From the IMG/VR virus record IMGVR_UViG_3300023176_005768: 64,000 bases of DNA; one strand, given 5' to 3'. Below the pieces are notes generated by a model. That model did no database searches and was not told the origin of the DNA. It saw only the letters and a list, made by a program, of their open reading frames with translations. Origin of the DNA: an uncultured virus (IMG/VR IMGVR_UViG_3300023176_005768). Its lineage: Duplodnaviria > Heunggongvirae > Uroviricota > Caudoviricetes. Shown here piece after piece: positions 1 through 64,000 of this stretch. Numbering within the stretch: the first letter of the stretch is position 1; each line of letters begins with the position of its first letter. A program made the position numbers and the translations under genes.

Positions 1-703
1 AGGTAGACGCTGAGAACCAGAAGGAAGGAACCTCAACCCAAGATGTTGGAGCGGATGAAGTTATGTTGCCTTGCAGCAGGTTCCCAGCAGAGTCGTATGC
101 GGCATATTGTGTCGCAACGTAATCATTCACATCGGAGAAACGTTTAACGAGCGGTGTGACAATGATTGAGTCAATCTCCCCTGCATAAGAAGAAACGTCA
201 ATTGTTTGCTCAATGTACGCAGCGTTATACGAGAACCTGACACCGTTATAAGTGCTGAAGTCTGTTGCGAGAGTTAGATCGGTGACGAGTGTGTACTCTC
301 CGCCGTCGAAGCCGTTTCCTCTTTGATTACAGCAGTACCCAGCATGGAGGCGATAGACGCCAGCATCCAGCGTGGTGTCAATTTTTGATGAAACACACTG
401 GTTTGTGCTGTTGTGGTTGCCGTCATCATTGCCAGTTATCAATGTGCCGGACAGGTCATATAGCCACAAGTACGGATCAGACGTTAGTTCCTCACAGGAA
501 CTGTTGGAGTTACCGTAGATGACTACATCAGTGCCGTCCTGCTCGACTTCAAAGTACCAGTCGGATTCCTCGGTGACCGTGTATGACGCGGCAGACGCCG
601 TAGGCGCAAACCACACAAAAATCGCCAAAGGGATGATGATCCCAACTCTTCTTCTGGCAATCTTTCTTCTCTGCTCGGGGGAGAGACGAGAGCGACGGGT
701 CAT
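1..703 (-). CDS. Secreted/surface protein, runs off the window edge (signal peptide plus PPC/DVUA0089-like beta domain)
   Basis: Not in the ORF track; manual translation from ATG 703 is open to position 1: MTRRSRLSPEQRRKIARRRVGIIIPLAIFVWFAPTASA|ASY..., with DPYLWLYD...NDDG...S.I...L.AG.Y; ATGA overlap with upstream ORF 700..945. Confidence 0.75.
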   Translation of the reverse strand, partial: MTRRSRLSPEQRRKIARRRVGIIIPLAIFVWFAPTASAASYTVTEESDWYFEVEQDGTDVVIYGNSNSSCEELTSDPYLWLYDLSGTLITGNDDGNHNSTNQCVSSKIDTTLDAGVYRLHAGYCCNQRGNGFDGGEYTLVTDLTLATDFSTYNGVRFSYNAAYIEQTIDVSSYAGEIDSIIVTPLVKRFSDVNDYVATQYAAYDSAGNLLQGNITSSAPTSWVEVPSFWFSAST

Positions 704-945
704 ATATCTTCTTCTGAGACAGGAAGTTCCGAATTACGCCAAGCAATGTCACGACCTCTCTCTGTAATGAAATACGACACGTCGATCAAGTTCTCGACAG
801 CGACGAGAAGATCTGCTCGAAGATCAACGTCCTCGATATCTTCTATGTCTTCGAGAAAGTACGCCACTCCAGTGAGCGTGGAGACGCACGAATGAAGTTG
901 ACGAAGAGCGTGATCGTACGGAGAAGCCTCGAAGATCGACGACAT
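700..945 (-). CDS. Hypothetical acidic protein
   Basis: 81-aa ORF, 4-nt stop/start overlap with the downstream gene. Confidence 0.6.
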   Translation of the reverse strand: MSSIFEASPYDHALRQLHSCVSTLTGVAYFLEDIEDIEDVDLRADLLVAVENLIDVSYFITERGRDIAWRNSELPVSEEDI

Positions 946-1363
946 GTAGTCATTCTACATGGCCTCTATTTTCCTCACTTTAATGTACAAAGTATGCTTC
1001 TCGAAGGCGCTTTGGGGAAGAACTTTGTACCTTATTTGTAGTCTCGAGGGAGCTTTTCGGTGGCATTGTAACACCAAACTGCACTATTTTGATGATACAA
1101 CAGAAAAAAGCACTGTGACACATATTACACAGAAAAGAGCAATCTCTATGCAAAAGACTGTGTAGTATGGTCTGTAGTACTATACTGTAAATGGGAAAGT
1201 GAAGTTATTCTAGTATACGCGTATACGTGTGCACGTACCCCTTACTCAGAATTGGTTGAGTTTTCGGTTTGCTGTATAGTCTATTGCTAAAGTTTATAGA
1301 AGAAAACAAAAGTTTCTAAGAGTTTCCTACTTAGTCAGACTCAGGTGGGTGGAGTAGTGTACA

Positions 1364-1897
1364 ATGGGCTTGTACAAAACTTCGACACTCTCACAGGGAG
1401 AAACGATGAGCAACGACAACGAATGGATGTCTCCAGAGGAGATGCTCAAGATGCTCGGAACTTCAGCGGCGGACATCGAAGACGCATACAACGCAGGAGA
1501 GCTTGAGACACGAAACACCAAGATTGACAAGAGAGTGTGTGCGTGTGGTCATCGTGTCGCTGCTCATACCGAGATCGCAGGCGTGACGTTCTGTAAGCCG
1601 GCGAGAATGGAGTGTCCGTGCAAGAAGTGTAGACCTGTCCTTGAGGCTGAGGATACTCGAGTATTCTTGAGATCTACGCGAGGTGGTGGAAGATTGCACG
1701 CTCTATCGCAAGGTCTGTACGCACTGCTCCAGCGAGAGAAGAAAGTTCGTTGGATTATCGAGTTCAAGTGCGATCGCTGTGGTGCATCTACTGGTAAGCC
1801 ATTGACTCCAGTCCCAGTAACTCAGTCGGGAATTGCTACGACGTATCCAACTGGATACGATGCGCTGCTGTGTGACGAGTGTAGGACGTCGGTCTGA
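1364..1897 (+). CDS. Cys-rich zinc-binding hypothetical protein (start may be 1406)
   Basis: Multiple CxC/CxxC pairs (CACGH, CPCKKC, CDRC, CDEC). Confidence 0.7.
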   Translation: MGLYKTSTLSQGETMSNDNEWMSPEEMLKMLGTSAADIEDAYNAGELETRNTKIDKRVCACGHRVAAHTEIAGVTFCKPARMECPCKKCRPVLEAEDTRVFLRSTRGGGRLHALSQGLYALLQREKKVRWIIEFKCDRCGASTGKPLTPVPVTQSGIATTYPTGYDALLCDECRTSV

Positions 1898-2000
1898 CCC
1901 AGTGAGAGTCTTGAAAAAGGCTACAGCAGATCAAAAGAATTTCATATCGCCGTGTATAAAATCGTAGTGGATCTATAGAGTAAAAGACAGCGCGCAGAGC

Positions 2001-2183
2001 ATGAACGAGCAGCAGAACATAGAGTTTCTCACCTACAAACACGAAGTTCGTGAAAAACTAAAGTCGATGATCAAAGACTGGGAGTCTCGAGTTCCTCAAG
2101 AAGAAGATGATACTCTATACACCCTCGCACTTCGTAGAGCATTGGACGTAGTGGACGGTTTGGATGTCGACCTCGGGCCGTGA
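2001..2183 (+). CDS. Hypothetical protein
   Basis: 60-aa ORF with natural-looking composition. Confidence 0.55.
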   Translation: MNEQQNIEFLTYKHEVREKLKSMIKDWESRVPQEEDDTLYTLALRRALDVVDGLDVDLGP

Positions 2184-2421
2184 TCTTCCACCATCCACAG
2201 TCTCAGCGGGGCACCTCGCTTGGGTCGGACTGATTGCGTATATCACGATCTATGACGTTCTCGCACTGCGTAAAGGTGTTACAACGTTGAGTACAGCGTT
2301 CTACCGTCTGTCAAGAAGAAGATACTCAAGCCCGGCTGTTCTACTAATATGGGCAGTTTTGACTGGTCATCTTTTCCGAATAATCCCGAAGAAGTACGAC
2401 CCATTTCGCAGTCTACTGTGA
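2164..2421 (+). CDS. Small membrane protein
   Basis: Two hydrophobic segments, C-terminal HLF..IP..YDPF. Confidence 0.6.
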   Translation: MSTSGRDLPPSTVSAGHLAWVGLIAYITIYDVLALRKGVTTLSTAFYRLSRRRYSSPAVLLIWAVLTGHLFRIIPKKYDPFRSLL

Positions 2422-2427
2422 GTAGAT

Positions 2428-2501
2428 GCCGGGTGGTCCGGACGGTTTGACGGAGGTACTCTTATAAAGTACTTGAGCAGGTTCAATTCCTGCACCCGGT
2501 A
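2428..2501 (+). tRNA. tRNA-Ile(UAU)
   Basis: Acceptor GCCGGGT/ACCCGGT, D stem TCCG/CGGA, anticodon arm GTACT-CTTATAA-AGTAC, T arm GCAGG-TTCAATT-CCTGC; G at position 8 is atypical. Confidence 0.85.
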
Positions 2502-2510
2502 CGAACAATA

Positions 2511-2583
2511 GCCTCGGTAGCTCAGAGGATAGAGCATCGGACTTCTAATCCGTTGGTCGTAGGTTCGAATCCTACTCGAGGCG
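2511..2583 (+). tRNA. tRNA-Arg(UCU)
   Basis: Cloverleaf: GCCTCGG/TCGAGGC acceptor, TAGCTCAG D arm, loop CTTCTAA, GTTCGAATC T loop. Confidence 0.93.
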
Positions 2584-2584
2584 C

Positions 2585-2683
2585 TGAAAGCGCAGATACC
2601 AAGTTAGTTGGTTGGCTTGGGAAAATTGCAAATATCACATAAGCATGTGTTCAGGTTGTCACTTAGCAGCTTCTGCGCTTTCA
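2585..2683 (+). ncRNA. Unidentified structured RNA candidate inside the tRNA cluster
   Basis: Perfect 12-bp closing stem TGAAAGCGCAGA/TCTGCGCTTTCA plus internal hairpins 2599-2620 and 2636-2649. Confidence 0.5.
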
Positions 2684-2690
2684 ACAATTT

Positions 2691-2762
2691 GCCGGATTAG
2701 CTCAGTGGTAGAGCACTCGCCTTGTAAGCGAGATGTCGTGGGTTCGACCCCCACATCCGGCT
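2691..2762 (+). tRNA. tRNA-Thr(UGU)
   Basis: Cloverleaf: GCCGGAT/ATCCGGC acceptor, CTCGC-CTTGTAA-GCGAG anticodon arm, GGTTCGAC T loop. Confidence 0.93.
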
Positions 2763-2971
2763 CGAATTCGTGTCGCACAGAAGCACTTGCTATTCCTATA
2801 TAATAGCCGCCGCAGAACCATTGTTTCTAAAAGAAGCCGCAAAACAGGTGGCTTTTCGCCTCACTCTCGCGAAAATCGCCCGAGACCTCTTCCTGGAAGA
2901 ATGATTCCGTTCCGCCAGGCTGTTCGCCAAAGCGGAGCGCGTCACATTCCCGAACAAAGGAAGTTACACTT

Positions 2972-3202
2972 ATGTGGTCATCATCATTTTGGAAGGCGTC
3001 AGCGGAGCGAGCGATTAAGACATTCGCGCAGACTCTCGTTGCTCTCGTTGGCACCGACGCTGCTGATGTTCTAACGATCAACATTACAGACGCGGTGCAG
3101 GCTTCGGTCGTCGCCGCCGTTCTCTCTGTGCTCACGTCGCTAGCGTCATCGACGCGCGGCAATCCTGGCCCAAGCCTCTCGAACGAGTCCACAGGCAGCT
3201 GA
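2972..3202 (+). CDS. Holin, phage r1t-like
   Basis: FWKASAERAIKTFAQT...AAVLSVLTS signature typical of actinophage r1t-type holins. Confidence 0.85.
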   Translation: MWSSSFWKASAERAIKTFAQTLVALVGTDAADVLTINITDAVQASVVAAVLSVLTSLASSTRGNPGPSLSNESTGS

Positions 3203-3224
3203 AGTAGGTTATAGTTCACAGTTC

Positions 3225-3596
3225 ATGAGCGATAACTCACAACCAAAGAAGAAGGCGACCCCTTCGAAGAAGACACCGTCGAAATCAACGCCCGCGAAAA
3301 AGAAGGCTCAGGCCTCGGGGAGTTCGAGTGCGCAGACGGGTGCTCCTAAGAAGAAAGCTCCGGCGAAGAAAGCCGCAGCGAAAAAGCCGCCTGTAAAGAA
3401 GTCAGTGGCGAAGAAGGTCGATCCGATCGTCGAGGACATCCGGCCCGCTGATACAGAAATTCCGCAGACGGATCAAGTTCCTGTATCAGTTCCGGCCTCG
3501 GCGCCAGCTCCCGAGCAGACGGCTCCTGCCGTCGAGAATCCGAGAATGAAGAATCTCGGTTTTTGGGCTCGGGTGAAATATCGACTTTCACGGTAG
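3225..3596 (+). CDS. Lys/Ala/Pro-rich, histone-like basic protein
   Basis: Repeated PAKK/PSKK units in the N-terminal half. Confidence 0.65.
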   Translation: MSDNSQPKKKATPSKKTPSKSTPAKKKAQASGSSSAQTGAPKKKAPAKKAAAKKPPVKKSVAKKVDPIVEDIRPADTEIPQTDQVPVSVPASAPAPEQTAPAVENPRMKNLGFWARVKYRLSR

Positions 3597-3613
3597 CTCG
3601 CTACTCGCTCGAG

Positions 3614-3654
3614 GGGTCCGTCGGTAGTTGCCCTCTCCCCGCCCGGCGGACCCC
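3614..3654 (+). terminator. GC-rich 3' hairpin, probable terminator
   Basis: GGGGTCCGTCGG...CCGGCGGACCCC just after stop codon 3596; no strong U-tract. Confidence 0.5.
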
Positions 3655-3683
3655 TCACACAACTCAATCTCGGAATTCTTCTC

Positions 3684-4589
3684 ATGGCGATAGAAAAATT
3701 TGATGACGATCTCGCAGTAGAGCGCCCAGACGTTCACGTTGATGATCCCATCAATATGCGCCCTGATCTGAGTGAACTCGGAATTCACGAGGTCGAGCGT
3801 GGAGTTTGCGAGGACAATTACGTAAATCGTTCTACTCTTCGCCGCGCGCGAATGGGATGGGACCCAGTTTACGCATCGAACGGAGTTCCGACAGGTTTAA
3901 TTCAGGCGCGCAGTCCCGAAATGGATCGAGCGCGCAGAGTTCTTTCTCTTACTGAGAAGCGCCCAATCCTCGTTGAGCCGGATATCTTGAACAGTGATTA
4001 CGTCACTGGTTACGATCTCTTAGCCGAGGAGGCGGCAGATCACATCGTTCCTCCCTGGGTCATTGGCGCGACTCGAAACTATCTGAAAGAGCAGGAGGCT
4101 GGCGGTCCGCCGTCCGCGAAAAGAAAGCCGGCCGCTCTTCCAACTCGTTGTCGCGCGATCAAGGACGACGGTATTCGATGCATGATGTGGAGCTCGGGAC
4201 GCCCGAAGGATGACGGTTACTGCCGTATTCATCTCGGCTCGATCTCGAGAAAACCCGGCGAGGACGTCGAACGTGCGCGCGCAAAATTGACTCAGGCCGC
4301 TCCGTACGCTGTCGATGTTCTTGAAGAACTCATGTCCGAGGCAGCGTCCGAGCCGGTGCGCCTCAAGGCGTCAACCGAAATCCTCGATCGCGCCGGCGTT
4401 CGTGGTGGTGTCGAGTTTGACGCGCGTGTAGAAGTTACCGATGGACGTTCCGCAGCAGATATAGTCAACGAACGTCTGGAGAGACTCGCCAAAAATGCGA
4501 TCGACGTCGCATCGAGGCTCGCGTCAGACGGAATTGGTTTACCAGAAGCAAGTGACGAGACAAATGACGATTCCGAAGCACAGGAGTAG
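3684..4589 (+). CDS. Zn-finger plus helical domain protein, possibly small terminase-like
   Basis: RCRAIKDDGIRC...YCRIH motif, then ARAKL..AAPYAVDVLEELM...VRLKASTEILDRAG, a pattern seen in phage small-terminase-like proteins. Confidence 0.5.
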   Translation: MAIEKFDDDLAVERPDVHVDDPINMRPDLSELGIHEVERGVCEDNYVNRSTLRRARMGWDPVYASNGVPTGLIQARSPEMDRARRVLSLTEKRPILVEPDILNSDYVTGYDLLAEEAADHIVPPWVIGATRNYLKEQEAGGPPSAKRKPAALPTRCRAIKDDGIRCMMWSSGRPKDDGYCRIHLGSISRKPGEDVERARAKLTQAAPYAVDVLEELMSEAASEPVRLKASTEILDRAGVRGGVEFDARVEVTDGRSAADIVNERLERLAKNAIDVASRLASDGIGLPEASDETNDDSEAQE

Positions 4590-4594
4590 ACGGA

Positions 4595-4807
4595 ATGAGC
4601 AAAGAAGAAGTCTCGAAGCTTGCGCAGATCTTAGCAGACCGGCTGAAAGAAGACGTTGATCTATGTCGAACAAGAGAAGAGACGATTCGCGTTTCGGCTC
4701 GCGCAAACGAGGCACAACTTCTTCTTCAGGGTCTGAATCAGATGTTCGACGTGACGTCCGGCCTGGAGCTGGAAGATCTGCAGACGGACTCGTCTCCGAG
4801 TGTCTGA
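4595..4807 (+). CDS. Hypothetical helical protein
   Basis: AGGAG RBS upstream; overlaps the 5' end of the next ORF. Confidence 0.5.
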   Translation: MSKEEVSKLAQILADRLKEDVDLCRTREETIRVSARANEAQLLLQGLNQMFDVTSGLELEDLQTDSSPSV

Positions 4808-5490
4808 AGTACGCTGACTTCAAGGTCAGGCCTGGTGGAGAGAACTCGTTTAGCAGACGGGTTGGTTATTTCGGTCACGACATTCCGTGGGACGGCGCGT
4901 TCATTGACTGCGTAGCGTACGACGCCGGCGTTGACGTTCCATCGTGCGTGTACACAGGTTCCGGCCTGGCCGAGTTTTCTCATAGCAGACGGCTCTATAT
5001 TTCACCTGTTGCTGGAGATATCGTCTTTTATCCGTTTTCTGCGCGCGTAAGTTCGCGTTTTCAGGCTCCGCACTGCGGGATCGTTGTTCAGGTGCTCAAA
5101 GACGACAAGTTCGTGGCCTGCGAAGGCGATGTCGAGAACTCAGTTCAATTAATAGAACGCTGGACGCGCGAAACAATCGGTTTTGGGCGCCCAAATTTCA
5201 ATGTCCGGCCTGGGCGGACTAAAAATGCAGACGGGCACCTTCCGAAGCCTGTAGTGTCGATCGCTCGAATTCAAGCAGGCGCGTTCGCCGATATCTATAA
5301 CCTCCAGCGGGCACTCGAAATCGTCTCCGATCTGAGGTACCACCGAAACGGCGTGTACGACGAGTATACTCGAGCCGGCTACGCTCGATGGCAGCGCCAA
5401 ATCGGATACGTTGGACCCGACGCGACTGGTTTTCCGGATCCCGCGAGTTTAACTCGACTCGGTGACCGAACAAAAATATTCTGTACGTAG
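4663..5490 (+). CDS. CHAP-like amidase domain plus C-terminal peptidoglycan-binding-like domain (endolysin-like; start uncertain)
   Basis: PW(D)GAFI, AGDIVFY, HCGIV, ACEGD; C-terminal LQRAL...G.YD..TRA.YARWQRQIG...ATG.P...SL..L. Confidence 0.65.
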   Translation: MSNKRRDDSRFGSRKRGTTSSSGSESDVRRDVRPGAGRSADGLVSECLKYADFKVRPGGENSFSRRVGYFGHDIPWDGAFIDCVAYDAGVDVPSCVYTGSGLAEFSHSRRLYISPVAGDIVFYPFSARVSSRFQAPHCGIVVQVLKDDKFVACEGDVENSVQLIERWTRETIGFGRPNFNVRPGRTKNADGHLPKPVVSIARIQAGAFADIYNLQRALEIVSDLRYHRNGVYDEYTRAGYARWQRQIGYVGPDATGFPDPASLTRLGDRTKIFCT

Positions 5491-5579
5491 CGTCTTCGAA
5501 TTCTAAAGCCGTATATAATGATGTCACCGGTTCAACCGATCCGGCACTCACAACGACATCTACCTCACGGAGATACGAA

Positions 5580-6203
5580 ATGACACAGTCAAACCCGACC
5601 GTTACGGTCGACACCATCAAGCAGCTTCGTATGAACTCACCGCAGTTCGACGAGTTCATTAACCGTCGCGGACGAGGCGCAGTCTCTGGTCCGAGCTTCG
5701 AGCTCGAGATCTACGAGCTTCTCTGCACGGCGACCGAGCCAGCCACCATGAACGAGATCTTCTCGGCGTTTAACGCTGGTCGCTCGTCGGAGCGCAAGCG
5801 CCGGTCAAACTCGGTCCGCATCGCTCTCACCAGTCTCTGCCAGGTTGGCCTGCTGCACTGCCGAGAGCAGACGGACGGCGAGCGCGAGTTCCTCGGCATG
5901 ACCAAGGGACGCACTCCTCTTCTGTATTGGACCTCGGCTGCGATTCCGATTCGCGTCAAGAAGAGCGCGTTTCCCGGCGTCGAGATCGCTCCGCTGCCAG
6001 ACGTGCTGAGCAAGAGCAAGGCGCGCAAGCGCAATGCCCTCCGGAAGGCTCGCAACACGAGCCGGCCCGCTAAGGCCTCGTCCTCGCAGACGGGCACTAA
6101 GCTGAGCGCCATCGAGCGCCATGACATCGCTATCAAGGAGATGCAGGGACGTATCTCGTCGTTGGAGGCCGAGCTGAAGCGCATTCAGCAGATCCTGCGC
6201 TGA
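5580..6203 (+). CDS. Probable winged-helix DNA-binding protein with C-terminal coiled coil
   Basis: IYELL...PATMNEI...SVRIALTSLCQVGLL pattern; basic linker; heptad-like C-terminus. Confidence 0.55.
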   Translation: MTQSNPTVTVDTIKQLRMNSPQFDEFINRRGRGAVSGPSFELEIYELLCTATEPATMNEIFSAFNAGRSSERKRRSNSVRIALTSLCQVGLLHCREQTDGEREFLGMTKGRTPLLYWTSAAIPIRVKKSAFPGVEIAPLPDVLSKSKARKRNALRKARNTSRPAKASSSQTGTKLSAIERHDIAIKEMQGRISSLEAELKRIQQILR

Positions 6204-6221
6204 TGTGATAGCGTTGAGGTC

Positions 6222-6488
6222 GTGAACATCTACGACCTCTTCTTGTTGGAGACCCCGGATGACGTTGCTGCCTGCTCGTTGTCCGGGGTCTTCGACATTG
6301 GTCCACACGAAATCGAGTGTGAGAACTGCCGACTCGCTGTCGGAATATGGGACAACGTGTTCATTCCGTTCTCAGTTCTCGTCGACCACGAGAGTCAGCC
6401 AATGACTCAGGCGTACCCAGTCTGCATCGACTGCATCGCGCCAGCGATTATGCCGGGCCTCTGGTTCTCGACTCGGAAGGAATTCTAA
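6222..6488 (+). CDS. Small zinc-ribbon protein
   Basis: CENC...CIDC; its stop TAA lies within the next promoter motif. Confidence 0.6.
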   Translation: MNIYDLFLLETPDDVAACSLSGVFDIGPHEIECENCRLAVGIWDNVFIPFSVLVDHESQPMTQAYPVCIDCIAPAIMPGLWFSTRKEF

Positions 6489-6536
6489 AGAAGATACCAT
6501 TGGTCTCACCCCATACCAACGACGAAAGGACACACC

Positions 6537-6926
6537 ATGGGCGACAGAGCAGTTATCCAATTCATGGAGACCCCCGCAGACGAGACCCCTGTGAATCTCT
6601 ACATGCACTGGGGCGGTCACTCGCGCTACGAGGCGCTGGCTGGCGCGCTCGAGAAGGCGAGGCCTCGCTGGACTGACCCCTCGTACGCCACCCGTATCTG
6701 CATCTCGCAGATCATTGGCACCGGCTGGAACGAGGAGACTGGCTTCGGCATCTCCGCCGGCGATCTCAACTACGTCTCACCTGACTACGATGACATCCCA
6801 TGCGTCGTCTGGAGCACGCGGCAGGTCTACATCAACAAGACCAACTCCGTTGAGGTCATCGACTTCGAGAAGTTCATCGAGCTCTGCGACTTCAGCGAGC
6901 TGCACTCCTGGGCTTCGGTTCGATAA
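6537..6926 (+). CDS. Hypothetical phage protein
   Basis: GAAAGGA RBS; MGDRAVI...LYMHWGG. Confidence 0.75.
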   Translation: MGDRAVIQFMETPADETPVNLYMHWGGHSRYEALAGALEKARPRWTDPSYATRICISQIIGTGWNEETGFGISAGDLNYVSPDYDDIPCVVWSTRQVYINKTNSVEVIDFEKFIELCDFSELHSWASVR

Positions 6927-6977
6927 TCTAAAGAAGTTATAATTGAACTCGTAAGCCACTACAACGAAAGGACACCA

Positions 6978-7358
6978 ATGTTCAAAAGATTCAATGGAGT
7001 CGCGGAGGGGATCCTCCCCTACGGACAAGGCTATCCCAAGTGGAACCCGATGGAGCCTCTCGAGCATCCGTTCGGTCCCGGGTACATGTCCGACAGCATC
7101 GCTGTCGTGCTGAAGCGCGTCGATCAGCCTCGTAAGGCAGCAGCCACTCGAGTGATCGTTGGCGCCGGCAGCGAGATGTACGAAGGCTGGACGATCGGAA
7201 ACGTCTGGAAGCTTCGCCACGATCAGACAGGCGCCATTCTCGGCACCTACGAGGTTGTCGGTGAGGTGACCTACGCCGAAGACGAAGACGAGCTCGCGGC
7301 AGTGCGCGACGCGATCGGCGTGACTGACATGAAGCTCAAGGTCTCTTGCTTCAAGTGA
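6978..7358 (+). CDS. Hypothetical phage protein
   Basis: Promoter motif plus ACGAAAGGAC RBS. Confidence 0.75.
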   Translation: MFKRFNGVAEGILPYGQGYPKWNPMEPLEHPFGPGYMSDSIAVVLKRVDQPRKAAATRVIVGAGSEMYEGWTIGNVWKLRHDQTGAILGTYEVVGEVTYAEDEDELAAVRDAIGVTDMKLKVSCFK

Positions 7359-7412
7359 GTTTCTAAAGAAAGTATAATGAAACTGCAAGCCACAACGACG
7401 AAAGGACATGCA

Positions 7413-7748
7413 ATGGCAAGCACCACAATGACCCAGACCACCACGACCACGACCACCGAGGTCAAGCAGGTCGCTGACCTTCCGACCTCAGCCGAGGATC
7501 TCATCCGAACCTTCAACAACACGAAGGCGACGATCAAGCTCCTCCAGGCCGAGAAGGAGAACGCCGAGAAGGCGCTCCGCGAGCTTCTCGGTGACGCCGA
7601 GGTTGGCACCATCAATGGCGTGGAGCGAGTCAAGATCTCGCACCGCAACATGAGCAAGATCGATCGCGAGGCCCTCAAGGCCGCGTGGCCGGAGGCGTAC
7701 GAGGCGACTCTTCTCGAGTCCTCGTACACCGTGCTCACCACCAAGTGA
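7413..7748 (+). CDS. Hypothetical coiled-coil protein
   Basis: Promoter motif plus RBS; strongly biased codon usage; followed by a hairpin at 7758-7797. Confidence 0.8.
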   Translation: MASTTMTQTTTTTTTEVKQVADLPTSAEDLIRTFNNTKATIKLLQAEKENAEKALRELLGDAEVGTINGVERVKISHRNMSKIDREALKAAWPEAYEATLLESSYTVLTTK

Positions 7749-7870
7749 TCGCGTCCGAGGGCCGCAGCTCCTCCCCCCTGAGCAGTTGCGGCTCTCGGCG
7801 CTCACCGTCAGTCTGCTTTCTAAAGAAAGTATAATGACAACATCCACTACATCCACTACGAAAGGACACC

Positions 7871-8383
7871 ATGACTACCACATTCGATAATCGAAAGCCG
7901 ATCGCTCAGGCGGTCTATCTCGAGTTCATCAACGATCGCCGCGGCGCTGTCGCGCAGTACTTGTTCATGCCAAGCGTGGAGAACAAGTTCACTGGCACGC
8001 CTGCGACTGGCGTCTACAAGCAGACGCGCGCCATGGCGTTTCGCCGCACGATCAGCACCGCGCAGCCGCGCAGGCAGTGGAAGACTAGCACTGCGTTCGA
8101 CGTCTACGGCCAGTGGCACCAGGACAAGATCGACCACTCGAGCCTCAGCGACGACGAGCTCCGTGGGACGACCATGCTCAACATTCTTCAGTACCTCTGC
8201 TTCTCTCCGCTTAGCCGGTTCGTTTCCTCGGGCTTCACTCTTCGCACGCCTCCGATCGTCATCGAGATCACCGAAGAGGACGCCGCAGCTGCGATCAATG
8301 GGAAGACCCCGTACAAGGCTCTGGGCCGCGTCCACAAGGTCCGTTCTTCTCGCAAGCTCGATAAGAATCTTCTGGCTTTCTAA
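7871..8383 (+). CDS. Hypothetical phage protein
   Basis: Promoter motif plus ACGAAAGGAC RBS; stop overlaps the next motif. Confidence 0.75.
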   Translation: MTTTFDNRKPIAQAVYLEFINDRRGAVAQYLFMPSVENKFTGTPATGVYKQTRAMAFRRTISTAQPRRQWKTSTAFDVYGQWHQDKIDHSSLSDDELRGTTMLNILQYLCFSPLSRFVSSGFTLRTPPIVIEITEEDAAAAINGKTPYKALGRVHKVRSSRKLDKNLLAF

Positions 8384-8436
8384 AGAAGATACAATACTAC
8401 GTACCCACTACAACCCACTACAACGCAAGGACTGAA

Positions 8437-9468
8437 ATGACTATCACCAACAAGGTTGCCGTTACTGCCGGCTTGGCCGAGCACAAAGAGATCATCGATG
8501 GGCTCGACCCGTCGTTGTGGTCGACGCTGGAGAGCTTCGTGATGCAGAGCATCTTCGGAGATCACCAACTCGCGATGCAAGGTATTGTTGATCCGGCTGG
8601 GCGCGTGAACGCTCGCAAGGCAGCGCTGCCGAGCACTACCAAGGAGTCGGTGATGAAAGAAGTCGACACCCTCGATGGCGAGAAGAGCTTCGATCGTCCC
8701 AACGGCGATAAGTACTTCTCCCGCTCGTGGGGCGATCACAACGACGTCGCGGTTCTGCGCCGTGCTCGTGAGCTCGGGCACTACGCTCTGCTCTACGGTT
8801 CGCCCGGCTGCGGCAAGACTGCGCTCGTCGAGGCCGCGTTCGGCGATGACCTCTACACGCTCCTGGGTTCCGGAGACACCGAGGTCGCTGACCTGGTCGG
8901 CGGCTACGTCCAGACTCCTAGCGGCGCGTTCCTTTGGGAAGATGGGCCGCTGGTCAAGGCCGCCGAGGAGGGCAAGCCGTTCCTCATCGACGAGGTTGGG
9001 CTGATCGACACCAAGGTGATGTCGATCGTCTACGGTCTTATGGATGGGCGCCGCGAGTACACCGTGACTGCCAACCCAGAGCGTGGCACCGTCAAGGCCG
9101 CCGATGGCTTCTACGTTGTCGCAGCGACCAACCCCAACGCGCCCGGCGTGCGTCTCTCCGAGGCGCTTCTCTCCCGGTTCACGCTCCAGGTCGAGATGAC
9201 CACTGACTGGTCTCTCGCTCGCAAGCTCGGTGTGCCGACGCAGGCCGTGACTGCGGCGCAGAACCTCAGCAAGAAGTTCACCGCGAACGAGGTGTCATGG
9301 GCTCCGCAGATGCGCGAGCTCCTGGCGTTCCGAGACATCAACTCGGAGTTCGGCACCAAGTTCGCGATCTCGAACATTCTCGCAGCTGCCCCCGAACTCG
9401 ATCGGCCCGTCGTCGCAGACGTGCTGTCCCGGGTGTACGGCGAGACGTGCATGCCGGCCAAGATCTAA
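8437..9468 (+). CDS. MoxR/CbbQ/CobS-type AAA+ ATPase
   Basis: Walker A GSPGCGKT, DLVGGY, W.DGPL..A, Walker B FLIDE, AATNP, LSEALLSRF. Confidence 0.92.
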   Translation: MTITNKVAVTAGLAEHKEIIDGLDPSLWSTLESFVMQSIFGDHQLAMQGIVDPAGRVNARKAALPSTTKESVMKEVDTLDGEKSFDRPNGDKYFSRSWGDHNDVAVLRRARELGHYALLYGSPGCGKTALVEAAFGDDLYTLLGSGDTEVADLVGGYVQTPSGAFLWEDGPLVKAAEEGKPFLIDEVGLIDTKVMSIVYGLMDGRREYTVTANPERGTVKAADGFYVVAATNPNAPGVRLSEALLSRFTLQVEMTTDWSLARKLGVPTQAVTAAQNLSKKFTANEVSWAPQMRELLAFRDINSEFGTKFAISNILAAAPELDRPVVADVLSRVYGETCMPAKI

Positions 9469-9476
9469 GATCGCCG

Positions 9477-9511
9477 TGGGTCGGGCTAGCGTAGTGGGTA
9501 GCCCGGCCCAC
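9477..9511 (+). terminator. GC-rich hairpin after the AAA gene
   Basis: GTGGGTCGGGCTA...TAGCCCGGCCCAC. Confidence 0.55.
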
Positions 9512-9580
9512 TGGCACTTTCTAAAGACATTATAATAGCCACTACAACGAAGGACAGCACCACAACGAAAGGACATCAAC

Positions 9581-11425
9581 GTGGGCAATCTCAAGAATGC
9601 GGCTCGTCGTGAGCCAGTGTCAGTTACATACCCGGAGTGGCTACGCGTCAGCGGCAGCATCGGAGAGCTCGCTCGTAGCTGGTCGGGCCGCCTCGAGATC
9701 GTGGCGTTCGCCGGCCCGACTGCCGGCCTCGGAAACCCCGCGTGCTTCTCGCCGAACACCAGCGAGCTCGAGATCAACACCGAGACTTGCTTCGGCGCAG
9801 ACGTCAATCCCGAGGACATCGACGATCTGACCAAGATCGGTACTCAAGCCGAGTGGCCTCGCGCGATCGGCGCGATCTTCCACGAGGCAATGCACGCCCG
9901 CTACTCCCTCTGGAGTCTGCCGCGGGCTGCTGAAGATCTTTCTCCTCGCGAGTTCACTGCGCTCCTTCTTCTTGAGGAGGGCCGCATCGAGCGTCATGGC
10001 CTCGACGTCTGGCCGCGCATGTCCGGGTTCCTCCGCCGCATGGCTGTTGACGTTGTCGTCAACAATCCGGAAGAGATTCACGACAGCAGCGACACCGTGT
10101 TCGCGGGCAACGTCGCTCTTCTGACACTCGCCCGTGTCGACGCCGGATCGCTCGAGTGGTCTGACGTTGAGCGCATTCGCGAGCTTCTCGTCGAGCGCTT
10201 CGGCGAAGCCAAGTTGGCAGAGCTCCGCGAGCTCTGGCGCGCAGCGCAGGAGCACTCCCGGCACCACGACGCCACAGACATGTACCCCATCGCGCGCCGC
10301 TGGGTCGAGCTCATCAACGAGATCGCTGTAGAGAATGGCGAGCCTGAGCCTGGAGATTCTGAGCCGGGCGAAGGTTCCGAAGGCGCGCCCGGTGAGTCCG
10401 GCGAGAGCTCGGGCTCGAGCGAGAGCACGAGCGGCACGCCGTCATCTTCATCGTCGTTCGCCGACGAGATGCAGGAAGCGCTCGAGGACGCCGCCGAGGA
10501 GTCGAAGATCGGCTCCTATGATGACATCACCGAAGCCGAGCAGCTCGCCGACTACGAGGAAGAGGCGCAGGCCAGGGCTAGGGACTCGCGTGATCGCCGC
10601 AGCGCAATGGACGCGGCCAGCAAGGTGTTCGGCTCCGGAACGTCAGAGGTGCATGGCACGAAGTCGAACAGCGTGCTTCAAGAGACTCGCCCGGCGTCTT
10701 CCGACGAGCGTCGCGCTGCTGTCAAGGTGGCGCAGCTTCTCGAGAAGGCGAAGTACCGCGATCGCAGCGAGACTGAGATCACGGACGTCGTGCCTCCGGG
10801 ACGACTTCGCAGTCGCGCCGCAGTCCAGGCCGCAGCTCTCAAGAGCAAGGGTGTCATGGCGCAGGTCGAGCCGTGGCGACGCACTGCTCGCAAGCACACT
10901 GACGATCCGACGCTCAACATCGGGATCATGGTCGACATCAGTGGCTCGATGGGTGAGGCCATGGCGCCAATGGCGAGCACCGCGTGGCTGTTGTCAGAGG
11001 CCGCTCGTCGCGTGCAGGCTCGAGCCGCAATGGTCTACTATGGCAACGACGTGTTCGCCACGCTCAAGCCCGGCCAGCACCTCGATCAGGTGCGAGTCTG
11101 GACAGCACGAGACATGACCGAGAAGTTCAATGATGCGTTCAAGGCGCTGAACGGGGCGCTCGATCTGACGCACGGCTCAGGCGCACGGTTGCTCGTGATC
11201 GTTAGCGACGGCGAGTACACTTTCACCGAGACCAATGCGGCCAAGGCGGCGATCGCCGAGTGCGAGCGCACGGGTGTCGGAGTGCTCTGGATCTCGACCG
11301 GCTGGGGCCCTCGCGGCATCACGGCAGGCACGGCGGCTCAGGTCACTCCCCTGAAGACGGACGTAGTCGAGCTTGCCGACTCGATCGGCAGAGCAGCAGC
11401 CGCGGCACTCGCCTCGGCCTGCTAA
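9581..11425 (+). CDS. CobT-like partner: HEXXH metallopeptidase-like domain, acidic linker, VWA domain
   Basis: FHEAMHA...LEEGRIE; MIDAS DISGSM; LVIVSDG; adjacent to the MoxR ATPase. Confidence 0.88.
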   Translation: MGNLKNAARREPVSVTYPEWLRVSGSIGELARSWSGRLEIVAFAGPTAGLGNPACFSPNTSELEINTETCFGADVNPEDIDDLTKIGTQAEWPRAIGAIFHEAMHARYSLWSLPRAAEDLSPREFTALLLLEEGRIERHGLDVWPRMSGFLRRMAVDVVVNNPEEIHDSSDTVFAGNVALLTLARVDAGSLEWSDVERIRELLVERFGEAKLAELRELWRAAQEHSRHHDATDMYPIARRWVELINEIAVENGEPEPGDSEPGEGSEGAPGESGESSGSSESTSGTPSSSSSFADEMQEALEDAAEESKIGSYDDITEAEQLADYEEEAQARARDSRDRRSAMDAASKVFGSGTSEVHGTKSNSVLQETRPASSDERRAAVKVAQLLEKAKYRDRSETEITDVVPPGRLRSRAAVQAAALKSKGVMAQVEPWRRTARKHTDDPTLNIGIMVDISGSMGEAMAPMASTAWLLSEAARRVQARAAMVYYGNDVFATLKPGQHLDQVRVWTARDMTEKFNDAFKALNGALDLTHGSGARLLVIVSDGEYTFTETNAAKAAIAECERTGVGVLWISTGWGPRGITAGTAAQVTPLKTDVVELADSIGRAAAAALASAC

Positions 11426-11635
11426 GGTCACGGAGTGCAGACGGGTAGTCCTTTCCCCGTCGCCTCCGTCGTGTTGGCCCGGGGTGGAGTCGTCCTTTCC
11501 TCCCCCGGGTCGACACAACTTCAGGCCTGCCCCCTAGGCATTAATGCAGACGGGCACCTCTCGAGAGTGTTCCGGCCCGCCATAGGCCCCGACGGTGCAG
11601 ACGGACTCGAATCTAAAGAGGTTATAATAGCCAAC

Positions 11636-11758
11636 ATGGAAGAGACAATCTGCGAGATGTGCGAGGCACTAATCTTCGCGATCGACTACGAGGACAATCG
11701 GGCGATTTGGTCGCATCTCGACGAGTCGAACTGCGACGATCCGGTACCCGCGTTCTGA
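11636..11758 (+). CDS. Leaderless 40-aa Cys/His microprotein
   Basis: ATG 7 nt after TATAAT; CEMC...WSH...C. Confidence 0.65.
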   Translation: MEETICEMCEALIFAIDYEDNRAIWSHLDESNCDDPVPAF

Positions 11759-11777
11759 AGACAGTAAGGTACTGAGC

Positions 11778-11936
11778 ATGGGACTATTCACCGGGTACCT
11801 GCTGTACCGGGCAGGCAAGAAGCGAGCTCAGCGACAGCTCGACGACTGGCTCGAGCTCAACGAGATCTGTGACAACTGTGGCCACGAGAAGATGTACCAC
11901 TCGGCGTTCATGGACAGATGCCCTGAGCCTGAGTGA
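11778..11936 (+). CDS. 52-aa microprotein with CxxC..H..H..C
   Basis: Manual translation MGLFTGYLLYRAGKKRAQ...CDNCGHEKMYH...C; stop abuts the next motif. Confidence 0.55.
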   Translation: MGLFTGYLLYRAGKKRAQRQLDDWLELNEICDNCGHEKMYHSAFMDRCPEPE

Positions 11937-11995
11937 ATTCTAAAGAAGTTATAATGACATCGTCAGCCCAACCCACTACGAAAGGATACACAACG

Positions 11996-12247
11996 ATGTT
12001 CACCCCAGAAGAGATCAAGGACGCTCTCCGAATCATCGCCAAGCGCGATGGACGTGCGACCCGCGAGGACGCGATCGAGTACCTCTATCAGATGGAGCTG
12101 GATTATTCCGACCAGCTCGCCGACCAGCTCGCCGAGATGCGAGCCGAGTTCGGAATGAGCTGGGTCTGCGGCGGCGGTAGCGCCGAGGACGTTAGCGCAG
12201 CGTGGTCAATGCATCGCGACGACTACATCGCCGGCCGGATCGGCTGA
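11996..12247 (+). CDS. Hypothetical protein
   Basis: Promoter motif plus ACGAAAGGA RBS. Confidence 0.7.
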   Translation: MFTPEEIKDALRIIAKRDGRATREDAIEYLYQMELDYSDQLADQLAEMRAEFGMSWVCGGGSAEDVSAAWSMHRDDYIAGRIG

Positions 12248-12301
12248 TTCTAAAGAAGTTATAATAGTCTACGTCAGCCCAACCCACTACGAAAGGACAT
12301 C

Positions 12302-12757
12302 ATGACAATCGCGACTTACAAGTGGCACGACGACAGAGTCCTCGAGATCTCGTCAGACGACTTCGATCTTCGGATCCGCAAGCGCGTCTGGGAGCCCCGC
12401 TACGAGCGCTACTCGAGCTTCGTCAGCGCGCCTCGGATCTACGTGCAGGTCGGAGACTTCAATCTTCTCGAGAACCTGGAGAATCGCCGCCGTCGGCCGT
12501 ACACCGAGTTCCGCAAGTACATCGAGCGGGTGGTGTGGCCGACCCTCGGCTGGCAGGAGACTGCTCCGAAGCTCGGATGGCGCCAGAACGCAGGGTGCAG
12601 CATGTGCCCCTGCTCGCCTGGATTCGTCGTCCAAGTCGAGGGCTGGCGACCAGTCGAGTCGATCGGCGCGCGCTTCGATATGTGGCTCGACATCAAGACG
12701 CCCGACTTCGTCAGCGTCGACGAGCGCAAGCCCGCGATGGTGCCGGTTCTCATCTGA
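12302..12757 (+). CDS. Hypothetical protein, paralog of 20548..21105
   Basis: Shared ENLENR.RRP.T and W.Q..GC.MCPCSPGF motifs. Confidence 0.8.
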   Translation: MTIATYKWHDDRVLEISSDDFDLRIRKRVWEPRYERYSSFVSAPRIYVQVGDFNLLENLENRRRRPYTEFRKYIERVVWPTLGWQETAPKLGWRQNAGCSMCPCSPGFVVQVEGWRPVESIGARFDMWLDIKTPDFVSVDERKPAMVPVLI

Positions 12758-12983
12758 GAGCCGGCGCCTCCGGCGGAGTTCTAAAGAAGTTATAATTGAC
12801 CACATGGAAGGAGACACAGTGACAATGAAAGATGCAGTGAAGGCGATCCTCGAGTCGCTCATGGAGGATGTCAACGTCGTCGAAGATGGCGAGTCGTTGG
12901 AGCCCGCCGTGATGCTCGCGATCGGCGAGCTCTACTCGGCCCTCGATCAGATCCGTCTCGCCGAGAGAGTCTAAGGAGCGGCC

Positions 12984-13163
12984 ATGGACTTCGACCTCGA
13001 GATGCAGTACGAAGATCGCACGCACATCGGAGACGACTACGAGCCCGGCGACGAGTTCGACTGGGATCGGAACGACTCGAGACAGTACTGCGTGCATGGG
13101 ACGTTCATCGGATCCTGGTGGGGTCCGGACATCCTCTGCGCCGCGTGCGAGTTCGGCGACTGA
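12984..13163 (+). CDS. 59-aa acidic zinc-binding microprotein
   Basis: AAGGAG RBS; YCVHGT...LCAAC; stop abuts the motif. Confidence 0.6.
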   Translation: MDFDLEMQYEDRTHIGDDYEPGDEFDWDRNDSRQYCVHGTFIGSWWGPDILCAACEFGD

Positions 13164-13221
13164 TTCTAAAGAAGTTACAATGATACTGTCAGCAACCACG
13201 CTGGCACGACGAAAGGACACC

Positions 13222-13575
13222 ATGGAAACTCTGACCAGAACCGCAGACGCGACCTTCACGAAGATCCTCGAGTTCATCGACGAGATCAACAGTCGCCCAG
13301 AGAACGCATGCGGCTTCGCGCAGCGTGTCTACGAGACTGATGGCGGCCGCAAGTACGTTCGCGTGACCATGCGGTACATCCGAGACGATGGCCAGCACGA
13401 GGGTGGCTCGGTCCACATGTTCATCGGCATGGCCGAGGGCATCTACGGAGACATCTACAAGCCGGCCAGCTACAAGGCGCCGGCGTTGAATGGAGCACGC
13501 TACAACCTCTTCGACGACTGGGATCAGATCCTGGAAGTCTGGGACTGGGCTGGCGGCTGGCTCTACAAGCGGTGA
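13222..13575 (+). CDS. Hypothetical phage protein
   Basis: Motif plus RBS; GRKYVRV...SVHMFI...GDIYKPASYKAPA; followed by a hairpin at 13579-13619. Confidence 0.8.
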   Translation: METLTRTADATFTKILEFIDEINSRPENACGFAQRVYETDGGRKYVRVTMRYIRDDGQHEGGSVHMFIGMAEGIYGDIYKPASYKAPALNGARYNLFDDWDQILEVWDWAGGWLYKR

Positions 13576-13671
13576 TCGCGCCGGGGTGGTCGGCTTGGGC
13601 TGGCCGGCCACCCCTGGCGATTCTAAAGAAGATACAATAGTATCTACAAGCCCACAACGAAAGGACGAAGG

Positions 13672-14010
13672 ATGCGGGTGCGAGTCTACTACAACCTTCA
13701 CAAGCGCACGTTCAGCATTCAACATCACATCGATGGCAGATGGCTGGTCAGAGACTACGCCGACGAGGTGCGTCTACGAGACGTCGTGTTCAAGGTCAGC
13801 GAGGCTGGCAGGCGCCGAGTCCTCGCGGAGGGCCGCAAGAATGTGCACGCGTTCGTCATCGGAACCCTGGTCGACGATCTGCCAGACACTCCCACGAAGG
13901 TGATGTACAACCCGCGGACGCAGAGCACCTTCATCGAGAAGGAGACGCAGCGGCCGGTGCATAGCGCGGAGTACGCCAGGCTCATCAACAAGCAAGTCTT
14001 GGTCGCGTGA
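13672..14010 (+). CDS. Hypothetical phage protein
   Basis: Motif plus RBS; VYYNLHK..FS...VSEAGR.RVL.E.RKNVHAF. Confidence 0.8.
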   Translation: MRVRVYYNLHKRTFSIQHHIDGRWLVRDYADEVRLRDVVFKVSEAGRRRVLAEGRKNVHAFVIGTLVDDLPDTPTKVMYNPRTQSTFIEKETQRPVHSAEYARLINKQVLVA

Positions 14011-14062
14011 GATTCTAAAGAAGATACAATTACCTCATCAGCTTACAACGAAAGGACACAGC

Positions 14063-14290
14063 ATGAACATCGGAGAACTCAAGACTCTCGTCGACGAGGC
14101 GATCGCTCGCGGCATCGACCCAGAGTGCACTGTAGTTCTGGACGCGCAGGCTCTCAGGAACTCGTGGGACTGGCCGATCCTCAAGAAGGTGCACGACCCA
14201 AGCGTGAACTCAGACTACCTGTGGTTCACTCTTGTTCCTGGCGAGGAAGCGGACAATCGCTTCAGCCCTGGGCACGTCAACGACGACTGA
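14063..14290 (+). CDS. Hypothetical protein
   Basis: Motif plus ACGAAAGGAC RBS. Confidence 0.7.
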   Translation: MNIGELKTLVDEAIARGIDPECTVVLDAQALRNSWDWPILKKVHDPSVNSDYLWFTLVPGEEADNRFSPGHVNDD

Positions 14291-14341
14291 TTCTAAAGAA
14301 GATACAATAGATCATACCAACTACAACGAAAGGACAGCAAG

Positions 14342-14863
14342 ATGGGAATGGACGTTTACGGGCACAGCCCGAAGACTGAAGAGGGCGAGTACTTCCGGGC
14401 GAACGTCTGGGGATGGCGTCCGATCTGGGACTACTGCGTGCAGATGCACCCGCACCTGGTCGGCGATGAGCCAGAGTACGGCCACTACAACGACGGCTAC
14501 GGCCTCGATGAGGAGGGCGCTACGCGGCTTGGTGAGGCGATCGAGCAAGATCTTCGAGACGGGCGTGCACACGCCTACATCGAGTCTCGGAACAAGTACC
14601 TCGCGAAGCTTGAGCGCCCTGAGTGCGACTGGTGCGATAAGACGGGAATCCGCACGGACAAGGTCGGCGTGGACATGGGCATGCCCGAGAAAGCTCTCGA
14701 CGCGGTGACGGCTATCATGGTTGGGCGTACGCACGGATGGTGCAACGGCTGCAACGGCGAGGGACGTCAGGATCACCCGGAAACTCTCTACTCTCTCGAG
14801 ATCGGTGACCTCGACGAGTTCGCGGTGTTTCTGATCAACAGTGGAGGCTTCGGCATCCACTGA
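14342..14863 (+). CDS. Hypothetical protein with CxxC...CxxC insert, paralog of 25151..25669
   Basis: Shared YG..P...GE.F..NVW.W..(I/L)W.YC, GWCN.C.GEGR and EFA.FL..SGGF.I. Confidence 0.8.
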   Translation: MGMDVYGHSPKTEEGEYFRANVWGWRPIWDYCVQMHPHLVGDEPEYGHYNDGYGLDEEGATRLGEAIEQDLRDGRAHAYIESRNKYLAKLERPECDWCDKTGIRTDKVGVDMGMPEKALDAVTAIMVGRTHGWCNGCNGEGRQDHPETLYSLEIGDLDEFAVFLINSGGFGIH

Positions 14864-14965
14864 GAGAGTTCAGGCCTGCCTAAGGCTGCGCAGTGCAGAC
14901 GGACAGCTTCTAAAGAAGATACAATAGACAAGGCAACGAAGAACCAAACTCGAAAGGACGAAAAG

Positions 14966-15160
14966 ATGAGGACGTACTTTGCAATGGACGGAAACTACGG
15001 AGACGCAGAGGAGTTTCTCGTAGTCGACACGTCGATGTGGGATGACGACGACTGGGCCGCGATCGAGTTCGCGACGAGCAGCGAGCGACTCGCGATCGCG
15101 CGACAGATCGACGATGGCGAGTACAACCCGAACCAGCTCGAGCTCCCGCTCGAATCCTGA
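14966..15160 (+). CDS. Acidic microprotein
   Basis: Motif plus RBS; followed by a hairpin at 15167-15206. Confidence 0.7.
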   Translation: MRTYFAMDGNYGDAEEFLVVDTSMWDDDDWAAIEFATSSERLAIARQIDDGEYNPNQLELPLES

Positions 15161-15273
15161 GATCTTGCCGGCCCAGGGGGGTTACTCCTTTCCCCCTCTG
15201 GGCCGGCTGCTCATCATTCTAAAGATGTTATAATGATCTCGTCAGCCCGACCAACGACGAAAGGAAGCAGCCC

Positions 15274-15420
15274 ATGGCATACAAGCCCTCCACCCGTCTA
15301 CACGAGGTCTTCAACCCGACCTTCGGATACATCTGCTTCACCGGCAGCCAGAGCGCCTGCCTGAGGTACGTGAGCCGCAAGAACAACCCGAACCTCATCG
15401 TCCAGCCGGCAGCCCGCTGA
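15274..15420 (+). CDS. 48-aa microprotein
   Basis: Motif plus ACGAAAGGA RBS; MAYKPSTRLHEVFNPTFGYIC... Confidence 0.65.
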   Translation: MAYKPSTRLHEVFNPTFGYICFTGSQSACLRYVSRKNNPNLIVQPAAR

Positions 15421-15488
15421 TCGCGGGCGCCGGCCGCGAATTCTAAAGAAGTTATAATAGAATCAAGCCCACTACGAAAGGACAGCAG

Positions 15489-15701
15489 ATGGTTTACATG
15501 TCACTCCCAGGGAGCCGCCAGATCCTCGGCTCGAATAAGTGCCGCATCCTCATCGACGCATGGCGAATGCGTTCGATCCGCAGAGCGTACCGCCGTATGC
15601 GGCTCCAAGGGATGAGCTCGATCGAAGCCCGCTACATGGTCTTCAATCTCCTGGACGCGGGCCGATCAGGCAAGTTCGCCTCAGATTCGCTCCCCGCCTG
15701 A
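15489..15701 (+). CDS. Basic microprotein
   Basis: Motif plus RBS. Confidence 0.65.
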   Translation: MVYMSLPGSRQILGSNKCRILIDAWRMRSIRRAYRRMRLQGMSSIEARYMVFNLLDAGRSGKFASDSLPA

Positions 15702-15755
15702 TCGTGATTCTAAAGAAGTTATAATGATATCAAGCCCACGACGAAAGGACACAGA

Positions 15756-15986
15756 ATGACAGTAGTGACCAACACGCCAGACTTGCTCGAGAAGCTCAGG
15801 ATGATCTCCGCGATCCAGGCTCTCCGCGTCGAGATGCATGGCATGAAGATGACCCGAGGCTTCAGCGCCCTCAAGTTCGTCAAGGAGACGTACGGAATCA
15901 CCGCCGGCACCAAGGCGAAGGCCTTCGAGCAGATGCTCGAGCTCTACGAGGAGACCTACGGAGAGGAGTACGGCGGGGCGCGGTGA
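15756..15986 (+). CDS. Hypothetical protein
   Basis: Motif plus RBS. Confidence 0.7.
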   Translation: MTVVTNTPDLLEKLRMISAIQALRVEMHGMKMTRGFSALKFVKETYGITAGTKAKAFEQMLELYEETYGEEYGGAR

Positions 15987-16026
15987 GCGCCCCCACTCTT
16001 CTTCTAAAGAAGTTATAATAGTCTAC

Positions 16027-16260
16027 GTGGAAAGGAATAACGACGAGATGGACGCGATGGAAAAGATCGAGGTGCTCGACAGATTCGAGACGTTTCAAGA
16101 GGGGCTGATGGACAGACTTCAAGATCGGCTCATGGCGAATGACGTGAGCGAAGTCGCCGACATGGAGAGGCTCCTCGAGCGGCTCGCGGAAGAGATCGAG
16201 AAGCGGCGAAGCGAGATCGAGCAGGAGATCGACATCGCGGTCTCCGACTTCTTCGACTGA
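16027..16260 (+). CDS. Acidic helical protein (start uncertain)
   Basis: GTG 7 nt after TATAAT; stop abuts the next motif. Confidence 0.65.
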   Translation: MERNNDEMDAMEKIEVLDRFETFQEGLMDRLQDRLMANDVSEVADMERLLERLAEEIEKRRSEIEQEIDIAVSDFFD

Positions 16261-16304
16261 GCTTCTAAAGAAGTTATAATAAAACCATGAAAGGACACAC
16301 GGAC

Positions 16305-16604
16305 ATGAAGTCAGTATTCGACACGGTCAAGGTCGCGGACGCGAGCTTTCACCGAAACGGAGTCGCCGGCGAGGGATTCACCGTACGGCTCATCGACGAC
16401 ACGTATGACGGCGAGCCCGTGCGGCTGGTCGCCATCACGTTCGATAGCGACCCGATGCGGACGGCGGTCTTGGACGTCGATCTTCTCGCGGATGGCGTCA
16501 TCGCGTTCGGCGAGAACTCGTGGCGCGGAGATCACTACGCTCTTGCTCTCGGTCTGACGAAGTCAGGCGAGCGCGCGTCGATGGCGTTTGGCTCGAGAGA
16601 GTGA
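16305..16604 (+). CDS. Hypothetical phage protein
   Basis: Motif plus GAAAGGAC RBS; HRNGVAGEGF...NSWRGDHY. Confidence 0.75.
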   Translation: MKSVFDTVKVADASFHRNGVAGEGFTVRLIDDTYDGEPVRLVAITFDSDPMRTAVLDVDLLADGVIAFGENSWRGDHYALALGLTKSGERASMAFGSRE

Positions 16605-16682
16605 CGCCGGCGAGCGCACCGGCCCGCCTATAGGCGAGCTATGCAGACGGACTGTCTTTACTAAAGAAAGTATAATAGACTC

Positions 16683-16952
16683 ATGAACGAGAACAAGTCA
16701 CTGATCGCTTGGGACGCAATCCCCGACCTCGCAGTCGAGCTGGAGAAGCTCCCGACTGGCGCATGGGCGCTTCGCTGGTCCGATGGCGTCGCGAACGAGT
16801 GGGAGGAGGAGTTCGAGTTGCTGAGCGTCGCGTTCATTCGACTCGCGAGTCTTTCCCGATGCTCCGAGTCGGATTGGGACAGAGGTTTCTCGCTCGACGC
16901 AGAATCTCACTCGATCGTCGCTGACGAGATTCTAGAGTCACTCGTCGAGTAA
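16683..16952 (+). CDS. Leaderless hypothetical protein
   Basis: ATG 6 nt after TATAAT. Confidence 0.7.
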   Translation: MNENKSLIAWDAIPDLAVELEKLPTGAWALRWSDGVANEWEEEFELLSVAFIRLASLSRCSESDWDRGFSLDAESHSIVADEILESLVE

Positions 16953-17040
16953 TGTCTCTGCCCACTCTCCCTAGAGTTCTAAAGAAGTTATAATGGATCT
17001 TACCAGCCAGGGTGGCTGGGGAACGACGAAAGGACATGGA

Positions 17041-17286
17041 ATGACCAAGTGGTGTCTCCTCAAGGAGTCCGATGGTGCGCGCGGCGTGGCCGGCAAGCGC
17101 AAGATCTACGAGATCACCATCACCGACGATCACGAGGTGATCTTCGAGTGGGGTCGCGCTGAGAAGAAGGAGCGGCAGGGCACGAAGGTGCAGCGGTTCT
17201 TCTCGGACCAGGCGGCCCGCCGAGCGGCCGCTGAGCAGCTCTTCGCCAAGCAGGCCAAGGGCTACGTCCTGGCCTACACGGTCTGA
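17041..17286 (+). CDS. WGR-domain-like protein
   Basis: K.YEI...V.FEWGR...G.K...F....A...A......K.AKGY pattern. Confidence 0.75.
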   Translation: MTKWCLLKESDGARGVAGKRKIYEITITDDHEVIFEWGRAEKKERQGTKVQRFFSDQAARRAAAEQLFAKQAKGYVLAYTV

Positions 17287-17377
17287 GCCGCCGGCAAGCC
17301 GGCTGGGGCGCAAGCCTCGGCCGGCAAGCCGCCGGTTGGCAGCGGTAACCGAGTTCTAAAGAAGTTATAATGATCTC

Positions 17378-17536
17378 ATGAACAAGAACAAGTCAGCCCC
17401 AAAGATGAAGAACACGTGGAGCGCGGAAGAGCGTGCGGCGTTCGCCGCGGGCGTCCGAGTTCGGGCCAACACCCTGCCGAACAAGCGCCGCCAGGCCGCC
17501 AAGAAGGCCTGCCGCGGCCGAGTTCAGGCCGCCTGA
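17378..17536 (+). CDS. Leaderless 52-aa basic microprotein
   Basis: ATG 6 nt after TATAAT; MNKNKSAPKMKNTWSAEERAAF...KKACRG. Confidence 0.6.
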   Translation: MNKNKSAPKMKNTWSAEERAAFAAGVRVRANTLPNKRRQAAKKACRGRVQAA

Positions 17537-17677
17537 CCGAGCCACCGCGCGAAATAGCCTGAGAGTGGCCTGAGTGCCGCTCTCTTGGCCGTCAACCCGG
17601 CCAATGGCTAGGAATACGGCAAAATGACGCCGGCTGGCAGTGGTATGCGGTTTTCTAAAGAAGTTATAATAGTCCAC

Positions 17678-17905
17678 ATGCCCACCTACATTACATCCCA
17701 TTACCGATCCCTCAACCTCACCGACTCCTACGACCAACACGACCATCTTGTCATAACTACCGTCGATAACTGGCTGCGACTCGTCTCGAATCTCAAATCG
17801 CGACTCACCGAAACCGAACTCGCCGAAATCTTCGACGACGACATGCGCGCCACCGCCGTCCACATCTCCACCGACCCGAACTTCGTCCATCCCGAATCCC
17901 GCTAA
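17678..17905 (+). CDS. Leaderless hypothetical protein
   Basis: ATG 7 nt after TATAAT; C-rich codon usage. Confidence 0.65.
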   Translation: MPTYITSHYRSLNLTDSYDQHDHLVITTVDNWLRLVSNLKSRLTETELAEIFDDDMRATAVHISTDPNFVHPESR

Positions 17906-18039
17906 CTGCCGGCCTACCGGCCTGCCGGCTAACTGCCGGCCGGCCGGCCAGCCAGCCAGCCGACCTGCCGCAAAAACTAAAGAAGTTATAATATAAATAT
18001 CGCCGGCCAGCCGGGCCAGCCAAACACGAAAGGTCATAC

Positions 18040-18261
18040 ATGCCCACCTTCCGAATCTGCCTCAACGACACCGACGCACCGTTCGCCGACGTCTACGCCG
18101 AAATCATCGACGCCTGCCCGTCAGCCGTCATCCAGCGCCTCGACCGCTTCTACCGCGACGAGGTCTTCCACAACGTCACCGTCACGCCCGACCAAGTCGC
18201 CGACCTCGCCGACTACTACGCCACCGATCTCGACGAATTCATCGCCGACTACCAAATCTGA
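18040..18261 (+). CDS. Acidic hypothetical protein
   Basis: Motif plus ACGAAAGG RBS. Confidence 0.7.
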   Translation: MPTFRICLNDTDAPFADVYAEIIDACPSAVIQRLDRFYRDEVFHNVTVTPDQVADLADYYATDLDEFIADYQI

Positions 18262-18377
18262 CCGGCCTCGCGCCGGCCGGCCTCGCGCCGGCCGGCCAGC
18301 CGGCCTACCGACCGACCACGCCGACTGACTTCTAAAGAAGTTATAATAAAACTATCAGCCAACACGGAAGGACACAG

Positions 18378-18539
18378 ATGAGCATCAACTGGAGCGAGAT
18401 CGGCAAGGCGCCTGAGGGCGAGTGCGAGTACTGCGACAACATGCGCGCCGAAGGAACCAGCTTCCATCCCAACCACAACGCTTCGCAGAGGTGCGAGTCT
18501 GGCGGCCGAAACCACTGCACGTGCGATCGGTGCTTCTGA
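18378..18539 (+). CDS. 53-aa Cys/His-rich microprotein
   Basis: Motif plus GAAGGAC RBS; CEYC...HPNH.AS.RCESG.RNHCTCD.CF. Confidence 0.7.
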   Translation: MSINWSEIGKAPEGECEYCDNMRAEGTSFHPNHNASQRCESGGRNHCTCDRCF

Positions 18540-18586
18540 TCTAAAGAAAGTATAATGATCTCATCAGCCAATACGGAAGGACAAAG

Positions 18587-18760
18587 ATGAAGACCACAGA
18601 GTGGATCGAGATCGACGATCGGGAGTGCGAGTACCCCGACTGCGAAAACTTCGAGAAGAAGGTTGACGTCGAAGTCAACTTCGAGATGCACGATGGCAAG
18701 CGCCGAGAAGAGTGGACATGCGGTCTCTGTGATTCAGTGCACTCCGTGGTGGAGATCTGA
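18587..18760 (+). CDS. 57-aa zinc-ribbon microprotein
   Basis: Motif plus RBS; CEYPDC...WTCGLC. Confidence 0.65.
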   Translation: MKTTEWIEIDDRECEYPDCENFEKKVDVEVNFEMHDGKRREEWTCGLCDSVHSVVEI

Positions 18761-18762
18761 CA

Positions 18763-19329
18763 ATGGGAATGGACAGATTCATGCGGCGTCGCATAGAGAA
18801 CGAAGACTGGGCGACTGAGAAAGTTGTTGTCAACGACGTCGTATGGGACGTCATGCGGCCGACTCGGGTCGAGGACGCCGTCGACAACGCCATCGCTGTC
18901 ACCATTGACAGGGCCGGAACAACAGGGGGCCGTGGCTATGTCTGCCGAGCCTCTACGTACGGCGAACAGCTCGTGACGTACAGCAACGACGTTTTCGCCT
19001 ACACGATCCAGAGCGGGGTCAACGAGAGAGTTCTAAGTGAGTGCGTCTACGATCCAAAGGATGCTCTCCGCGAGTTGGGAATGAGCGACATGCAAATGGA
19101 GGCGTGGGCGTCTCGGTTTTGCTTCGATCTTTCTCCTAAGAAAGAAATCATCAAAGACAGAGCCCCACTGCACTACGCATCGTATCACTACGGCTCTCAT
19201 TGGAATCGCCGCAGTGAGCACGACCGTTCGTCGAAGTCGATGGAATGGCCGCAGATGGAAGCGTGGGTTCAAGGCTTTATGAACAAGTACTCTCCCTCGA
19301 CGTACCCCTACGAAGACGAAGACGAATAG
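18763..19329 (+). CDS. Hypothetical protein
   Basis: 188-aa ORF; stop abuts the motif. Confidence 0.65.
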   Translation: MGMDRFMRRRIENEDWATEKVVVNDVVWDVMRPTRVEDAVDNAIAVTIDRAGTTGGRGYVCRASTYGEQLVTYSNDVFAYTIQSGVNERVLSECVYDPKDALRELGMSDMQMEAWASRFCFDLSPKKEIIKDRAPLHYASYHYGSHWNRRSEHDRSSKSMEWPQMEAWVQGFMNKYSPSTYPYEDEDE

Positions 19330-19391
19330 CTTCTAAAGAAGTTATAATAGTTCTTACCAGCAAGCCCGCTGGTCAGACGAAAGGACGGAGC

Positions 19392-19502
19392 ATGGGACGC
19401 GAAGACTACGAGCACTGGAACGAGGACGCGGATTATGTGTGGTGGCAGGAAGAGGGCCGTCACCCGTACGATCCTGAGTGGGACGACCCGTACGACGACT
19501 GA
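19392..19502 (+). CDS. 36-aa acidic aromatic microprotein
   Basis: Motif plus ACGAAAGGAC RBS; MGREDYEHWNEDADYVWWQEEG. Confidence 0.6.
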   Translation: MGREDYEHWNEDADYVWWQEEGRHPYDPEWDDPYDD

Positions 19503-19642
19503 TGATGGAGACAGACGTGACGCGGTGCTTCGCGTGCGAGACAGAGTTTGAGTCAGAGTTTCACGATGTCTCAGGCTACTCGACAACCCCGTGCCCGAAC
19601 TGCGGTTCGATCGCGACTGAAGACGATTCCCCGGACGAATAG
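19502..19642 (+). CDS. 46-aa zinc-ribbon microprotein
   Basis: CFAC...CPNCGS; TGATG coupling with the upstream gene. Confidence 0.6.
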   Translation: MMETDVTRCFACETEFESEFHDVSGYSTTPCPNCGSIATEDDSPDE

Positions 19643-19651
19643 AGGCGAGCA

Positions 19652-19861
19652 ATGACGACAGACACCGACAGCATCTATGTGAAGACGCCCGCGTGCCGAG
19701 TGTGCGGCCGCTCAGACTTTCTTGCGGTCCGCGAGAGCGATCTCGAGCGCTACAACGCCGGCGCACTGGCTCAGGAGGCGTTTCCTGAGATGCCGATCGA
19801 GCGCCGAGAGCAACTCATCTCTGGGACGCATCCGGAGTGCTGGAAGAAGTTGTTCGGATGA
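19652..19861 (+). CDS. Zinc-binding microprotein
   Basis: TPACRVCG...QEAFP....RE.LISGTHPECW..LF. Confidence 0.75.
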   Translation: MTTDTDSIYVKTPACRVCGRSDFLAVRESDLERYNAGALAQEAFPEMPIERREQLISGTHPECWKKLFG

Positions 19862-20005
19862 GCGTAAGGGCCGCCGGCCGGTATCCCAGTCTCAAGATGT
19901 TCATTACTCCAGACTGGAGAGCGGCTCTCCCTCCCGTGGAGACGTAGGGTAGCGTCCGCGGGAGGGTGAACCGGCCATACGATCTAAAGAAGTTACAATA
20001 TACGT

Positions 20006-20248
20006 ATGCAGCAGGACCACCTGATCTACACGACAACGACGCGGTATGCGGTAGTCGATGGCGCTCTCTACCAAGAGCACTCTCGCGGACTCAAGCCGCT
20101 TCTCTTCGAGGTCACTGAAGAGATCATGATGCCCGATGACAGCGTGATCATGCGCGGCGAGAGCTTTCACGTCGCCGGCGCCGAGCGCACTGTCGATCTC
20201 GGTGTCGTAACTCATCGACTCTTTGGAGTTCGCCGGCACGTTTGGTGA
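20006..20248 (+). CDS. Leaderless hypothetical protein
   Basis: ATG 6 nt after TACAAT. Confidence 0.65.
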   Translation: MQQDHLIYTTTTRYAVVDGALYQEHSRGLKPLLFEVTEEIMMPDDSVIMRGESFHVAGAERTVDLGVVTHRLFGVRRHVW

Positions 20249-20275
20249 GATTCTAAAGAAGTTATAATGATCTCA

Positions 20276-20512
20276 TAACAACCCACCGGGTTAGCAACCC
20301 GCTAAATGTTGAAGCCGAAAGGTGGAGTCTAGCGGAGACCCGGTGGGCATAAAGTTTAAGACGTCGCGGAGAAAAGCGACGCGAGGCGAGTACCGTGGGC
20401 AACGCTGTAAAGCTCTAAGGAGAGACAGACGTCGGCGATGCCGAATAATGGCGGTTGATCGTGAGATTGCTAGATCACACGGTCTAGGGCTAGCACCCTA
20501 ACCCACGGGAAA
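20276..20512 (+). ncRNA. Structured non-coding RNA candidate (or structured 5' leader of 20548)
   Basis: Directly after the motif at 20251; no + strand ORF of 60 aa or more; nested stems 20282-20291/20338-20347, 20299-20304/20330-20335, 20362-20367/20376-20381, 20393-20399/20502-20508, 20485-20500. Confidence 0.65.
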
Positions 20513-20547
20513 GACGCACAAGCAGAAACAAAGACAAAGGACAAAAG

Positions 20548-21105
20548 ATGACGACAAAGTACGCAACACGCAAGACGAGCTGGGACGGAGAAGAGGACGC
20601 CTACAACAAGTGGGAGTGGCGACAGGTCGAGTGCGCCGGCGGTCTGATGTACGTAACTGACGACTTTCGCTTCTTCGCGAATGGCTACCTCGGGCAGCGT
20701 TGGGGCGAAGTAGCGCCGAATCAGTCGAAGCTGTACATCACCTTCGGAGACGACTTCGACGTAGTGGAGAATCTCGAGAACCGCACGCGGCGCCCTCACA
20801 CGCTGTATCGTAAGTTCTTGAACGACAAGGTCTTCCCGACTCTCGGCGTCGAGGCTCCGAAGCTCTCCTGGAGCCAGAAATGCGGATGCACGATGTGCCC
20901 GTGCTCTCCAGGCTTCATCATCAACGGCAACTGGGTTTCTGAGGTTCTCGTGCCGGCAGCAACTGGGCTCAAGGCGGCAAACACCAATGCTCGCGTTGAG
21001 GAGGGCTTCTTTCCTCGTCGCGCGGACATTTCCGTGCGGATTCTCAACGCGGACTTCGAGAACTATGACAGCAGCAAGCCTGCTCGAACTGTCGTCGCTC
21101 TCTGA
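20548..21105 (+). CDS. Hypothetical protein, paralog of 12302..12757
   Basis: ENLENRTRRPHT, WSQKCGCTMCPCSPGF; AAAGGAC RBS. Confidence 0.8.
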   Translation: MTTKYATRKTSWDGEEDAYNKWEWRQVECAGGLMYVTDDFRFFANGYLGQRWGEVAPNQSKLYITFGDDFDVVENLENRTRRPHTLYRKFLNDKVFPTLGVEAPKLSWSQKCGCTMCPCSPGFIINGNWVSEVLVPAATGLKAANTNARVEEGFFPRRADISVRILNADFENYDSSKPARTVVAL

Positions 21106-21140
21106 GCAGCAAAACTTCTAAAGAAGTTATAATAGTACGC

Positions 21141-21380
21141 ATGGACACACTGACAAAGACAATGACATGGATCATGGCGCTCCTCTTCTCAGCAATGGGA
21201 GCCTACGGGGTCTGGGCGGTCATCGAAGAGACCAATCGCAGACACGAGGTGGAGCCGATCGGCTTTCACGGAATGGTGTTCGCGGTTGCGCTGATTGTCG
21301 CGATTCTCGCGGTCACGGTGATCGTCGTCTCCGGCGTCATCGACGAGATGCGGAATCTCAGTCACGACGAGTACGAGTGA
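21141..21380 (+). CDS. Leaderless two-TM membrane protein
   Basis: ATG 7 nt after TATAAT; two hydrophobic helices. Confidence 0.7.
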   Translation: MDTLTKTMTWIMALLFSAMGAYGVWAVIEETNRRHEVEPIGFHGMVFAVALIVAILAVTVIVVSGVIDEMRNLSHDEYE

Positions 21381-21389
21381 CCAAACTCT

Positions 21390-21461
21390 ACGAACGAGCC
21401 AATGGATAGGCACTCGGTCTCCAAAACCGAGCAAAACGGGGTTCGACTCCTCGCGTTCGTG
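21390..21461 (+). tRNA. tRNA-Trp(CCA), slightly non-canonical
   Basis: ACGAACG/CGTTCGT acceptor, GCC/GGC D stem, TCGGT-CTCCAAA-ACCGA, CGGGG-TTCGACT-CCTCG; short acceptor-to-D linker. Confidence 0.75.
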
Positions 21462-21490
21462 CTAGAACTAAAGAAGTTATAATAGTCTAC

Positions 21491-21691
21491 ATGGAAGGAC
21501 GCAAGATCACAACAGTCACCGCTTACATCACCAAACCCGGTGAGCAAAAGCCGTACGTCTTCACCGTGGAGATCGCGGCCCCTGGCGACACAATCAAGAG
21601 ACGCTTCAAGAAGATGAACGACGCGATCTCGTGGCTCCAACACTGGGCGACTGCCCGCGGCGTCAAGATCGACCTCAGGCAGGCGAAGTAA
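21491..21691 (+). CDS. Leaderless basic hypothetical protein
   Basis: ATG 7 nt after TATAAT. Confidence 0.7.
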   Translation: MEGRKITTVTAYITKPGEQKPYVFTVEIAAPGDTIKRRFKKMNDAISWLQHWATARGVKIDLRQAK

Positions 21692-21733
21692 TCTAAAGAA
21701 GTTATAATAATCTTCACAGGAGGACACAAGGAC

Positions 21734-21934
21734 ATGGCAAAGAACTGGACCGAAGCTCACATGACGAGCATTCCCAACTGCGACATCTGCGGCACGACGC
21801 CGGCTGTTGTCGATGCGGGAACCCGCATGGGCCCGTGGGCGTACATGTGCACGTCGTGCTGGCATCTCGACGGCAAGAGCCCTGGCAAGCTCGGTGCGGG
21901 CATCGGCCAGAAGCTCGTGAAGGTGGAGAGCTGA
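21734..21934 (+). CDS. Zinc-finger microprotein
   Basis: CDICG...DA.T.MGPWAYMC.SC...LG.G.GQ. Confidence 0.75.
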   Translation: MAKNWTEAHMTSIPNCDICGTTPAVVDAGTRMGPWAYMCTSCWHLDGKSPGKLGAGIGQKLVKVES

Positions 21935-21935
21935 C

Positions 21936-22133
21936 GTGAAGGTTCCGAAAGTCTGCCCGCGGTGCCTCGGCTGGGTACCAAACAACGAGACGCCTGGCGC
22001 GTACCCCGGCGCGCTGTCCCGAGCGGACAACAAGACTGAGATCTGCTCCGAGTGCGGCAGCCACGAAGCTCTACAGGACTTCCTTGAGGGCGGGTGCACT
22101 CCAAAAGAAAGCTGGCCAATCGCCGGCAGGTGA
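21936..22133 (+). CDS. Zinc-finger microprotein
   Basis: CPRC...ALSRADNKTEICSECG..EA. Confidence 0.75.
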   Translation: MKVPKVCPRCLGWVPNNETPGAYPGALSRADNKTEICSECGSHEALQDFLEGGCTPKESWPIAGR

Positions 22134-22166
22134 CAAAGTAACATCTAAAGAAAGTATAATGATCTC

Positions 22167-22442
22167 ATGAACGACGCTAAGACATTCACTTCTCTGAAGA
22201 ATCTCGTTCTGACGAGGGGGTCGCGCGTCGTCGCAGGGTCGATCTACCGAGCCGACAACAAGATCGACGCCGGAAAGCGATTCCTAGACGCGCTGCCGAC
22301 CTGGCGAAAGAGCACAGGCGACGCGGCGACAATGCGGGAGCTCGAGAGGCGTCTTCGAGAGTCGATCGAGGCTCACGAGAACACGTTGATTGCTCTCGAG
22401 CTTTTTGAACTTCGTAGACTCAACTTGGAGGACGCCGGCTGA
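22167..22442 (+). CDS. Leaderless hypothetical protein
   Basis: ATG 6 nt after TATAAT. Confidence 0.65.
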   Translation: MNDAKTFTSLKNLVLTRGSRVVAGSIYRADNKIDAGKRFLDALPTWRKSTGDAATMRELERRLRESIEAHENTLIALELFELRRLNLEDAG

Positions 22443-22717
22443 TGCCAAGAAAAATCACGCTAGTCAGCGCAGATGGAGACTCGCGGATCGTTCTCTACTC
22501 GGTGTTCGGGCGGTTGCTTCTTCTCGTCGTCAAGTCTCCACGCGGAACGCGTCGCATTCTCGGTTTCCGCACGGAAGAGGCACTCCTCGAGAAGATCAAC
22601 GTCTGTCTCAAGGACGCGGCAGAACGAGAGTCTCGAGTGCTGCTGCCAAAAGCGAAAGAGTGGCCGTGGCCGGCGCCAACAGAGAGCGATCTTCCGTATC
22701 GTTGGTTGGAAGACTAA
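22442..22717 (+). CDS. Hypothetical protein
   Basis: TGATG coupling; stop lies inside the next motif. Confidence 0.55.
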   Translation: MPRKITLVSADGDSRIVLYSVFGRLLLLVVKSPRGTRRILGFRTEEALLEKINVCLKDAAERESRVLLPKAKEWPWPAPTESDLPYRWLED

Positions 22718-22762
22718 AGATGATAAAATGACATCAACAACGACGAGAGAACGGAGACACAG

Positions 22763-22990
22763 ATGGCAAGAGACCTGACGTTCATGGTCGCCAACTCAAT
22801 GGAGGCGTACTGCGAGAAAGTCATGGAGATCGGCGTCGAGAAAGTAGCGAAGCACGCCGGCTTGAAAGAAAGAGTCGTTAGAAAGTTCATCAACGACACA
22901 TACGCGTCCAAGAACGCGGACGTTCGCAAGATTCAAGAAGCGGTCAAGGCGATCTTGGCCGAGAGCGAAGACACGGAGAAGAAAGAATGA
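22763..22990 (+). CDS. Small HTH-like DNA-binding protein
   Basis: GVEKVAKHAGLKERVVRKFI pattern; GGAG RBS. Confidence 0.6.
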   Translation: MARDLTFMVANSMEAYCEKVMEIGVEKVAKHAGLKERVVRKFINDTYASKNADVRKIQEAVKAILAESEDTEKKE

Positions 22991-23589
22991 CCCCCACCGA
23001 AGAGATCAAAGCAGACATCATCGCAGAGTTCGAGCGCTCGAGAAGCGTTGCGGCAGTCATCGACACGTTTCGCGGTCGAGTCGGCCCAGCAGTAGTGCGC
23101 GACGTTCTTGAGCCGAGAAAGCACCTCTCGCTTTCGCGGTTCCCTCGGCGCGATGCCGCTACTGAAGACGACTTGCTTCTCGCGTTGTCGAAGGCAAACG
23201 TCGCCGGCGCACAGTCAGTTGCGGCGTACCAAGCGTATCGCGCGGAGCATCCCGAGCTTTCCATGCCGTCAGCGCAAACAATCATCCTCCGCTTCGGCTC
23301 ATGGTCTGCCGCGCGCGATGCCGCCAGGTTGCCGACGCGCCGACGCGCCATTCGGTCGACGTCAAAGAGCTTTTCAGACGATCAAATCTCAGACGCTGTC
23401 CGAGCTTTCGTAGAGTTTGCTCGCGAAGAGAAGATCAAGCCGACGCAGCAAGCGTACGATCGCTTTGCTCGTGACAGCGAGAACAAACTCCCGCTCCTCT
23501 CAACAGTTCGCGCACGTTTCTCCAAGTCATACGCGACTTGGACTCAGATCATAAGGGCTCACGATTCAACGATTGAACGCACTCACTAA
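22987..23589 (+). CDS. Protein with two homing-endonuclease-associated-repeat-like units
   Basis: Y..Y....PSAQTI..RFGSW.AA and a second unit PT..AY..F...P...TV..RF...W. Confidence 0.65.
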   Translation: MTPTEEIKADIIAEFERSRSVAAVIDTFRGRVGPAVVRDVLEPRKHLSLSRFPRRDAATEDDLLLALSKANVAGAQSVAAYQAYRAEHPELSMPSAQTIILRFGSWSAARDAARLPTRRRAIRSTSKSFSDDQISDAVRAFVEFAREEKIKPTQQAYDRFARDSENKLPLLSTVRARFSKSYATWTQIIRAHDSTIERTH

Positions 23590-23637
23590 TCGATGGCGGA
23601 AGGCAAATGTGGATACTTACGAAAGGAGGTGTAAACC

Positions 23638-23949
23638 TTGGAACGTACAGATGTAACTAGCATCAACCGCCATCGCTGGTCGGGTGTCAGATACGAGGGT
23701 CGGATCAAAGCCGACCTTTATCTCGACTTCGATCACGTCGACTACAGCGCGTCAGTTTCTGTTTGGACTGATAACGGCTGGCAGCGCATCGGTAGCTTCA
23801 CTCCCAATCGGGAGGGTGCCCGGTGGAAGTCTGCCGCTTACAATCCGTCAAACATCGCCGACGCGGACGAAGAAGAGCTTCGTCAGGCGCTCGAGTTCGA
23901 TCTGGACTACCTGATCGAGTTCGGTCGCGAGTTCCTCGCCGGCCTGTGA
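23638..23949 (+). CDS. Hypothetical protein
   Basis: Strong GAAAGGAGGT RBS before TTG. Confidence 0.7.
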   Translation: MERTDVTSINRHRWSGVRYEGRIKADLYLDFDHVDYSASVSVWTDNGWQRIGSFTPNREGARWKSAAYNPSNIADADEEELRQALEFDLDYLIEFGREFLAGL

Positions 23950-23961
23950 GCCGGTGAGAAG

Positions 23962-24018
23962 TGACACTCTTCGTCGGGACCACAGAAAGTGGAGAGTGGT
24001 ACCCGGCGGAGGGTGTCA
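23962..24018 (+). other. Long intergenic hairpin with G-U pairs
   Basis: TGACACTCTTCGTCGGG...CCCGGCGGAGGGTGTCA plus inner CCAC/GTGG. Confidence 0.6.
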
Positions 24019-24200
24019 ACCAAACAACGCGGTAGCAATGTGATAGCGTATTCATAGCAAGGAGGTCGCTATGCAACGTGTTTGTATGAGCTGCGGCGCG
24101 CAGTATGATGACAGTCTTGAAGATCACATTGTTCTTGAGAGACCTCGAGCGGTCTCGTGTGTGAGAGTCGATAAGAAATCTTCTGAACTGGAGAACGAAA

Positions 24201-24380
24201 ATGCAAACACTTGAGCAAGCCGAAAGTGACTTTGAAACCGAAGTGCTCGAGATGCTCGAGACAATCGACAGTTCTATCTCGCAGACTCACGAAAAAACAA
24301 TGGTGCCAGCGTCCATCGTGTGCGACATGCTTCTTGACATCAGATCTGCGGCAATGCGATTCATCGAGAGATTGAACTAA
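24201..24380 (+). CDS. 59-aa acidic microprotein
   Basis: GGAG RBS; stop TAA lies within a motif variant. Confidence 0.55.
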   Translation: MQTLEQAESDFETEVLEMLETIDSSISQTHEKTMVPASIVCDMLLDIRSAAMRFIERLN

Positions 24381-24398
24381 AGAAGATATATTGACAAT

Positions 24399-24620
24399 AT
24401 GGAAATGACGTTCGACGAGTTTGTTCTTCACGCGGTAAAGGCGCATCACGCGTGCCGCGGCGAACTTCGCTATGGCCAAGTCGTGTTCAACGAACTTCAC
24501 ACAATTCGACCCGACATCGCGGAGACACTGCGCGACACTGCCAACGACCCGTTCTACAAAAGAGTCGTCAGCGACGAGACATGGCGCGTCATTCACAACA
24601 ACTGGGGCGACACGGAATGA
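24399..24620 (+). CDS. Leaderless hypothetical phage protein
   Basis: ATG 6 nt after TATATT; R.GQ..FN.L...RP.IA..LR.T..DPFY. Confidence 0.75.
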   Translation: MEMTFDEFVLHAVKAHHACRGELRYGQVVFNELHTIRPDIAETLRDTANDPFYKRVVSDETWRVIHNNWGDTE

Positions 24621-25150
24621 TCAGCATCGACACGATTCACTTCAACGTCGACAAAGAAAAATCGCTCATCTTTTCGATAGCGAGCGTCGACAAGCGTGTT
24701 GAGTGCGCGCTACTCGAGAAAGACTCTCTCGTGCCGGCTGACGAGTGGGCAGAAGAGTTCTCGACCGGAGACGATGTTGTGCCGGTCGACGATTTGATCG
24801 ATCTAGTCATCTTGGCAAGAAAAGCCCTCGATTGGGCAGAAGACGACATCCCATGATATAGTGCCTCACATTCGGAGGCCGAAGCAACCCTGACGAACAG
24901 ACTGGAGAAAAGATGCGTTTTGACATCGAGTTTTACAACACTGCCGTGGGAATCACCTGGGGCCTAGTAGTTTTTCTACTCGGAGGAATGTTTATTACGC
25001 GCAAGCGCGGTAGGTAGATTCACGCTTCGCCAGCGATGCGGCCGGCCTAGTGCCCTTGCGACTCGCAATTGGAAAAACTAATGAAAGATAGCCTCGAGCG
25101 GGTGGTCTCAAGCAGACTGCCCGCTCGAGACATCTCTCCGCTGTGAAGGA

Positions 25151-25669
25151 ATGACGATGCACATTTACGGATGTGAACCCGACTCGCCGGCTGGCGAGAA
25201 GTTCTACAGAAACGTCTGGGCGTGGCACTCTCTTTGGACGTACTGCGAAGATCGTCACGAGGACTTGGCGCATCGCGTTCATCGTCCGTACGCCTCGGAT
25301 GGCGATGGGCTTGACGAAAACGAGGCAACAGATCTCGGTTGGCGACTGTTCTTCGATCTTGTTCACGGAATCGCTGAAGAATACGTCGACTCGAGAAACG
25401 CGATCGTGTACGCGCTACCAAACAACGAATGTCACATTTGCGGCGGCTCTGGTGTTCGCTCAGACCAGGTCGGAGAAGATCTGTCGATGCCGTGGCGCGC
25501 TCTTGACGTCGATCAGGCAATCAAACTCGGCAGAGCCCGCGGCTGGTGTAACTACTGCCGCGGAGAGGGTAGAGTTCTCGAGTTCGAACGCAGCCACCGG
25601 CTAAGCACTGTCGACATCGCGGAGTTCGCAGACTTCTTAGTTCATTCCGGCGGGTTTGAAATCTACTAA
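25151..25669 (+). CDS. Hypothetical protein, paralog of 14342..14863
   Basis: Shared motifs throughout its length; AAGGA RBS. Confidence 0.8.
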   Translation: MTMHIYGCEPDSPAGEKFYRNVWAWHSLWTYCEDRHEDLAHRVHRPYASDGDGLDENEATDLGWRLFFDLVHGIAEEYVDSRNAIVYALPNNECHICGGSGVRSDQVGEDLSMPWRALDVDQAIKLGRARGWCNYCRGEGRVLEFERSHRLSTVDIAEFADFLVHSGGFEIY

Positions 25670-25691
25670 CTAAAGAAGATACAATGTAGGC

Positions 25692-25892
25692 ATGGGCAAG
25701 TACAGCGAAGTTATTGACAACATCGTTGAGAGAACCGGATGGCCGCGGTCGTTCGCAAGCGAATACGCCGTGGCGCGGCTGTATCATCACGAAAGCCATC
25801 TCCGGGCGATGAAATCCGCGATGAAGTCGTCGTACGTCACCTCCGCGGAAAAAGAGCAGGTCAAGCGGCTCAGCGCAGAAGAACGTGCTTGA
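25692..25892 (+). CDS. Leaderless hypothetical protein
   Basis: ATG 6 nt after TACAAT. Confidence 0.65.
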   Translation: MGKYSEVIDNIVERTGWPRSFASEYAVARLYHHESHLRAMKSAMKSSYVTSAEKEQVKRLSAEERA

Positions 25893-25915
25893 TCTAAAGA
25901 AAGTAAGATGACCTC

Positions 25916-26257
25916 ATGACAACGACAGCGACCCCGACCATCGAGATTGACGTGACGATTATGTCGCCTCTCGTCAATGCCGAGTGCTCGAGCGACAACA
26001 AGTGGTGGCTCGAAATACAAATGACAGGCAACAACTCGCCGCGCGTGCTGCGAAAAGTCCGAATCAACTTCCGTCAGCCGTGTAGCTCATTTGACGAAGC
26101 ACTCGAGGAGTTCAAAGACTGGGCAAAGCACCGCGGGCTGGGATCGTTTGAGCCCGCGATCGAGTACTTCGAGGCGCTGGACAGGGCGATCATCAACGAA
26201 GCGCGCGACAAAATTTACGGAAAGATCGTGACGCTTCCTCTGCCGTCTTGGGCCTGA
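25916..26257 (+). CDS. Leaderless hypothetical protein
   Basis: ATG 6 nt after TAAGAT in a motif variant. Confidence 0.65.
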   Translation: MTTTATPTIEIDVTIMSPLVNAECSSDNKWWLEIQMTGNNSPRVLRKVRINFRQPCSSFDEALEEFKDWAKHRGLGSFEPAIEYFEALDRAIINEARDKIYGKIVTLPLPSWA

Positions 26258-26390
26258 TGTCTTTCTAAAGACATTATAATATCTTCATGAACAAAAACGC
26301 CGATGATGTTGGCTGGTGGTTTGCGCTTAGTTGCTTGGCAGCGGGGGTGGCCACTCTACTGACGAGCATCTTCATTCTTCACTGACGCGA

Positions 26391-26918
26391 ATGACAACGA
26401 CAAACGTAGCTTCAACTCTCGAAAAAGAGTACCGATCGTTCAAGAAGATGATCGCGTCGTACGCGACAAAGAAGGGGTCGAGCGACCCAGACGAGATCGT
26501 CTCGATGACTTTCTCTAAGCTGCTTGCTCGAGACTCAGTCTACGGCGGGACCAGCGGTCTTCGATCGCTTGCTCTCGTGATCGCGCACGCGGCAGTCATG
26601 GACGAGCATCGCAGAAATTCCGCGAGAAAGACTGAGCCCTGCGACCCAGAAAACTTTTCCTTCGCGTTCAACGGCAAACTGTCTTGCGAAGACGTCTACG
26701 CATTCGAGAATGACGACTACCGAGCAAACGTAGAAGCTCTCAGGAAAGCTTTCGAAGTGCTTGACGACAGATCGCGTGAAATCGTCTCGTTGCGGTACGC
26801 TTGGGAGCTTTCGTCAAAGGAGATCTCAGCAAAGCTGCAAATGAGTGACGCAGCCGTTCGAGTAGCTCTTCACAGAGCAACAAAGCGCCTCCGCGACGAG
26901 ATAGTTCTTGTCGCGTAA
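26391..26918 (+). CDS. ECF-type sigma-70 family sigma factor
   Basis: Region 2-like D.DEIV...F.KL...L..IAH....DEHRR; region 4 LDDRSREIVSLRY..ELS.KEIS.KL.MS..AVRVALHRA.KRLR. Confidence 0.85.
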   Translation: MTTTNVASTLEKEYRSFKKMIASYATKKGSSDPDEIVSMTFSKLLARDSVYGGTSGLRSLALVIAHAAVMDEHRRNSARKTEPCDPENFSFAFNGKLSCEDVYAFENDDYRANVEALRKAFEVLDDRSREIVSLRYAWELSSKEISAKLQMSDAAVRVALHRATKRLRDEIVLVA

Positions 26919-26954
26919 GCAACAACACAACACAACACAACACTGGAGCGACGT

Positions 26955-27284
26955 ATGGACGCAGAAGAAGTATTGAAAGCAATTGAGAGCGGCCGGCTTG
27001 ACGGAGATCTTTTCAACATTGACAACGCGGTCGCCGAGAGACGAGAAAAGATTCGCGTGACCGCGAAAGTCGACGACTATCTGATCGGAGACCGCGTACG
27101 CGTGAACACTAAGGCGTCGCCGGCGTATATTCACGGCGAGCTCGGGACAATTGTCGGCAAAGCGCGAACAAAGCTTCTCATGCGATTTGACAGGCCGGTC
27201 GGAAGGTTTTCGTCAGTCGATGAGAACGGAATCTCGCATGGCGTCGAGGTGAAGGTGCCGCTGTCGATCATTGACAAGGTATAG
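26955..27284 (+). CDS. Hypothetical protein with SH3/KOW-like C-terminus
   Basis: IGDRVRV...P.Y..G..GTIV. Confidence 0.6.
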   Translation: MDAEEVLKAIESGRLDGDLFNIDNAVAERREKIRVTAKVDDYLIGDRVRVNTKASPAYIHGELGTIVGKARTKLLMRFDRPVGRFSSVDENGISHGVEVKVPLSIIDKV

Positions 27285-27291
27285 TACCGAT

Positions 27292-27882
27292 GTGACGACA
27301 ATTCTCGCGGTTCAAGGCGACACCTGGTCAGTTGTTGGCTGCGATTCGCTCGTGTCCGACGACAACGGCAGAGCATACAGCCTCGCGCCTGGTGTCTCGA
27401 AGATGACCGAAAAGTCAGGCTATGTCATGGCGACTGCCGGCGATCTTCGTGCGATCAACATCGTTTGTCACGCTTTTGATCCGCCAAAGCCGCCGAAAGT
27501 CTTTGGCGCAGACTTGGATTCGTTTTTCACGTCGAAGTTCATACCTGCCCTCCGCGAGTGCTTTGAGTCCCACGGATACGCGACAAAGAGCGACAAAGAG
27601 CAAGCAGCTCACGGGTCGTCGCTCATCATCTCAGTTCGCGGCGTGATCTACGCGGTAGACGAAGACTACGCTTGGACTCGAGACAGATATGGGTTCTATA
27701 GCGCCGGCAGCGGCGGAGACTATGCGATCGGCGCGATGAACGCTCTATGCGACTACAATCCGAACTTTCTCTCAGACGTGCTCGCGGTAGAGTATGTTCA
27801 GAGAGCTATTGAAATAGCAACAAAACTTGACACAGGTTCAAGGCTACCATCACAGGTAATCTCTCAGACCATAGCACCCTAG
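27292..27882 (+). CDS. Proteasome beta/HslV-like Ntn-hydrolase
   Basis: GTG start gives N-terminal TTILAV (catalytic Thr1), GCDS, K at about position 33, AGD, SAGSGGDYAIGA, D..S; GTG lies 6 nt after TATAGT. Confidence 0.85.
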   Translation: MTTILAVQGDTWSVVGCDSLVSDDNGRAYSLAPGVSKMTEKSGYVMATAGDLRAINIVCHAFDPPKPPKVFGADLDSFFTSKFIPALRECFESHGYATKSDKEQAAHGSSLIISVRGVIYAVDEDYAWTRDRYGFYSAGSGGDYAIGAMNALCDYNPNFLSDVLAVEYVQRAIEIATKLDTGSRLPSQVISQTIAP

Positions 27883-27890
27883 GAGACACA

Positions 27891-28157
27891 GTGACGCCGT
27901 CATGGATGAAAAACGCACCCTGCTCGGGAAAATCAGAGCTATTTTTCAACGAAACGTCGAGAAAGACAGTAGAAAGAGCCAGAAAGATCTGCCAGTCGTG
28001 TAGTGCAAGAGAAAAGTGCTACGAGCACGCGATGAAACACACGGACCTTGGCGTCTGGGCCGGACTTACAACGAACCAGCGCGAAAAAATCAAGCGGCAG
28101 ATCAGAAAAACCCTGAGAAATGACAGAAAGTCAACTCAGAAGCAAGAGTCTATGTAA
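27891..28157 (+). CDS. whiB: WhiB-family Fe-S transcription factor
   Basis: W...A.C...LFF...A..IC..C..RE.C...A......GVWAG.T..QR. Confidence 0.92.
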   Translation: MTPSWMKNAPCSGKSELFFNETSRKTVERARKICQSCSAREKCYEHAMKHTDLGVWAGLTTNQREKIKRQIRKTLRNDRKSTQKQESM

Positions 28158-28171
28158 TATTGTCTTTCGCT

Positions 28172-28354
28172 ATGGCGAAGCAACAAGCAACCAAGTCGAA
28201 GAGAAGGGAGCCCGTCGTGAAACGAGGTGAGCACGTTTGGAAGTGCCCGGCATGCGGGAATCGCATCACTACGTACCTCGCGCTTACTGCGATCCCGACG
28301 TGCGACAACGAACGCAAGCATCATTTGCGGGAAATGTCAGAGGTCCAGAGGTGA
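28172..28354 (+). CDS. Zinc-ribbon microprotein
   Basis: WKCPACG...PTC....H. Confidence 0.6.
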   Translation: MAKQQATKSKRREPVVKRGEHVWKCPACGNRITTYLALTAIPTCDNERKHHLREMSEVQR

Positions 28355-28833
28355 AACGCGCCGGCGTCGTGACACTGGCGTGCTTCGCGCTGACGGCACT
28401 GTCGACAATCATCGCGGTTGTCGCTTGGAGAATGTCGATAAGAATTGATAAGCATGAGAAAGAACAGCCAGCCACGCTTCTTGGAGTTGTTTCGCCGTCT
28501 CAGAACGTCGTCGAGTCTTTCCGTAGGTCACAGCCCTGATGTTCTAATCGACAACCAAGATCTGTATAATGAAAAAGACAATATGAAAGACGTAAGCGAT
28601 GAAGAGAGAATACTTCAACTCGAGTGGCAGGTCGCTCAGCTACAGCTACGGTACGACGAGGAGCTTTCTCGAAGCAATCGCTTGCAATCCGAGATGGATC
28701 GCGTCTACAGGCGTTTGAATCAACTCGACGATCTGCTATGAGCGAAAAGTCACTACTAAACGAAGCACGATCATTGATCGAAAGATCAAGAACCGAGCTT
28801 CAGAACATACAACAAGACAAAAAGAGGCAGAAA

Positions 28834-29118
28834 ATGAACAACACAGACACTACAACTACGACTGCGGCTGAAACTATCGCCGTCGACCCGATGAGCACGC
28901 TTCGAGACGAGAAGAACCTCATTTCAGACAGCACGCCGGCTGTTACCGACGCGGCTACCGCCGGACGACTCTACACCTCCGGCCTCAGCATCGACGCCGT
29001 TGGCAAGAACCTCGGTGTTTCGTACGCCAAGGCTCGCCGGCTTGTTCGCGAGGCTGGTGTCGAACTGCGCGACCCCTCCGCTCGGCTCAAGGGGCGCACT
29101 CGGAAGAGCGCTTCCTGA
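28834..29118 (+). CDS. HTH DNA-binding protein (start may be 28738)
   Basis: LY.SGLSI.AV...LGVSY..ARRLV.EAGV.LR. Confidence 0.7.
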   Translation: MNNTDTTTTTAAETIAVDPMSTLRDEKNLISDSTPAVTDAATAGRLYTSGLSIDAVGKNLGVSYAKARRLVREAGVELRDPSARLKGRTRKSAS

Positions 29119-29119
29119 C

Positions 29120-29293
29120 ATGCGACGTCCCGACTGGGTCTCAAGACTGCGAGACGTAGTCTGGACTGCCGTCGTTGCGACTGCGGCAGGCGCGATGTCT
29201 GTCGCGGCCGCAGCGGCGGGTGCAAGCACTGAGCTCGTCGTGTCGCTTGGGCTCTACGGTATCATTCTCGCGATTCTTGCGCCAAAGCAATGA
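29120..29293 (+). CDS. Small two-TM membrane protein
   Basis: Hydrophobic segments. Confidence 0.55.
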   Translation: MRRPDWVSRLRDVVWTAVVATAAGAMSVAAAAAGASTELVVSLGLYGIILAILAPKQ

Positions 29294-29328
29294 TACAATG
29301 AACCTAGCTACGGCGTAAGGAGACAGAA

Positions 29329-29547
29329 ATGGCCGAAATCTACAAAATTGTCGCGTTCGACTCCGACGGAAGGCGTCTCGAGTCGTACGCGATGCCCGGC
29401 ATGCACCGAATGTTCTCGAGGAGCATGATGGAGGAATACGGCAACGTTGAGGTGACGCCGATGGCGTTTTCTGATCTGCCGAGTGACATCCTCGAGCAAG
29501 TGAAGAAGTCGAATGTCGCGCTCGATGACGAGACGCCGGCTGAATAA
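29329..29547 (+). CDS. Hypothetical protein
   Basis: AAGGAG RBS; upstream TGATACAAT. Confidence 0.65.
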   Translation: MAEIYKIVAFDSDGRRLESYAMPGMHRMFSRSMMEEYGNVEVTPMAFSDLPSDILEQVKKSNVALDDETPAE

Positions 29548-29617
29548 CTAAAGACTGTATAGTGGCACCAGCCCACTACAACTAACAAACCAAATGACAA
29601 AATGACGGAGGATAGGT

Positions 29618-29962
29618 ATGTGGGTGTTCACCCAAGAAGGTTTTGTAAGCGTCGTCAATCACAATCGCGACGATGGGAAGCTTACGGTTCGCGCTCGAGA
29701 CGTGCGTTCATTGGAGTCCATCGCGAATCTCGAGGAAACTGAGATCATCTCGACGCCTCATCGTGACTACGAGCACCGAGTGTTCGTGTCGCCCGGGACG
29801 TACGCGGAGTGGCTTGCAGGGCAGGTCGACACGCTCAACTACTCGAACTTCAAGGACCGCGTCAAGGTTTCTCGAGGAAAGCAGTGGGCGGCAGCATGCG
29901 GAGGCGTCTGGAGCACCATGCTCGATGTCTCAGACACGCACAAGGTCGCGTCGCTGTACTGA
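29618..29962 (+). CDS. Hypothetical protein
   Basis: GGAGG RBS; MWVFT..GFVSVV...L.VRAR...DY..R...YSNFK. Confidence 0.8.
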   Translation: MWVFTQEGFVSVVNHNRDDGKLTVRARDVRSLESIANLEETEIISTPHRDYEHRVFVSPGTYAEWLAGQVDTLNYSNFKDRVKVSRGKQWAAACGGVWSTMLDVSDTHKVASLY

Positions 29963-29963
29963 G

Positions 29964-30215
29964 ATGGCGAAGTCGAAGCTCAAGCATGTTTGCCGGCGCT
30001 GTGGCAAAGGCTTCGAGCGAGCGACGGAGCACGCTGCGCATCTGACACTTGAACACGCCACGCGCTACGTTCCCAAGAAAGAGCGTTGGAAGGGTCGAGT
30101 TCTGATCTGCGGCAAGTGCCTCATGGACATGGAAACTGTCGACGACGGTGAGCGCCGAGTGTGCCCTCACTGCGGATTCAGCCTTGCAATCGACGACCAA
30201 CACAAAAGAACCTAG
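29964..30215 (+). CDS. C2H2 plus zinc-ribbon protein
   Basis: CRRCGKGF....H..HL..EH; CGKC...CPHCG. Confidence 0.7.
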   Translation: MAKSKLKHVCRRCGKGFERATEHAAHLTLEHATRYVPKKERWKGRVLICGKCLMDMETVDDGERRVCPHCGFSLAIDDQHKRT

Positions 30216-30224
30216 GAGACTTCG

Positions 30225-30599
30225 ATGGCAAAGTCAGCACGCCTCGTCGAGCCGTTCCCGCTTACTCTGCATGGCAAGCCGTACTTCATTCTCACGGTCT
30301 TGAAGTCAGCGAGAAAGTCGATGACCGTAGACGAGATCACCGCGTTCAATCCGAGAGACCTCGAGAATCGCCGAGTGACAATCGTCTTGAAGAAGTTTGT
30401 AGACGAAGGTCTAGCCACGCGGAATGACGAGACATCTGCGTACGAAATCACACCGCGTGGCATCCTCATGATCGAGTGCCTTCACGCTCGTGCGGCAGGG
30501 TTGTCTACACCGTTAGACGAGCCCTGGCGTGGAATAAAAGACATCACACGACAGAAGAACTTGAGAAATGCGAACAGATCACACGGAAGAAGCAAGTGA
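30225..30599 (+). CDS. Winged-helix-like protein
   Basis: IL.VL...MTVDEI...LKKFVDEGL.......YEITPRG. Confidence 0.6.
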   Translation: MAKSARLVEPFPLTLHGKPYFILTVLKSARKSMTVDEITAFNPRDLENRRVTIVLKKFVDEGLATRNDETSAYEITPRGILMIECLHARAAGLSTPLDEPWRGIKDITRQKNLRNANRSHGRSK

Positions 30600-30794
30600 C
30601 GCTCGAACGCTCGTCGAAATCGAGCCAGGCTCACCGAATCGCAGAGGGCAGTGCACGATCTGCGGAAGAAAGTCATTTCGCTGGTCGACGTGGGCGCACG
30701 TCGAGAAGTGGCACAGAAAGCACAAGTGTGTCTAGGGTTCTGCCGGTCACACGTGTATGATGGCTGTACGACGCTGCAGCGAAGGGAAACGACA

Positions 30795-31268
30795 ATGAAA
30801 AAGACAATTCTTCTACCGATTATCTTTTTGGCCGCCTGCGGCGGAGAGAGGATCGTGTACGTCGAAGCAACAACTACGACGCCACCCGCGGCAGAAGAGC
30901 CAGCGGACACGACTGTGCCTCCGACAACTACTGCCGAGGTGCCAACCTCTGAAACGCGCCCGACTCTGGCTCCGTACGAAGAGCCGCCGATGAACGGGTA
31001 CCAACCAGACGTCTACCTTGACATGGTCAGAGAAGACACGCCTCTGTGGTACTACAGCTATACGGATGACGTTCTCATCAACCTCGCCGCCGGCATTTGT
31101 GATTCGCTTGATCAGGGGTTCGCGATCGACAGGCTTCTCGTCGAGGTCATGCTGATGGTGTCCGAAGTAGACCCGACGCTCAACGAAAGCATCGGACTTT
31201 GGATGCGGCATGTAGTTCGCTACGTCTGCCCAGAGCACTTCGGACAGATCGAAGCTCTTGCCGGCTGA
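30795..31268 (+). CDS. Lipoprotein (DUF732-like C-terminus)
   Basis: MKK-hydrophobic-LAAC lipobox, Thr/Pro linker, D..L..LA..ICD.L..G...YVCPEH. Confidence 0.8.
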   Translation: MKKTILLPIIFLAACGGERIVYVEATTTTPPAAEEPADTTVPPTTTAEVPTSETRPTLAPYEEPPMNGYQPDVYLDMVREDTPLWYYSYTDDVLINLAAGICDSLDQGFAIDRLLVEVMLMVSEVDPTLNESIGLWMRHVVRYVCPEHFGQIEALAG

Positions 31269-31603
31269 TGAGTGACAGAAACATCGTAGAAGACTTGAGA
31301 ACCATGGCTCGGGTCGTTGATGAGTCTCAGGGCGAAGCGACTGTGACGATGCTGTCCGGTTCACTGTTCGACGACGCTGCCGACGAGATCGAGCGTCTCG
31401 CCACAGAGCGTGATCAATGGCAGGCAAAAACGGCAGGCATCAGCCAAGACATCTCCAACGCCGAAGACGAACTCGACGATGCTCGCCTCGTCATTGAACG
31501 ACTCCGCAATGCCGGTGATCATCTTGCTGCCAGCATCAGAACTGGCCGCTGGGACAGCGCTCTAGACGCTTGGGATGATGCCCGGGGAGGAGACGCATCG
31601 TGA
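31268..31603 (+). CDS. Coiled-coil hypothetical protein
   Basis: IVE.LR...AADEIERL motif. Confidence 0.65.
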   Translation: MSDRNIVEDLRTMARVVDESQGEATVTMLSGSLFDDAADEIERLATERDQWQAKTAGISQDISNAEDELDDARLVIERLRNAGDHLAASIRTGRWDSALDAWDDARGGDAS

Positions 31604-31824
31604 CATTCTTTGAGGTCGAGTCAGATCCACCCGAAACCGCAATAGTCAACGCGGCGCACAACGCAGCGGACGAGATACGGCATCTTCGAGAGCACATCAA
31701 GTCCTTGACGACAGAGTATCGCGACAACATGCTCAGAGCTGTCGCCGAGTCCGAAAAGCTTCGTTCGGTGATCGCAGAGCTGCGAGCCGAGATCGAGCAC
31801 CTTCAAGCAGCGGCAAAGGGCTAA
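31600..31824 (+). CDS. Coiled-coil hypothetical protein
   Basis: AADEIRHLR; GGAGG RBS; GTGA overlap. Confidence 0.65.
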   Translation: MTFFEVESDPPETAIVNAAHNAADEIRHLREHIKSLTTEYRDNMLRAVAESEKLRSVIAELRAEIEHLQAAAKG

Positions 31825-31993
31825 GAAACTCAAAACTAAAGATGTTACTATGGTCTACATGACAGGTAACCAGGGTAACGAAGCAATCCGCCGACCGATT
31901 CCAGGGTCTTCGACCAAGTTTGTCGGTGGCGCAGGTCACTGGGCTTGGCGAGGTTCGAAGAAGCCGAAGACCAAGAAGTGATACAATCTTGCC

Positions 31994-33415
31994 ATGGGCA
32001 AGAGCATGATGGAGCGGCTCGCCCTGCTCCCAGACGAAGAACGCGCCGCGCTGCTCGACGGAGTAGACATGGACGCGCTCGTTTGGGACTGGCGAGCCTG
32101 GGCGAGGCCCGAACAGCTACCGCCTGACGGAACCGATTGGTCAATTTGGATGTACCTCGCGGGCAGAGGCGCCGGCAAGACGCGATCAGCCGCCGAGTGG
32201 GTCCGTGAGAAGGCGAAGGACACTTCGCAGGGTCAAATACGTTTCGCGCTCGTCGCACGTACTGCGGCTGACGTGCGTGACGTCATCGTCGAGGGCGAGT
32301 CTGGGATCATCAGCGTCTCGCCGCCGAGCGAGCGCCCACTGTACGAGCCGTCGAAGCGACGACTGACGTGGCCGAACGGAAACACCGCGACGTGCTTCAC
32401 CGCGGACGAACCAGACGGCCTTCGTGGTCCGCAGTTCCACTACGCCTGGGCAGACGAGATCGCGGCATGGCGGCAGTCGCCGGACGCGGCTGGAATGACA
32501 TCGTGGGACAACCTTCGCGTCGCCACTCGTCTTGGGAAGGCGCCACAGATCATCTGCACGACCACGCCGAAACGCGTGCCGGTTCTGTACTCGCTGCTTG
32601 CGGAATCCGAGAAGGGTTACAACGTTCGCATCTCGAGAGGATCGACGCTTGACAACGCCGGCAACCTTTCGTCGACGTATCTCGACGCGATCACCGGTGT
32701 CTACGCTGGAACGCGGCTTGCTGCGCAGGAGCTCTACGGCGAGATGCTCTCCGACGTCGAAGGCGCGCTCTGGACAGATGAACTCATCGAACGATCGAGA
32801 GAAACCGGGTTCCCGCACTCGGCGCCACTCAGAGTAGTTGGTGTCGACCCGTCAGTCGCCGAGAACCCAAGAGACGAGTGCGGGATTGTCGTCTGCGCGT
32901 CGACAGGCGAGCGAGATCTGTACAAACGCAACGCGTGGGTTCTCGAGGACGCAAGTATCCACGGCTCACCTGAGCAATGGGCGAACAAGGTCGTCGAGAT
33001 GGCGCGAAAGTACTCGTGCCCTGTCGTGGCAGAAGTCAACCAGGGCGGCGCCCTTGTCACGAACGCCATCCTCGCAATCGACCCGTCGATCAAGGTTCTC
33101 GAGGTACACTCGAAACATGGCAAGGCGCTTCGCGCCGAACCAGTTACGCTCGCGTACGAACAGAACCGAGTCCACCACATCAACTACCTTCCGGAGCTCG
33201 AGTCGCAGATGATCGCGTGGATTCCCGGCGAGGGGAAGTCGCCAGACAGAATCGACGCGCTCGTACACGCGCTCACCGCGCTGCTCATCAAACCGCCGAA
33301 AGGTTTTGTCGGAGGCACGATCACTGCCAAGTCTGTCGCGTCAAGAAGACTGCCAGCGTTCCGTGGAGGGCAGTCGTCAACGGGCAGAGGTGGTAGAGTA
33401 TTTACAGTACGGTAA
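31994..33415 (+). CDS. terL: Terminase large subunit
   Basis: AGRGAGKT Walker A, LRGPQF..AWADE Walker B, TTTP, VGVDP, E.NQGG, K..RA, SPDRIDA. Confidence 0.95.
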   Translation: MGKSMMERLALLPDEERAALLDGVDMDALVWDWRAWARPEQLPPDGTDWSIWMYLAGRGAGKTRSAAEWVREKAKDTSQGQIRFALVARTAADVRDVIVEGESGIISVSPPSERPLYEPSKRRLTWPNGNTATCFTADEPDGLRGPQFHYAWADEIAAWRQSPDAAGMTSWDNLRVATRLGKAPQIICTTTPKRVPVLYSLLAESEKGYNVRISRGSTLDNAGNLSSTYLDAITGVYAGTRLAAQELYGEMLSDVEGALWTDELIERSRETGFPHSAPLRVVGVDPSVAENPRDECGIVVCASTGERDLYKRNAWVLEDASIHGSPEQWANKVVEMARKYSCPVVAEVNQGGALVTNAILAIDPSIKVLEVHSKHGKALRAEPVTLAYEQNRVHHINYLPELESQMIAWIPGEGKSPDRIDALVHALTALLIKPPKGFVGGTITAKSVASRRLPAFRGGQSSTGRGGRVFTVR

Positions 33416-33445
33416 TTGATACCAAACCGAACAAGGAAGTGTAAC

Positions 33446-34003
33446 ATGAGCACAGAGTTCAACCCAGACGCCAAAGACGGCGACGGCGACGGAGTAGTCC
33501 AGGAAGGGACAGAGTTCGAGCGCCCAATCGGCGATGGCTACAACCCAGACGCCACAGATGGCGATGGCGATGGCAAGGTGCAGGACGGCACCAAGTTCGA
33601 GCGCCCGGTAGGAGAGACTGCTGTTGTCGCTGCCGCGGAAGAGCCAGAGCCGAAGCCAGAGCCGAAGCCAAAGTCAAAGCCGGCTTCAAAGAAACGACGC
33701 GACCCATCGCCGGGTGGCGCAGCAGTCAGTGGCAACGAAACTGACAACGTGTCACTTGCGGCTTGCGTCTTCAAGAACAAGGCCGCGAAGAAGTCGCTGT
33801 CAATTCACCACGTCCAGCGTCGCCTGACCGAGCTCGGCTACCCCGACGCGTACACTGACAAGGACGGTTGGTATGGAGACCTCACCCTTGCGGCTGTCGC
33901 TCAGTACCAATCCGACGAGGGTCTTGACGGCGAAGGGGTCATCACGATGGAGACACTTGAGTCTCTGTTTGCGGATGACTGCAACGTGACCGTCGTCAAC
34001 TGA
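33446..34003 (+). CDS. Peptidoglycan-binding domain protein with two DGDGDG repeats
   Basis: NPDA.DGDGDG.VQ.GT.FERP x2; VQRRL.ELGY...DGWYG.LT..AV..YQ...GL...G. Confidence 0.8.
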   Translation: MSTEFNPDAKDGDGDGVVQEGTEFERPIGDGYNPDATDGDGDGKVQDGTKFERPVGETAVVAAAEEPEPKPEPKPKSKPASKKRRDPSPGGAAVSGNETDNVSLAACVFKNKAAKKSLSIHHVQRRLTELGYPDAYTDKDGWYGDLTLAAVAQYQSDEGLDGEGVITMETLESLFADDCNVTVVN

Positions 34004-34021
34004 TCGCCGCATTTCACCACA

Positions 34022-34061
34022 CGCGGAAGAGGCCGGGGCATTCACCCCGGCCTTTTCCGTG
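34022..34061. terminator. Hairpin between convergent genes, probable bidirectional terminator
   Basis: CGCGGAAGAGGCCGGGG-CATTCA-CCCCGGCCTTTTCCGTG. Confidence 0.75.
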
Positions 34062-34079
34062 CGGCTTGCTCCTTTGCGG

Positions 34080-34310
34080 TCAGATCTCGTCGTAGTTGTC
34101 AGTCAGCGTCTCGTAGATGCCGACGCATGCGGTAGTCATGACGCCGATGAAGAAGAGGAAGACTGAGACCGCGATGACGGTTTCCCATGCGGTCATGCCG
34201 CTCATGTCGTACGTCTTGTTGACGTCAGCAATGAATGCGGCAATCATTCCAAACCCGAAGAGGGCGACGATCGCGGTGGCGATGAGTGCGGGAAGCTTCT
34301 TCATATTCAT
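34080..34310 (-). CDS. Two-TM membrane protein
   Basis: ACGAAAGGA RBS and promoter motif on the minus strand; two hydrophobic helices. Confidence 0.75.
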   Translation of the reverse strand: MNMKKLPALIATAIVALFGFGMIAAFIADVNKTYDMSGMTAWETVIAVSVFLFFIGVMTTACVGIYETLTDNYDEI

Positions 34311-34365
34311 TTGGTTTTCCTTTCGTCGTTGCACCTTTGCGGGTGCGGCTGGCTTGTTATAGACC

Positions 34366-34381
34366 ATAGTATCATCTTTAG
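34366..34381 (-). promoter_or_regulatory. Minus-strand copy of the promoter motif (CTAAAG-ATGA-TACTAT)
   Basis: Reverse complement matches the consensus and is followed by an ACGACGAAAGGA leader. Confidence 0.7.
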
Positions 34382-35169
34382 ATCAAAAGTACACCCCCTT
34401 TACCAAACTTTTTTGCAGAAAGCTTGGAAGTCGTTGTCACTCAACGAAAAAAACTTTGCACTTTCCTGTTCGCTGGCAGACTTTGACCACAGAAAAGCAT
34501 GTTGGCCATGGCCATGGCCCTGGCAGGCCTGGCAGGCAGGCAGGCGCACACTACAAGGCCTACTTGACCACTCAGAGGCCACTCAGACGCCACAAGGCAG
34601 CAGGCGACCACTACCTGGCTGGTGTCTCGACCTCAAGAGGTGGAGAGGCAGGTAAGCTGCCTGCTCAAGCGTCGACGACATTCTCCTAGGCAGTTGTAGG
34701 CCTCAAGTAGTGACTACCTCGTCGTCATGTCAACGTCTCCTCTGAGAGCTCAGACAAGTAGCAAGAGAAAGAGCGCTCACAACTTCTCTCTTGCTCTCAA
34801 GCAGGAAAAAGTTGACAGTTGCCAAAAGTGACACTTCTCACGCTAAGAGAGACTTTTCTCTCGCTAAGCTCTCTCGCTCTCGCTCTCGCTCTCTCGCTCA
34901 GAAAAAGTGCTCGAAACGTTTCAAAAGCGCCTCCGAATAACGCGCCTCACTCTCTCACGTCCAAACCACTTTGCCCCTTTGTACAAAGTCGTCGGATTTG
35001 TACACTTCTTCCGCGTCGTCGATGAATGAAAGAGCGGCAGAAAAAGAGGAGGCCCCTGAAGAGCGATCCGCCGCAGAGCGGGTGAGCATTTGAGAGAGAA
35101 AACGCTGAATGTACAAAGCAACCGCAAAATGTACACTTTTTTCCGCCGTCGTTATGTTACTATAAGAGA

Positions 35170-35787
35170 GTGTCGAAGAAGAGGCTACCGAATTCCGAGA
35201 TTGGTCTCTTGCGTGCATTAAAGGGCCCGGCGCTCCATGCGAGAGCCACCGCCCTCCACAAGGCGGGTTGGCCGCTCGCGGCAATTGGTGAGGCCCTGGA
35301 CCCGCCGAGAACGCGGTCAACGGTGCGCGCCTGGGTCACTCGCCCCACAACACACTCACCTCAAACACACATCTTTCCATTGCCTCCCCTCTCTTCTTCT
35401 TCTTCTTCTTCTTCTTCTACAATCTTAAGGACGGCGGAAAAAGAGAGCTTTTCCTCTCCCTCCTCATCCACCTCCTCCGCTGCCGCTTCCTCCGCGGCGC
35501 CAGACAGAAACGCCAGAAACGCCAGAAACGCCAGAAAGATCGCTACTCGATTTGATCCGAACGCTCCTGAGTTGTCATCAGCCGCTCGAGAGAGAATCGC
35601 CGAGATCTCACCGATCGCACGTCGCTACCGCGCCGGCACAAATCCCGACGGACCGCACGCTCGAGCAAACGCCGAACTGACAATGATCTGTAGATCCGAG
35701 GCTGAACGCGGCGTCTCAGTTCGTGAGCTCGCCGACGCGGCCGATGTTACGTACTCGGCAATGAGAAGAAGACTGAGTAGAACATGA
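35170..35787 (+). CDS. Double-HTH DNA-binding protein with Ser-rich linker
   Basis: GWPLAAIGEAL...RSTVRAW and GVSVRELADAADVTYSAMRRRL; (TCT)9 at 35392-35418, (AGAAACGCC)3 at 35506-35532. Confidence 0.7.
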   Translation: MSKKRLPNSEIGLLRALKGPALHARATALHKAGWPLAAIGEALDPPRTRSTVRAWVTRPTTHSPQTHIFPLPPLSSSSSSSSSTILRTAEKESFSSPSSSTSSAAASSAAPDRNARNARNARKIATRFDPNAPELSSAARERIAEISPIARRYRAGTNPDGPHARANAELTMICRSEAERGVSVRELADAADVTYSAMRRRLSRT

Positions 35788-36161
35788 AGATTCTGTATGA
35801 CAACTTTCCACTACGCTCACGGGTCTGCCCGGCAGGCACCGTAGAAAGTGATCAATACGAGACGTTTCAGGTCTACGAGAGAATACCTCGCTCACGAATG
35901 GTCACCGCCGTTCGCGCCGTGATCACGAGCGACACGATAATGATTGCGTCTGACTCTGATCAAGGGCCAATGCTGATTTTCCGCGAAAAGTATGACCCAG
36001 AATCACTTATTTTGTCACGTGATGCGAAGAAAACAGCACGTCTTCGTACGTTGACAGGAAAGGTGATTGTTCTTGAGAAGGATGCGAACTGCGGCTGCGG
36101 CTCTCGTTTGCGTTCATGGAACCCGTACCGAACAATGTATGCAACAGGAGACCCTGAGTGA
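35784..36161 (+). CDS. Hypothetical protein
   Basis: ATGA overlap; C-terminal CGCGSRLRSWNP. Confidence 0.7.
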   Translation: MKILYDNFPLRSRVCPAGTVESDQYETFQVYERIPRSRMVTAVRAVITSDTIMIASDSDQGPMLIFREKYDPESLILSRDAKKTARLRTLTGKVIVLEKDANCGCGSRLRSWNPYRTMYATGDPE

Positions 36162-36448
36162 TCGTGACAGCCCTTGAGTTTATTGCACTTGGACTAGCCG
36201 CCACACGGCTAACCCGTTTTGTGACGACCGACACGATGTTTGACGGGCTTCGCACGAGAATTTGGAAAAGATATCCGCCAACACGGATCAATCTCGGATA
36301 TTTGATTACGTGCAATTGGTGCGCAAGTGTCTACACAGCAACGCTTGTTGTATCTATGTATAAAATAGCAGAAGAGCCGACGTTGTTTGTCTCATGCGTT
36401 CTCGCATATTCACTCATCGCCGGCGCGATATTAGACCGCGTCAACTAG
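36158..36448 (+). CDS. DUF1360-like membrane protein
   Basis: LA..RLTR..T.D..F..LR...GYL.TC.WC.SVY. Confidence 0.75.
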   Translation: MIVTALEFIALGLAATRLTRFVTTDTMFDGLRTRIWKRYPPTRINLGYLITCNWCASVYTATLVVSMYKIAEEPTLFVSCVLAYSLIAGAILDRVN

Positions 36449-36509
36449 TTTCCCGGTTCGCCGGACATATGAATCTTAGTTGACTCCGTCACGAGACGAG
36501 GAGAAGGTT

Positions 36510-38204
36510 GTGGGCGTATACCGCCGAGAAGTTGCTAGGTCACGACGATACACACCACCGTCTCTTCCGTCACCTGTGACGGCTCTTCCTCCCGGGTACA
36601 CACCTGCTCGACCCGCGGCGTACTCGACTCCGAGAACACTAACCGCGGCCGCGACTCAGCTTCGTCTGAACGATCGAAGCGAGGCCGAGAAGTTCAAGGC
36701 TACTCGCCAGGCTCATTCAAGCGCATGGCAGAGCGAGGCGTGGGAGTACTACGACGCAATCGGCGAGGTGAAGTACGCATTCAATCTTGTTGCGTCCGTT
36801 GCGTCAAGAATTCGTATCTACGCGGCGACAGTTGATAATCCAGCGGAGACTCCGATCTCGGTGCGTACAAGCTCACGTGTTGACGAGAGGCTTGCACGCG
36901 CCGCTGAGCGCGCGCTAAGCCGTCTTGACTCGGCGTACGGTGGTCAGGCTGGTTTGATTCGAGATGCGGCACTAAACCTGAGCGTCTCCGGCGAGTGCTA
37001 TCTCGTTCAGATGCCAGCGAAGCCAGGCTCCGGCACTCCAGAATCGTGGGACATTCGCTCAGTTGACGAGGTACAGATCGACCAAAAGAACAACTACGGA
37101 ATTGCGCCTCGCCGGGACATTCTTGGTGGAAACGGCAGCATGAACCAAAAGCAAGGTCTTGTTCTTCTTCCGGGAAATGCGTTTATTGGTCGCATTTGGC
37201 GCGCGCACCCCAGATTCTCTGACGAGGCTGATTCGAGCTTGCGCGGTCTTCTTGATCTTTGCGCCGAGCTTCTGCTTCTGAACAGAACATTCCGTGCGAC
37301 CGCTCGTTCTCGTCTGAACGCTGGTGCGTTGTATCTTCCGGACGGGCTTAGTGTCGCGGCGTCTCCGGACCCCGACTACCCGTTTGACGATCCGACCGAC
37401 ATGTACCCGGAGGCGACACCCGAGGAGATGGGTGACGAATTCGAGGATCAACTCATCGATGCGATGACGACACCGATCCGAGACGAGGATAGCGCCAGTG
37501 CCGTTGTTCCGCTGATTATTCGTGGGCCTGCTGAACTTGGCGATCGCATTAAGCAGTTTAAGTTCGAGCGTTCATTTGACCCAGCACTTGCGCAGCGTGC
37601 TGACCGTGTGCTCGAGAGAATTCTTCAGGGCCTCGATGTGCCAAAGGACATCATCACCGGTCTTGCGAACGTGAAGTACTCGAACGCTCTTCAGATCGAC
37701 GAGTCACTGTACAAGGCGCATATCGAGCCGTTGATGCTTTTGATCGCCGACGCGCTCACCGTTGTATATCTTCGTCCTTATCTGATTGCAAACGGCTTCG
37801 ATAAGACAGAGGTCGAGCGCATCGTTGTTTGGTTTGACCCAAGCGCCGTTGCGACTCGTAATGACCGCGCGGCAGACGCTGATAGCGGCTTTGATCGCAT
37901 GGCGGTGTCGTTTGACACCTGGCGTAAGACTCACGGTTTCAGTGATTCAGATGCGCCGACTCCTCAGGAGGTCGCGATGCGTCTCGTCTTCGAGAAAGGC
38001 ATGATCACTCCAGAGCTCACTGAAGCGATGATTGGAGCGTTCGCGCCTGAAGCTCTCGAGGCGGCTAAAGCAGCACAACAGGCGCAGAGTGTCGCGCCGA
38101 TGCCGCCCGGCCTCGAGCAACTTCTTCAAGGAGCGCCGCCTCAGGCATCGGAGCCTCAGCAGGGCGTAGAACCAGAATCACCACAGCCACCGGAGGCGCA
38201 GTGA
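36510..38204 (+). CDS. Portal protein (probable)
   Basis: Size and position ahead of the head genes; WQ.EAWEYYD.IGE..YA, L.V.GE.Y, R...GLD.P....TG; GAGGAG RBS. Confidence 0.75.
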   Translation: MGVYRREVARSRRYTPPSLPSPVTALPPGYTPARPAAYSTPRTLTAAATQLRLNDRSEAEKFKATRQAHSSAWQSEAWEYYDAIGEVKYAFNLVASVASRIRIYAATVDNPAETPISVRTSSRVDERLARAAERALSRLDSAYGGQAGLIRDAALNLSVSGECYLVQMPAKPGSGTPESWDIRSVDEVQIDQKNNYGIAPRRDILGGNGSMNQKQGLVLLPGNAFIGRIWRAHPRFSDEADSSLRGLLDLCAELLLLNRTFRATARSRLNAGALYLPDGLSVAASPDPDYPFDDPTDMYPEATPEEMGDEFEDQLIDAMTTPIRDEDSASAVVPLIIRGPAELGDRIKQFKFERSFDPALAQRADRVLERILQGLDVPKDIITGLANVKYSNALQIDESLYKAHIEPLMLLIADALTVVYLRPYLIANGFDKTEVERIVVWFDPSAVATRNDRAADADSGFDRMAVSFDTWRKTHGFSDSDAPTPQEVAMRLVFEKGMITPELTEAMIGAFAPEALEAAKAAQQAQSVAPMPPGLEQLLQGAPPQASEPQQGVEPESPQPPEAQ

Positions 38205-38872
38205 TGGCAAAGAGTAGCAGTGTTCCGGCGAAGCCGAGTGAGAGAATCAAGGGCTCAAAGAAAAATAAGCCTGGTTCAGCAAAGGCAAAGAACGCTAAGA
38301 AAATAAAGTTTTCAGACAAGACTGAAAAAGCTCTTCGCAACAAGATGCAGGAGCACAATAAGAAGGCGTCTGCTGGCCGTAAGGCGACGATGGGGCAGCT
38401 CAAGGCGGTGTACCGCCGCGGTGCAGGCGCGTTTTCAACATCTCATCGCCCAGGCAAGACACGAGATCAATGGGCGATGGCAAGAGTGAACGCGTATCTA
38501 AAGCTTCTTCGCTCCGGTAAGCCGTCAAACCCAAACTACACCCAAGATAACGATCTTCTTCCGGCGACGCATCCGAGGTCGTCAAAGAAAGACGCTTCGG
38601 CGATTACCGCAGGTACACGCCCGGTGTATGAAGAGTTGTTTGTTGAAATTCTCGATGAGAGCGAGTATGCATCTCCAGAGGAAGCAATTGTTGCGATGGC
38701 CGAGTACTCGGGCTTCGGCTACGAGTTCATTCCATCCGTTCGAGCCGCGTGGAAGCGCGCGCTCGCTAATGACGAAAACCCGTTTGACCGTGCTAAGGAT
38801 TTAGTGACACTTCTAGGATACAGCAGAGATCGAGATCTATTACCACGTTACACAGGCGAGGCAACGTCGTGA
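38201..38872 (+). CDS. Head-module protein, DUF5824-like basic domain
   Basis: L.AVYRRG.GAF..SHRPG....QWA.ARVN.YL. Confidence 0.65.
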   Translation: MMAKSSSVPAKPSERIKGSKKNKPGSAKAKNAKKIKFSDKTEKALRNKMQEHNKKASAGRKATMGQLKAVYRRGAGAFSTSHRPGKTRDQWAMARVNAYLKLLRSGKPSNPNYTQDNDLLPATHPRSSKKDASAITAGTRPVYEELFVEILDESEYASPEEAIVAMAEYSGFGYEFIPSVRAAWKRALANDENPFDRAKDLVTLLGYSRDRDLLPRYTGEATS

Positions 38873-41800
38873 AAACAAGAAACAGAAGTGTTGCAAAGAG
38901 TAAGTTCATTCATCAGTACGGAATAAAGATCCGTACCGACGTTCTTGCGCTTGTTGCTGATGCGAACAGCCGCGTTCTTCCGGAGCGCAGAGTTGCTGTT
39001 GCTGCTGCGATTGCTGTAGCGAACCGTTCACTGGCGCGAACAGTGACGCACGACCCTCGAGTAAGAGTGTTCAACGCTCTTCGCGAGGTGTCACAGTTTA
39101 TCTCACTCTGCACTTCTAATACACAAACTTCTCAGTCGATGCGTCACTGCGATTTGCTTCCAGTGTCGCATCCGGCGTCGACAAAGAGTCATAAGATGAA
39201 CAGCGCGTCGCTTCGTCACGCGAATGCTCGTTGGCTTGCGGCTGACCCGTTCATTGATGACAGCTATCGCGCGCTTGTTTCAGCCGCGTACTCGGCGTTC
39301 CCCGGCTCGTCAGAGAGAGTTCACGCGTTCACCCGTCTGTCTGTCGCGCCGTCAGGTGCTGTGCCAACTTACCTGCGCCTCGACGACGCTATTGCTCCGG
39401 AGCCTCTTAGCATTGTTGCTGTTGGTGGCTTCGGCATCGGTGGCAACTCAAGAGCTGCTCGCTCGCTTCGCGCGAGAATGCAGCGACGCGATCGTTACGG
39501 TCGATTCGCCTTCATGGGCGGCGGCTTTAGCTTCAACTTAGATCTTGATGGCAGCATTTTCTCAGTCTCCGGACGTGTTGTTGGAGCGTCTGGCGACGAT
39601 GACATCGAGATCGAGATCACTGACAGCCCAAGTCTTCCAGGCGGCATCTACGCGCTCCCTTCGTCAAAGGGCGTGTCTTCGAAGGCGATTATCTCGAGAG
39701 AAGCGCTTAAGGAGATCCCGGAGGTAGAGCTCGACAGAGTTACCGGCGGCCGCGAGTCGCTCGTTCGAGAAGGAGAAATCAGTCGTCTCGACGCTCCCAC
39801 GGGGTGGTCGAGAGCAGATAGCGGTGACGCCGGCTTTGAGCAGTTCGTATCTGATGACGGCTACTTCGTTCGAAAGAATCTTGAGACCGGAGACTACAGT
39901 CTCCATCGTGCTGATCTCACAGACAACTCCATTGGCGAAAAGGTCGCTGACGGCAAGTCGTGGGCTGACGTGCAGCGCGCCGCGAAAGATGACTCGCCGG
40001 CATATGAGAAGGTTCTACAGGAGGCTGCTGACGCAGAGGGTGCCACTGAATTCCCGACCCGAGACTCTCAAATTGCAGACGTTATAGATCGAGCTCTCAA
40101 ATCTGACTACATAAGAGAGGATGTCCTCGAACGAGAGGAAATCGAGAATGATATTGCGACAATTGTCAGTGAGCCAAACGGCTCTGGCCTAATCACCGAT
40201 ATAGATGACGACGGCATCGACATCCTGTACACGCACGACAGGGACGGGAACAAACTTGATTCTCCAGAAACTCGGACAGTTGCCTGGGGAGACGTCACTG
40301 AGGACTTCCAAGAAGTTTCATTCAGACCCGAGGAGCAAGAAGATTTCTATGGTGAACTCGAGAGGATTGTAGAGGGTGCCCGCGAGGTAGACGCTGCTGA
40401 GGCGCGTTTCCCTAGCGGAGAAAAAATGTTTGACGACTCCCGCGAGGCGTACGAGGCGTGGAAGAATCAAATTGGCGCAGGCCCACGAGACATGACTTAC
40501 GAGGAATGGCGTAAGTGGATAAACAGTCGTGCTGATGAGCCAGGTGTATTTCCAAAAGACGTGTTTCCAGATGGCTACCCGATTAGCCCGATGGACACCT
40601 CAAGAATTGTCGAAGAGAGAAGAAAAGAAGAAGAGCGCGAAAAGAAAGAAGCAGAGCGCGCAGAGAGAGATGCTCGAAAAGCTATAGAAAAGTTCCTTGA
40701 GGAGGAGAGACGTGATCTCTTCCCCCCAGTGAAGCCAGTGAAGCCTCGGCCAAAGCGCGACGACAAGAAGGCTAAAGAGCTCGAGCAGATGACAGACGAA
40801 GAGCTCATGGCGGAGCTCGCAAAACATGGCAAGAGAGCGGAGAGACCGTTTGACAGAGGCTATTCACTGTTTGCGGATAAGTCTGAGTACTCTGCTAGTT
40901 CCATTATCGCGGAGTTACAGTCCCGCGGCTACGAAGTTGCTAAGAGTGGGCCAAGAAAGCCCAAGTACTATGGGGACTACGCTGCTGGCGATGAGGGCTA
41001 CACGGTCTACAGGCCTGGTCAGGCTGGCATGTTCTTCCCCGAGCTTGACTCCGGCAAACCTGCTGCTGAAACTCCAAGCAGGGACTCTCAAATCACAGAC
41101 GTCATGGACCGCGTCATCGACTACGACAAGTCAAAAGGCGACGAAACAGGCAGACCTGGCACCACTCTCAAGAAAGTAGATCGCCAACCTTCCGAAAAAG
41201 ACGAACTCGAGAGAGGAATTGCGACAATTGTCCAGGGCCCGAACGGTTACGGCGTAGTAACTGAGTCTGACGAAGACGGCTTTGACGTAACGTACACTCA
41301 CGACGAGAACGGAGTAAGACTTTCTTCTCCAGATACTCAAAGAGTGTCCTGGGAAGACGTTGCCGACTTCGACAAAATCTCGTTCTACTACGGTGACGAC
41401 GATACAGAAGATTTCTACGGCGAACTTGAGGACATTGTAGAAGGCAAGACCCCAGAAGGCCAGGTTCCCGTATCCTCGAGTGAGTACCGAGAGGGCTCAA
41501 TAAGCGCAGAGTACGAAGGCGAGCTCGCTGAGGTATTTCTTGAGGAGCCAAGCCCTGGCAACTACATTGTCACTGCCATTGTTCGCGCGCCAGAGGACGC
41601 TGAAGAAGACGTCGAGGTCGCGTTCAGAGCAGACTCAAGCGATCCGTCAGTTACTGACTTTGACGCTGAGATCAGAGATAACTTCGGCCAAGAGGTTCTT
41701 GACTTCTTCAAGCCAACCGATGACGACATCACGCCTCCGACCGAAGGTGACGGCAGCGATCCGCTTAGCCCAATGAACACTAAGCCTAAGGGCGATGGCG

Positions 41801-44800
41801 TTCAAATTGCGTTCCCAATGGTTGAAGAGGACTTCACCGAAGATCTCGTTAAGCGTGTTAATGACGCCGGCGGGTACATCGAAGAGAATGACAGTCTGTA
41901 CGACAGTCTTGACGGGTCTCCTCTTGGAATGGGCGATGAACGCAAGGTTGTTGTTACGTTTGATAAGCCTAGGCTGACTCCAGAGGAGGCTCGCAGCTTC
42001 CTTGGCGACGCTGAGACTGACGGTGCACTTAACGCACGTTTCAGCAACGATGACGAGGAGAACGCCGAGCTTTTCCAGAAACTAACCGAAGGTGACGGCG
42101 ACCCAGACATCTTTGACGGGGTTACTCCAGACATAGACCCAGAGCTATACACTGGCGGGCCCGCTGATATTACAGATACGAGCTTCTTCGGCATTAGATC
42201 TGCAATAGAAGACGCGATGGAGGCCGGCGGAACAGTTCGGTTCATGTACAGCGGCAAGGAGAGAACGTTTACTCCAAGTCGCATTTACAGTAACCCGAAG
42301 AACGGGCTAACTAACGTCGTCGGGTTCTTAGACGTCGATGGCGAGATGGAAGAGAGAACGTTCTCTATTGACAAAATCTCGCCGATGCCAAGCGAGTCTA
42401 AGACTCCGTCTGGGATTTCTCCAGAATTCGAGAGCGAGTTTGACTCGATGTTCGAGGTCCCAGATGGCGCGCACAAGGTTGACATCTACTCGATGTACGA
42501 GCCCCGTGGTCGCACCGATGAGACAAGCGAAGACTACACAGACGATCCTTCTGAGCTTTCGACAAGATTTTCGCAGGAAGAGCTTGCCAAGGCTCTGCGC
42601 GAAGCTGTCATGCCTAGCGAGAGTGGGGACCGTGCTGAAGGTCTCGGCAATCTTGAGTTCTCAGACGGAGATGAAACTGTGCCTGCTGAGGCGCTCTATG
42701 AAGCGCTTCAAATGTCAGGTGTCGATGCCGACATAATTCTTGCGGGCATCTACGACTCGGCGTTTGATGACCCTAACCGTGTCAGCAACGTCGAAAGACT
42801 ACAAGAGTTTAAAGGCGACATGTTTGATTCGCCTGAGTACAGCCCGGCACGCTCCGAAATACCTCAGACGCAAGGCGAGGCCGACAGAGTCACGGCGCAG
42901 AAAGCTCAGCGAACTGGGCAGAGCTTAGACAACGAGCGAGCGCAACGCGCTGTTGAGCTTATGCGCTCTCACGAAGAAACAAATCCAAAGATCAAAGAAA
43001 TCGCGGATCAAATTATCTTCGGCCGCAGCGACGATCCGGTTTTGTCGTTTGATGAAGCGTTTGAAAGATTCTACCCACTATCGAAGTCCGACGACCCAGC
43101 AGATCGCGAAGCGTTCAGAGCGTTCTGGGGTATCGTCATGTCTATTGACGGTGGAGACGGCGGAGATCTCGCTGAACCAGACGTAATCTCCCCCGAAGAC
43201 TCAAGAATGCGAATGCTCGGTGCTATCAGCAATATTCTTGAGAGAGACGGAGTAGACGGTGACATTGCATCAATAGCAGAAGACGCGTACTACGAGATGA
43301 TCGAAGAGTACGGCCAGTACGCCGACTACATCAATGGTAAGAAAGCAATTTCGTCTGGCTCTGACGATCTGTCGGCGGACACTACCGCTGCCGCGTTCTA
43401 CAGAATTGTTTCTTCCGCCGCGTCACCGAATAATCGGCCACTCTATAGAGTCCTTAACATTCACAAAGATAATCCGGAGATCGAGACTCTTCTGACTGAG
43501 GGTTCGACGTTTTCTATGGATGCTCGCCCATTCACTGCGCAGGAGATTGCCGATGGCTCTCTAATGAGTCGTCTGTTCTTCCCCACCGGCGTGAATGAGC
43601 GTAGAATTGTTCTTGAGGTGCCACCAGGCGAGATTGACAGCCTTAACGTGTCAGACATGTCGTTTGTCCCAGACGAGCAGGAATGGATCGGCTTCGGAGA
43701 GCTACAGGTAGTGTCTGTCCGCGAGCAGAGTAATGAGTTTGGTGTTGAGACTATTGTTCAAGTTCGTAGAGCCGATGCGGCGGCGCCTGAAGCGCCGTCT
43801 GCTGCTACAGCGTACGATCCAGACGCCGACGACATTGAAACATGGTCTCGCACTGGCGGCCAGGCGGGATCGAACCCGGGTGGGTTCTATGAGACTCCCG
43901 ATGGCAGAAGATACTACGTCAAGTCGCCGAGATCGCAGTCTCACGCGGAGAACGAAGTTCTTGCATCCGCATTCTACGAGATGCTCGGAGTGCCGGCAGC
44001 ACGTGTTCGCCTCGGTCGTGAAGATGGCGACACAAGAATCGTCTCTACATTAATTGAAGACGCCGACACCGGTGACTTTGAGTTTAGGGTCGACGGTGGA
44101 GACACTGAGTATCTCGACAAGGTCCGTCAAGGATTTGTTGCTGACGCCTGGCTAGCAAACTGGGACAGCGTTGGGCTGGTCTATGACAACATCGTCACAG
44201 ACGGCAATGGAGACCCGGTGCGTCTCGACCCAGGCGGCTCGTTGATGTATCGTGCTCGTGGCGCTGAGAAAGGCTCGGCGTTTGGCAACAACGTAACAGA
44301 GCTCGACACTCTTCGCGACCCAGATCTAAATCCGCAGGCGGCGTCAGTCTTTGGCGATATCGATGATGCAACATTGCAGGCTGCCGCGAAGAGACTTCGT
44401 GACATCACTCCGTCGCAGATTGACGAAACAGTAGATTCAATTGTCTCGGATCCAGATGATGCCGCTCTTCTTAAGGAGCGCTTGAAGGCTCGTCGCCAGT
44501 CGATTCTTGATCGCTTCGGGATTCAAGAAGGCCAAGACGATCCCGATCTTTTCCCAGATCCAGAGCCGCTCACTGACGCGATGGGCTACCAGGCGCAGGA
44601 CCTAGTGCCAGGCGACATTACCGCGACTGATTCATTTGTCGTCGAAAAAGTTTTCCGCGATTCCGAAACTCCAAAAGGCAAGGTAAGTATTCAAGGATAC
44701 TACCCTGGCCACGAGTCTCAGCGCAAGGAGTGGAACGAAGACACTGAGATTGAAGTTAGCCGCGGCGGTACGACACCTCCAAAGGGCGATAAGCCCGCGC

Positions 44801-47800
44801 TTCATCGACCAAAGAGACCGTACTCGCCTAGAAGTCAAGAGACGTTCAGTGGCGACATGCGAGATCTTCTTGAGGGCGCAGAGAGCTGGGAAGAAGTCGC
44901 GGAGATCATTCGCGGAACTGAGATCGTCTACTTTGACTATGAGACAACTGGCATTGGAGACGGCGAACTCAACCGTCCTGTGCAGATCGGTGCTGTTCGA
45001 ATTGTCAACGGCGAGGTCGTCGATAGATTCAACATGTACATGAATCCAGAGTTTAGACTCTCGGATTGGTCAAAAGAGAATCTAAAGCGCGAGGACGGGG
45101 AGCTTGTCACCGACGAGTGGCTAGAGACTCAGCCATCAATGCGCGAGGCGCACGAGCGATTCATCGAGTTTGTTGGAGATCGTCCGATTCTTGGCGGACA
45201 GAACGTTCCGTTTGATACTGAAGTACTACAGCGTACTCTAGGCGAGCAGGGCCTCGAACTCGAGATTGGTGGAACTATTGATTCTCTGCCAATGGCAAGA
45301 GGGACTCTGCCAACGTGGTCGTCTGGCTCTCCAGACGGTCCTTCGCAGGTAGGCCGCGACGGCAAGAGGCGTTCGTCGAACAGCCTCGGCCCTGTCGCTG
45401 AGTACCTCGGTGTAGAGCTCGGCAACTGGCACCGCGCTGACGCTGATGCCGAAGCCGCCTGGGACATTACTGACGCGATGCTAACCCGCGCATCGGCGCC
45501 TGATGCTGACGTTTCTACAGAGTCGTTCGATGGCCGTGAGGCTGAAAAGATCGCCCAAGACCGCGCAGAGTACGACGCTGCAATGTCGGTGTACAAGGAC
45601 GAGCTCGCTGACTACGAAGCCGCTAAGGCCGTAGCGGCCGCGTGGAACTGCGGCGGCGCCGGCATCACAGCGGCAGTCGGTGATGGAGAAGGCCCGTGCG
45701 ACGTGCCAGACCCAGACGACATGATCAACAATGCGACTCCAGACGAGTCGATTGTAGACCCCGAAGGCGTACCTGGCGGCGCAACAGACAGCAACGTCTC
45801 AATGGCAGATGCTCTTGATGACGGAGTTGTTGAGCGTCCTGAGAAAGATGGCGTAAACGTCAAGGATCCCTACGCTGACGAGAAGTTCCCACCGACGGCT
45901 CAACAGCGCGATGTTGTTGACGCCGTGCTTACTGGTGAAAATGTTGTTGTTCGTGCTCTTGCCGGGACTGGTAAGACGAGCACTCTTAAGCTTATTGCAA
46001 GGCGCTTGAAGAAAGAGCAGCCTAAGAAGAGAATAGCGTACGTCGCGTTCAACAAGTCAATTCAGCTCGAGGCTGATGCGACAATGCCAGGCAACGTTGA
46101 GTCACGTACTGGCGACTCAATCGCGTGGAGAGCAATTGGCTCGAGTCTCACAGACAAGCGTAAGAAAAACCGCTTCAACAACAAGCCAAGTAAACTTGCC
46201 AATGACCTCGGAATAACTGGGCAGCCAAGCCCAGACGAGCCAGACAAGGACATGACGGCTACTCAGGTGTATCGCGCGATCAATAAGGCGGTCACAAACT
46301 ATACGATTAGCGCCGATGATGAGATTGGCCCTCAGCACTTCGAGTTTGACAACGTCCCAGACGAATGGATTGCTAAGGCCGGAGAAATTTGGGACGATCT
46401 TAAGAGCCCGAGTGGCGTTCTTCCGTTCAACAACAACCACGCGACGAAGATCTGGGCGTTGTCTCGCCCTGATCTATCTGCCGACGGCTCCGGACTTGAC
46501 TACAAAGCCGATGTCATCTTCTTTGACGAAGCACAGGACATCAACCCTGTAATCGGAAAGGTCATTGCAGATCAGACCGCGCAGGTTGTGTACGTTGGAG
46601 ACGGTAATCAAGCGATCTACGGTTTCCGCGGTGCTGAAGACGAGCTACAAAAAATCAGTGCTCCGAATGATCTGCCATTAACAAAGTCTTGGAGATTCGG
46701 CCCGCAGATAGCCGGAATCGGTAACAGGTTCTTAGCAGCTCTTGGTTCGGACTACAGAATCGAAGGCGGCGGCCCAGACGGCAAGATCCTCCCGAGAGGG
46801 GGCATGCCCGATGCTGACGCGGTTCTTGTTCGCTCAAACGCCGGCGCAGTTCGAGAAATCTACAGAGAGCTCGAGGCTGGAAGAAAAGTCGGTGTAACTA
46901 AGTCGTTTAAAGAAGACCTAGAGAGATTTGTTCGCCACGCTGATTGGTTGAAGTCTGGGGCAAGACTAGACGATCGACCGCAGATGCACGAAGATCTTGC
47001 GCCGTTCTCGTCGTGGGATGAAGTTGTCAAGTCTCTCGAAGACGAAGACAATAAGAAGCTGGAATTTCTTGTCGATCTTGTAGACAGCGAAGGCGTCGAC
47101 GGACTGTACGACATGCTAGGTCGTCTAATCCCGTACACTACTAACGCTGACGTGTCATCTGACGAGCTTCCGAGCGCGCCGCCGCTTATGCCATCAGAAG
47201 TTGCGAGCGGTTCGTCTGGCGAAGTTGCTAATGGCGTTATGTTCGAGGTTTCTGGAGACAGAGTAAAACTCTCCGGAAAAACATTTGACACTAAAGAGTC
47301 GATCAAGGCTCTCGGATTTAAGTGGAACGCCGCTGACAAGAGCTGGGTGCGCTCAATCAAGGGCGACGACAACCGCGCGCGGACATTGAATGAGCTTCGC
47401 TCGAAGCTTGCTGGCGACGGATCAGCGGACAGACCTGACGTCGTAGTTAGCACGGCGCACAGAGCTAAAGGTCTCGAGTGGGATCGTGTTCGTATTGGCG
47501 ATGACTTCAGAGGACCAAGAGTCGACGGCGAAACTGGCGCAACAATTATGCCAGCGGATGAAGAGCTGCGTCTTGCGTACGTTGCTGTTACACGCGCGCA
47601 GAAACAACTTGATCCAGGCTCTCTTGAGTACATCTACGGATATACAACTGAAGCAGACGAGTCGCCCAATCTGCCTAGCGCTCCTGAGGCTGATGTCCCA
47701 GAAGCTCCAGAAGCTCCAGAAGCTCCGCCAGTACCCGTGGAGATCGACCCAGAGCGTCGCGCCGCTGAAGTAGCGAAGTACAATCTTGAAGATCTCGGTG

Positions 47801-50800
47801 AAGGCGAGCTTGACGCTGTCGGAAGCGAAAATAGCTACATTCGACAGATGTTCTCAGACACCTGGGAAGCGTGGGTTGACGGTCAGTCAATCGGGACTGC
47901 CCCGACTCAAGAAGAAATCGTCGAGATGTACAACGAACGCGTTGGCGAGGTCGTTGACTCAAGACTCTCAGCGAGCGAAGAAGTTGCTGAGACACGTGAC
48001 GAAGTCGCGCCAGGCGGGACTCCGGAGTCTCCTGAGGCTCTCGAAGGTGACATGCCGCTGCCGCCTCCTTCTCCAGACGAGGCTCCGGTTGACACATCTG
48101 GCGCAATCATTGAAGAAGTCGCGTTTGATCCTAAGACCCAGAAGACATTCGGCGACGACTTGTCAGAAGCCACAGACGACCTTGAGATGGTTAAGGACGA
48201 TATCTATAGCAAGGGCTCAACTGGTAAGAAGTTCAAGGACGCTCTTCAAAGAGCGATTGACGCGATTTCAGACTACACCGACGGGAAGATTTCTCTCAGC
48301 GAGGCAGTATCTCGTTTGCGCAACGAGGAGGACGGGCTTGACGAGTTCTCTACCTCGACTGGCAAGACAAAGCTCGACTACGACTTTGCGCACGGATCAG
48401 TGCGTGACGCAAGAAGAATTCTTGACGGCTCGGTGTATGGACCTGCTGAGATTGGCAAGGGTCTTCCGCCAGAGGGTAGCGGTCTTGGGTTTAGTAAGGA
48501 CGGCGTGTTCATCAAGCCTGGGATGCGAGTTCGAGATAAGTGGGGCTATGCCGGCACAGTTGTTCGGTACAACGAAAGTGGCGGATACGTCAATGTCTAC
48601 ATTCTTAAGGACATTGATCATCGCGACCCAGACAAGCTTGGTGAAAAAGCGAAGAAGAGCTATGGTCCTAAGAAGTACATCGACAGTAAAGGCACAACTG
48701 CGCTTACAGTAATCAAGGACGGCGACGACAACTCGCCGTGGATTGACAGCGGTAAGGTTCCTGAAGGCAAGAAGCCGAAGAACCTTGACTCGCAGCTCGA
48801 AGAACTTCGTAAGATGGGCGACGATGACGGTGAAGGTCCGATGGGTGTCGAGCCGCCGTCTCCAAAGCCAGACGACAGCGGGGACTCGGGCGAAGCGCCA
48901 GCCGGAACTACAGAGGCTCTTCGTGAAAACGTCGAGGACAATAGAAGAGATGACGCCTGGACAGGCGAGGAGTCTGATCGTCCTGAGTCTCCTGGTACCG
49001 ACGTGGCGCAAGCTTCAAAAAACATCACAGAAGCTTTACGAGATTCTGAGAATCCGGAGTATACGGCAGACGATGAGACGATCAAAGATCTTCTTCGAGA
49101 AGAAATTGGTCAGACGTCGCCAGACGATACGTTCATTACGATTAGTCCACCGAGTGGCTTTGAAACAACAATACGTCGATCCGACGCTATTGCAGTTGTT
49201 GGTGATTCCCCAAAAGTTGACGCCCCTGAGGGGGCGCCAAACAACGACGCTCTCGCTGAGGAAAAGCAGCTTAAAGAAAGAATCAAAGTCTTTGAGGCCA
49301 AAGGTGGACTAACAAGGGAAGAAGCCGAAGAGTACGTCGCGTTATCAAAAAGAATAAATGAGCTACGTTTCGATAGAAGAAAAGACGCAAAAGCATCAGT
49401 AGAAGACGTCGCTGATGCTGCTGAAAGGCTGAGCACTCTTTCTCCAGAAACTAACTTGGCCGCATACAAAGATCTGTTCAAAAATAAAGGAGTGTACACG
49501 GCAATAAAGAGTGCTGCCTCCGGAGTATTTTTCAATGCTGATACAGACGTAGACAAAATTATGGACGGCGATGATCCAGAAACATCGCCACAAGATTTTT
49601 ACGACGCCTTTAAGGCGACTAGAGAAGCTCTTCGTTCGCAGTATGGTGACACCGTTCCGTTGTTTCGCGCTGTCGGTGCTCAGAAAAAGAAGTCGACAAC
49701 AAACTGGGCGACTACAAGAGAGTTTGTAGAGCAGTTTGGTGACAACGTTGTCGAGGAGTTAGTCCCCGTTGAGAGAATTGCAGCAGTCCATGTGACGCGC
49801 AATGGCAAATACCACGAGGTGATAGTCCTAGACGAAGACTACGACATCAGCGACCTTGTAGATTCTCCAACAGTCGATGCTGAATCTGAAGTATCTGAAA
49901 AAATTAAGAATTTCGAGCCAGATGATGTTCTGTACAGCGATGACGATGAGCTTACATCCGAATTTGAGTTGGCCGGATTCTTACAGTCTAGAGATGTTGC
50001 AGACAGAACTATCTCGCTGTTAGAAGAGTATCTAGAAAATAATTCAAAAGAAGAGAATGAGTACTTAGACGATCTAGTCGACGTCTTATCCAATGCTCTA
50101 CAAGACGACGACAATATTGGTCTTAAGGACGTAGTATCGGAACGCATAGAGTTTGCAGAATCTGACGACGTAAAGAAGAAAGAAGCTCTAAGAGCCTTAG
50201 TCGCGTTTCTAACATTCTTTGACGGCGGAATTTTAGACGGGTACGGCACGACGGAGCGCTATCTAGGGGGAGCGCTTAGCAAGATTGACAAGCCTAGCTC
50301 GATGAAAGACGTTGTTAAGTTTGCTCAAGAAAACAAACTTCCAGTGTCGTATGGAGATCTTCTTAGATCACAATTAAAACTAGTACAAGGAGAAGAACAG
50401 ATAGGCGGAGAAGAGCCATCAGTTGCTGGCGCTTTCTTTCGTCTACTTACGCGACTTTCAGAGTCTTCTCCCTACAGTGGAAAAATGTACAGAGGGATTG
50501 TCAACAATGAGAGCACTGAGGACTTCATAACAGAAGGATCTACAGTTACTATCCCGCCTCGATCTTTTTCAAAGGACGTAGAAACATCAGAAGAATTCGG
50601 AGACATCATTCTAGAAGTCGATGGAGAAGATGCAATTGGAGTAGATGTAAGCGAACTATCGACATGGGATGAGGGAGAGGTTATCGCGTACGGCTCGTTC
50701 AAAGTAGACTCAGTCGAAGATCGCGGAGACGGCTCGTACTACGTTAAGCTCGTGAAGTCGCAGAAATCTGAATCTTTAGAAGAAAAAGTTAAATCTCTCG

Positions 50801-53800
50801 AAGAAAACACTCAAGATACAGAAACTTCCGATGTAGATAGCCCGGTCGATGGTGATGACTCTGATGCCGGCGAGTTCTCAGATTCTGAACGTGCCATTAT
50901 TGAAGGTGCAGGGTTTGAGCCAGGGTCAGTAGAAGATGCTTCGTACCGAATTTCAGCGTTGAGAATAATAGATAGTCAGAGAGAAGAGCAGGGAAAGTCC
51001 CAGTCTGATTTCACCGAGCAAAAAGTACAGCTCTTTATCGAGAATATCGCAAAGGCAGTCTCGGAAAAACACGATACGTACTCAGAAAGCCCGAGCAAAG
51101 AACTTGCCCGCGACTATTACTCAATCGCATCAGACGAGTGGCTTGACGCAAATCTCGTAGATGCTCGTCACCCTAGACCGACTCGGGAAATAGTTGTCAA
51201 AGCGCTAGAGAGTCTCAATCCATTTCGTGTCGGCAGCCCGCATCACATCGCGTGGAGTCGAGTGCTTAATTCGCAACTTGAAGAGACGTACGACAACGCT
51301 GGAATATTGCCAGACTATGAAGGAAGGTTGACTACTCCTCAGACCAACAAGGTCTTTTACTTCATTGAAGGTGATCTCAAAGCCAAAGTAGAAAGTGGTA
51401 AATGGAGAAAGTACATCGAGGATGCTGATCCCGAGTGGGTTGAGCAGAACATTAATTCTTCTGGAGAAATATCAAATCAGAAGAGTATCTACCCTCTCCA
51501 AAAAGCTACGTACAAGGGAGTAGAATTTAGTCAGATAGACGACGATGTCTGGGTGGCGGAGTCGTTTATAGATAGATACGACGTCAACGTTGACGATCCC
51601 GATGTTCTACTACCAATGTTTATACCGATGGGTGACGGTGGAGCAGATAGCGCTGGCGAAGGTTATTTCTTCTCGGCGGAGAAGCAAAGATTTTGGGGAA
51701 GATACGGCGCCGGCGGCGCGCTAATCTCGTTTGTTGACGATGATGGAGAAGTTAAGTACGTTCTTGGCAAAAGAGCAACGTGGATCCCAGGAGGAGGGGG
51801 GAAGTGGGGTCTGCCTGGTGGAGCGCATAGAAACAGAAGAAATGCAGAAGACCCTAGAACAACCGCGATTGAAGAGACCGCAGAGGAAATTGGAATTTCT
51901 ATCAACGCGTTGACAGTCCCCGACTTCATACATGAGAACGATGTCACGCAGGACTGGCGGTACTCTACAGTTGGCTTCACAGTTTCTGCTGAAGACGCGA
52001 AGAGCGCGAAAATCAGCGATAACGAGACGTCAGAAATTAAATTCTTCACCGCTGATGAGCTCCTACGCATGGTCGGAACCGGCGAGCTACACCCGTCTCT
52101 CGACGAATTCATGCCAGAGCTTTTGGAAAGACACTCAGAAGCACTCCGCGCGCGCGCCGAGACTGCAAAGATGTCTAAGAATTTCACGGACTACAGCAAC
52201 GAAGATCCTTTTGAGGTAGATGAAATTTCTGAGGTCCTTGCAAAAGAATATAGACAGATTTTTGATGAGCAAGGCATTCCTGAGACAGTTATGGGCAACA
52301 CTATGGCTGTAGTGGCTGCTGTTAGGCACGCGTACTCTTCAGAAATTGACAAGAGCGAGAGAGGGTACTTAGGCGAGCTCGCTCGCATCCGCGATATTCT
52401 TAATTTTGCGCGAGTGGCGGCGGTCGATATCAACTATAATAGAAGACCTGATACTCCTGATGGAGACGCTAAGCCGTACAACGGGGCTATTGAAACTCAG
52501 ACCCTCGCGATGATTAGTCAAGGCGACGTAGTTGGGGCTTCAATATATCTTCATGCTGCAATAGGAGAAGCGACAGATCCTGAAGTTCGTGCTGTACTAG
52601 GAGAGTTTAAGAACGCTCTTATTAACGGCAGATTTAAAGACATCGAGGTAAAAGACGACTGGACAATTAGTAAGAAGAATCAGTCATCAATTGGAAAGAA
52701 CGCAGTCGGCGGGAAAGATTCGTGGGTTGCTGTCGCCACTACTCTTCGCGAGAGCATCGAATCCATTAAACGAATAATGGCTGACAACCCAGAAGCGGCT
52801 AGAAAGGTCTCAAAACTGTTTATGTCAGACCCGGCACTAGCGGCGCGGGTGGCCGCGTCACGATTCCTCGGGCCAGGGAGAGAGCTTAGAGAAGACGTAG
52901 ACGTTCTTCCGTTAACGAGCTCGGCGTTTGACGACGTACCGTCTATGACTGAAGCTATTAGTATAGCCAACTCTGCTGACAAGAAGTCGATAGCAACTTC
53001 TACATTGTTTGATGGTTCAGACATAGAAGACGGTGAGGTGGAGATATCTCGAGTCAAGCGCAACTTTAGCGACAAAGTTAAGACACAAATGTCATTCAAA
53101 CTTACCGCCTGGGCTGCTGAAAGACTTACTGCTGTCGCTAAACAGCGGGCTAGAGACGATGACTCCGGGTGGTCAGTTAGCACTTCAACTGGCACTGATC
53201 GTATGAGAAACACCGTGATCGGTTACGCGCTATACAACACTTTTATTCAAGTCGACGACAACGGCGTAAAGTATGTAGGCGAGTCAAATGACATTAGAAA
53301 AGAAGACGGTAACGGAAGACTCTACCTTGATAGATCTATGCAAGAGCTCGTGTATCAAGGAGATGGTTTTTCAATAAGAATTGCAACAACCTCTTCTGGC
53401 AGCTCATACAGTAGTCCATACACGGGGCTGTACAATGAAGAAGGTGGAGCTGTCCAGGGCGGATCTGACAATCTTATTGCAGACGTAAACAGAGTTCGTA
53501 TTCTTTTTGACGACGACAATCCCTCAAGTGAAGTCGTTGAACTAGCAATGAAAGTAGCCGGCGTTCGCGACCCAAGACCGGCAACAGAGCAGGACATCGA
53601 GCTCCTTGTAGAAAATAGAGCGATTAGCGTTCTTAGTTCAGAAGGCAACTACAACAACCCGGCGTTCACGACCTCGGGGGCAAATAGAGATAGAATAGTT
53701 CAAGAGCTGCGGCAGTTGTATCCGAGTCTTTTTGACTACACTGTAGCAACAGATCCTGCAACCGGCAAGGTCGAGATTCGACACTCTCAAGAGCTTGTCG

Positions 53801-54435
53801 ACGCTCTAAGGAAAAGAATCGCGCTTGGAGGCGGCGAGTCGTTCTGGCACGCTGGCAATCTTCCAGCGTCCTATTCAGAGACTTTTGATGACTCTTGGAT
53901 AACTGAGAGCGAGGCCGCCGCAAAGGTAGTTCTTCGAGTGCTCGGGCTTAGTGAGCCAGATGATATAGGCGCGGGAGTACCTGGCATTGTCAGTTCTAGA
54001 AAGAGATTTGATTCCGGCATAGGCATCGAAGGCCAGTCGTCGTACGCCGACTACGGAACTGGCTCTGCTGAATACGCGTACATTTCTAGAGCTACCCCGA
54101 GATCTATTCAAATGGACCCGACATCGACGTACTCGACTACAAACTACGCGTTTGAACTTGATCCAGACGTCATTCTCAGTCGGTTAGACATATGGGCAAA
54201 CGAGACTGACAGATTTGGCGCTCGGTCGGAGAGAGATCCGTACAATGAAATGACTTCATTCGACGCGTACGAGATTCTTGTTAAAGGCGCGATATCGCCT
54301 TCTGCTATTAAGAAAGTGCACGTAGGAACGCAAGTGCGTGAAAATATACTCGTGAGTCTAGAAGCTCGTGGTATATCTGAAATAAACGGAGTGCCTGTTG
54401 AAGACTTCTTTGTATTGTTCGAGCGGATTTATTAA
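38869..54435 (+). CDS. Giant polyvalent protein (WYL, ADP-ribosyltransferase-like x2-4, kinase-like, DEDDh exonuclease, UvrD/SF1 helicase, Nudix)
   Basis: 5188-aa ORF; FDYETTG...HRADADA; ALAGTGKT, DEAQD, VGD.NQAIYGFRGA, TAHRAKGLEWD, YVAVTRA; GLPGG...AIEETAEEIGI; YRG...RSFS...EGE; YYVK...NEVLA...NWD...DN...LDPG. Confidence 0.9.
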   Translation: MKTRNRSVAKSKFIHQYGIKIRTDVLALVADANSRVLPERRVAVAAAIAVANRSLARTVTHDPRVRVFNALREVSQFISLCTSNTQTSQSMRHCDLLPVSHPASTKSHKMNSASLRHANARWLAADPFIDDSYRALVSAAYSAFPGSSERVHAFTRLSVAPSGAVPTYLRLDDAIAPEPLSIVAVGGFGIGGNSRAARSLRARMQRRDRYGRFAFMGGGFSFNLDLDGSIFSVSGRVVGASGDDDIEIEITDSPSLPGGIYALPSSKGVSSKAIISREALKEIPEVELDRVTGGRESLVREGEISRLDAPTGWSRADSGDAGFEQFVSDDGYFVRKNLETGDYSLHRADLTDNSIGEKVADGKSWADVQRAAKDDSPAYEKVLQEAADAEGATEFPTRDSQIADVIDRALKSDYIREDVLEREEIENDIATIVSEPNGSGLITDIDDDGIDILYTHDRDGNKLDSPETRTVAWGDVTEDFQEVSFRPEEQEDFYGELERIVEGAREVDAAEARFPSGEKMFDDSREAYEAWKNQIGAGPRDMTYEEWRKWINSRADEPGVFPKDVFPDGYPISPMDTSRIVEERRKEEEREKKEAERAERDARKAIEKFLEEERRDLFPPVKPVKPRPKRDDKKAKELEQMTDEELMAELAKHGKRAERPFDRGYSLFADKSEYSASSIIAELQSRGYEVAKSGPRKPKYYGDYAAGDEGYTVYRPGQAGMFFPELDSGKPAAETPSRDSQITDVMDRVIDYDKSKGDETGRPGTTLKKVDRQPSEKDELERGIATIVQGPNGYGVVTESDEDGFDVTYTHDENGVRLSSPDTQRVSWEDVADFDKISFYYGDDDTEDFYGELEDIVEGKTPEGQVPVSSSEYREGSISAEYEGELAEVFLEEPSPGNYIVTAIVRAPEDAEEDVEVAFRADSSDPSVTDFDAEIRDNFGQEVLDFFKPTDDDITPPTEGDGSDPLSPMNTKPKGDGVQIAFPMVEEDFTEDLVKRVNDAGGYIEENDSLYDSLDGSPLGMGDERKVVVTFDKPRLTPEEARSFLGDAETDGALNARFSNDDEENAELFQKLTEGDGDPDIFDGVTPDIDPELYTGGPADITDTSFFGIRSAIEDAMEAGGTVRFMYSGKERTFTPSRIYSNPKNGLTNVVGFLDVDGEMEERTFSIDKISPMPSESKTPSGISPEFESEFDSMFEVPDGAHKVDIYSMYEPRGRTDETSEDYTDDPSELSTRFSQEELAKALREAVMPSESGDRAEGLGNLEFSDGDETVPAEALYEALQMSGVDADIILAGIYDSAFDDPNRVSNVERLQEFKGDMFDSPEYSPARSEIPQTQGEADRVTAQKAQRTGQSLDNERAQRAVELMRSHEETNPKIKEIADQIIFGRSDDPVLSFDEAFERFYPLSKSDDPADREAFRAFWGIVMSIDGGDGGDLAEPDVISPEDSRMRMLGAISNILERDGVDGDIASIAEDAYYEMIEEYGQYADYINGKKAISSGSDDLSADTTAAAFYRIVSSAASPNNRPLYRVLNIHKDNPEIETLLTEGSTFSMDARPFTAQEIADGSLMSRLFFPTGVNERRIVLEVPPGEIDSLNVSDMSFVPDEQEWIGFGELQVVSVREQSNEFGVETIVQVRRADAAAPEAPSAATAYDPDADDIETWSRTGGQAGSNPGGFYETPDGRRYYVKSPRSQSHAENEVLASAFYEMLGVPAARVRLGREDGDTRIVSTLIEDADTGDFEFRVDGGDTEYLDKVRQGFVADAWLANWDSVGLVYDNIVTDGNGDPVRLDPGGSLMYRARGAEKGSAFGNNVTELDTLRDPDLNPQAASVFGDIDDATLQAAAKRLRDITPSQIDETVDSIVSDPDDAALLKERLKARRQSILDRFGIQEGQDDPDLFPDPEPLTDAMGYQAQDLVPGDITATDSFVVEKVFRDSETPKGKVSIQGYYPGHESQRKEWNEDTEIEVSRGGTTPPKGDKPALHRPKRPYSPRSQETFSGDMRDLLEGAESWEEVAEIIRGTEIVYFDYETTGIGDGELNRPVQIGAVRIVNGEVVDRFNMYMNPEFRLSDWSKENLKREDGELVTDEWLETQPSMREAHERFIEFVGDRPILGGQNVPFDTEVLQRTLGEQGLELEIGGTIDSLPMARGTLPTWSSGSPDGPSQVGRDGKRRSSNSLGPVAEYLGVELGNWHRADADAEAAWDITDAMLTRASAPDADVSTESFDGREAEKIAQDRAEYDAAMSVYKDELADYEAAKAVAAAWNCGGAGITAAVGDGEGPCDVPDPDDMINNATPDESIVDPEGVPGGATDSNVSMADALDDGVVERPEKDGVNVKDPYADEKFPPTAQQRDVVDAVLTGENVVVRALAGTGKTSTLKLIARRLKKEQPKKRIAYVAFNKSIQLEADATMPGNVESRTGDSIAWRAIGSSLTDKRKKNRFNNKPSKLANDLGITGQPSPDEPDKDMTATQVYRAINKAVTNYTISADDEIGPQHFEFDNVPDEWIAKAGEIWDDLKSPSGVLPFNNNHATKIWALSRPDLSADGSGLDYKADVIFFDEAQDINPVIGKVIADQTAQVVYVGDGNQAIYGFRGAEDELQKISAPNDLPLTKSWRFGPQIAGIGNRFLAALGSDYRIEGGGPDGKILPRGGMPDADAVLVRSNAGAVREIYRELEAGRKVGVTKSFKEDLERFVRHADWLKSGARLDDRPQMHEDLAPFSSWDEVVKSLEDEDNKKLEFLVDLVDSEGVDGLYDMLGRLIPYTTNADVSSDELPSAPPLMPSEVASGSSGEVANGVMFEVSGDRVKLSGKTFDTKESIKALGFKWNAADKSWVRSIKGDDNRARTLNELRSKLAGDGSADRPDVVVSTAHRAKGLEWDRVRIGDDFRGPRVDGETGATIMPADEELRLAYVAVTRAQKQLDPGSLEYIYGYTTEADESPNLPSAPEADVPEAPEAPEAPPVPVEIDPERRAAEVAKYNLEDLGEGELDAVGSENSYIRQMFSDTWEAWVDGQSIGTAPTQEEIVEMYNERVGEVVDSRLSASEEVAETRDEVAPGGTPESPEALEGDMPLPPPSPDEAPVDTSGAIIEEVAFDPKTQKTFGDDLSEATDDLEMVKDDIYSKGSTGKKFKDALQRAIDAISDYTDGKISLSEAVSRLRNEEDGLDEFSTSTGKTKLDYDFAHGSVRDARRILDGSVYGPAEIGKGLPPEGSGLGFSKDGVFIKPGMRVRDKWGYAGTVVRYNESGGYVNVYILKDIDHRDPDKLGEKAKKSYGPKKYIDSKGTTALTVIKDGDDNSPWIDSGKVPEGKKPKNLDSQLEELRKMGDDDGEGPMGVEPPSPKPDDSGDSGEAPAGTTEALRENVEDNRRDDAWTGEESDRPESPGTDVAQASKNITEALRDSENPEYTADDETIKDLLREEIGQTSPDDTFITISPPSGFETTIRRSDAIAVVGDSPKVDAPEGAPNNDALAEEKQLKERIKVFEAKGGLTREEAEEYVALSKRINELRFDRRKDAKASVEDVADAAERLSTLSPETNLAAYKDLFKNKGVYTAIKSAASGVFFNADTDVDKIMDGDDPETSPQDFYDAFKATREALRSQYGDTVPLFRAVGAQKKKSTTNWATTREFVEQFGDNVVEELVPVERIAAVHVTRNGKYHEVIVLDEDYDISDLVDSPTVDAESEVSEKIKNFEPDDVLYSDDDELTSEFELAGFLQSRDVADRTISLLEEYLENNSKEENEYLDDLVDVLSNALQDDDNIGLKDVVSERIEFAESDDVKKKEALRALVAFLTFFDGGILDGYGTTERYLGGALSKIDKPSSMKDVVKFAQENKLPVSYGDLLRSQLKLVQGEEQIGGEEPSVAGAFFRLLTRLSESSPYSGKMYRGIVNNESTEDFITEGSTVTIPPRSFSKDVETSEEFGDIILEVDGEDAIGVDVSELSTWDEGEVIAYGSFKVDSVEDRGDGSYYVKLVKSQKSESLEEKVKSLEENTQDTETSDVDSPVDGDDSDAGEFSDSERAIIEGAGFEPGSVEDASYRISALRIIDSQREEQGKSQSDFTEQKVQLFIENIAKAVSEKHDTYSESPSKELARDYYSIASDEWLDANLVDARHPRPTREIVVKALESLNPFRVGSPHHIAWSRVLNSQLEETYDNAGILPDYEGRLTTPQTNKVFYFIEGDLKAKVESGKWRKYIEDADPEWVEQNINSSGEISNQKSIYPLQKATYKGVEFSQIDDDVWVAESFIDRYDVNVDDPDVLLPMFIPMGDGGADSAGEGYFFSAEKQRFWGRYGAGGALISFVDDDGEVKYVLGKRATWIPGGGGKWGLPGGAHRNRRNAEDPRTTAIEETAEEIGISINALTVPDFIHENDVTQDWRYSTVGFTVSAEDAKSAKISDNETSEIKFFTADELLRMVGTGELHPSLDEFMPELLERHSEALRARAETAKMSKNFTDYSNEDPFEVDEISEVLAKEYRQIFDEQGIPETVMGNTMAVVAAVRHAYSSEIDKSERGYLGELARIRDILNFARVAAVDINYNRRPDTPDGDAKPYNGAIETQTLAMISQGDVVGASIYLHAAIGEATDPEVRAVLGEFKNALINGRFKDIEVKDDWTISKKNQSSIGKNAVGGKDSWVAVATTLRESIESIKRIMADNPEAARKVSKLFMSDPALAARVAASRFLGPGRELREDVDVLPLTSSAFDDVPSMTEAISIANSADKKSIATSTLFDGSDIEDGEVEISRVKRNFSDKVKTQMSFKLTAWAAERLTAVAKQRARDDDSGWSVSTSTGTDRMRNTVIGYALYNTFIQVDDNGVKYVGESNDIRKEDGNGRLYLDRSMQELVYQGDGFSIRIATTSSGSSYSSPYTGLYNEEGGAVQGGSDNLIADVNRVRILFDDDNPSSEVVELAMKVAGVRDPRPATEQDIELLVENRAISVLSSEGNYNNPAFTTSGANRDRIVQELRQLYPSLFDYTVATDPATGKVEIRHSQELVDALRKRIALGGGESFWHAGNLPASYSETFDDSWITESEAAAKVVLRVLGLSEPDDIGAGVPGIVSSRKRFDSGIGIEGQSSYADYGTGSAEYAYISRATPRSIQMDPTSTYSTTNYAFELDPDVILSRLDIWANETDRFGARSERDPYNEMTSFDAYEILVKGAISPSAIKKVHVGTQVRENILVSLEARGISEINGVPVEDFFVLFERIY

Positions 54436-54438
54436 ACT

Positions 54439-54711
54439 ATGATTGAATACACTGGAATCACGATAAAAGAGTTGACTGGAGAATACACGAACAGGGTCCA
54501 ATATTGGAATTCTGCACTTGTCTTCAATGATGAAAATCCGGCAATTCAGCTAAGTAGCTTTGACAAATATAAGGTTCTACCGCTGTCAGAACCTCTTAGT
54601 GACTTTGAAAATGGCGAAATATCATTCTCGAGTCGTGGAGTACAGTATAGAATGACAGTTGAACGCGCTTCCGATGATTCGGTAAACCCGTCTGATGAGA
54701 TGAGAGACTGA
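54439..54711 (+). CDS. Small hypothetical protein
   Basis: 90 aa, AT-rich, starts 3 nt after the giant ORF. Confidence 0.6.
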   Translation: MIEYTGITIKELTGEYTNRVQYWNSALVFNDENPAIQLSSFDKYKVLPLSEPLSDFENGEISFSSRGVQYRMTVERASDDSVNPSDEMRD

Positions 54712-54716
54712 CTGCT

Positions 54717-55466
54717 ATGGCAAGTAAGACCGCTAGCGTCCCAGTGTGGCCAACATCGATCGGCCCCAGAGACGACCTCTACGTTGTTGTCGATTCTGAC
54801 GTCGATGACGGAGTATACCTTGTTTTTGCTAGCGAGCAAAAAGGCAGAACGTTCATCAGAGACAACGGCTCGTGGGTTCAAATCGATGAAAACTTCTTTG
54901 ATGAAATTGACGACCCGAAGTACTACACCGAGTATGTGAACGTCGATTTCATCAAATACTTTGACACCAGACAGGTTAAAGGCGAACGAGTTCCAGTTCT
55001 CAAGGTCGAGGATTTTTCCGATAAGGACGGCGATCCGACCACGGTCACAGCGGCTGTAGAGGACGGTAAGTGCCCTCCGGCAACGTCTGATATTGCCTTG
55101 AATATCAAGAATCGCCAGCGCGCGATCGAGGTTGCTGAATACGGGCCACTCAACCCAGAGCAGCCAAACGATATGTACTGGAAAGATATGGCGGATCGCT
55201 GGAGTGTCTCTCCAGAAGATGCTAAAAAGAGCCTGTGCGGCAATTGCGTGTTTTTCTACGTAACAACCAGTGTTAAGAACTGTATTGCTGAAGGTCTTGG
55301 CGGCACAGACGGCGCAACCGACCCGTGGGACTCTATCGACGCCGGCGAGCTTGGGTATTGTGAAGCCTTTGACTTCAAATGCGCCTCTGCTAGAACGTGT
55401 GCTGCCTGGGCGACCGGCGGGCCGATTACTGACGATAAGCTACAACAAAAAGGTGTAGAGAAATGA
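54717..55466 (+). CDS. Head-module protein with C-terminal HiPIP-like Cys cluster
   Basis: CGNCVFF...GYC.AF.FKC...RTC.AW. Confidence 0.65.
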   Translation: MASKTASVPVWPTSIGPRDDLYVVVDSDVDDGVYLVFASEQKGRTFIRDNGSWVQIDENFFDEIDDPKYYTEYVNVDFIKYFDTRQVKGERVPVLKVEDFSDKDGDPTTVTAAVEDGKCPPATSDIALNIKNRQRAIEVAEYGPLNPEQPNDMYWKDMADRWSVSPEDAKKSLCGNCVFFYVTTSVKNCIAEGLGGTDGATDPWDSIDAGELGYCEAFDFKCASARTCAAWATGGPITDDKLQQKGVEK

Positions 55467-58400
55467 TCACCGTTCATGGCGAGTCAGAGAATCTGGTTCT
55501 CTTTACAGACGGCTCTAGGGGCGTAGTTGTAAACTCCGAAACTAATATGGTAGAAGACTCCGGAATGCTTTCGGAGATGTCGTATCTAATGCCTTGGGGG
55601 CCGTGCGATAGTGAGCCCTCCGACGTAATGCACGAGCTTGCATCTGCCGCTCTCTCCGACCTTCGTGTCGTTGCGTTGACTGCTTCTGCCAGAATGTACA
55701 CTATCCCAAAGGGTGTACAGGCTGAAGCAAAGAAGGCTCTTGAGTGGAGAAAAGAGTACAAAAGAGGCGGGACGCCGGTCGGCATCAGCACGGCAAGAAC
55801 TTTAGCCGCCGGCGGGCAAATTGGAATTAAAAAGGTTCGCCATATCGCTAAGTACTTTCCTCGTCACGAGATTGATAAGAAGGCAAAAGGCTACGACCCT
55901 GGAGAAGATGGCTACCCGTCGAATGGAAGAATTGCCTGGGCGCTATGGGGTGGAGATTCGGCGTGGCGCTGGGCCAAAAACATCGTTGAGCGTGAAAATA
56001 AGAAGGCGAAGACTGCCAGCGGCGAGACGGTCGTAGACCCGTACGAAGAGTACAGCGACCAAGAGTCAATGTCAATTAGTAGATACGCTAAGCCTGCCAT
56101 TGATGTCTTTGATCTTGCACAAAACATTAGTGACGGCGATTGCCCAGAGTTCATCGCTCGTGTTCGTCTTGACGGCAGCGGAATTGATCGTCTCTACATG
56201 CTCGGTCTCGATGAGGTTATCTACGTTTGGGACGATGGTGACTGGGACGATCTCGGTCACGTCGACAGCGATATCTACACGTACGATCGGTCTCTTGACG
56301 ATCCGTATGATGTCGTAGAAAAGCGCCACATTCTTATTGATCCGCAAACCGCGTTGATTATTTCCGCGCACCTTCAGGAGCGCCCGTTCACAAGCGTGTC
56401 TGTCTACTCACTCAATGAGGAAGAAGCCGAGCTTGCTGCTGCGGCCGCTGATCAAATTGACTGGGGCGAGATCGACTCAGTGCTCACCGCCGCCGGAGAA
56501 GAGAGTGACGCTGACGGCGAATATACTCCCGAGGAGCGATCAGCAAAGGCACGAAAGCAAGTTCGCGACAAAAGCGGCCGCTTCGCTAAGATGGGTGGGC
56601 GAGTTGTAGTTGACGGCGATGCGTCGAAGTCCGGCTCGATTAGCGGGATTGACCCAGACACTCAGAGCGTCACTCTGAAGATGGACGATGGCTCAAGTCA
56701 GACAGTTCGTGCGAACAGGGTCCAGGCGGAGGGTACACAGCCGGCGATGCAGACTGGCCCTCTCACCGATACACCTGGGATGCCGCTCGATACTCGAGGA
56801 ATTCTTGGCGAGCCACGCGCGCCGATTGACAGACCAAAGGCAGCAATTCCTGGCGGTCTACCAGCACTACGCTCTGAGGACCTACAAAAAATTGTCAATA
56901 ATTATCCAGCGTGGGTAATGGAGCAGCGCAGCGGCGGGGCCGATCTACAAGATAAGCGTGTCCGTGGGCAGAAAATTCAACCTGCTGGCGATCGCGCGCC
57001 GGAGTATCAAAAGTCCGACTACATTCGCAACATGGAAAGAGAGAGCGGAGAAGAGCTGTTCACTAAAAGAGCAGAGCATCATCCGCTTCTTCAGGACTAC
57101 TTTAAAAAGAAGCCAAAAGAAAGTAAGATTTGGTACAGTCCAATAACGTCTACCGCGTACGACATCAACGAAAACACCGTTGAACCGTCTAAGCCTGGTG
57201 AAGAGCTTACACCAGAGACAAGCGACGTCGAGCCAATGTACGTCGCTATAGTCTCACCTGATGATCCGCAAGCGGTCATGGATCTTGTAAGCGTAGTTCC
57301 AGCGTCGTCTACATCGACATCACCGACAACGTTTATTCGCGAAGACGGTGAATGGGTTAAGGACGAGCAGATTCTTGCTGACCTAACATCAGCAACACCT
57401 CCGCCTGTAGTCGCTCTTACAGGCGAGGTCTACGATGACGTTTTGGCCCAGGTCGATCAAACGATGACGGCGTCTGGGAACTACGTCTACGTGTTTGATG
57501 AAAATGAGAGACGTCTCCTTGAGATGTACGGTGTTGAGCCGTTGAACACCCTGATGGCTGCCGGCGGCCTTGATAGAAATCGCGGCAAAGCTGAGAAGCT
57601 CAGAAGATATTGGACAATTGGCCGCGGCGCTCTTAAGATTCGCTGGAACACTCCAGGCGATTGGACACGTTGCTACCGCCATCTACGTAAGTACATGGGC
57701 CCTCGCGCGAAAGGCTACTGCTCACTTCGTCACAAGGAGATGACTGGAGTCTGGCCTGGCAGTAAGTACAACGTTGGAAAGAAGAAGAAGAGCGTTCGCG
57801 GAAGCGCTGAAGATCTGTACGATGTTCTTTCTGAAGAGCAGATCATCGAGACAAGCATTCTACGAGCAAAAGTCGCTGACGCGAAGAGCAGAGTTCTTGT
57901 CGCCGGAGGCTATAAGAATTCTTACGGCGGGTGTAAGTTCAAGATCCCTCTCGTAATCCCAGAAGGTGCAGAAACCGGAGACGGAAGAGTCTTTAAGAAA
58001 GGCGCGATCACTCTCCGTGAGCTCCCGCTGCCGCTTCTGTGGCAGATCAAGACAGGCGATGGGCACAACGGATCTGTTGTTGTTGGTCGAATTGATCACA
58101 TGGAGCGAACTGATGACGGGATCGGAAACGCGTATGGCGTCTTCGACACGGGCGCGTACGGCGCCGAGGCAGAGCGTCTTGTGAAAAACGGATTCATCCG
58201 AGGAGTATCGGCGGACCTGGACATGTTCGAGGCCAGCGAAAGTGATGATGACGACGACGAAATTCTTGGCGACGACTCTGATGAAAAAGCGGAAGAGCTT
58301 CTTGAAGAGGTCAAGAAAAAGGTCAAGAAGATCGGCGGAGGGAAAATCGAGGTCGATAAGGCCCGAGTAATGGCAGTTACAATAGTACCTAAGCCAGCGT

Positions 58401-59590
58401 TCCAGGAATGCAGGATCTACATAGAAGACGAAGATAGCGAAGATCTTCAGTCTCAGGAGGAAGAAATGGAAGTCACCCCTGACGGAATCTACGTCGAGGA
58501 CCTCAACGATCTTGACGCACAGGCGCTAGTCGCCTGTGGCATGGTTGCTGGCTCGATACCTATTGTTCCGCCCGCCGAATGGTTCCAGAACCCCAAGCTC
58601 ACTAAGGCGACGCCGCTTACAGTGACAGACGAGGGTCAAGTGTACGGCCATATCGCTGCATGGCACGTTGATCACATCGGAATGGCGTACGGGACAAAGC
58701 CACCGAGAAGCAAGAGCAAGTACTCGTACTTCCATACAGGAGTTCTCCGAGCAGATGACGGCAACGACTACCCAGTCGGGCAGTTAACTCTCGCCGGCGG
58801 TCACGCGCCTCTCGAGGCTAGCGCTTCAGACGCAGCACGTCACTACGACGACACTGGCTCTGCCATCGCCGACGTGCACGCTGGGGAAGATTCATATGGC
58901 ATCTGGGTAGCTGGCTCTCTTCGCACTACAGCCACGCCTGAGCAGATCAGAGCTCTTCGCGCTTCTGCGCCGTCCGGTGACTGGCGGCCTATTGGTGGTT
59001 CGCTAGAGCTCGTCGCCGTGTGTCAGGTCAACGTCCCCGGCTTCCCAATCGCTAGAGCTCGAGTAGCGAGTGGCCAGGTATACGCTCTTGTTGCTGCCGG
59101 TGCGTCTACACTGGCGAGAATGAAGAGCGACCCTCTTCAGGACATGAAGAAGAGACTTGACGCTCTTGAAAAACTCTCGGTAGTTAGTGAAGATACTAAG
59201 TCTAAGGCCGAAGAGCTTTCTAACAGGGTGCGTAGCACGTTCGCGTACGATGAGCTCGGATACATCTCGACCAAGACGCGCGAAAAGCTTGCTAAAGAGG
59301 GTAAGGCTCTTCCGGACGGTTCGTACCCGATCAGAAATATCGAGGAGCTCAAGGACGCGATTCAAGCGTACGGACGCTCAAAGCCGAGCAAGCGAGCCGC
59401 GGTGCGCCGTCACATTATGAAGCGCGCGCGTTCTCTCAAGCGAGCTGACCTTATCCCAGAGAAGTGGAAGAACGCAGGTCTCGTAGACGACGACGTTGTT
59501 GATGGCATCAAGGCAAGAGTGCAGAGCCTTACGATTCGTGCTGCCGTTGAGAGTGGTGATGCTGACCCAAAAGCGCCGCCGATGCAGTGA
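55463..59590 (+). CDS. Multidomain capsid maturation protease-like protein
   Basis: Position before the capsid gene; PEG.ETGDGR.F...LPLPL..Q...GH..SV.VGRID...GVSAD protease-like block; extra modules GRIAWALWGGD, KIRWNTPGDWTRC, ALPDGSYPI. Confidence 0.7.
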   Translation: MITVHGESENLVLFTDGSRGVVVNSETNMVEDSGMLSEMSYLMPWGPCDSEPSDVMHELASAALSDLRVVALTASARMYTIPKGVQAEAKKALEWRKEYKRGGTPVGISTARTLAAGGQIGIKKVRHIAKYFPRHEIDKKAKGYDPGEDGYPSNGRIAWALWGGDSAWRWAKNIVERENKKAKTASGETVVDPYEEYSDQESMSISRYAKPAIDVFDLAQNISDGDCPEFIARVRLDGSGIDRLYMLGLDEVIYVWDDGDWDDLGHVDSDIYTYDRSLDDPYDVVEKRHILIDPQTALIISAHLQERPFTSVSVYSLNEEEAELAAAAADQIDWGEIDSVLTAAGEESDADGEYTPEERSAKARKQVRDKSGRFAKMGGRVVVDGDASKSGSISGIDPDTQSVTLKMDDGSSQTVRANRVQAEGTQPAMQTGPLTDTPGMPLDTRGILGEPRAPIDRPKAAIPGGLPALRSEDLQKIVNNYPAWVMEQRSGGADLQDKRVRGQKIQPAGDRAPEYQKSDYIRNMERESGEELFTKRAEHHPLLQDYFKKKPKESKIWYSPITSTAYDINENTVEPSKPGEELTPETSDVEPMYVAIVSPDDPQAVMDLVSVVPASSTSTSPTTFIREDGEWVKDEQILADLTSATPPPVVALTGEVYDDVLAQVDQTMTASGNYVYVFDENERRLLEMYGVEPLNTLMAAGGLDRNRGKAEKLRRYWTIGRGALKIRWNTPGDWTRCYRHLRKYMGPRAKGYCSLRHKEMTGVWPGSKYNVGKKKKSVRGSAEDLYDVLSEEQIIETSILRAKVADAKSRVLVAGGYKNSYGGCKFKIPLVIPEGAETGDGRVFKKGAITLRELPLPLLWQIKTGDGHNGSVVVGRIDHMERTDDGIGNAYGVFDTGAYGAEAERLVKNGFIRGVSADLDMFEASESDDDDDEILGDDSDEKAEELLEEVKKKVKKIGGGKIEVDKARVMAVTIVPKPAFQECRIYIEDEDSEDLQSQEEEMEVTPDGIYVEDLNDLDAQALVACGMVAGSIPIVPPAEWFQNPKLTKATPLTVTDEGQVYGHIAAWHVDHIGMAYGTKPPRSKSKYSYFHTGVLRADDGNDYPVGQLTLAGGHAPLEASASDAARHYDDTGSAIADVHAGEDSYGIWVAGSLRTTATPEQIRALRASAPSGDWRPIGGSLELVAVCQVNVPGFPIARARVASGQVYALVAAGASTLARMKSDPLQDMKKRLDALEKLSVVSEDTKSKAEELSNRVRSTFAYDELGYISTKTREKLAKEGKALPDGSYPIRNIEELKDAIQAYGRSKPSKRAAVRRHIMKRARSLKRADLIPEKWKNAGLVDDDVVDGIKARVQSLTIRAAVESGDADPKAPPMQ

Positions 59591-59874
59591 TTGCCGTTGG
59601 CAAAATCATTGCAGAAGAGCAAGAGCTTGCTGACGCGCTAATTGCGATAACTCAGAAGTACGGCAAGTTCAACGAAGATGATACCGGTGTCTGGGCTGGA
59701 TACGAAACTGCGGCTGAAAATGAGAATGCTGAAATTGGCGTCACCTGCCAAAACTGTATTCTCTACGCGGGAGGCACTGAGTGCAAAATCATCTCAGCGG
59801 AAGTCGAACCCATGGGATATTGCAGATTTGCCCTAATTCCCGACGGTGTAGTGAAAGGTAAGACCTCAGAATGA
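59587..59874 (+). CDS. Small protein with HiPIP-like Cys motif
   Basis: CQNCILY....C.I....VEP.GYCRF. Confidence 0.65.
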   Translation: MIAVGKIIAEEQELADALIAITQKYGKFNEDDTGVWAGYETAAENENAEIGVTCQNCILYAGGTECKIISAEVEPMGYCRFALIPDGVVKGKTSE

Positions 59875-60434
59875 CGGGTGTAAAAGCAGTTTCTGCTGCG
59901 GCAAAATATGACCGCGAAAACACTATCTATACCTCGGGAGTCGATCAACCACGAGACGCAAAGGGTAAGTTTCGTGTTGTTCTCGCTAGGATCAAAGAGA
60001 ACCTCGGTACGTCAGGTCTTCAACGCGCTGTAGAACGTGTTGAGGAGCTTGAGAACCTCGATAGTGCTGGAAACTACGCTGCTGCCGCGGCAAGCGCCGC
60101 GAAACTGCAAACGCTACTAACGAGACTTGATGAAGGCGCATTAAACGCCACATCCCTTGAAAACGTTAGGGAATCGGCTAGACTTCTAGGAGAAGTCATG
60201 GCGAATCTTCCGCTGCCGTTCGGCGAGGAAGTCGAGAAAGTTAAGTTCAGTGATCTTCCGCCAGTACTGCGAGATCTTGTCAAAGACATGATCAGCAGAG
60301 TAGAAGAGAAGATCGGCGCCGAAGATGCAGAAGAGCCAACAAAGAAACTTAAAGGATATATGTCTGGAAGTGACGTCTTTTCTCAGGGGGAAGTTTCTTC
60401 TGAAATGAGCACTCTTCTGCGCCTACTAACCTAG
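59871..60434 (+). CDS. Helical head-module protein
   Basis: N-terminal QPRDAKGKFR motif; ATGA overlap. Confidence 0.65.
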   Translation: MTGVKAVSAAAKYDRENTIYTSGVDQPRDAKGKFRVVLARIKENLGTSGLQRAVERVEELENLDSAGNYAAAAASAAKLQTLLTRLDEGALNATSLENVRESARLLGEVMANLPLPFGEEVEKVKFSDLPPVLRDLVKDMISRVEEKIGAEDAEEPTKKLKGYMSGSDVFSQGEVSSEMSTLLRLLT

Positions 60435-60556
60435 TTATATGTTACAATGTTTTCTAGGAGAGTGCCTCTGCCTTCCATGGCTTGAGTCCCTCCCTTGGAC
60501 AGAAACCCGAGGCAACATTATAGTGATGTTGCCGTGACTGGCCCGGAGGAGGGACA

Positions 60557-62590
60557 GTGGACCGTATCAAGCAAATGCTCGACACGATTGCTGAACTGAC
60601 CGATGATCAAGTAATCGAGCTTCAGGATGCAATTGTAGGCGAGTTTGAAGCGGTCGAGGGTGAAGATCCTACTCCAGAGTCAGTAGAGAAGATGACAACT
60701 CTCGCCGACATGCTTGACACCGTTCGCGATGAGTCGAAGCGTCGCACTGCACTTGCTGAAGAGCTCGCTGCACGCGCCGCCGAGGCCGCATACCGTGTCA
60801 AGGGCATGAAGGATGGAGAGGGTGACATGGATGACACCGCTGAAGCTCCAGAATCGGACATGGAGGAAACTCCAGACATGCCCGAGGAAGAGAAAGAAGA
60901 GGAGAAGTCAATGTCTGTCGCTTCAACTGACACTGAGGTAGAGGCTGAGCTTTCGACCACACAAGATGAACAAGTTGCCGAGGCTGCCGAAGAGGCTGCT
61001 TCTGACGAGGCGGTAGTTGCCGCTGGCGACCCAGAGGAAGACGCTGAGGAAGAGGCTGCGGCCCCTGACGAAGCTGCCGCTGAGGTTGAGCCAGAGGCCG
61101 AGCTTGCCGTTGAGGAAGAGGTTGCTGAAGAGGCGCCCGAGGCTGAACTCCAGACTGAAGAAGTTGCTGTTGAGGAGACCGAGACAGCTGCTGAACTCCA
61201 GACTGAAGAAGTTGCTGTTGAGGAGACCGAGACAGCTGCTGAACTCCAATCAGAAAACATTGAAATCGCTCAGGAAGAGCAGGAAGGTCAGGAGGCACCA
61301 ATGACTGCCGCCGCAGATGAGGGCATGGATGTAGAAGTCCAGGCTCCAGAAGACCGTCGTCCCGTACAGACCGAGGCTGCGGCTCCAGTGGTGATCACCG
61401 CTGGCGCTGACATCCCTGGCTACACGGCCGGCGCGACACTTAGCAACGTCAACGAGGTCGCTGAGGCGTTCGTCTCCCGTCTGCACGGTCTTCGCCGTGT
61501 TAAGGGTGGCGACGGCGAGCAGCACATCGTTGCTTCATTCACAACCAAGTACCCGGAGTCCCGCGTGCTCGGTCAGGACGTTGACAGCAACATCACGAAG
61601 ATCAAGGAAGTGTCCGGCCCAGAGGCTCTCGTCGCTTCTGGTGGTCACAGCACCCCGTTCGAGGTCAAGTACGACATCTTCGGATTCGGTGTTGGCGATC
61701 GTCCGGTCCGTGACTCGCTGCCTCGTTTCCAGGCCGATCGTGGCGGCATTCGCTACATCGTCCCGCCGGTGCTCGCTGATCACGCGAACGCTGTCGGTGT
61801 CTGGACAAACGCTGATGACATCGCGGCTTCCTCCACTAAGGACAGCCTCACCGTCACTGCGGCTACAGAGACCACCGTCGCTACCGACGCTGTGACCCTG
61901 CAGCTCCAGTTCGGCAATCTCATGACACGTGCGTACCCAGAGCTCGTCGCTCGTCACAACGAGCTCGCTCTGATTCAGCACGCCCGTGAGGCTGAGCAGT
62001 ACCTGCTCGGTAAGCTCACCAGCGGTTCAACAGCGGTCACGTCCACCAGCCTCATCGGCGTGGCTCGTGACTTCCTAGTTCAGGTCGGTCGCGCCGCGGC
62101 TCTATACCGCAGCCGTCACCGTCTCGACTCAAGCGCGCAGCTCCGCGTCGTTGCTCCTCACTGGATCAAGGACGCTATGGTTGCCGACCTCACACTTGCG
62201 ATGCCTGGTGACGACACCATGGCGGCTGCCGGTGAGATCGACGGCTACCTCGCGGCTCGCAACGTCAACGTCACGTACTCACATGACCTCAACGTTGCTG
62301 GCGCCCAGAGCGCAGGCGCGCTGAACGAGTTCGGCGACACCTTCACCTGGTACTTGTTCGCCGAGGGAACGTTCCTGTTCCTCGACGGCGGCACGCTGGA
62401 CCTCGGAATCATCCGTGACTCTACACTGGTTGGCACCAACGACTACAAGATGTTCGTTGAGACCTTCGAGGGTGTTGCTAAGGTTGGTATTGAGTCGCTC
62501 GTCGTGACATCCACCATCTCGGTCAACGGTGTGGCTGCGGCCCTCCGTGACACGACTGGCGGCGCCGCGGCTGCTGCGATCGAGTACTGA
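60557..62590 (+). CDS. Major capsid protein with N-terminal acidic scaffold-like region
   Basis: GGAGG RBS, strong codon bias, position after the protease, RPVRDSLPRFQADRGGIRY and F.FLDGGTLDLGIIRDSTL..TNDY..FVETFEG. Confidence 0.85.
   Translation: MDRIKQMLDTIAELTDDQVIELQDAIVGEFEAVEGEDPTPESVEKMTTLADMLDTVRDESKRRTALAEELAARAAEAAYRVKGMKDGEGDMDDTAEAPESDMEETPDMPEEEKEEEKSMSVASTDTEVEAELSTTQDEQVAEAAEEAASDEAVVAAGDPEEDAEEEAAAPDEAAAEVEPEAELAVEEEVAEEAPEAELQTEEVAVEETETAAELQTEEVAVEETETAAELQSENIEIAQEEQEGQEAPMTAAADEGMDVEVQAPEDRRPVQTEAAAPVVITAGADIPGYTAGATLSNVNEVAEAFVSRLHGLRRVKGGDGEQHIVASFTTKYPESRVLGQDVDSNITKIKEVSGPEALVASGGHSTPFEVKYDIFGFGVGDRPVRDSLPRFQADRGGIRYIVPPVLADHANAVGVWTNADDIAASSTKDSLTVTAATETTVATDAVTLQLQFGNLMTRAYPELVARHNELALIQHAREAEQYLLGKLTSGSTAVTSTSLIGVARDFLVQVGRAAALYRSRHRLDSSAQLRVVAPHWIKDAMVADLTLAMPGDDTMAAAGEIDGYLAARNVNVTYSHDLNVAGAQSAGALNEFGDTFTWYLFAEGTFLFLDGGTLDLGIIRDSTLVGTNDYKMFVETFEGVAKVGIESLVVTSTISVNGVAAALRDTTGGAAAAAIEY
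61142..61248 (+). repeat. Perfect 48-bp in-frame tandem repeat (AELQTEEVAVEETETA x2.2)
   Basis: Units 61142-61189 and 61190-61237, plus a partial unit. Confidence 0.9.
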
Positions 62591-62658
62591 TCCCAGTAAT
62601 AGTCACAAGAAATAAGTAGTACATCCACGGGCGGCGTTGAGGACCAAAGGAGAATAAA

Positions 62659-63753
62659 ATGGCATTTCGCGGTGTATACCCTGCATCGGAGTTAAAGCCA
62701 TCTGTCTTTGGTATTCTCAGCGTCGCCCGTGTGATGTCTCACACCGCAAGGGCGTACGACGAGCGCTGGATTCGTGGATTCTCTTTCGAATACGATTCTG
62801 AGCCGACCGTTCGCCTTCTCGAGGACACCGGCACGTCAGCGCACGAGATTTTCAACGGCACTGGGCTGGCGCAGTATGTTGAAGTCAAGCCATTCTTCAT
62901 CGAAGTAGAAGACTCAAGATCTACATTTGGTCTTACTGGTGAAGATCGAATGGCGTTAGTTGTCAAGCAGCTCGAGGCAGCTACACAGAAAGCTGTTGAG
63001 CGAGAGCTATGGAATGGCTACGTAGTAAGAAGTGATTCGACTACTAGTCAATATCTGACAGAAGCCGGCGAGTACACTCTTGCTGCTGGGTCATCGGCTT
63101 CGACACCAGTCTCAGCCTGGCGCGCGATTGCTATTCTTGAGGGCGCCATGGCAGGATCGCCTGCTGGGGAGCAGGGAGTGATTCACGTATCTAGAGATGT
63201 TGCAATTCAGGCAGTGTCCGACGGGCCGCTTATTAGAGTTAAGAACTCCGACGGTCGAGAGCACTTGGAGACAGTTAACGGAACTCCAGTGATTGTTGGC
63301 TCTGGCTACACTGGTGACGGTCCATTTGTGGCAGTCACTAACAAAGCTCTTACTAGCAACGTTGCCACATTGACAACATCTGCTACCCACAATTTGACTA
63401 CCGGCGACACTGTAAGTGTTTCTGGTGTTGATTCAACATTCAATGGGACGTTCACCGTGACCGGTACCCCCACGTCTACCACGTTCACTTACGCTAAGAC
63501 AGCGGCGAACGTAACCTCTACGTCTGCATCAGGGCTTGCACAAATGGTCGGATCAACAACTACGAAGTGGATTTTCGCCACTGGCTGTGTAGACGTTCAT
63601 CTTGGTAAGCCAGAAGTTGTCAATGAGACATTAGCTCAGGGATATAACGTGTCTGGAAACCAAAATGACATGCTAATCAAGGCCCTGCGCCCAGCAGCGG
63701 TCTACTTCGATCCAGCGATACACTACACAGTCAAGGTCGATTTGACCGTCTAA
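62659..63753 (+). CDS. Virion structural protein (minor capsid/decoration-like) with Thr-rich beta insert
   Basis: Follows the capsid gene; insert NVATLTT...H.L..GD.V.VSGV...FNGTFTVT....TTFTY. Confidence 0.7.
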   Translation: MAFRGVYPASELKPSVFGILSVARVMSHTARAYDERWIRGFSFEYDSEPTVRLLEDTGTSAHEIFNGTGLAQYVEVKPFFIEVEDSRSTFGLTGEDRMALVVKQLEAATQKAVERELWNGYVVRSDSTTSQYLTEAGEYTLAAGSSASTPVSAWRAIAILEGAMAGSPAGEQGVIHVSRDVAIQAVSDGPLIRVKNSDGREHLETVNGTPVIVGSGYTGDGPFVAVTNKALTSNVATLTTSATHNLTTGDTVSVSGVDSTFNGTFTVTGTPTSTTFTYAKTAANVTSTSASGLAQMVGSTTTKWIFATGCVDVHLGKPEVVNETLAQGYNVSGNQNDMLIKALRPAAVYFDPAIHYTVKVDLTV

Positions 63754-63796
63754 AATAGGAACTAGAACACCGCCTCACTGAAGGAGATAAACAGAA

Positions 63797-64000
63797 ATGG
63801 CGACCCAAGACTACGCCGCGAGCATCCAGGGTGTGTCAATTCGCGTGACGCGTCTTGATGCCGCCGGTAACCTTCTAAACAACGATGGTGATAGCTACAC
63901 CACGTCAGCGTTTATGCGCTTGTCGTTTACGCCTGAGTACGAGGCTGGCGATGAGATCACTGAAAAGTCCGCTGACGGCACCATCTGCGTTTCATATCAG
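63797..64000 (+). CDS. Major tail protein, 5' part (truncated by the window)
   Basis: AAGGAG RBS; MATQDYAASIQGVSIRVTRLDAAG...FTPEYEAGDEITEKSADGTICVSY. Confidence 0.7.
   Translation, partial: MATQDYAASIQGVSIRVTRLDAAGNLLNNDGDSYTTSAFMRLSFTPEYEAGDEITEKSADGTICVSYQ

Follow-up and report, generated by a model that had tools for sequence, protein, structure and literature searches.

Introduction

The closest described analogue of the element discussed in this article would seem to be the operators and stoperators of the Cluster A mycobacteriophages, a comparison absent from the list of possible processes in the original prediction. As described in sections of PMC9283540, the orientation of these stoperators tracks transcription and repression is lost when a site is reversed, those of phage L5 are located in promoters and short intergenic spaces, the one Cluster A repressor solved there has two independent DNA-binding domains, and immune specificities are said to be evolving (PMC9283540). 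Judged against those sections, the unit found here shares with the Cluster A systems (L5 gp71 and the TipsytheTRex repressor) the presence of many asymmetric sites per genome, an orientation that tracks transcription, some sites at promoters and in short gaps, and a lineage-specific sequence, and the two-domain Cluster A reader could serve as a model for a site made of two boxes (PMC9283540). There are also differences in the same comparison: the unit spans about 30-35 nt, with two boxes and a variable spacer, whereas the Cluster A site is a contiguous 13-mer; ORFs, rather than promoters and intergenic DNA, house the majority of the copies, among them the best conserved; and all copies fall within about 13 kb, while Cluster A sites are spread over the genome (PMC9283540). 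Pfam and PHROGs scans of about 50 proteins from the window, by which I mean the whole 64,000-nt stretch of DNA analysed, named no repressor of the L5 gp71 type. The window belongs to an uncultured phage of actinobacteria related to DSL-LC01, a phage called lysogenic from a prediction in the part of its description used here (PMC10611076).

A two-box unit written through genes

The right box, GCAGACGG, has 14 exact copies on the + strand between 3332 and 16650 and two on the - strand, and 20-24 nt 5' of every + copy stands a left box, (T)C(C/A)GGCCYG; measured start to start and counted by hand on the unit sequences, the distance from GGCC to GCAGACGG is 20 nt in three units, 21 in three, 22 in six and 23 and 24 in one each (n=14). 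All 14 predicted positions and their upstream partners (14/14) were borne out, as was the absence of + copies from the rest of the 64-kb window, where the last one ends at 16650, short of the 16.7 kb proposed. The reverse copy at 61477 is partnerless as had been claimed, but it is not the only one, a second lying at 43795, likewise without a GGCC partner. The right-box motif is all-or-none in the window: sites with a GGCC partner number 14 exact, 0 with one mismatch and 22 with two on the + strand (the two-mismatch class being background), and 0, 2 and 12, respectively, on the - strand. Dinucleotide shuffles of the window averaged 3.29 copies on the two strands together and never gave more than 7, with 0/100 reaching the observed 16. 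No description of the element was found in Rfam or in the full-text literature searches bearing on it.

The units begin just past a holin gene (2972..3202, + strand; phrog_443, E 4e-22). Units 1-3 (3311..3339, GGCCTC..GCAGACGG, spacing 21; 3442..3471, spacing 22; 3494..3522, spacing 21) lie in a Lys-rich, histone-H1-like ORF (3225..3596, +) that is lineage-specific, being present in 1/73 related loci, and the DUF5763 zinc-ribbon gene (3684..4589, +), whose product is better conserved than any other in the region (52-100% identity across 73 loci), is without any unit. Four more are housed in an endolysin-like ORF (4663..5490, +; phrog_9589, E 2.6e-9), namely unit 4 (4760..4787, spacing 20; left box read as VRPG, right as ADG), unit 5 (4829..4860, spacing 24; RPGG..SRR), unit 6 (4963..4992, spacing 22; SGLAE..SRR) and unit 7 (5207..5234, spacing 20; RPGR..ADG), and the winged-helix gene (5580..6203, +) holds unit 8 (5847..5874, spacing 20), in the wing of the domain (GLLHCREQTD), and unit 9 (6064..6093, spacing 22), in a disordered linker where it codes RPAKASSSQTG. 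Translation upheld the claim that nine copies lie in ORFs: the right box reads QT at 3332, 3464, 3515, 5867 and 6086, ADG at 4780 and 5227, and SRR at 4853 and 4985, and the unit word is found in three codon frames and in non-coding DNA.

One could regard such copies as a coding by-product, or as a small mobile insert without a function of its own, since left boxes frequently read RPG or SGLAE and right boxes RR or QTG, residues that are conserved in relatives; this explanation is nonetheless extremely improbable. Synonymous-codon shuffling of the 28 ORFs between 2.9 and 17 kb gave 1.42 +/- 1.06 in-ORF copies of GCAGACGG (maximum 6) against nine observed, with 0/2000 shuffles reaching nine, which agrees with the proposal that the constraint acts on nucleotides; the word's occurrence in three frames and outside genes is a further objection, as is the change of frame at orthologous sites while the nucleotides stay, and the units have neither the flanking repeats nor the related spacers of a mobile insert.

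Conservation and orientation in related phages

The element recurs across the family, co-oriented with genes, as the original prediction required of a real signal. Copies of GCAGACGG co-oriented with or opposed to genes number 14/1 in G001, 11/3 in G002 (where 10/11 co-oriented copies have a GGCC partner), 10/1 in G004, 6/1 in G003 and 5/0 in G005; forward and reverse copies number 8/0 in L303, 6/0 in L309 and 9/0 in L310; and a relaxed pattern run over 73 loci, some of them near-identical, returned 84 forward against 5 reverse. Whole records gave 10/0 for G007 and 9/2 for DSL-LC01, with a backwards-read control at 1/0, and genomes carry 14 (the window) or 9-11 copies (G002, G007, DSL-LC01). 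Partnered copies in the window are 14 on + and 0 on -. With every gene here read in the same direction, this orientation could follow either transcription or the axis of the genome.

The exact 8-mer is found in four further lineages (L303, G002, L309, L310), and others retain GGCCYG-N-(G/A)ACGG with a different right box; the right box is invariant inside one lineage and differs among lineages. Across the family 4-8 copies are always clustered in the endolysin gene and the winged-helix gene that follows it, occupying orthologous codons, with the frame varying: the site of unit 5 is shared with G002, L303 and L310 (in DSL-LC01 it is relaxed and one base out of frame), that of unit 6 with G002, L303, L309, L304 and DSL-LC01, and that of unit 7 with G002, L303 and L310, and at an orthologous site DSL-LC01 has AAG ACG G where the window has AGA CGG, the frame shifted and the nucleotides kept. 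Units in the winged-helix gene occur in phases 0, 1 and 2 across lineages, and 44/68 units from 18 sources lie inside ORFs. These observations support the view that the unit is a cis-signal with a set orientation, under constraint in its nucleotides and kept in related phages.

The cluster also encodes a protein of DNA-binding type, which is predicted to have a winged helix (residues 2-121), a disordered basic linker (residues 142-173, pLDDT below 50, which include the stretch coded by unit 9) and a C-terminal coiled coil; its VIA matches are Fur 2xig_A (Z 9.2, rmsd 3.2, 88 aligned), 2fu4_B (Z 8.4), MecI, MarR, PadR and TFE, and every Foldseek E-value was above 1e-3. Origin iterons inside the initiator gene are known from lambda (O/ori) and SPP1 (gene 38/oriL), and the present units are like them in being co-oriented repeats in the flexible-linker part of a DNA-binding protein's own gene, with 1-3 irregularly spaced units in that part in 7/10 lineages bearing the gene and scanned. 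Unlike iterons, they form no compact array, reach the endolysin gene and sites 8-13 kb off, have no AT-rich unwinding region beside them and no link to replication genes, and are not conserved in step with the winged-helix protein. That protein is 21-35% identical between distant lineages that share GCAGACGG (54% between the window and L303), no higher than its identity to lineages with another right box, and a homologue went undetected in some unit-bearing lineages, such as L320 with 6 forward and 0 reverse units; because it has diverged despite an identical GCAGACGG and went undetected in L320, it is a poor candidate for the reader.

Placement at stops and promoters

In the window 9/14 units are in ORFs and 5/14 are intergenic, three of the latter adjoining promoters. 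Unit 10 (11416..11444, spacing 21) overlaps the stop of a CobT-like ORF (9581-11425); unit 11 (11524..11553, spacing 22) follows a GC-rich hairpin at about 11470-11515; unit 12 (11574..11604, spacing 23) comes 51 nt past unit 11 and ends 8 nt before a promoter-like CTAAAG-N4-TATAAT (11613..11628, +); unit 13 (14873..14902, spacing 22) lies 10 nt past the stop of ORF 14342-14863 and 7 nt before CTAAAG-N4-TACAAT (14910..14925, +); and unit 14 (16621..16650, spacing 22) lies 17 nt past the stop of ORF 16287-16604 and 10 nt before CTAAAG-N4-TATAAT (16661..16676, +), all three being promoter-like sites. The copies at 11597, 14895 and 16643 therefore do sit just upstream of the CTAAAG motif, ending 7-10 nt 5' of CTAAAG-N4-TAYAAT. 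Two copies (11546 and 11597) fall inside a mechanical ORF, 11435-11758, the upstream part of which is probably not coding, because the promoter at 11613 has an ATG 7 nt past its -10.

Every intergenic unit that was inspected by eye occupies the gap separating a stop codon from the promoter that follows (all five in the window, 6/6 in G002, 5/5 in G007 and 2/2 in L310), with 0 in leaders. In the window (11524/11574), L309 and G007, 2-3 units repeat in tandem about every 50 nt ahead of a promoter. In 10/12 promoter-adjacent units measured by hand (three in the window, six in G002, two in G007 and the one at 17189 in L310; the one at 17298 in L310, 9 nt from TACAAT, was left out), GACGGR ends 16-19 nt ahead of the -10 box, which places the unit over the -35 region. 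The ordinary GC-rich hairpins 5' of other promoters are likewise 16-19 nt from the -10 box, and the distance may thus reflect tight packing only.

The arrangement invites the thought that the unit is itself a second class of promoter, with a -35-like left box and a -10-like or start-like right box, used by an alternative sigma factor or a virion RNA polymerase. It is bipartite and strictly oriented, its modal start-to-start distance, 22, is close to the one separating -35 and -10 boxes, it stands in tandem with CTAAAG promoters (37 such sites in the window, 5503-26265, + only) and a sigma-like gene is present at 26331-26918; even so, I consider this very unlikely. The spacing spans 5 nt, the right box GCAGACGG is GC-rich, most copies lie deep in ORFs with up to four per gene, none precedes the late genes expected for a phage sigma (none past 16.7 kb), and the 5188-aa ORF yielded no RNA polymerase domain. 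A sigma-type promoter in particular was rejected on the 20-24 spacing, where about 1 nt of play would be expected, a right box that is not A/T-rich and the 9/14 copies in ORFs.

Tests of RNA structure

Alternatively, the unit may act in RNA. It could terminate or attenuate transcription with the help of a protein, direct processing or decay, or belong to 3' ends; in this role it would mark where rightward transcription units stop and damp the mRNAs of the endolysin and winged-helix genes, a possibility that I hold to be real though rather unlikely. This is consistent with units on the sense strand only and with intergenic units directly past stops and before the next promoter, never in a leader; tandem copies would suit tandem terminators; and the slot between stop and promoter holds GC-rich hairpins in other intergenic regions of the window and DSL-LC01, a long hairpin standing in DSL-LC01 after the CobT-like gene where the window and G002 have units. 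On the other hand, a strong hairpin precedes units 11 and 12, which may see little transcription, units 1-3 are spanned by metatranscriptome contigs (though contigs cannot show ends), and both boxes are invariant as sequence.

The hairpin of the original prediction, in which the flanks would close a conserved internal loop, was not supported, and the flank pairing is weak: under a model of CCG/CGG, flanks and CUG/CAG, 79.3% of cells were paired against 77.0 +/- 1.1 in shuffles (21/500 reach it), the defining pairs are nearly invariant, outer pairs hold in 12-24/30 sequences, and neither a conserved structure nor covariation links the boxes in 30 unit sequences. The remark that the element was not recognised as a known family is supported, a search of the whole window against Rfam at E up to 1 giving no match. 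In 36 units with intergenic spacers, the best stem averaged 4.39 against 3.82 and the MFE -4.86 against -3.75 kcal/mol, which shows at most that intergenic copies tend weakly to form small spacer hairpins, their stems differing in sequence. In 11/106 units, against about 3 expected, GGCCY can pair with an RGGYY further downstream, C and T alternating opposite G, and unit-bearing segments fold at -12.9 against -9.3 kcal/mol (sd 4.5) for random segments of the same length. An intrinsic terminator was set aside on the want of a consistent U-tract or T-run at the units, spacer stems averaging 4.4 pairs, and a terminator consensus scan that lists 1/14 units, at 4843-4863. Antitermination RNA of the nut/put type was likewise discarded on the pairing, covariation and Rfam results: as in lambda nut and HK022 put, there are oriented cis-signals of early transcripts with a linear box and a small hairpin, but here the hairpin is not conserved, there are 9-14 copies per genome instead of two, many of them in ORFs, and no N-like or Nus-related gene was identified.

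Proximity to a predicted genome end

The same polarity might instead serve a DNA transaction at the genome end, the units being packaging, ejection, priming, nicking or end-protection sites on one strand of the leading part of the genome, which may be terminally repeated, with the DUF5763 protein as their possible reader. The oriented octamers Chi and KOPS, which DNA motors read, and the strand-specific nick sites of the T5, phiKMV and tf phages each consist of one short word dispersed over a genome, and the right box resembles them as an invariant G-rich 8-mer on one strand, in all codon phases and near a predicted genome end; unlike them, it has an obligatory second box at a set distance (14/14) and prefers a slot upstream of promoters, a preference that a genome-end role leaves unexplained. 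The DUF5763 protein is 36-39% identical (84-93% of the query) to the gene 1 product in seven Microbacterium phage records; in Cece, whose genome is linear, gene 1 starts 62 nt in from the left end, inside an 18,079-bp direct terminal repeat, and is annotated as terminase small subunit. By synteny, the left end in the window would be near 3.6 kb, with all units between a point 0.3 kb ahead of it and one 13 kb beyond; in whole records (DSL-LC01, G007) the units are confined to the first 11-16 kb past the DUF5763 gene, and the conserved local cluster of 4-8 sites is 1.2-2.5 kb from that gene. The zinc ribbon weakly resembles Pfam zf-primase at E 0.1 and Cece gp1 does so at E 0.005, both below the cut-off. 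Primase sites of the T7 and T4 type are GTC and GTT, with primers that start AC, and the family-wide core (G/A)ACGG has as its complement 5'-CCGT(C/T)-3', which takes the form of such recognition sites; strand specificity and small hairpins would also suit a single-stranded target.

I nevertheless judge this explanation unlikely. The placing at a genome end is taken from cultured phages that are distantly related and themselves without the motif (a scan of Cece gave 8 forward and 7 reverse, with a control of 8/9), the small-terminase label rests on one record's annotation, Pfam, PHROGs and NCBIfam held no terminase match for the DUF5763 protein, and both fold searches bearing on the question returned no result. 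Packaging and origin sites are, moreover, normally compact, whereas the units are spread over 13 kb with none inside the DUF5763 gene.

Discussion

The reading that I prefer, tentatively and by analogy with Cluster A, is that the unit (TTCMGGCCYG, a variable spacer of about 12-16 nt, and GCAGACGGR) may be an asymmetric, one-direction docking site for a phage protein acting on rightward transcription. The sequence constraint, strict orientation, placement and conservation of the unit are shown by the counts above. In favour of a docking site are that orientation, the position of intergenic units ahead of promoters and over the -35 region, the tandem arrays, the winged-helix protein encoded in the cluster, the Cluster A precedent and a right box that varies among lineages, as immune specificities in Cluster A are described as evolving. 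Against a docking site stand the 9/14 window copies and the family's most conserved copies that lie inside ORFs; the 5-nt range of spacing (20-24) is awkward for a rigid reader on duplex DNA, and a spacer hairpin excess is needless for a duplex-DNA site. The target would presumably be double-stranded DNA and the effect transcriptional, and the reader would be a sequence-specific phage protein, or one whose two reading heads are joined by a flexible link; as candidates, the zinc-ribbon protein (DUF5763) and the winged-helix protein are guesses suggested by adjacency.

For the phage, a docking site of this kind would be active in only one orientation relative to rightward transcription. Copies abutting promoters, spanning the -35 to -60 region, would serve as operators, while copies past stops and the endolysin/winged-helix cluster would be polar blocks to elongating host RNA polymerase, an overall logic that would be like that of the operators and stoperators of Cluster A mycobacteriophages.

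A signal written along one strand and through genes

The window contains 16 copies of the octamer GCAGACGG, of which 14 are on the + strand and two on the - strand (43795 and 61477), compared with 3.29 +/- 1.57 occurrences on both strands (maximum 7) in dinucleotide shuffles. The + strand positions listed in the original prediction are all exact, as is its claim of a GGCC partner 20-24 nt upstream of every + copy (14/14), a partner that neither - copy possesses (0/2); it had reported a single reverse copy near 61477 and missed the one at 43795. When 30 instances are aligned, including those of relatives, each unit consists of a left box, (g)T-C-(C/A)-GGCC-(T/C)-G, a variable spacer and a right box, GCAGACGG-(G/A)-(C/T). 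The 8-mer is all-or-none: of the GGCC-partnered + sites, 14 are exact, not one differs at a single position and 22 differ at two, which is background level, and the - strand counts for zero, one and two mismatches are 0, 2 and 12. A relaxed search of both strands of the 64 kb (GGCCYG-N15-24-RACGG) recovers 12 of the 14 known units and no others, with one match for the backwards-read control.

Nine copies lie inside ORFs, in three phases, and read as QT (five), ADG (two) or SRR (two), just as had been predicted. Synonymous-codon shuffling of the 28 ORFs in the 2.9-17 kb region leaves 1.42 +/- 1.06 copies (maximum 6), and 0 of 2000 shuffles reach the nine observed. This excess, together with a frame-shifted orthologous site in a relative, supports the earlier proposal that the constraint acts on nucleotides rather than residues; that the units are a by-product of coding is highly improbable. 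The right box uses AGA where it is read as SRR, the codon read by the phage tRNA Arg-TCT, a link that was judged a coincidence, as was the complementarity of GACGGG to the 1400 region of 16S rRNA.

The window belongs to a large phage, the nearest to which in GenBank is Actinomycetia phage DSL-LC01, a metagenome assembly (TerL 84% identical); after about 1 kb all genes of the window lie on the + strand. It carries four tRNA genes (Ile-TAT, Arg-TCT, Thr-TGT and Trp-CCA; 2428-2763 and 21390-21462), a holin (2972-3202), an endolysin-like gene (4663-5490), AAA and CobT-like genes (8437-11425), a sigma-like gene (26331-26918), a large terminase (31994-33415) and a portal-like gene, after which comes a single ORF of 5188 aa (38869-54435) with RNase T-type exonuclease, UvrD-type helicase and NUDIX parts. 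The first ~1500 aa of this ORF have no family match, nor do the last 2188 aa save the NUDIX part. A perfect 48-nt tandem duplication is found at 61142-61237, within ORF 60557-62590.

Conservation across relatives

The element is conserved in related phages, which the original prediction had left to be seen. Two near-identical contigs (G001 and G005) match the window copy for copy, and the exact 8-mer with its partner recurs in four further lineages, always along the direction of the genes: one comprises contigs G002, G003 and G004 (ten partnered copies in G002), and the loci L303, L309 and L310 have eight, six and nine forward copies, respectively, and no reverse ones, the genome of L309 having only 47% G+C. 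Identity among these exact-8-mer lineages falls to 85% for TerL, 40% for the endolysin and 21-35% for the product of the next gene, and for three units of the endolysin gene the codons occupied are orthologous between the window, L303 and G002, and in part also L309 and L310. Relaxed forms extend beyond these lineages, and the whole 129-kb record of DSL-LC01 contains GGCCYG-N16-24-NGACGG(T/A) nine times forward and twice reverse, with eight units within the endolysin gene and the next gene. One of the orthologous sites reads AAG ACG G (K-T) in DSL-LC01 and AGA CGG (R-R) in the window, so that AGACGG is kept one base out of frame, and it is therefore the nucleotides, not the residues, that are retained.

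Among 73 related loci, collected with the DUF5763 zinc-ribbon protein (ORF 3684-4589) as the query and including near-identical ones, GGCCYG-N19-21-ACGG occurs 84 times forward versus five times reverse, and the reverse matches checked are antisense in + strand ORFs and without the flanking consensus. The 117-kb contig G007 has ten forward and no reverse units (backwards-read control, 1 and 0). The left box does not change between lineages and the right box is lineage-dependent, being GCAGACGG in the window and the exact-8-mer lineages, ATGACGGG in L304-306 and G007, TTGACGGGCA in L311-314, NCAGACGGGC in L315-318, NAGACGGT in L317 and L364 and, on thin evidence, AACGGC.. in the most distant lineages. 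Other octamers are enriched on one strand in distant relatives (L304/G007, L312, L336, L328 and L335), namely ACGGCGAG and GCGGCGTG (ten copies each), ACGGCTTG (eight) and GACGGGCA (seven); the GGCCYG partner is present for only some of them, and these octamers could be either right boxes in degenerate form or signals in their own right. Scanning viral contigs with CGGCCYG-N12-18-GCAGACGG was abandoned as a way of finding relatives, which it did not single out, there being one occurrence per contig among the matches listed. Contig ends close to units (17-50 nt ahead of one at the start of G005 and G003, and 30 nt past one at the end of L306) are about as frequent as chance would give.

Units between genes

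The motif CTAAAG-N4-TAYAAT (TTCTAAAGAAGTTATAAT-like) is found 37 times between 5503 and 26280, always on the + strand and before nearly every small gene; downstream comes either a conserved leader (..ACGAAAGGAC.. / ..CCACTACGAAAGGAC..ATG) or, in leaderless form, an ATG 6-8 nt past the -10 box. These sites are probably phage early or middle promoters for the host RNA polymerase. The upstream word depends on the lineage (CTAAAG, CTGAGT, CTAGGG/CTATGG or CTAAGG) and the -10 box is constant. Runs of a GC-rich repeat with an 8-nt period (17890-18320; GCCGGCCG, GCCAGCC and CTGCCGGC, repeat family D9) flank the promoters at 17977 and 18332.

All intergenic units examined lie between a stop codon and the following promoter, with none in a leader, and are either single or two to three in tandem with a period of ~50 nt. 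The window has five, all on the + strand, the one at 11416 overlapping the stop codon that ends the CobT-like gene and the others at 11524 and 11574, 14873 and 16621; G002 has six, L310 two, and G007 one pair and one trio, beginning 4 nt past a stop codon. In 10 of 12 measured promoter-adjacent units (three from the window, six from G002, two from G007 and L310 17189, with L310 17298, at 9 nt, excluded) the distance from the end of GACGGR to the -10 box is 16-19 nt. GC-rich hairpins before other promoters of the window and DSL-LC01 end at this same distance, and the units thus fill a slot otherwise held by terminator-like hairpins; downstream of the CobT-like gene, for example, there are units in the window and G002 and a long hairpin in DSL-LC01. 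That the units themselves form a second promoter class is very unlikely.

The original prediction also envisaged a hairpin with a conserved internal loop, and neither this nor a P1/P2 version of it found support beyond the invariant bases: at the variable pairs the hairpin does no better than column shuffles, its pairing being 79.3% versus 77.0 +/- 1.1 (21/500 reach the observed value) and its covariation score 0.128 versus 0.107 (40/500), and the C/A of the left box and the T/C of GGCCYG are uncompensated. Intergenic spacers have a modest excess of small hairpins (best stem 4.39 versus 3.82 and MFE -4.86 versus -3.75 kcal/mol; 36 units), the stems being unrelated to one another, and ORF-internal units have almost none (best stem 4.06 versus 3.93; 70 units). 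A GGCCY/RGGYY mini-hairpin, present in only 11 of 106 units, was rejected as a general feature, and an Rfam search of the whole window at E up to 1 gave tRNAs and chance matches only.

Three classes of mechanism would fit these observations, and sequence alone does not distinguish them. One, ranked second and rather doubtful, is that the units act in RNA as a terminator, processing or 3'-end element, for which it can be said that the copies are sense-only, occupy the terminator slot, occur in tandem and form weak hairpins, but both a conserved structure and a U-tract are lacking.

The cluster in the endolysin and winged-helix genes

Every well-sampled lineage has four to eight units within ~1.3 kb spanning the endolysin gene and the next gene (window 4760-6093, G002 32125-33329, DSL-LC01 21864-23147, G007 16954-18669 and L309 11318-12490), a conserved cluster that lies 1.2-2.5 kb downstream of the DUF5763 gene start. 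The product of the next gene (5580-6203; AlphaFold pLDDT 81) has a winged-helix domain followed by a disordered basic linker and, at the C terminus, a coiled coil, and its structural matches are Fur 2xig_A (VIA Z 9.2, rmsd 3.2, 88 aligned), 2fu4_B (Z 8.4) and TFE 1q1h_A (Z 8.2), with MecI, MarR and PadR making up the rest of the VIA list; all Foldseek E-values are above 1e-3, and searching PDB sequences with the family gave only coiled-coil chance matches. The units of this gene are located in the linker-coding part, where CGG CCC GCT AAG G.. CAG ACG GG encodes RPAK..QTG, a peptide retained once or twice in tandem down to homologues of 25% identity, and DSL-LC01 and L304 have units at the equivalent linker position in other frames. 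Forward units average 2.6 in loci with the gene versus 1.1 in those without, L302 being scored as without although it has the gene. The candidacy of the winged-helix protein as the reader of the units is weakened by a sequence too variable for an invariant word and by lineages that have units and no detectable homologue.

The reading ranked first, and held tentatively, is that each unit is a protein docking site on DNA with a directional effect on rightward transcription: over the -35 to -60 region of a promoter it would be an operator, and after a stop codon, or within the endolysin and winged-helix genes, it would be a polar block. The precedent is the system of the Cluster A mycobacteriophages, in which more than 20 asymmetric 13-mers lie in promoters and short intergenic spaces, their orientation is tied to transcription, repression is lost upon reversal and the repressor is monomeric with two DNA-binding domains (PMC9283540). 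Counted against docking are the intragenic location of most copies, the 5-nt range in spacing, the hairpin tendency of the spacers, a -10 distance that tight packing explains equally well, and the variability of the adjacent winged-helix protein and its absence from some unit-bearing lineages.

The predicted genome end

The strongest conservation among the proteins of the region is that of the DUF5763 protein, which has homologues in seven Microbacterium phage records and a partial one in an Arthrobacter phage record, and the homologue is gene 1 in every record listed (genes 1-2 for Pumpernickel). Phage Cece, whose genome is linear, has this gene 62 nt in from the left end, annotated as terminase small subunit, and downstream of it, as in the window, come an endolysin and a long series of small + strand genes; the initial 1200 nt of the Cece genome are repeated at 168435 of 186513, i.e., an 18,079-bp direct terminal repeat. 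By synteny, the packaged genome of the window's phage may start near 3.6 kb, and the holin and the Lys-rich gene (3225-3596, carrying units 1-3) would be its last genes and the unit-bearing region its leading part, perhaps a terminal repeat; the holin and endolysin would consequently be joined only in concatemeric or circular DNA. The Lys-rich product is Lys/Ala/Pro-rich and histone-H1-like, and its ORF, between the holin and the predicted end, is found in one of the 73 related loci.

Parts of the window are present in six RNA libraries, in four of which the deepest contigs cover ~2850-4012 (from the holin through the Lys-rich gene into the DUF5763 gene) and bridge units 1-3. The phage is also present in DNA metagenomes (X1-X13). 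Over the Lys-rich ORF the deepest are from libraries X16 (depth 15.1) and X18 (11.4), and such metatranscriptome contigs (X14 and X16-X18) indicate that the phage is present in RNA libraries but give no information on ends, strand or level, and DNA carry-over is possible.

Ranked third, and unlikely, is a strand-specific DNA-transaction signal at the leading end of the genome. The neighboring conserved gene is terminal in position, the units are clustered locally and confined to the 11-16 kb after the DUF5763 gene, the zinc ribbon is primase-like and the unit core may resemble primase start sites; set against this, the sites are widely spread and no end or nick was observed. More specifically, and less probably still, the DUF5763 protein might bind one strand at this terminally repeated end and start or stop DNA synthesis, nicking or end processing that makes or protects the long terminal repeat, with the (G/A)ACGG core as the start of the product. 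The likeness of its zinc ribbon to Pfam zf-primase is weak and below cut-off, its AlphaFold model (pLDDT 68.7, pTM 0.33) has no fold match (Foldseek best E 0.59; VIA best Z 4.6, for a helical stretch only), and our literature search on DUF5763 found no paper. The unit motif is not enriched in Cece (eight forward and seven reverse versus 8/9 for the control), and the Cece terminal repeat has no other prominent one-strand word.

What the element means

Literature searches with the 8-mer gave only primer-type matches among the matches listed, and the text of the DSL-LC01 paper contains neither the word "promoter" nor "repeat". The element belongs with oriented phage control sites, a known kind, and what is unusual is its two boxes with a free spacer, its long upkeep inside genes in changing frames and its conserved cluster beside the predicted genome end. 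As an example of a non-coding signal overlaid on protein-coding sequence it is a clean one, having stayed at the same codons, in different frames, in proteins whose identity has dropped to 40% or below, and it has even caused a peptide (RPAK..QTG) to become fixed in a DNA-binding protein's linker. In practical terms, it provides a sequence marker for this phage family and its early region.

To our knowledge, none of the control circuits of this uncultured family is known, and the element marks a regulatory or DNA-handling system of large actinobacterial phages that are widespread and come from lakes and marshes (73 related loci). If the units are stoperator-like, polar transcription blocks would also exist outside mycobacteriophage Cluster A, with a two-box architecture; if they are tied to the genome end, they would offer a way to ask how phages make and use long terminal repeats, a question still unsolved, and, should the DUF5763 protein indeed act at them on one strand, they would be a new kind of cis-signal for long-terminal-repeat phages, written through genes.

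Follow-up and report, generated by a model that had tools for sequence, protein, structure and literature searches.

The segment from 20275 to 20518 on the plus strand of the window, as we call the whole 64,000-nt stretch of DNA analyzed, is a real, apparently selected, structured, and uncatalogued RNA with which an early message of an actinophage would begin. The family is new, although its broad kind is known, and we infer its function: our best reading, held tentatively, is that the RNA is transcribed together with a downstream gene and would act in trans, by binding a protein, as an effector of host takeover.

An Early Promoter Array in an Actinobacterial Phage

The window comes from an uncultured actinobacterial phage related to DSL-LC01. 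It encodes a WhiB protein and a large terminase, the latter with at least 80 relatives at 72–100% identity among the matches listed, and both its promoter motif and its gene set resemble those of Actinomycetia phage DSL-LC01, assigned to the proposed family "Nanparkviridae" in the excerpted text of PMC10611076. An AAA ATPase and VWA-like pair (8437–11425, +), a proteasome/HslV-like protein (27271–27882, +), and WhiB (27891–28157, +) follow the order found in DSL-LC01, the gene of an ECF-like sigma region 4 protein (26331–26918, +) excepted. An ORF of 5188 aa (38869–54435, +) lies downstream of a portal-like gene.

The early promoter motif CTAAAGAAGTTATAAT is present in 36 copies between 6928 and 26280 (at most two mismatches; chance expectation 0), and every copy heads one short early cassette. 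Arrays of sister phages contain the motif as well. The promoter that the sequence-only reading had noticed before the RNA is confirmed as one of these 36 copies. Since an ATG stands 6–7 nt past the −10 hexamer in 14 of the 36 cassettes, suggesting leaderless starts, the transcription start of the RNA can be placed tentatively by the same spacing. With start codons curated by hand, the distance from hexamer to start codon is 6–47 nt in 35 of the 36 cassettes, and 279 nt in the one headed by the promoter at 20253. Small leader hairpins open several other cassettes.

The window also carries tRNA genes for Ile(TAT), Arg(TCT), and Thr(TGT) at 2428–2763 (+). A tRNA-Trp(CCA) with a short D-arm (21390–21462, +), found by ARAGORN and below the Rfam gathering search, is located within the early array after ORF 21141, not directly behind a promoter. 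Two pairs of early genes are paralogous: 12302–12757 and 20548–21105, with 38% identity, and 14342–14863 and 25151–25669, recognized by eye.

Fold of the 244-nt RNA

The features of the RNA and of its surroundings are given in table 1. The region 20270–20520 folds at −95.1 kcal/mol (z −4.59), and none of 200 shuffles was equally stable, a result favorable to the structured noncoding phage RNA proposed by the sequence-only reading. Among the 36 post-promoter 245-mers (20 shuffles each), the RNA has the lowest z (−4.14), the next being −3.07. Folded separately, the 5′ domain, P3, and the 3′ domain reach z values of −4.28, −3.37, and −3.54, respectively. Because the minus strand of the element folds as stably as the plus strand (z −5.07), folding energy does not fix the strand; the assignment relies instead on the promoter together with the motifs of the RNA. 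The P5/P6 region is the least certain part of the fold, with pair probabilities of 0.44–0.87, and the 3′ end of the element reaches about 20518 by GCG/CGC pairing.

Table 1. Features of the structured RNA and of its early cassette
Feature	Coordinates	Strand	Basis or remark
Phage early promoter motif CTAAAGAAGTTATAAT, −10 hexamer TATAAT at 20263–20268	20253..20268	+	One of the 36 copies of the motif
Inferred transcription start (20275) and unpaired 5′ end	20275..20281	+	Leaderless ATGs of 14/36 cassettes
Domain 1: P1 (20282–92/20337–47) and P2 (20299–304/20330–35), capped by the k-turn hairpin	20282..20347	+	Pair probabilities 0.97
K-turn: bulge 20308–10, G20311.A20326, A20312.G20325, A20313.G20324, G20314.U20323, GAAA tetraloop	20306..20328	+	Best fold
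P3 hairpin, purine-rich loop	20362..20381	+	Pair probability 0.89; unchanged in L444
Domain 3: loop-E motif (AGUA 20389–92/GAA 20509–11) on P4 (20393–99/20502–08)	20386..20517	+	Fold
Multibranch loop closed by P4: P5 (20402–32), P6 (20433–43), P7 (20457–84), P8 (20485–500)		+	
P7 loop, candidate loop–loop contact	20467..20473	+	Could pair with 20291–20297 (7 bp including one G-U) or with the P8 loop 20490–20495 (6 bp)
Unstructured A/C-rich linker with AAGGAC ribosome-binding site (20537–42)	20518..20547	+	Unpaired probability 0.92
185-aa early protein (ORF 20548), conserved Cys cluster	20548..21105	+	Same transcription unit as the RNA (predicted)

Every stem listed in the sequence-only reading exists in the sequence, with some qualifications as to the fold. 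The stems of the GGGTT/AACCC alternative are present, but adopting them costs about 8 kcal/mol relative to the best fold, and TGATC/GATCA, also present, is 2 kcal/mol worse than GAUCGUG/CACGGUC. The sister strain described below no longer has the 4-bp register of CTCT/AGAG but keeps CUC/GAG. The longest plus-strand ORF in the element is a 59-codon GTG frame (20322–20501). A 6-codon AUG frame at 20438 is preceded by a Shine–Dalgarno-like sequence 15 nt upstream.

K-Turn, Loop-E Motif, and Candidate Loop–Loop Contact

Three features go beyond those listed in the sequence-only reading: a k-turn, a loop-E motif, and a candidate loop–loop pairing. In the best fold, the internal loop of the k-turn is 6×3 (GUUGAA/GGA) and comprises a 3-nt bulge and, next to it, tandem G:A and A:G pairs, all placed between the C and NC helices as in a standard k-turn; we took this definition and the 3b:3n and 4b:4n rules from excerpts of PMC8191799, where the signature is given in Table 1. 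By sequence, the 3b:3n A:G and 4b:4n G:U pairs are those for which these rules predict ion-induced folding, and the −1b:−1n pair, U:G, lies outside the rules taken from that source. In Domain 3, AGUA stands opposite GAA next to helix P4, as in loop-E/sarcin-ricin motifs, with 3 extra bases on the far side of the loop. AGUA/GAA belongs to the sarcin-ricin/loop-E sequence set in the excerpted text of PMC1865062. In tests chosen after the sequence had been seen, a k-turn-type loop arose in 3 of 600 dinucleotide shuffles and the loop-E arrangement in 4 of 600, the two together in none. The 18-mer of the k-turn is also contained in an archaeal RNase P RNA (L284) and therefore represents a natural module and not kinship.

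The loop of P7 is a candidate for a loop–loop contact that would probably lock the domains together in the modeled structure. Complementarity of at least 7 bp was found in 17 of 600 shuffles, and of at least 6 bp in 155 of 600; the pairing partners are invariant in the available strains. The P7-loop complementarities would explain why TAGCA appears twice in hairpins, as the sequence-only reading had remarked. In an intergenic region of a gammaproteobacterial genome (L279 483–527, +), the k-turn hairpin of the window RNA recurs within a longer helix, without Rfam match, and is possibly another orphan RNA.

Conservation of the Structure in a Sister Strain

A pattern combining promoter and k-turn retrieved at least 118 loci from metagenome contigs, so that further strains exist beyond those compared here. 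Adding 48 loci from another pattern, 166 loci were checked. The RNA was present in three of them, two of which are identical copies; the third, L444, is a variant with 97.2% identity to the window over 676 nt. The structure model had been fixed before L444 was found. Within the 244-nt RNA, L444 differs by four substitutions and one 2-nt deletion, and the neighboring ORF 20006 shows 10 substitutions over 243 nt. Two of the substitutions, G20301A and C20333U, affect partners in P2 and constitute a compensatory change from G-C to A-U; the other two substitutions affect bases that the model leaves unpaired. Inside a GA run, the deletion can be read as the loss of a bulge, and it frameshifts the 59-codon internal ORF, in line with the earlier observation that the segment holds no convincing ORF.

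No pair of the model is broken in L444: over 65 pairs, 130 of 130 cells are paired, the 3-bp CUC/GAG stem being excluded from the count because gap placement is ambiguous there. Four random substitutions gave a compensatory pair without a broken pair in 0.35–0.70% of trials. The covariation to which the sequence-only reading had looked for support is thus favorable but consists of one pair in one strain, a single event in two rows, and at two rows a shuffle control is uninformative (239/500). Upon refolding L444, the P5/P6 region is rearranged. From these sequence comparisons, the shape of the RNA appears to be kept by purifying selection, as judged from one compensatory pair in one strain. 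ORF 20548 is still downstream of the RNA in L444. At the positions of L444 matching 20243–20246, the stop codon of ORF 20006 is lost, and its frame continues across the promoter of the RNA.

Comparison with Known RNA Classes

Rfam searches at gathering score over the whole window detected no family at the RNA, and those over 20150–20650 at E ≤ 10 gave nothing beyond two snoRNA fragments matched by chance (E 4.8 and 9.1). The models of small self-cleaving ribozymes gave no match at E ≤ 10; the idea of a ribozyme raised by the sequence-only reading therefore finds no known model that fits the RNA. Group I introns were considered with RF00028, which is known to miss divergent members and has no match on the RNA, and no core could be drawn by eye. 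A group II intron or derivative was rejected, as the Domain V and D1–D4 models match neither in the window (gathering score) nor in 20150–20650 (E ≤ 10). We also rejected a retron, DRT, or OMEGA RNA: no reverse transcriptase or RNA-guided nuclease is encoded near the RNA among 81 proteins (23 + 58) of the 64-kb window scanned with Pfam. T-box riboswitches (RF00230) use a k-turn and an AGUA/GAA S-turn and, like the window RNA, are located 5′ of a gene. The RF00230 model is negative, the order of the motifs differs, and the downstream gene belongs to no recognized amino-acid-related family; forcing the T-box antiterminator or antisequestrator fold costs 12 kcal/mol, no terminator is present, and the ribosome site is open.

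Closer likenesses exist to k-turn motifs. According to the excerpts of PMC8191799, drum, HOLDH, RAGATH-18, and Actinomyces-1 are, like the window RNA, intergenic and structured with a standard k-turn, and the first three carry a 3b:3n A:G plus 4b:4n G:U signature identical to its own. The window RNA differs from the motifs described there by its −1b:−1n U:G pair, its greater length (244 nt), and a separate loop-E multibranch domain. A Pfam scan of early proteins revealed neither TnpB nor any other family of nucleases. Membership in drum or RAGATH-18 was rejected, the models RF02958 and RF03064 having no match to the RNA. Ms1 (RF02566), an RNA of Actinobacteria that binds the RNA polymerase core (excerpt of PMC9130861), shares with the window RNA the actinobacterial context and a similar size, and its binding of a protein in trans is the mode that we propose here. 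Ms1 itself was rejected: the RF02566 model is negative, a four-sequence Ms1 profile gave no match, pairwise comparisons gave p values of 0.025–0.87, and the branching differs.

In actinobacteriophages WC1, D29, L5, and Kampy, highly transcribed early noncoding regions whose function is given as unknown, as for the window RNA, are reported in the excerpted text of PMC10986025, which calls the RNA of the right end toxic and perhaps essential. These phages belong to other families, and no sequence match to the RNA was found in the annotated phage collection. The descriptions available in that source mention no comparable fold, and the window RNA differs by leading into a protein gene.

Distribution and Contigs of RNA Runs

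Among annotated phages, blastn returned the promoter match and short chance matches only, and among plasmids no match to the RNA. Five RNA patterns run over IMG/VR revealed no distant homolog. Three gave the identical copy only; with another, two of three loci were other than the RNA, both judged chance by model and reading; with the last, 47 of 48 loci were other than the RNA and none matched the model. The RNA was not found by blastn in 46 + 5 related phage records. Model R1, built on the single sequence, detected no homolog in these 51 records or in 100 loci (1.46 Mb); over 20 loci (331 kb) its best E value was 0.44, unfiltered over 40 kb of sister phage G047 its best score was 11 bits, and over 151 Actinomycetota genomes it found one 15-bit hairpin, judged chance. 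A k-turn plus loop-E descriptor applied to 5.3 Mb of partly redundant phage loci recovered the window RNA only. The exact 18-mer occurs at 24 loci of a genome collection, about the chance number, with no extension beyond the k-turn arm. As R1 is an insensitive single-sequence model and many records are fragments, these searches do not establish absence elsewhere. The element is so far confined to one lineage, and it may be young or rarely retained. We found no description of the RNA in the literature; a large IMG/VR RNA survey (PMC10690425), which could list it, contains no match in three of its six text supplements.

Nine sequencing runs contain a 1.3-kb query centered on the RNA, or part of it. 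Four RNA runs chosen by this query were examined as contigs, which carry no strand, level, or ends. Run X1 covers the whole 6 kb as DNA would, with one contig extending from 19673 to 21190. In run X2, the sole contig within the 6 kb spans 20236–20494 and begins upstream of the promoter; run X3 has a contig at 20105–20397, among six. Run X4 contains strain variants nearby and no contig over the RNA, a gap that carries no weight. The contigs are compatible with transcription of the element without demonstrating it.

Relationship to ORF 20548 and Proposed Role

Because no terminator was found between the RNA and ORF 20548 and the next promoter is located only at 21118, the RNA is physically a 279-nt leader of this gene. 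The sequence-only reading, according to which it occupied a cassette slot, has to be revised: the RNA and ORF 20548 belong to one cassette. The protein (cluster of 21 members) has 656 relatives at E ≤ 0.001 and no Pfam or PHROG family match; its invariant residues include C114, C117, and C119 as well as Arg. Its structure model (pLDDT 74.6) gave no Foldseek match at E ≤ 0.001, a best VIA Z of 2.3, and no Atlas match; these model comparisons provide no functional clue in either direction. The AAGGAC motif also precedes other cassette genes. At ORF 20548, the ribosome site is unpaired with a probability of 0.92 in the presence of the structure and 0.93 in its absence, and 3.8% of sampled folds pair at least four of its six bases. 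We compared ten distinct loci homologous to ORF 20548: DSL-LC01, the G047 group, the window paralog at 12302, and further distinct phages, six of them with short leaders. Nine of the ten loci have short ordinary leaders and the remaining one is ambiguous; the short-leader homologs are all partial-length, and the full-length subfamily (P0002, P0003) is not among them. Because the ribosome site stays open and nine of ten homologous loci are short-leadered, control of the switch type is unsupported, and the regulatory leader suggested by the sequence-only reading gains no evidence of a switch. The decoy or anti-defence RNA also named in that reading stays hypothetical.

The mechanism that we tentatively favor is as follows. 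Host RNA polymerase would fire at the early promoter at 20253, and in the first 244 nt of the transcript a k-turn helix and a multibranch domain capped by the loop-E motif are predicted, with covariation supporting one helix. Loop–loop pairing would probably lock both domains. The transcript would run on into ORF 20548, predicted to be translated from its own open ribosome site, and cleavage or decay in the A/C-rich linker would likely leave the folded part as a stable RNA. Acting in trans, this RNA would use its shape to capture and sequester a host RNA-binding protein during takeover; candidate partners include a nuclease, a defence effector, and a factor of translation or transcription that recognizes k-turn or loop-E motifs resembling those of rRNA. 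The RNA would be accessory cargo in an early array of swappable items, as would the neighboring tRNA and small proteins. No antisense target was found: perfect complements to the RNA elsewhere in the window reach at most 12 nt, in three cases.

Several observations point to such a trans effector: the apparent purifying selection, with its compensatory pair and fully paired cells; the joint occurrence of k-turn and loop-E motif, seen in no shuffle; the lack of any sign of control in cis, as regards ribosome site, terminator, and homologous leaders; a leader far longer than those of the other 35 cassettes; the coverage by contigs of RNA libraries; and the occurrence, in a sister phage, of a stable 276-nt ORF-less RNA between two promoters (see below). 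Abundant early noncoding RNAs are also known from actinophages, as excerpted from PMC10986025. Against it stand the one pair in one strain that makes up the covariation, the lack of a distant homolog in our searches, and the position of the RNA as a 5′ leader, for which a role in cis is the default expectation. The RNA could indeed serve ORF 20548 in cis, by stabilizing its messenger against host 5′-end-dependent decay or as a riboswitch-like or protein-sensing element. The shared transcription unit without terminator, the small hairpins leading several other cassettes, the maintenance of the RNA before ORF 20548 in L444, and the architectural role of k-turns in riboswitches (excerpt of PMC4316175) would fit this possibility. 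We nevertheless consider it rather unlikely, given a ribosome site that is open with or without the structure, the absence of a terminator/antiterminator pair, the missing long leader at nine of ten homologous loci, and a size and set of tertiary motifs that would far exceed the needs of stabilization.

The size of the RNA, its multibranch core, its loop-E motif, and the possible loop–loop pairing are of ribozyme grade, and a new self-cleaving or catalytic RNA might process the early polycistronic transcript and free a new 5′ end for ORF 20548; since the upstream promoters are read through without recognizable terminators, such processing would be useful. This is improbable, as Rfam offers no model of a ribozyme or intron that fits the RNA at E ≤ 10, the group I model is negative, and a self-cleaver right behind its own promoter would have little to remove. 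More doubtful still is a relic now drifting without function, either a fragment recently acquired from an RNA of a cell or mobile element or an inverted repeat that matters at the level of DNA. Its absence from every sister phage searched and the equally stable minus strand are what such a relic would predict. However, the compensatory change separates strains that are 97% identical and therefore arose within the phage lineage; the start of the element coincides exactly with the inferred transcription start; the G.A, G.U, and GNRA features specific to RNA are on the transcribed strand; and neither 151 Actinomycetota genomes nor the exact pattern over the genome collection provided a donor. The least probable of these alternatives is that the RNA forms a protein–RNA pair with the product of ORF 20548, an arrangement that we take to be type III toxin–antitoxin-like or AbiF-like. 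The order promoter, structured RNA, protein gene and the invariant Arg and Cys residues are reminiscent of it, but the protein family does without the RNA at nine of ten loci, including the window paralog, the RNA contains no repeat units, and no terminator precedes the gene.

A bolder extension of the trans-effector reading, which we regard as unlikely, is that the early arrays of this actinophage family carry swappable RNA effectors and that the window RNA founds a new class of phage RNA with a tertiary fold. Its k-turn arm would dock on the loop-E domain via the 7-bp contact, and the outcome would be a core for catalysis or ligand binding, or else a mimic of rRNA neutralizing a host defence nuclease that targets the ribosome. 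The early noncoding RNAs of actinophages are abundant and their function is open, and the element is a concrete, compact candidate among them: its promoter is defined, its fold can be tested, and nature has supplied a compensatory variant. It would constitute a new RNA class if it proved to be catalytic or a defence decoy, and would be of modest value if only a leader.

Other Structured Elements in the Window and in Sister Phages

In sister phage G047 (L257 17324–17598, −), we identified a 276-nt ORF-less unit between two early promoters, identical in G048 and G049. It folds at −132 kcal/mol (z −5.73), has no Rfam match, and is unrelated in sequence to the window RNA; RNA cargo in an early array is hence not unique. 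That a second, unrelated RNA occupies a like slot points to an exchange of RNAs in such arrays, similar to that of small takeover proteins. The unit is C-rich and contains three CCCUCC/CCUCCUC motifs resembling anti-Shine–Dalgarno loops. Speculatively, the phage's own genes, which use AAGGAC sites, might escape such an RNA. Two more promoter units of G047 that lack an ORF are short (58 and 87 nt) and lie at about 21232 and 20156 (−).

A second structured intergenic element, closed by GGCCGG/CCGGCC, is located in the window at 19862–19983 (+), with a z of −3.87 and none of 200 shuffles as stable. It has no homolog among the loci compared, and may be a terminator, a processing site, or another RNA.
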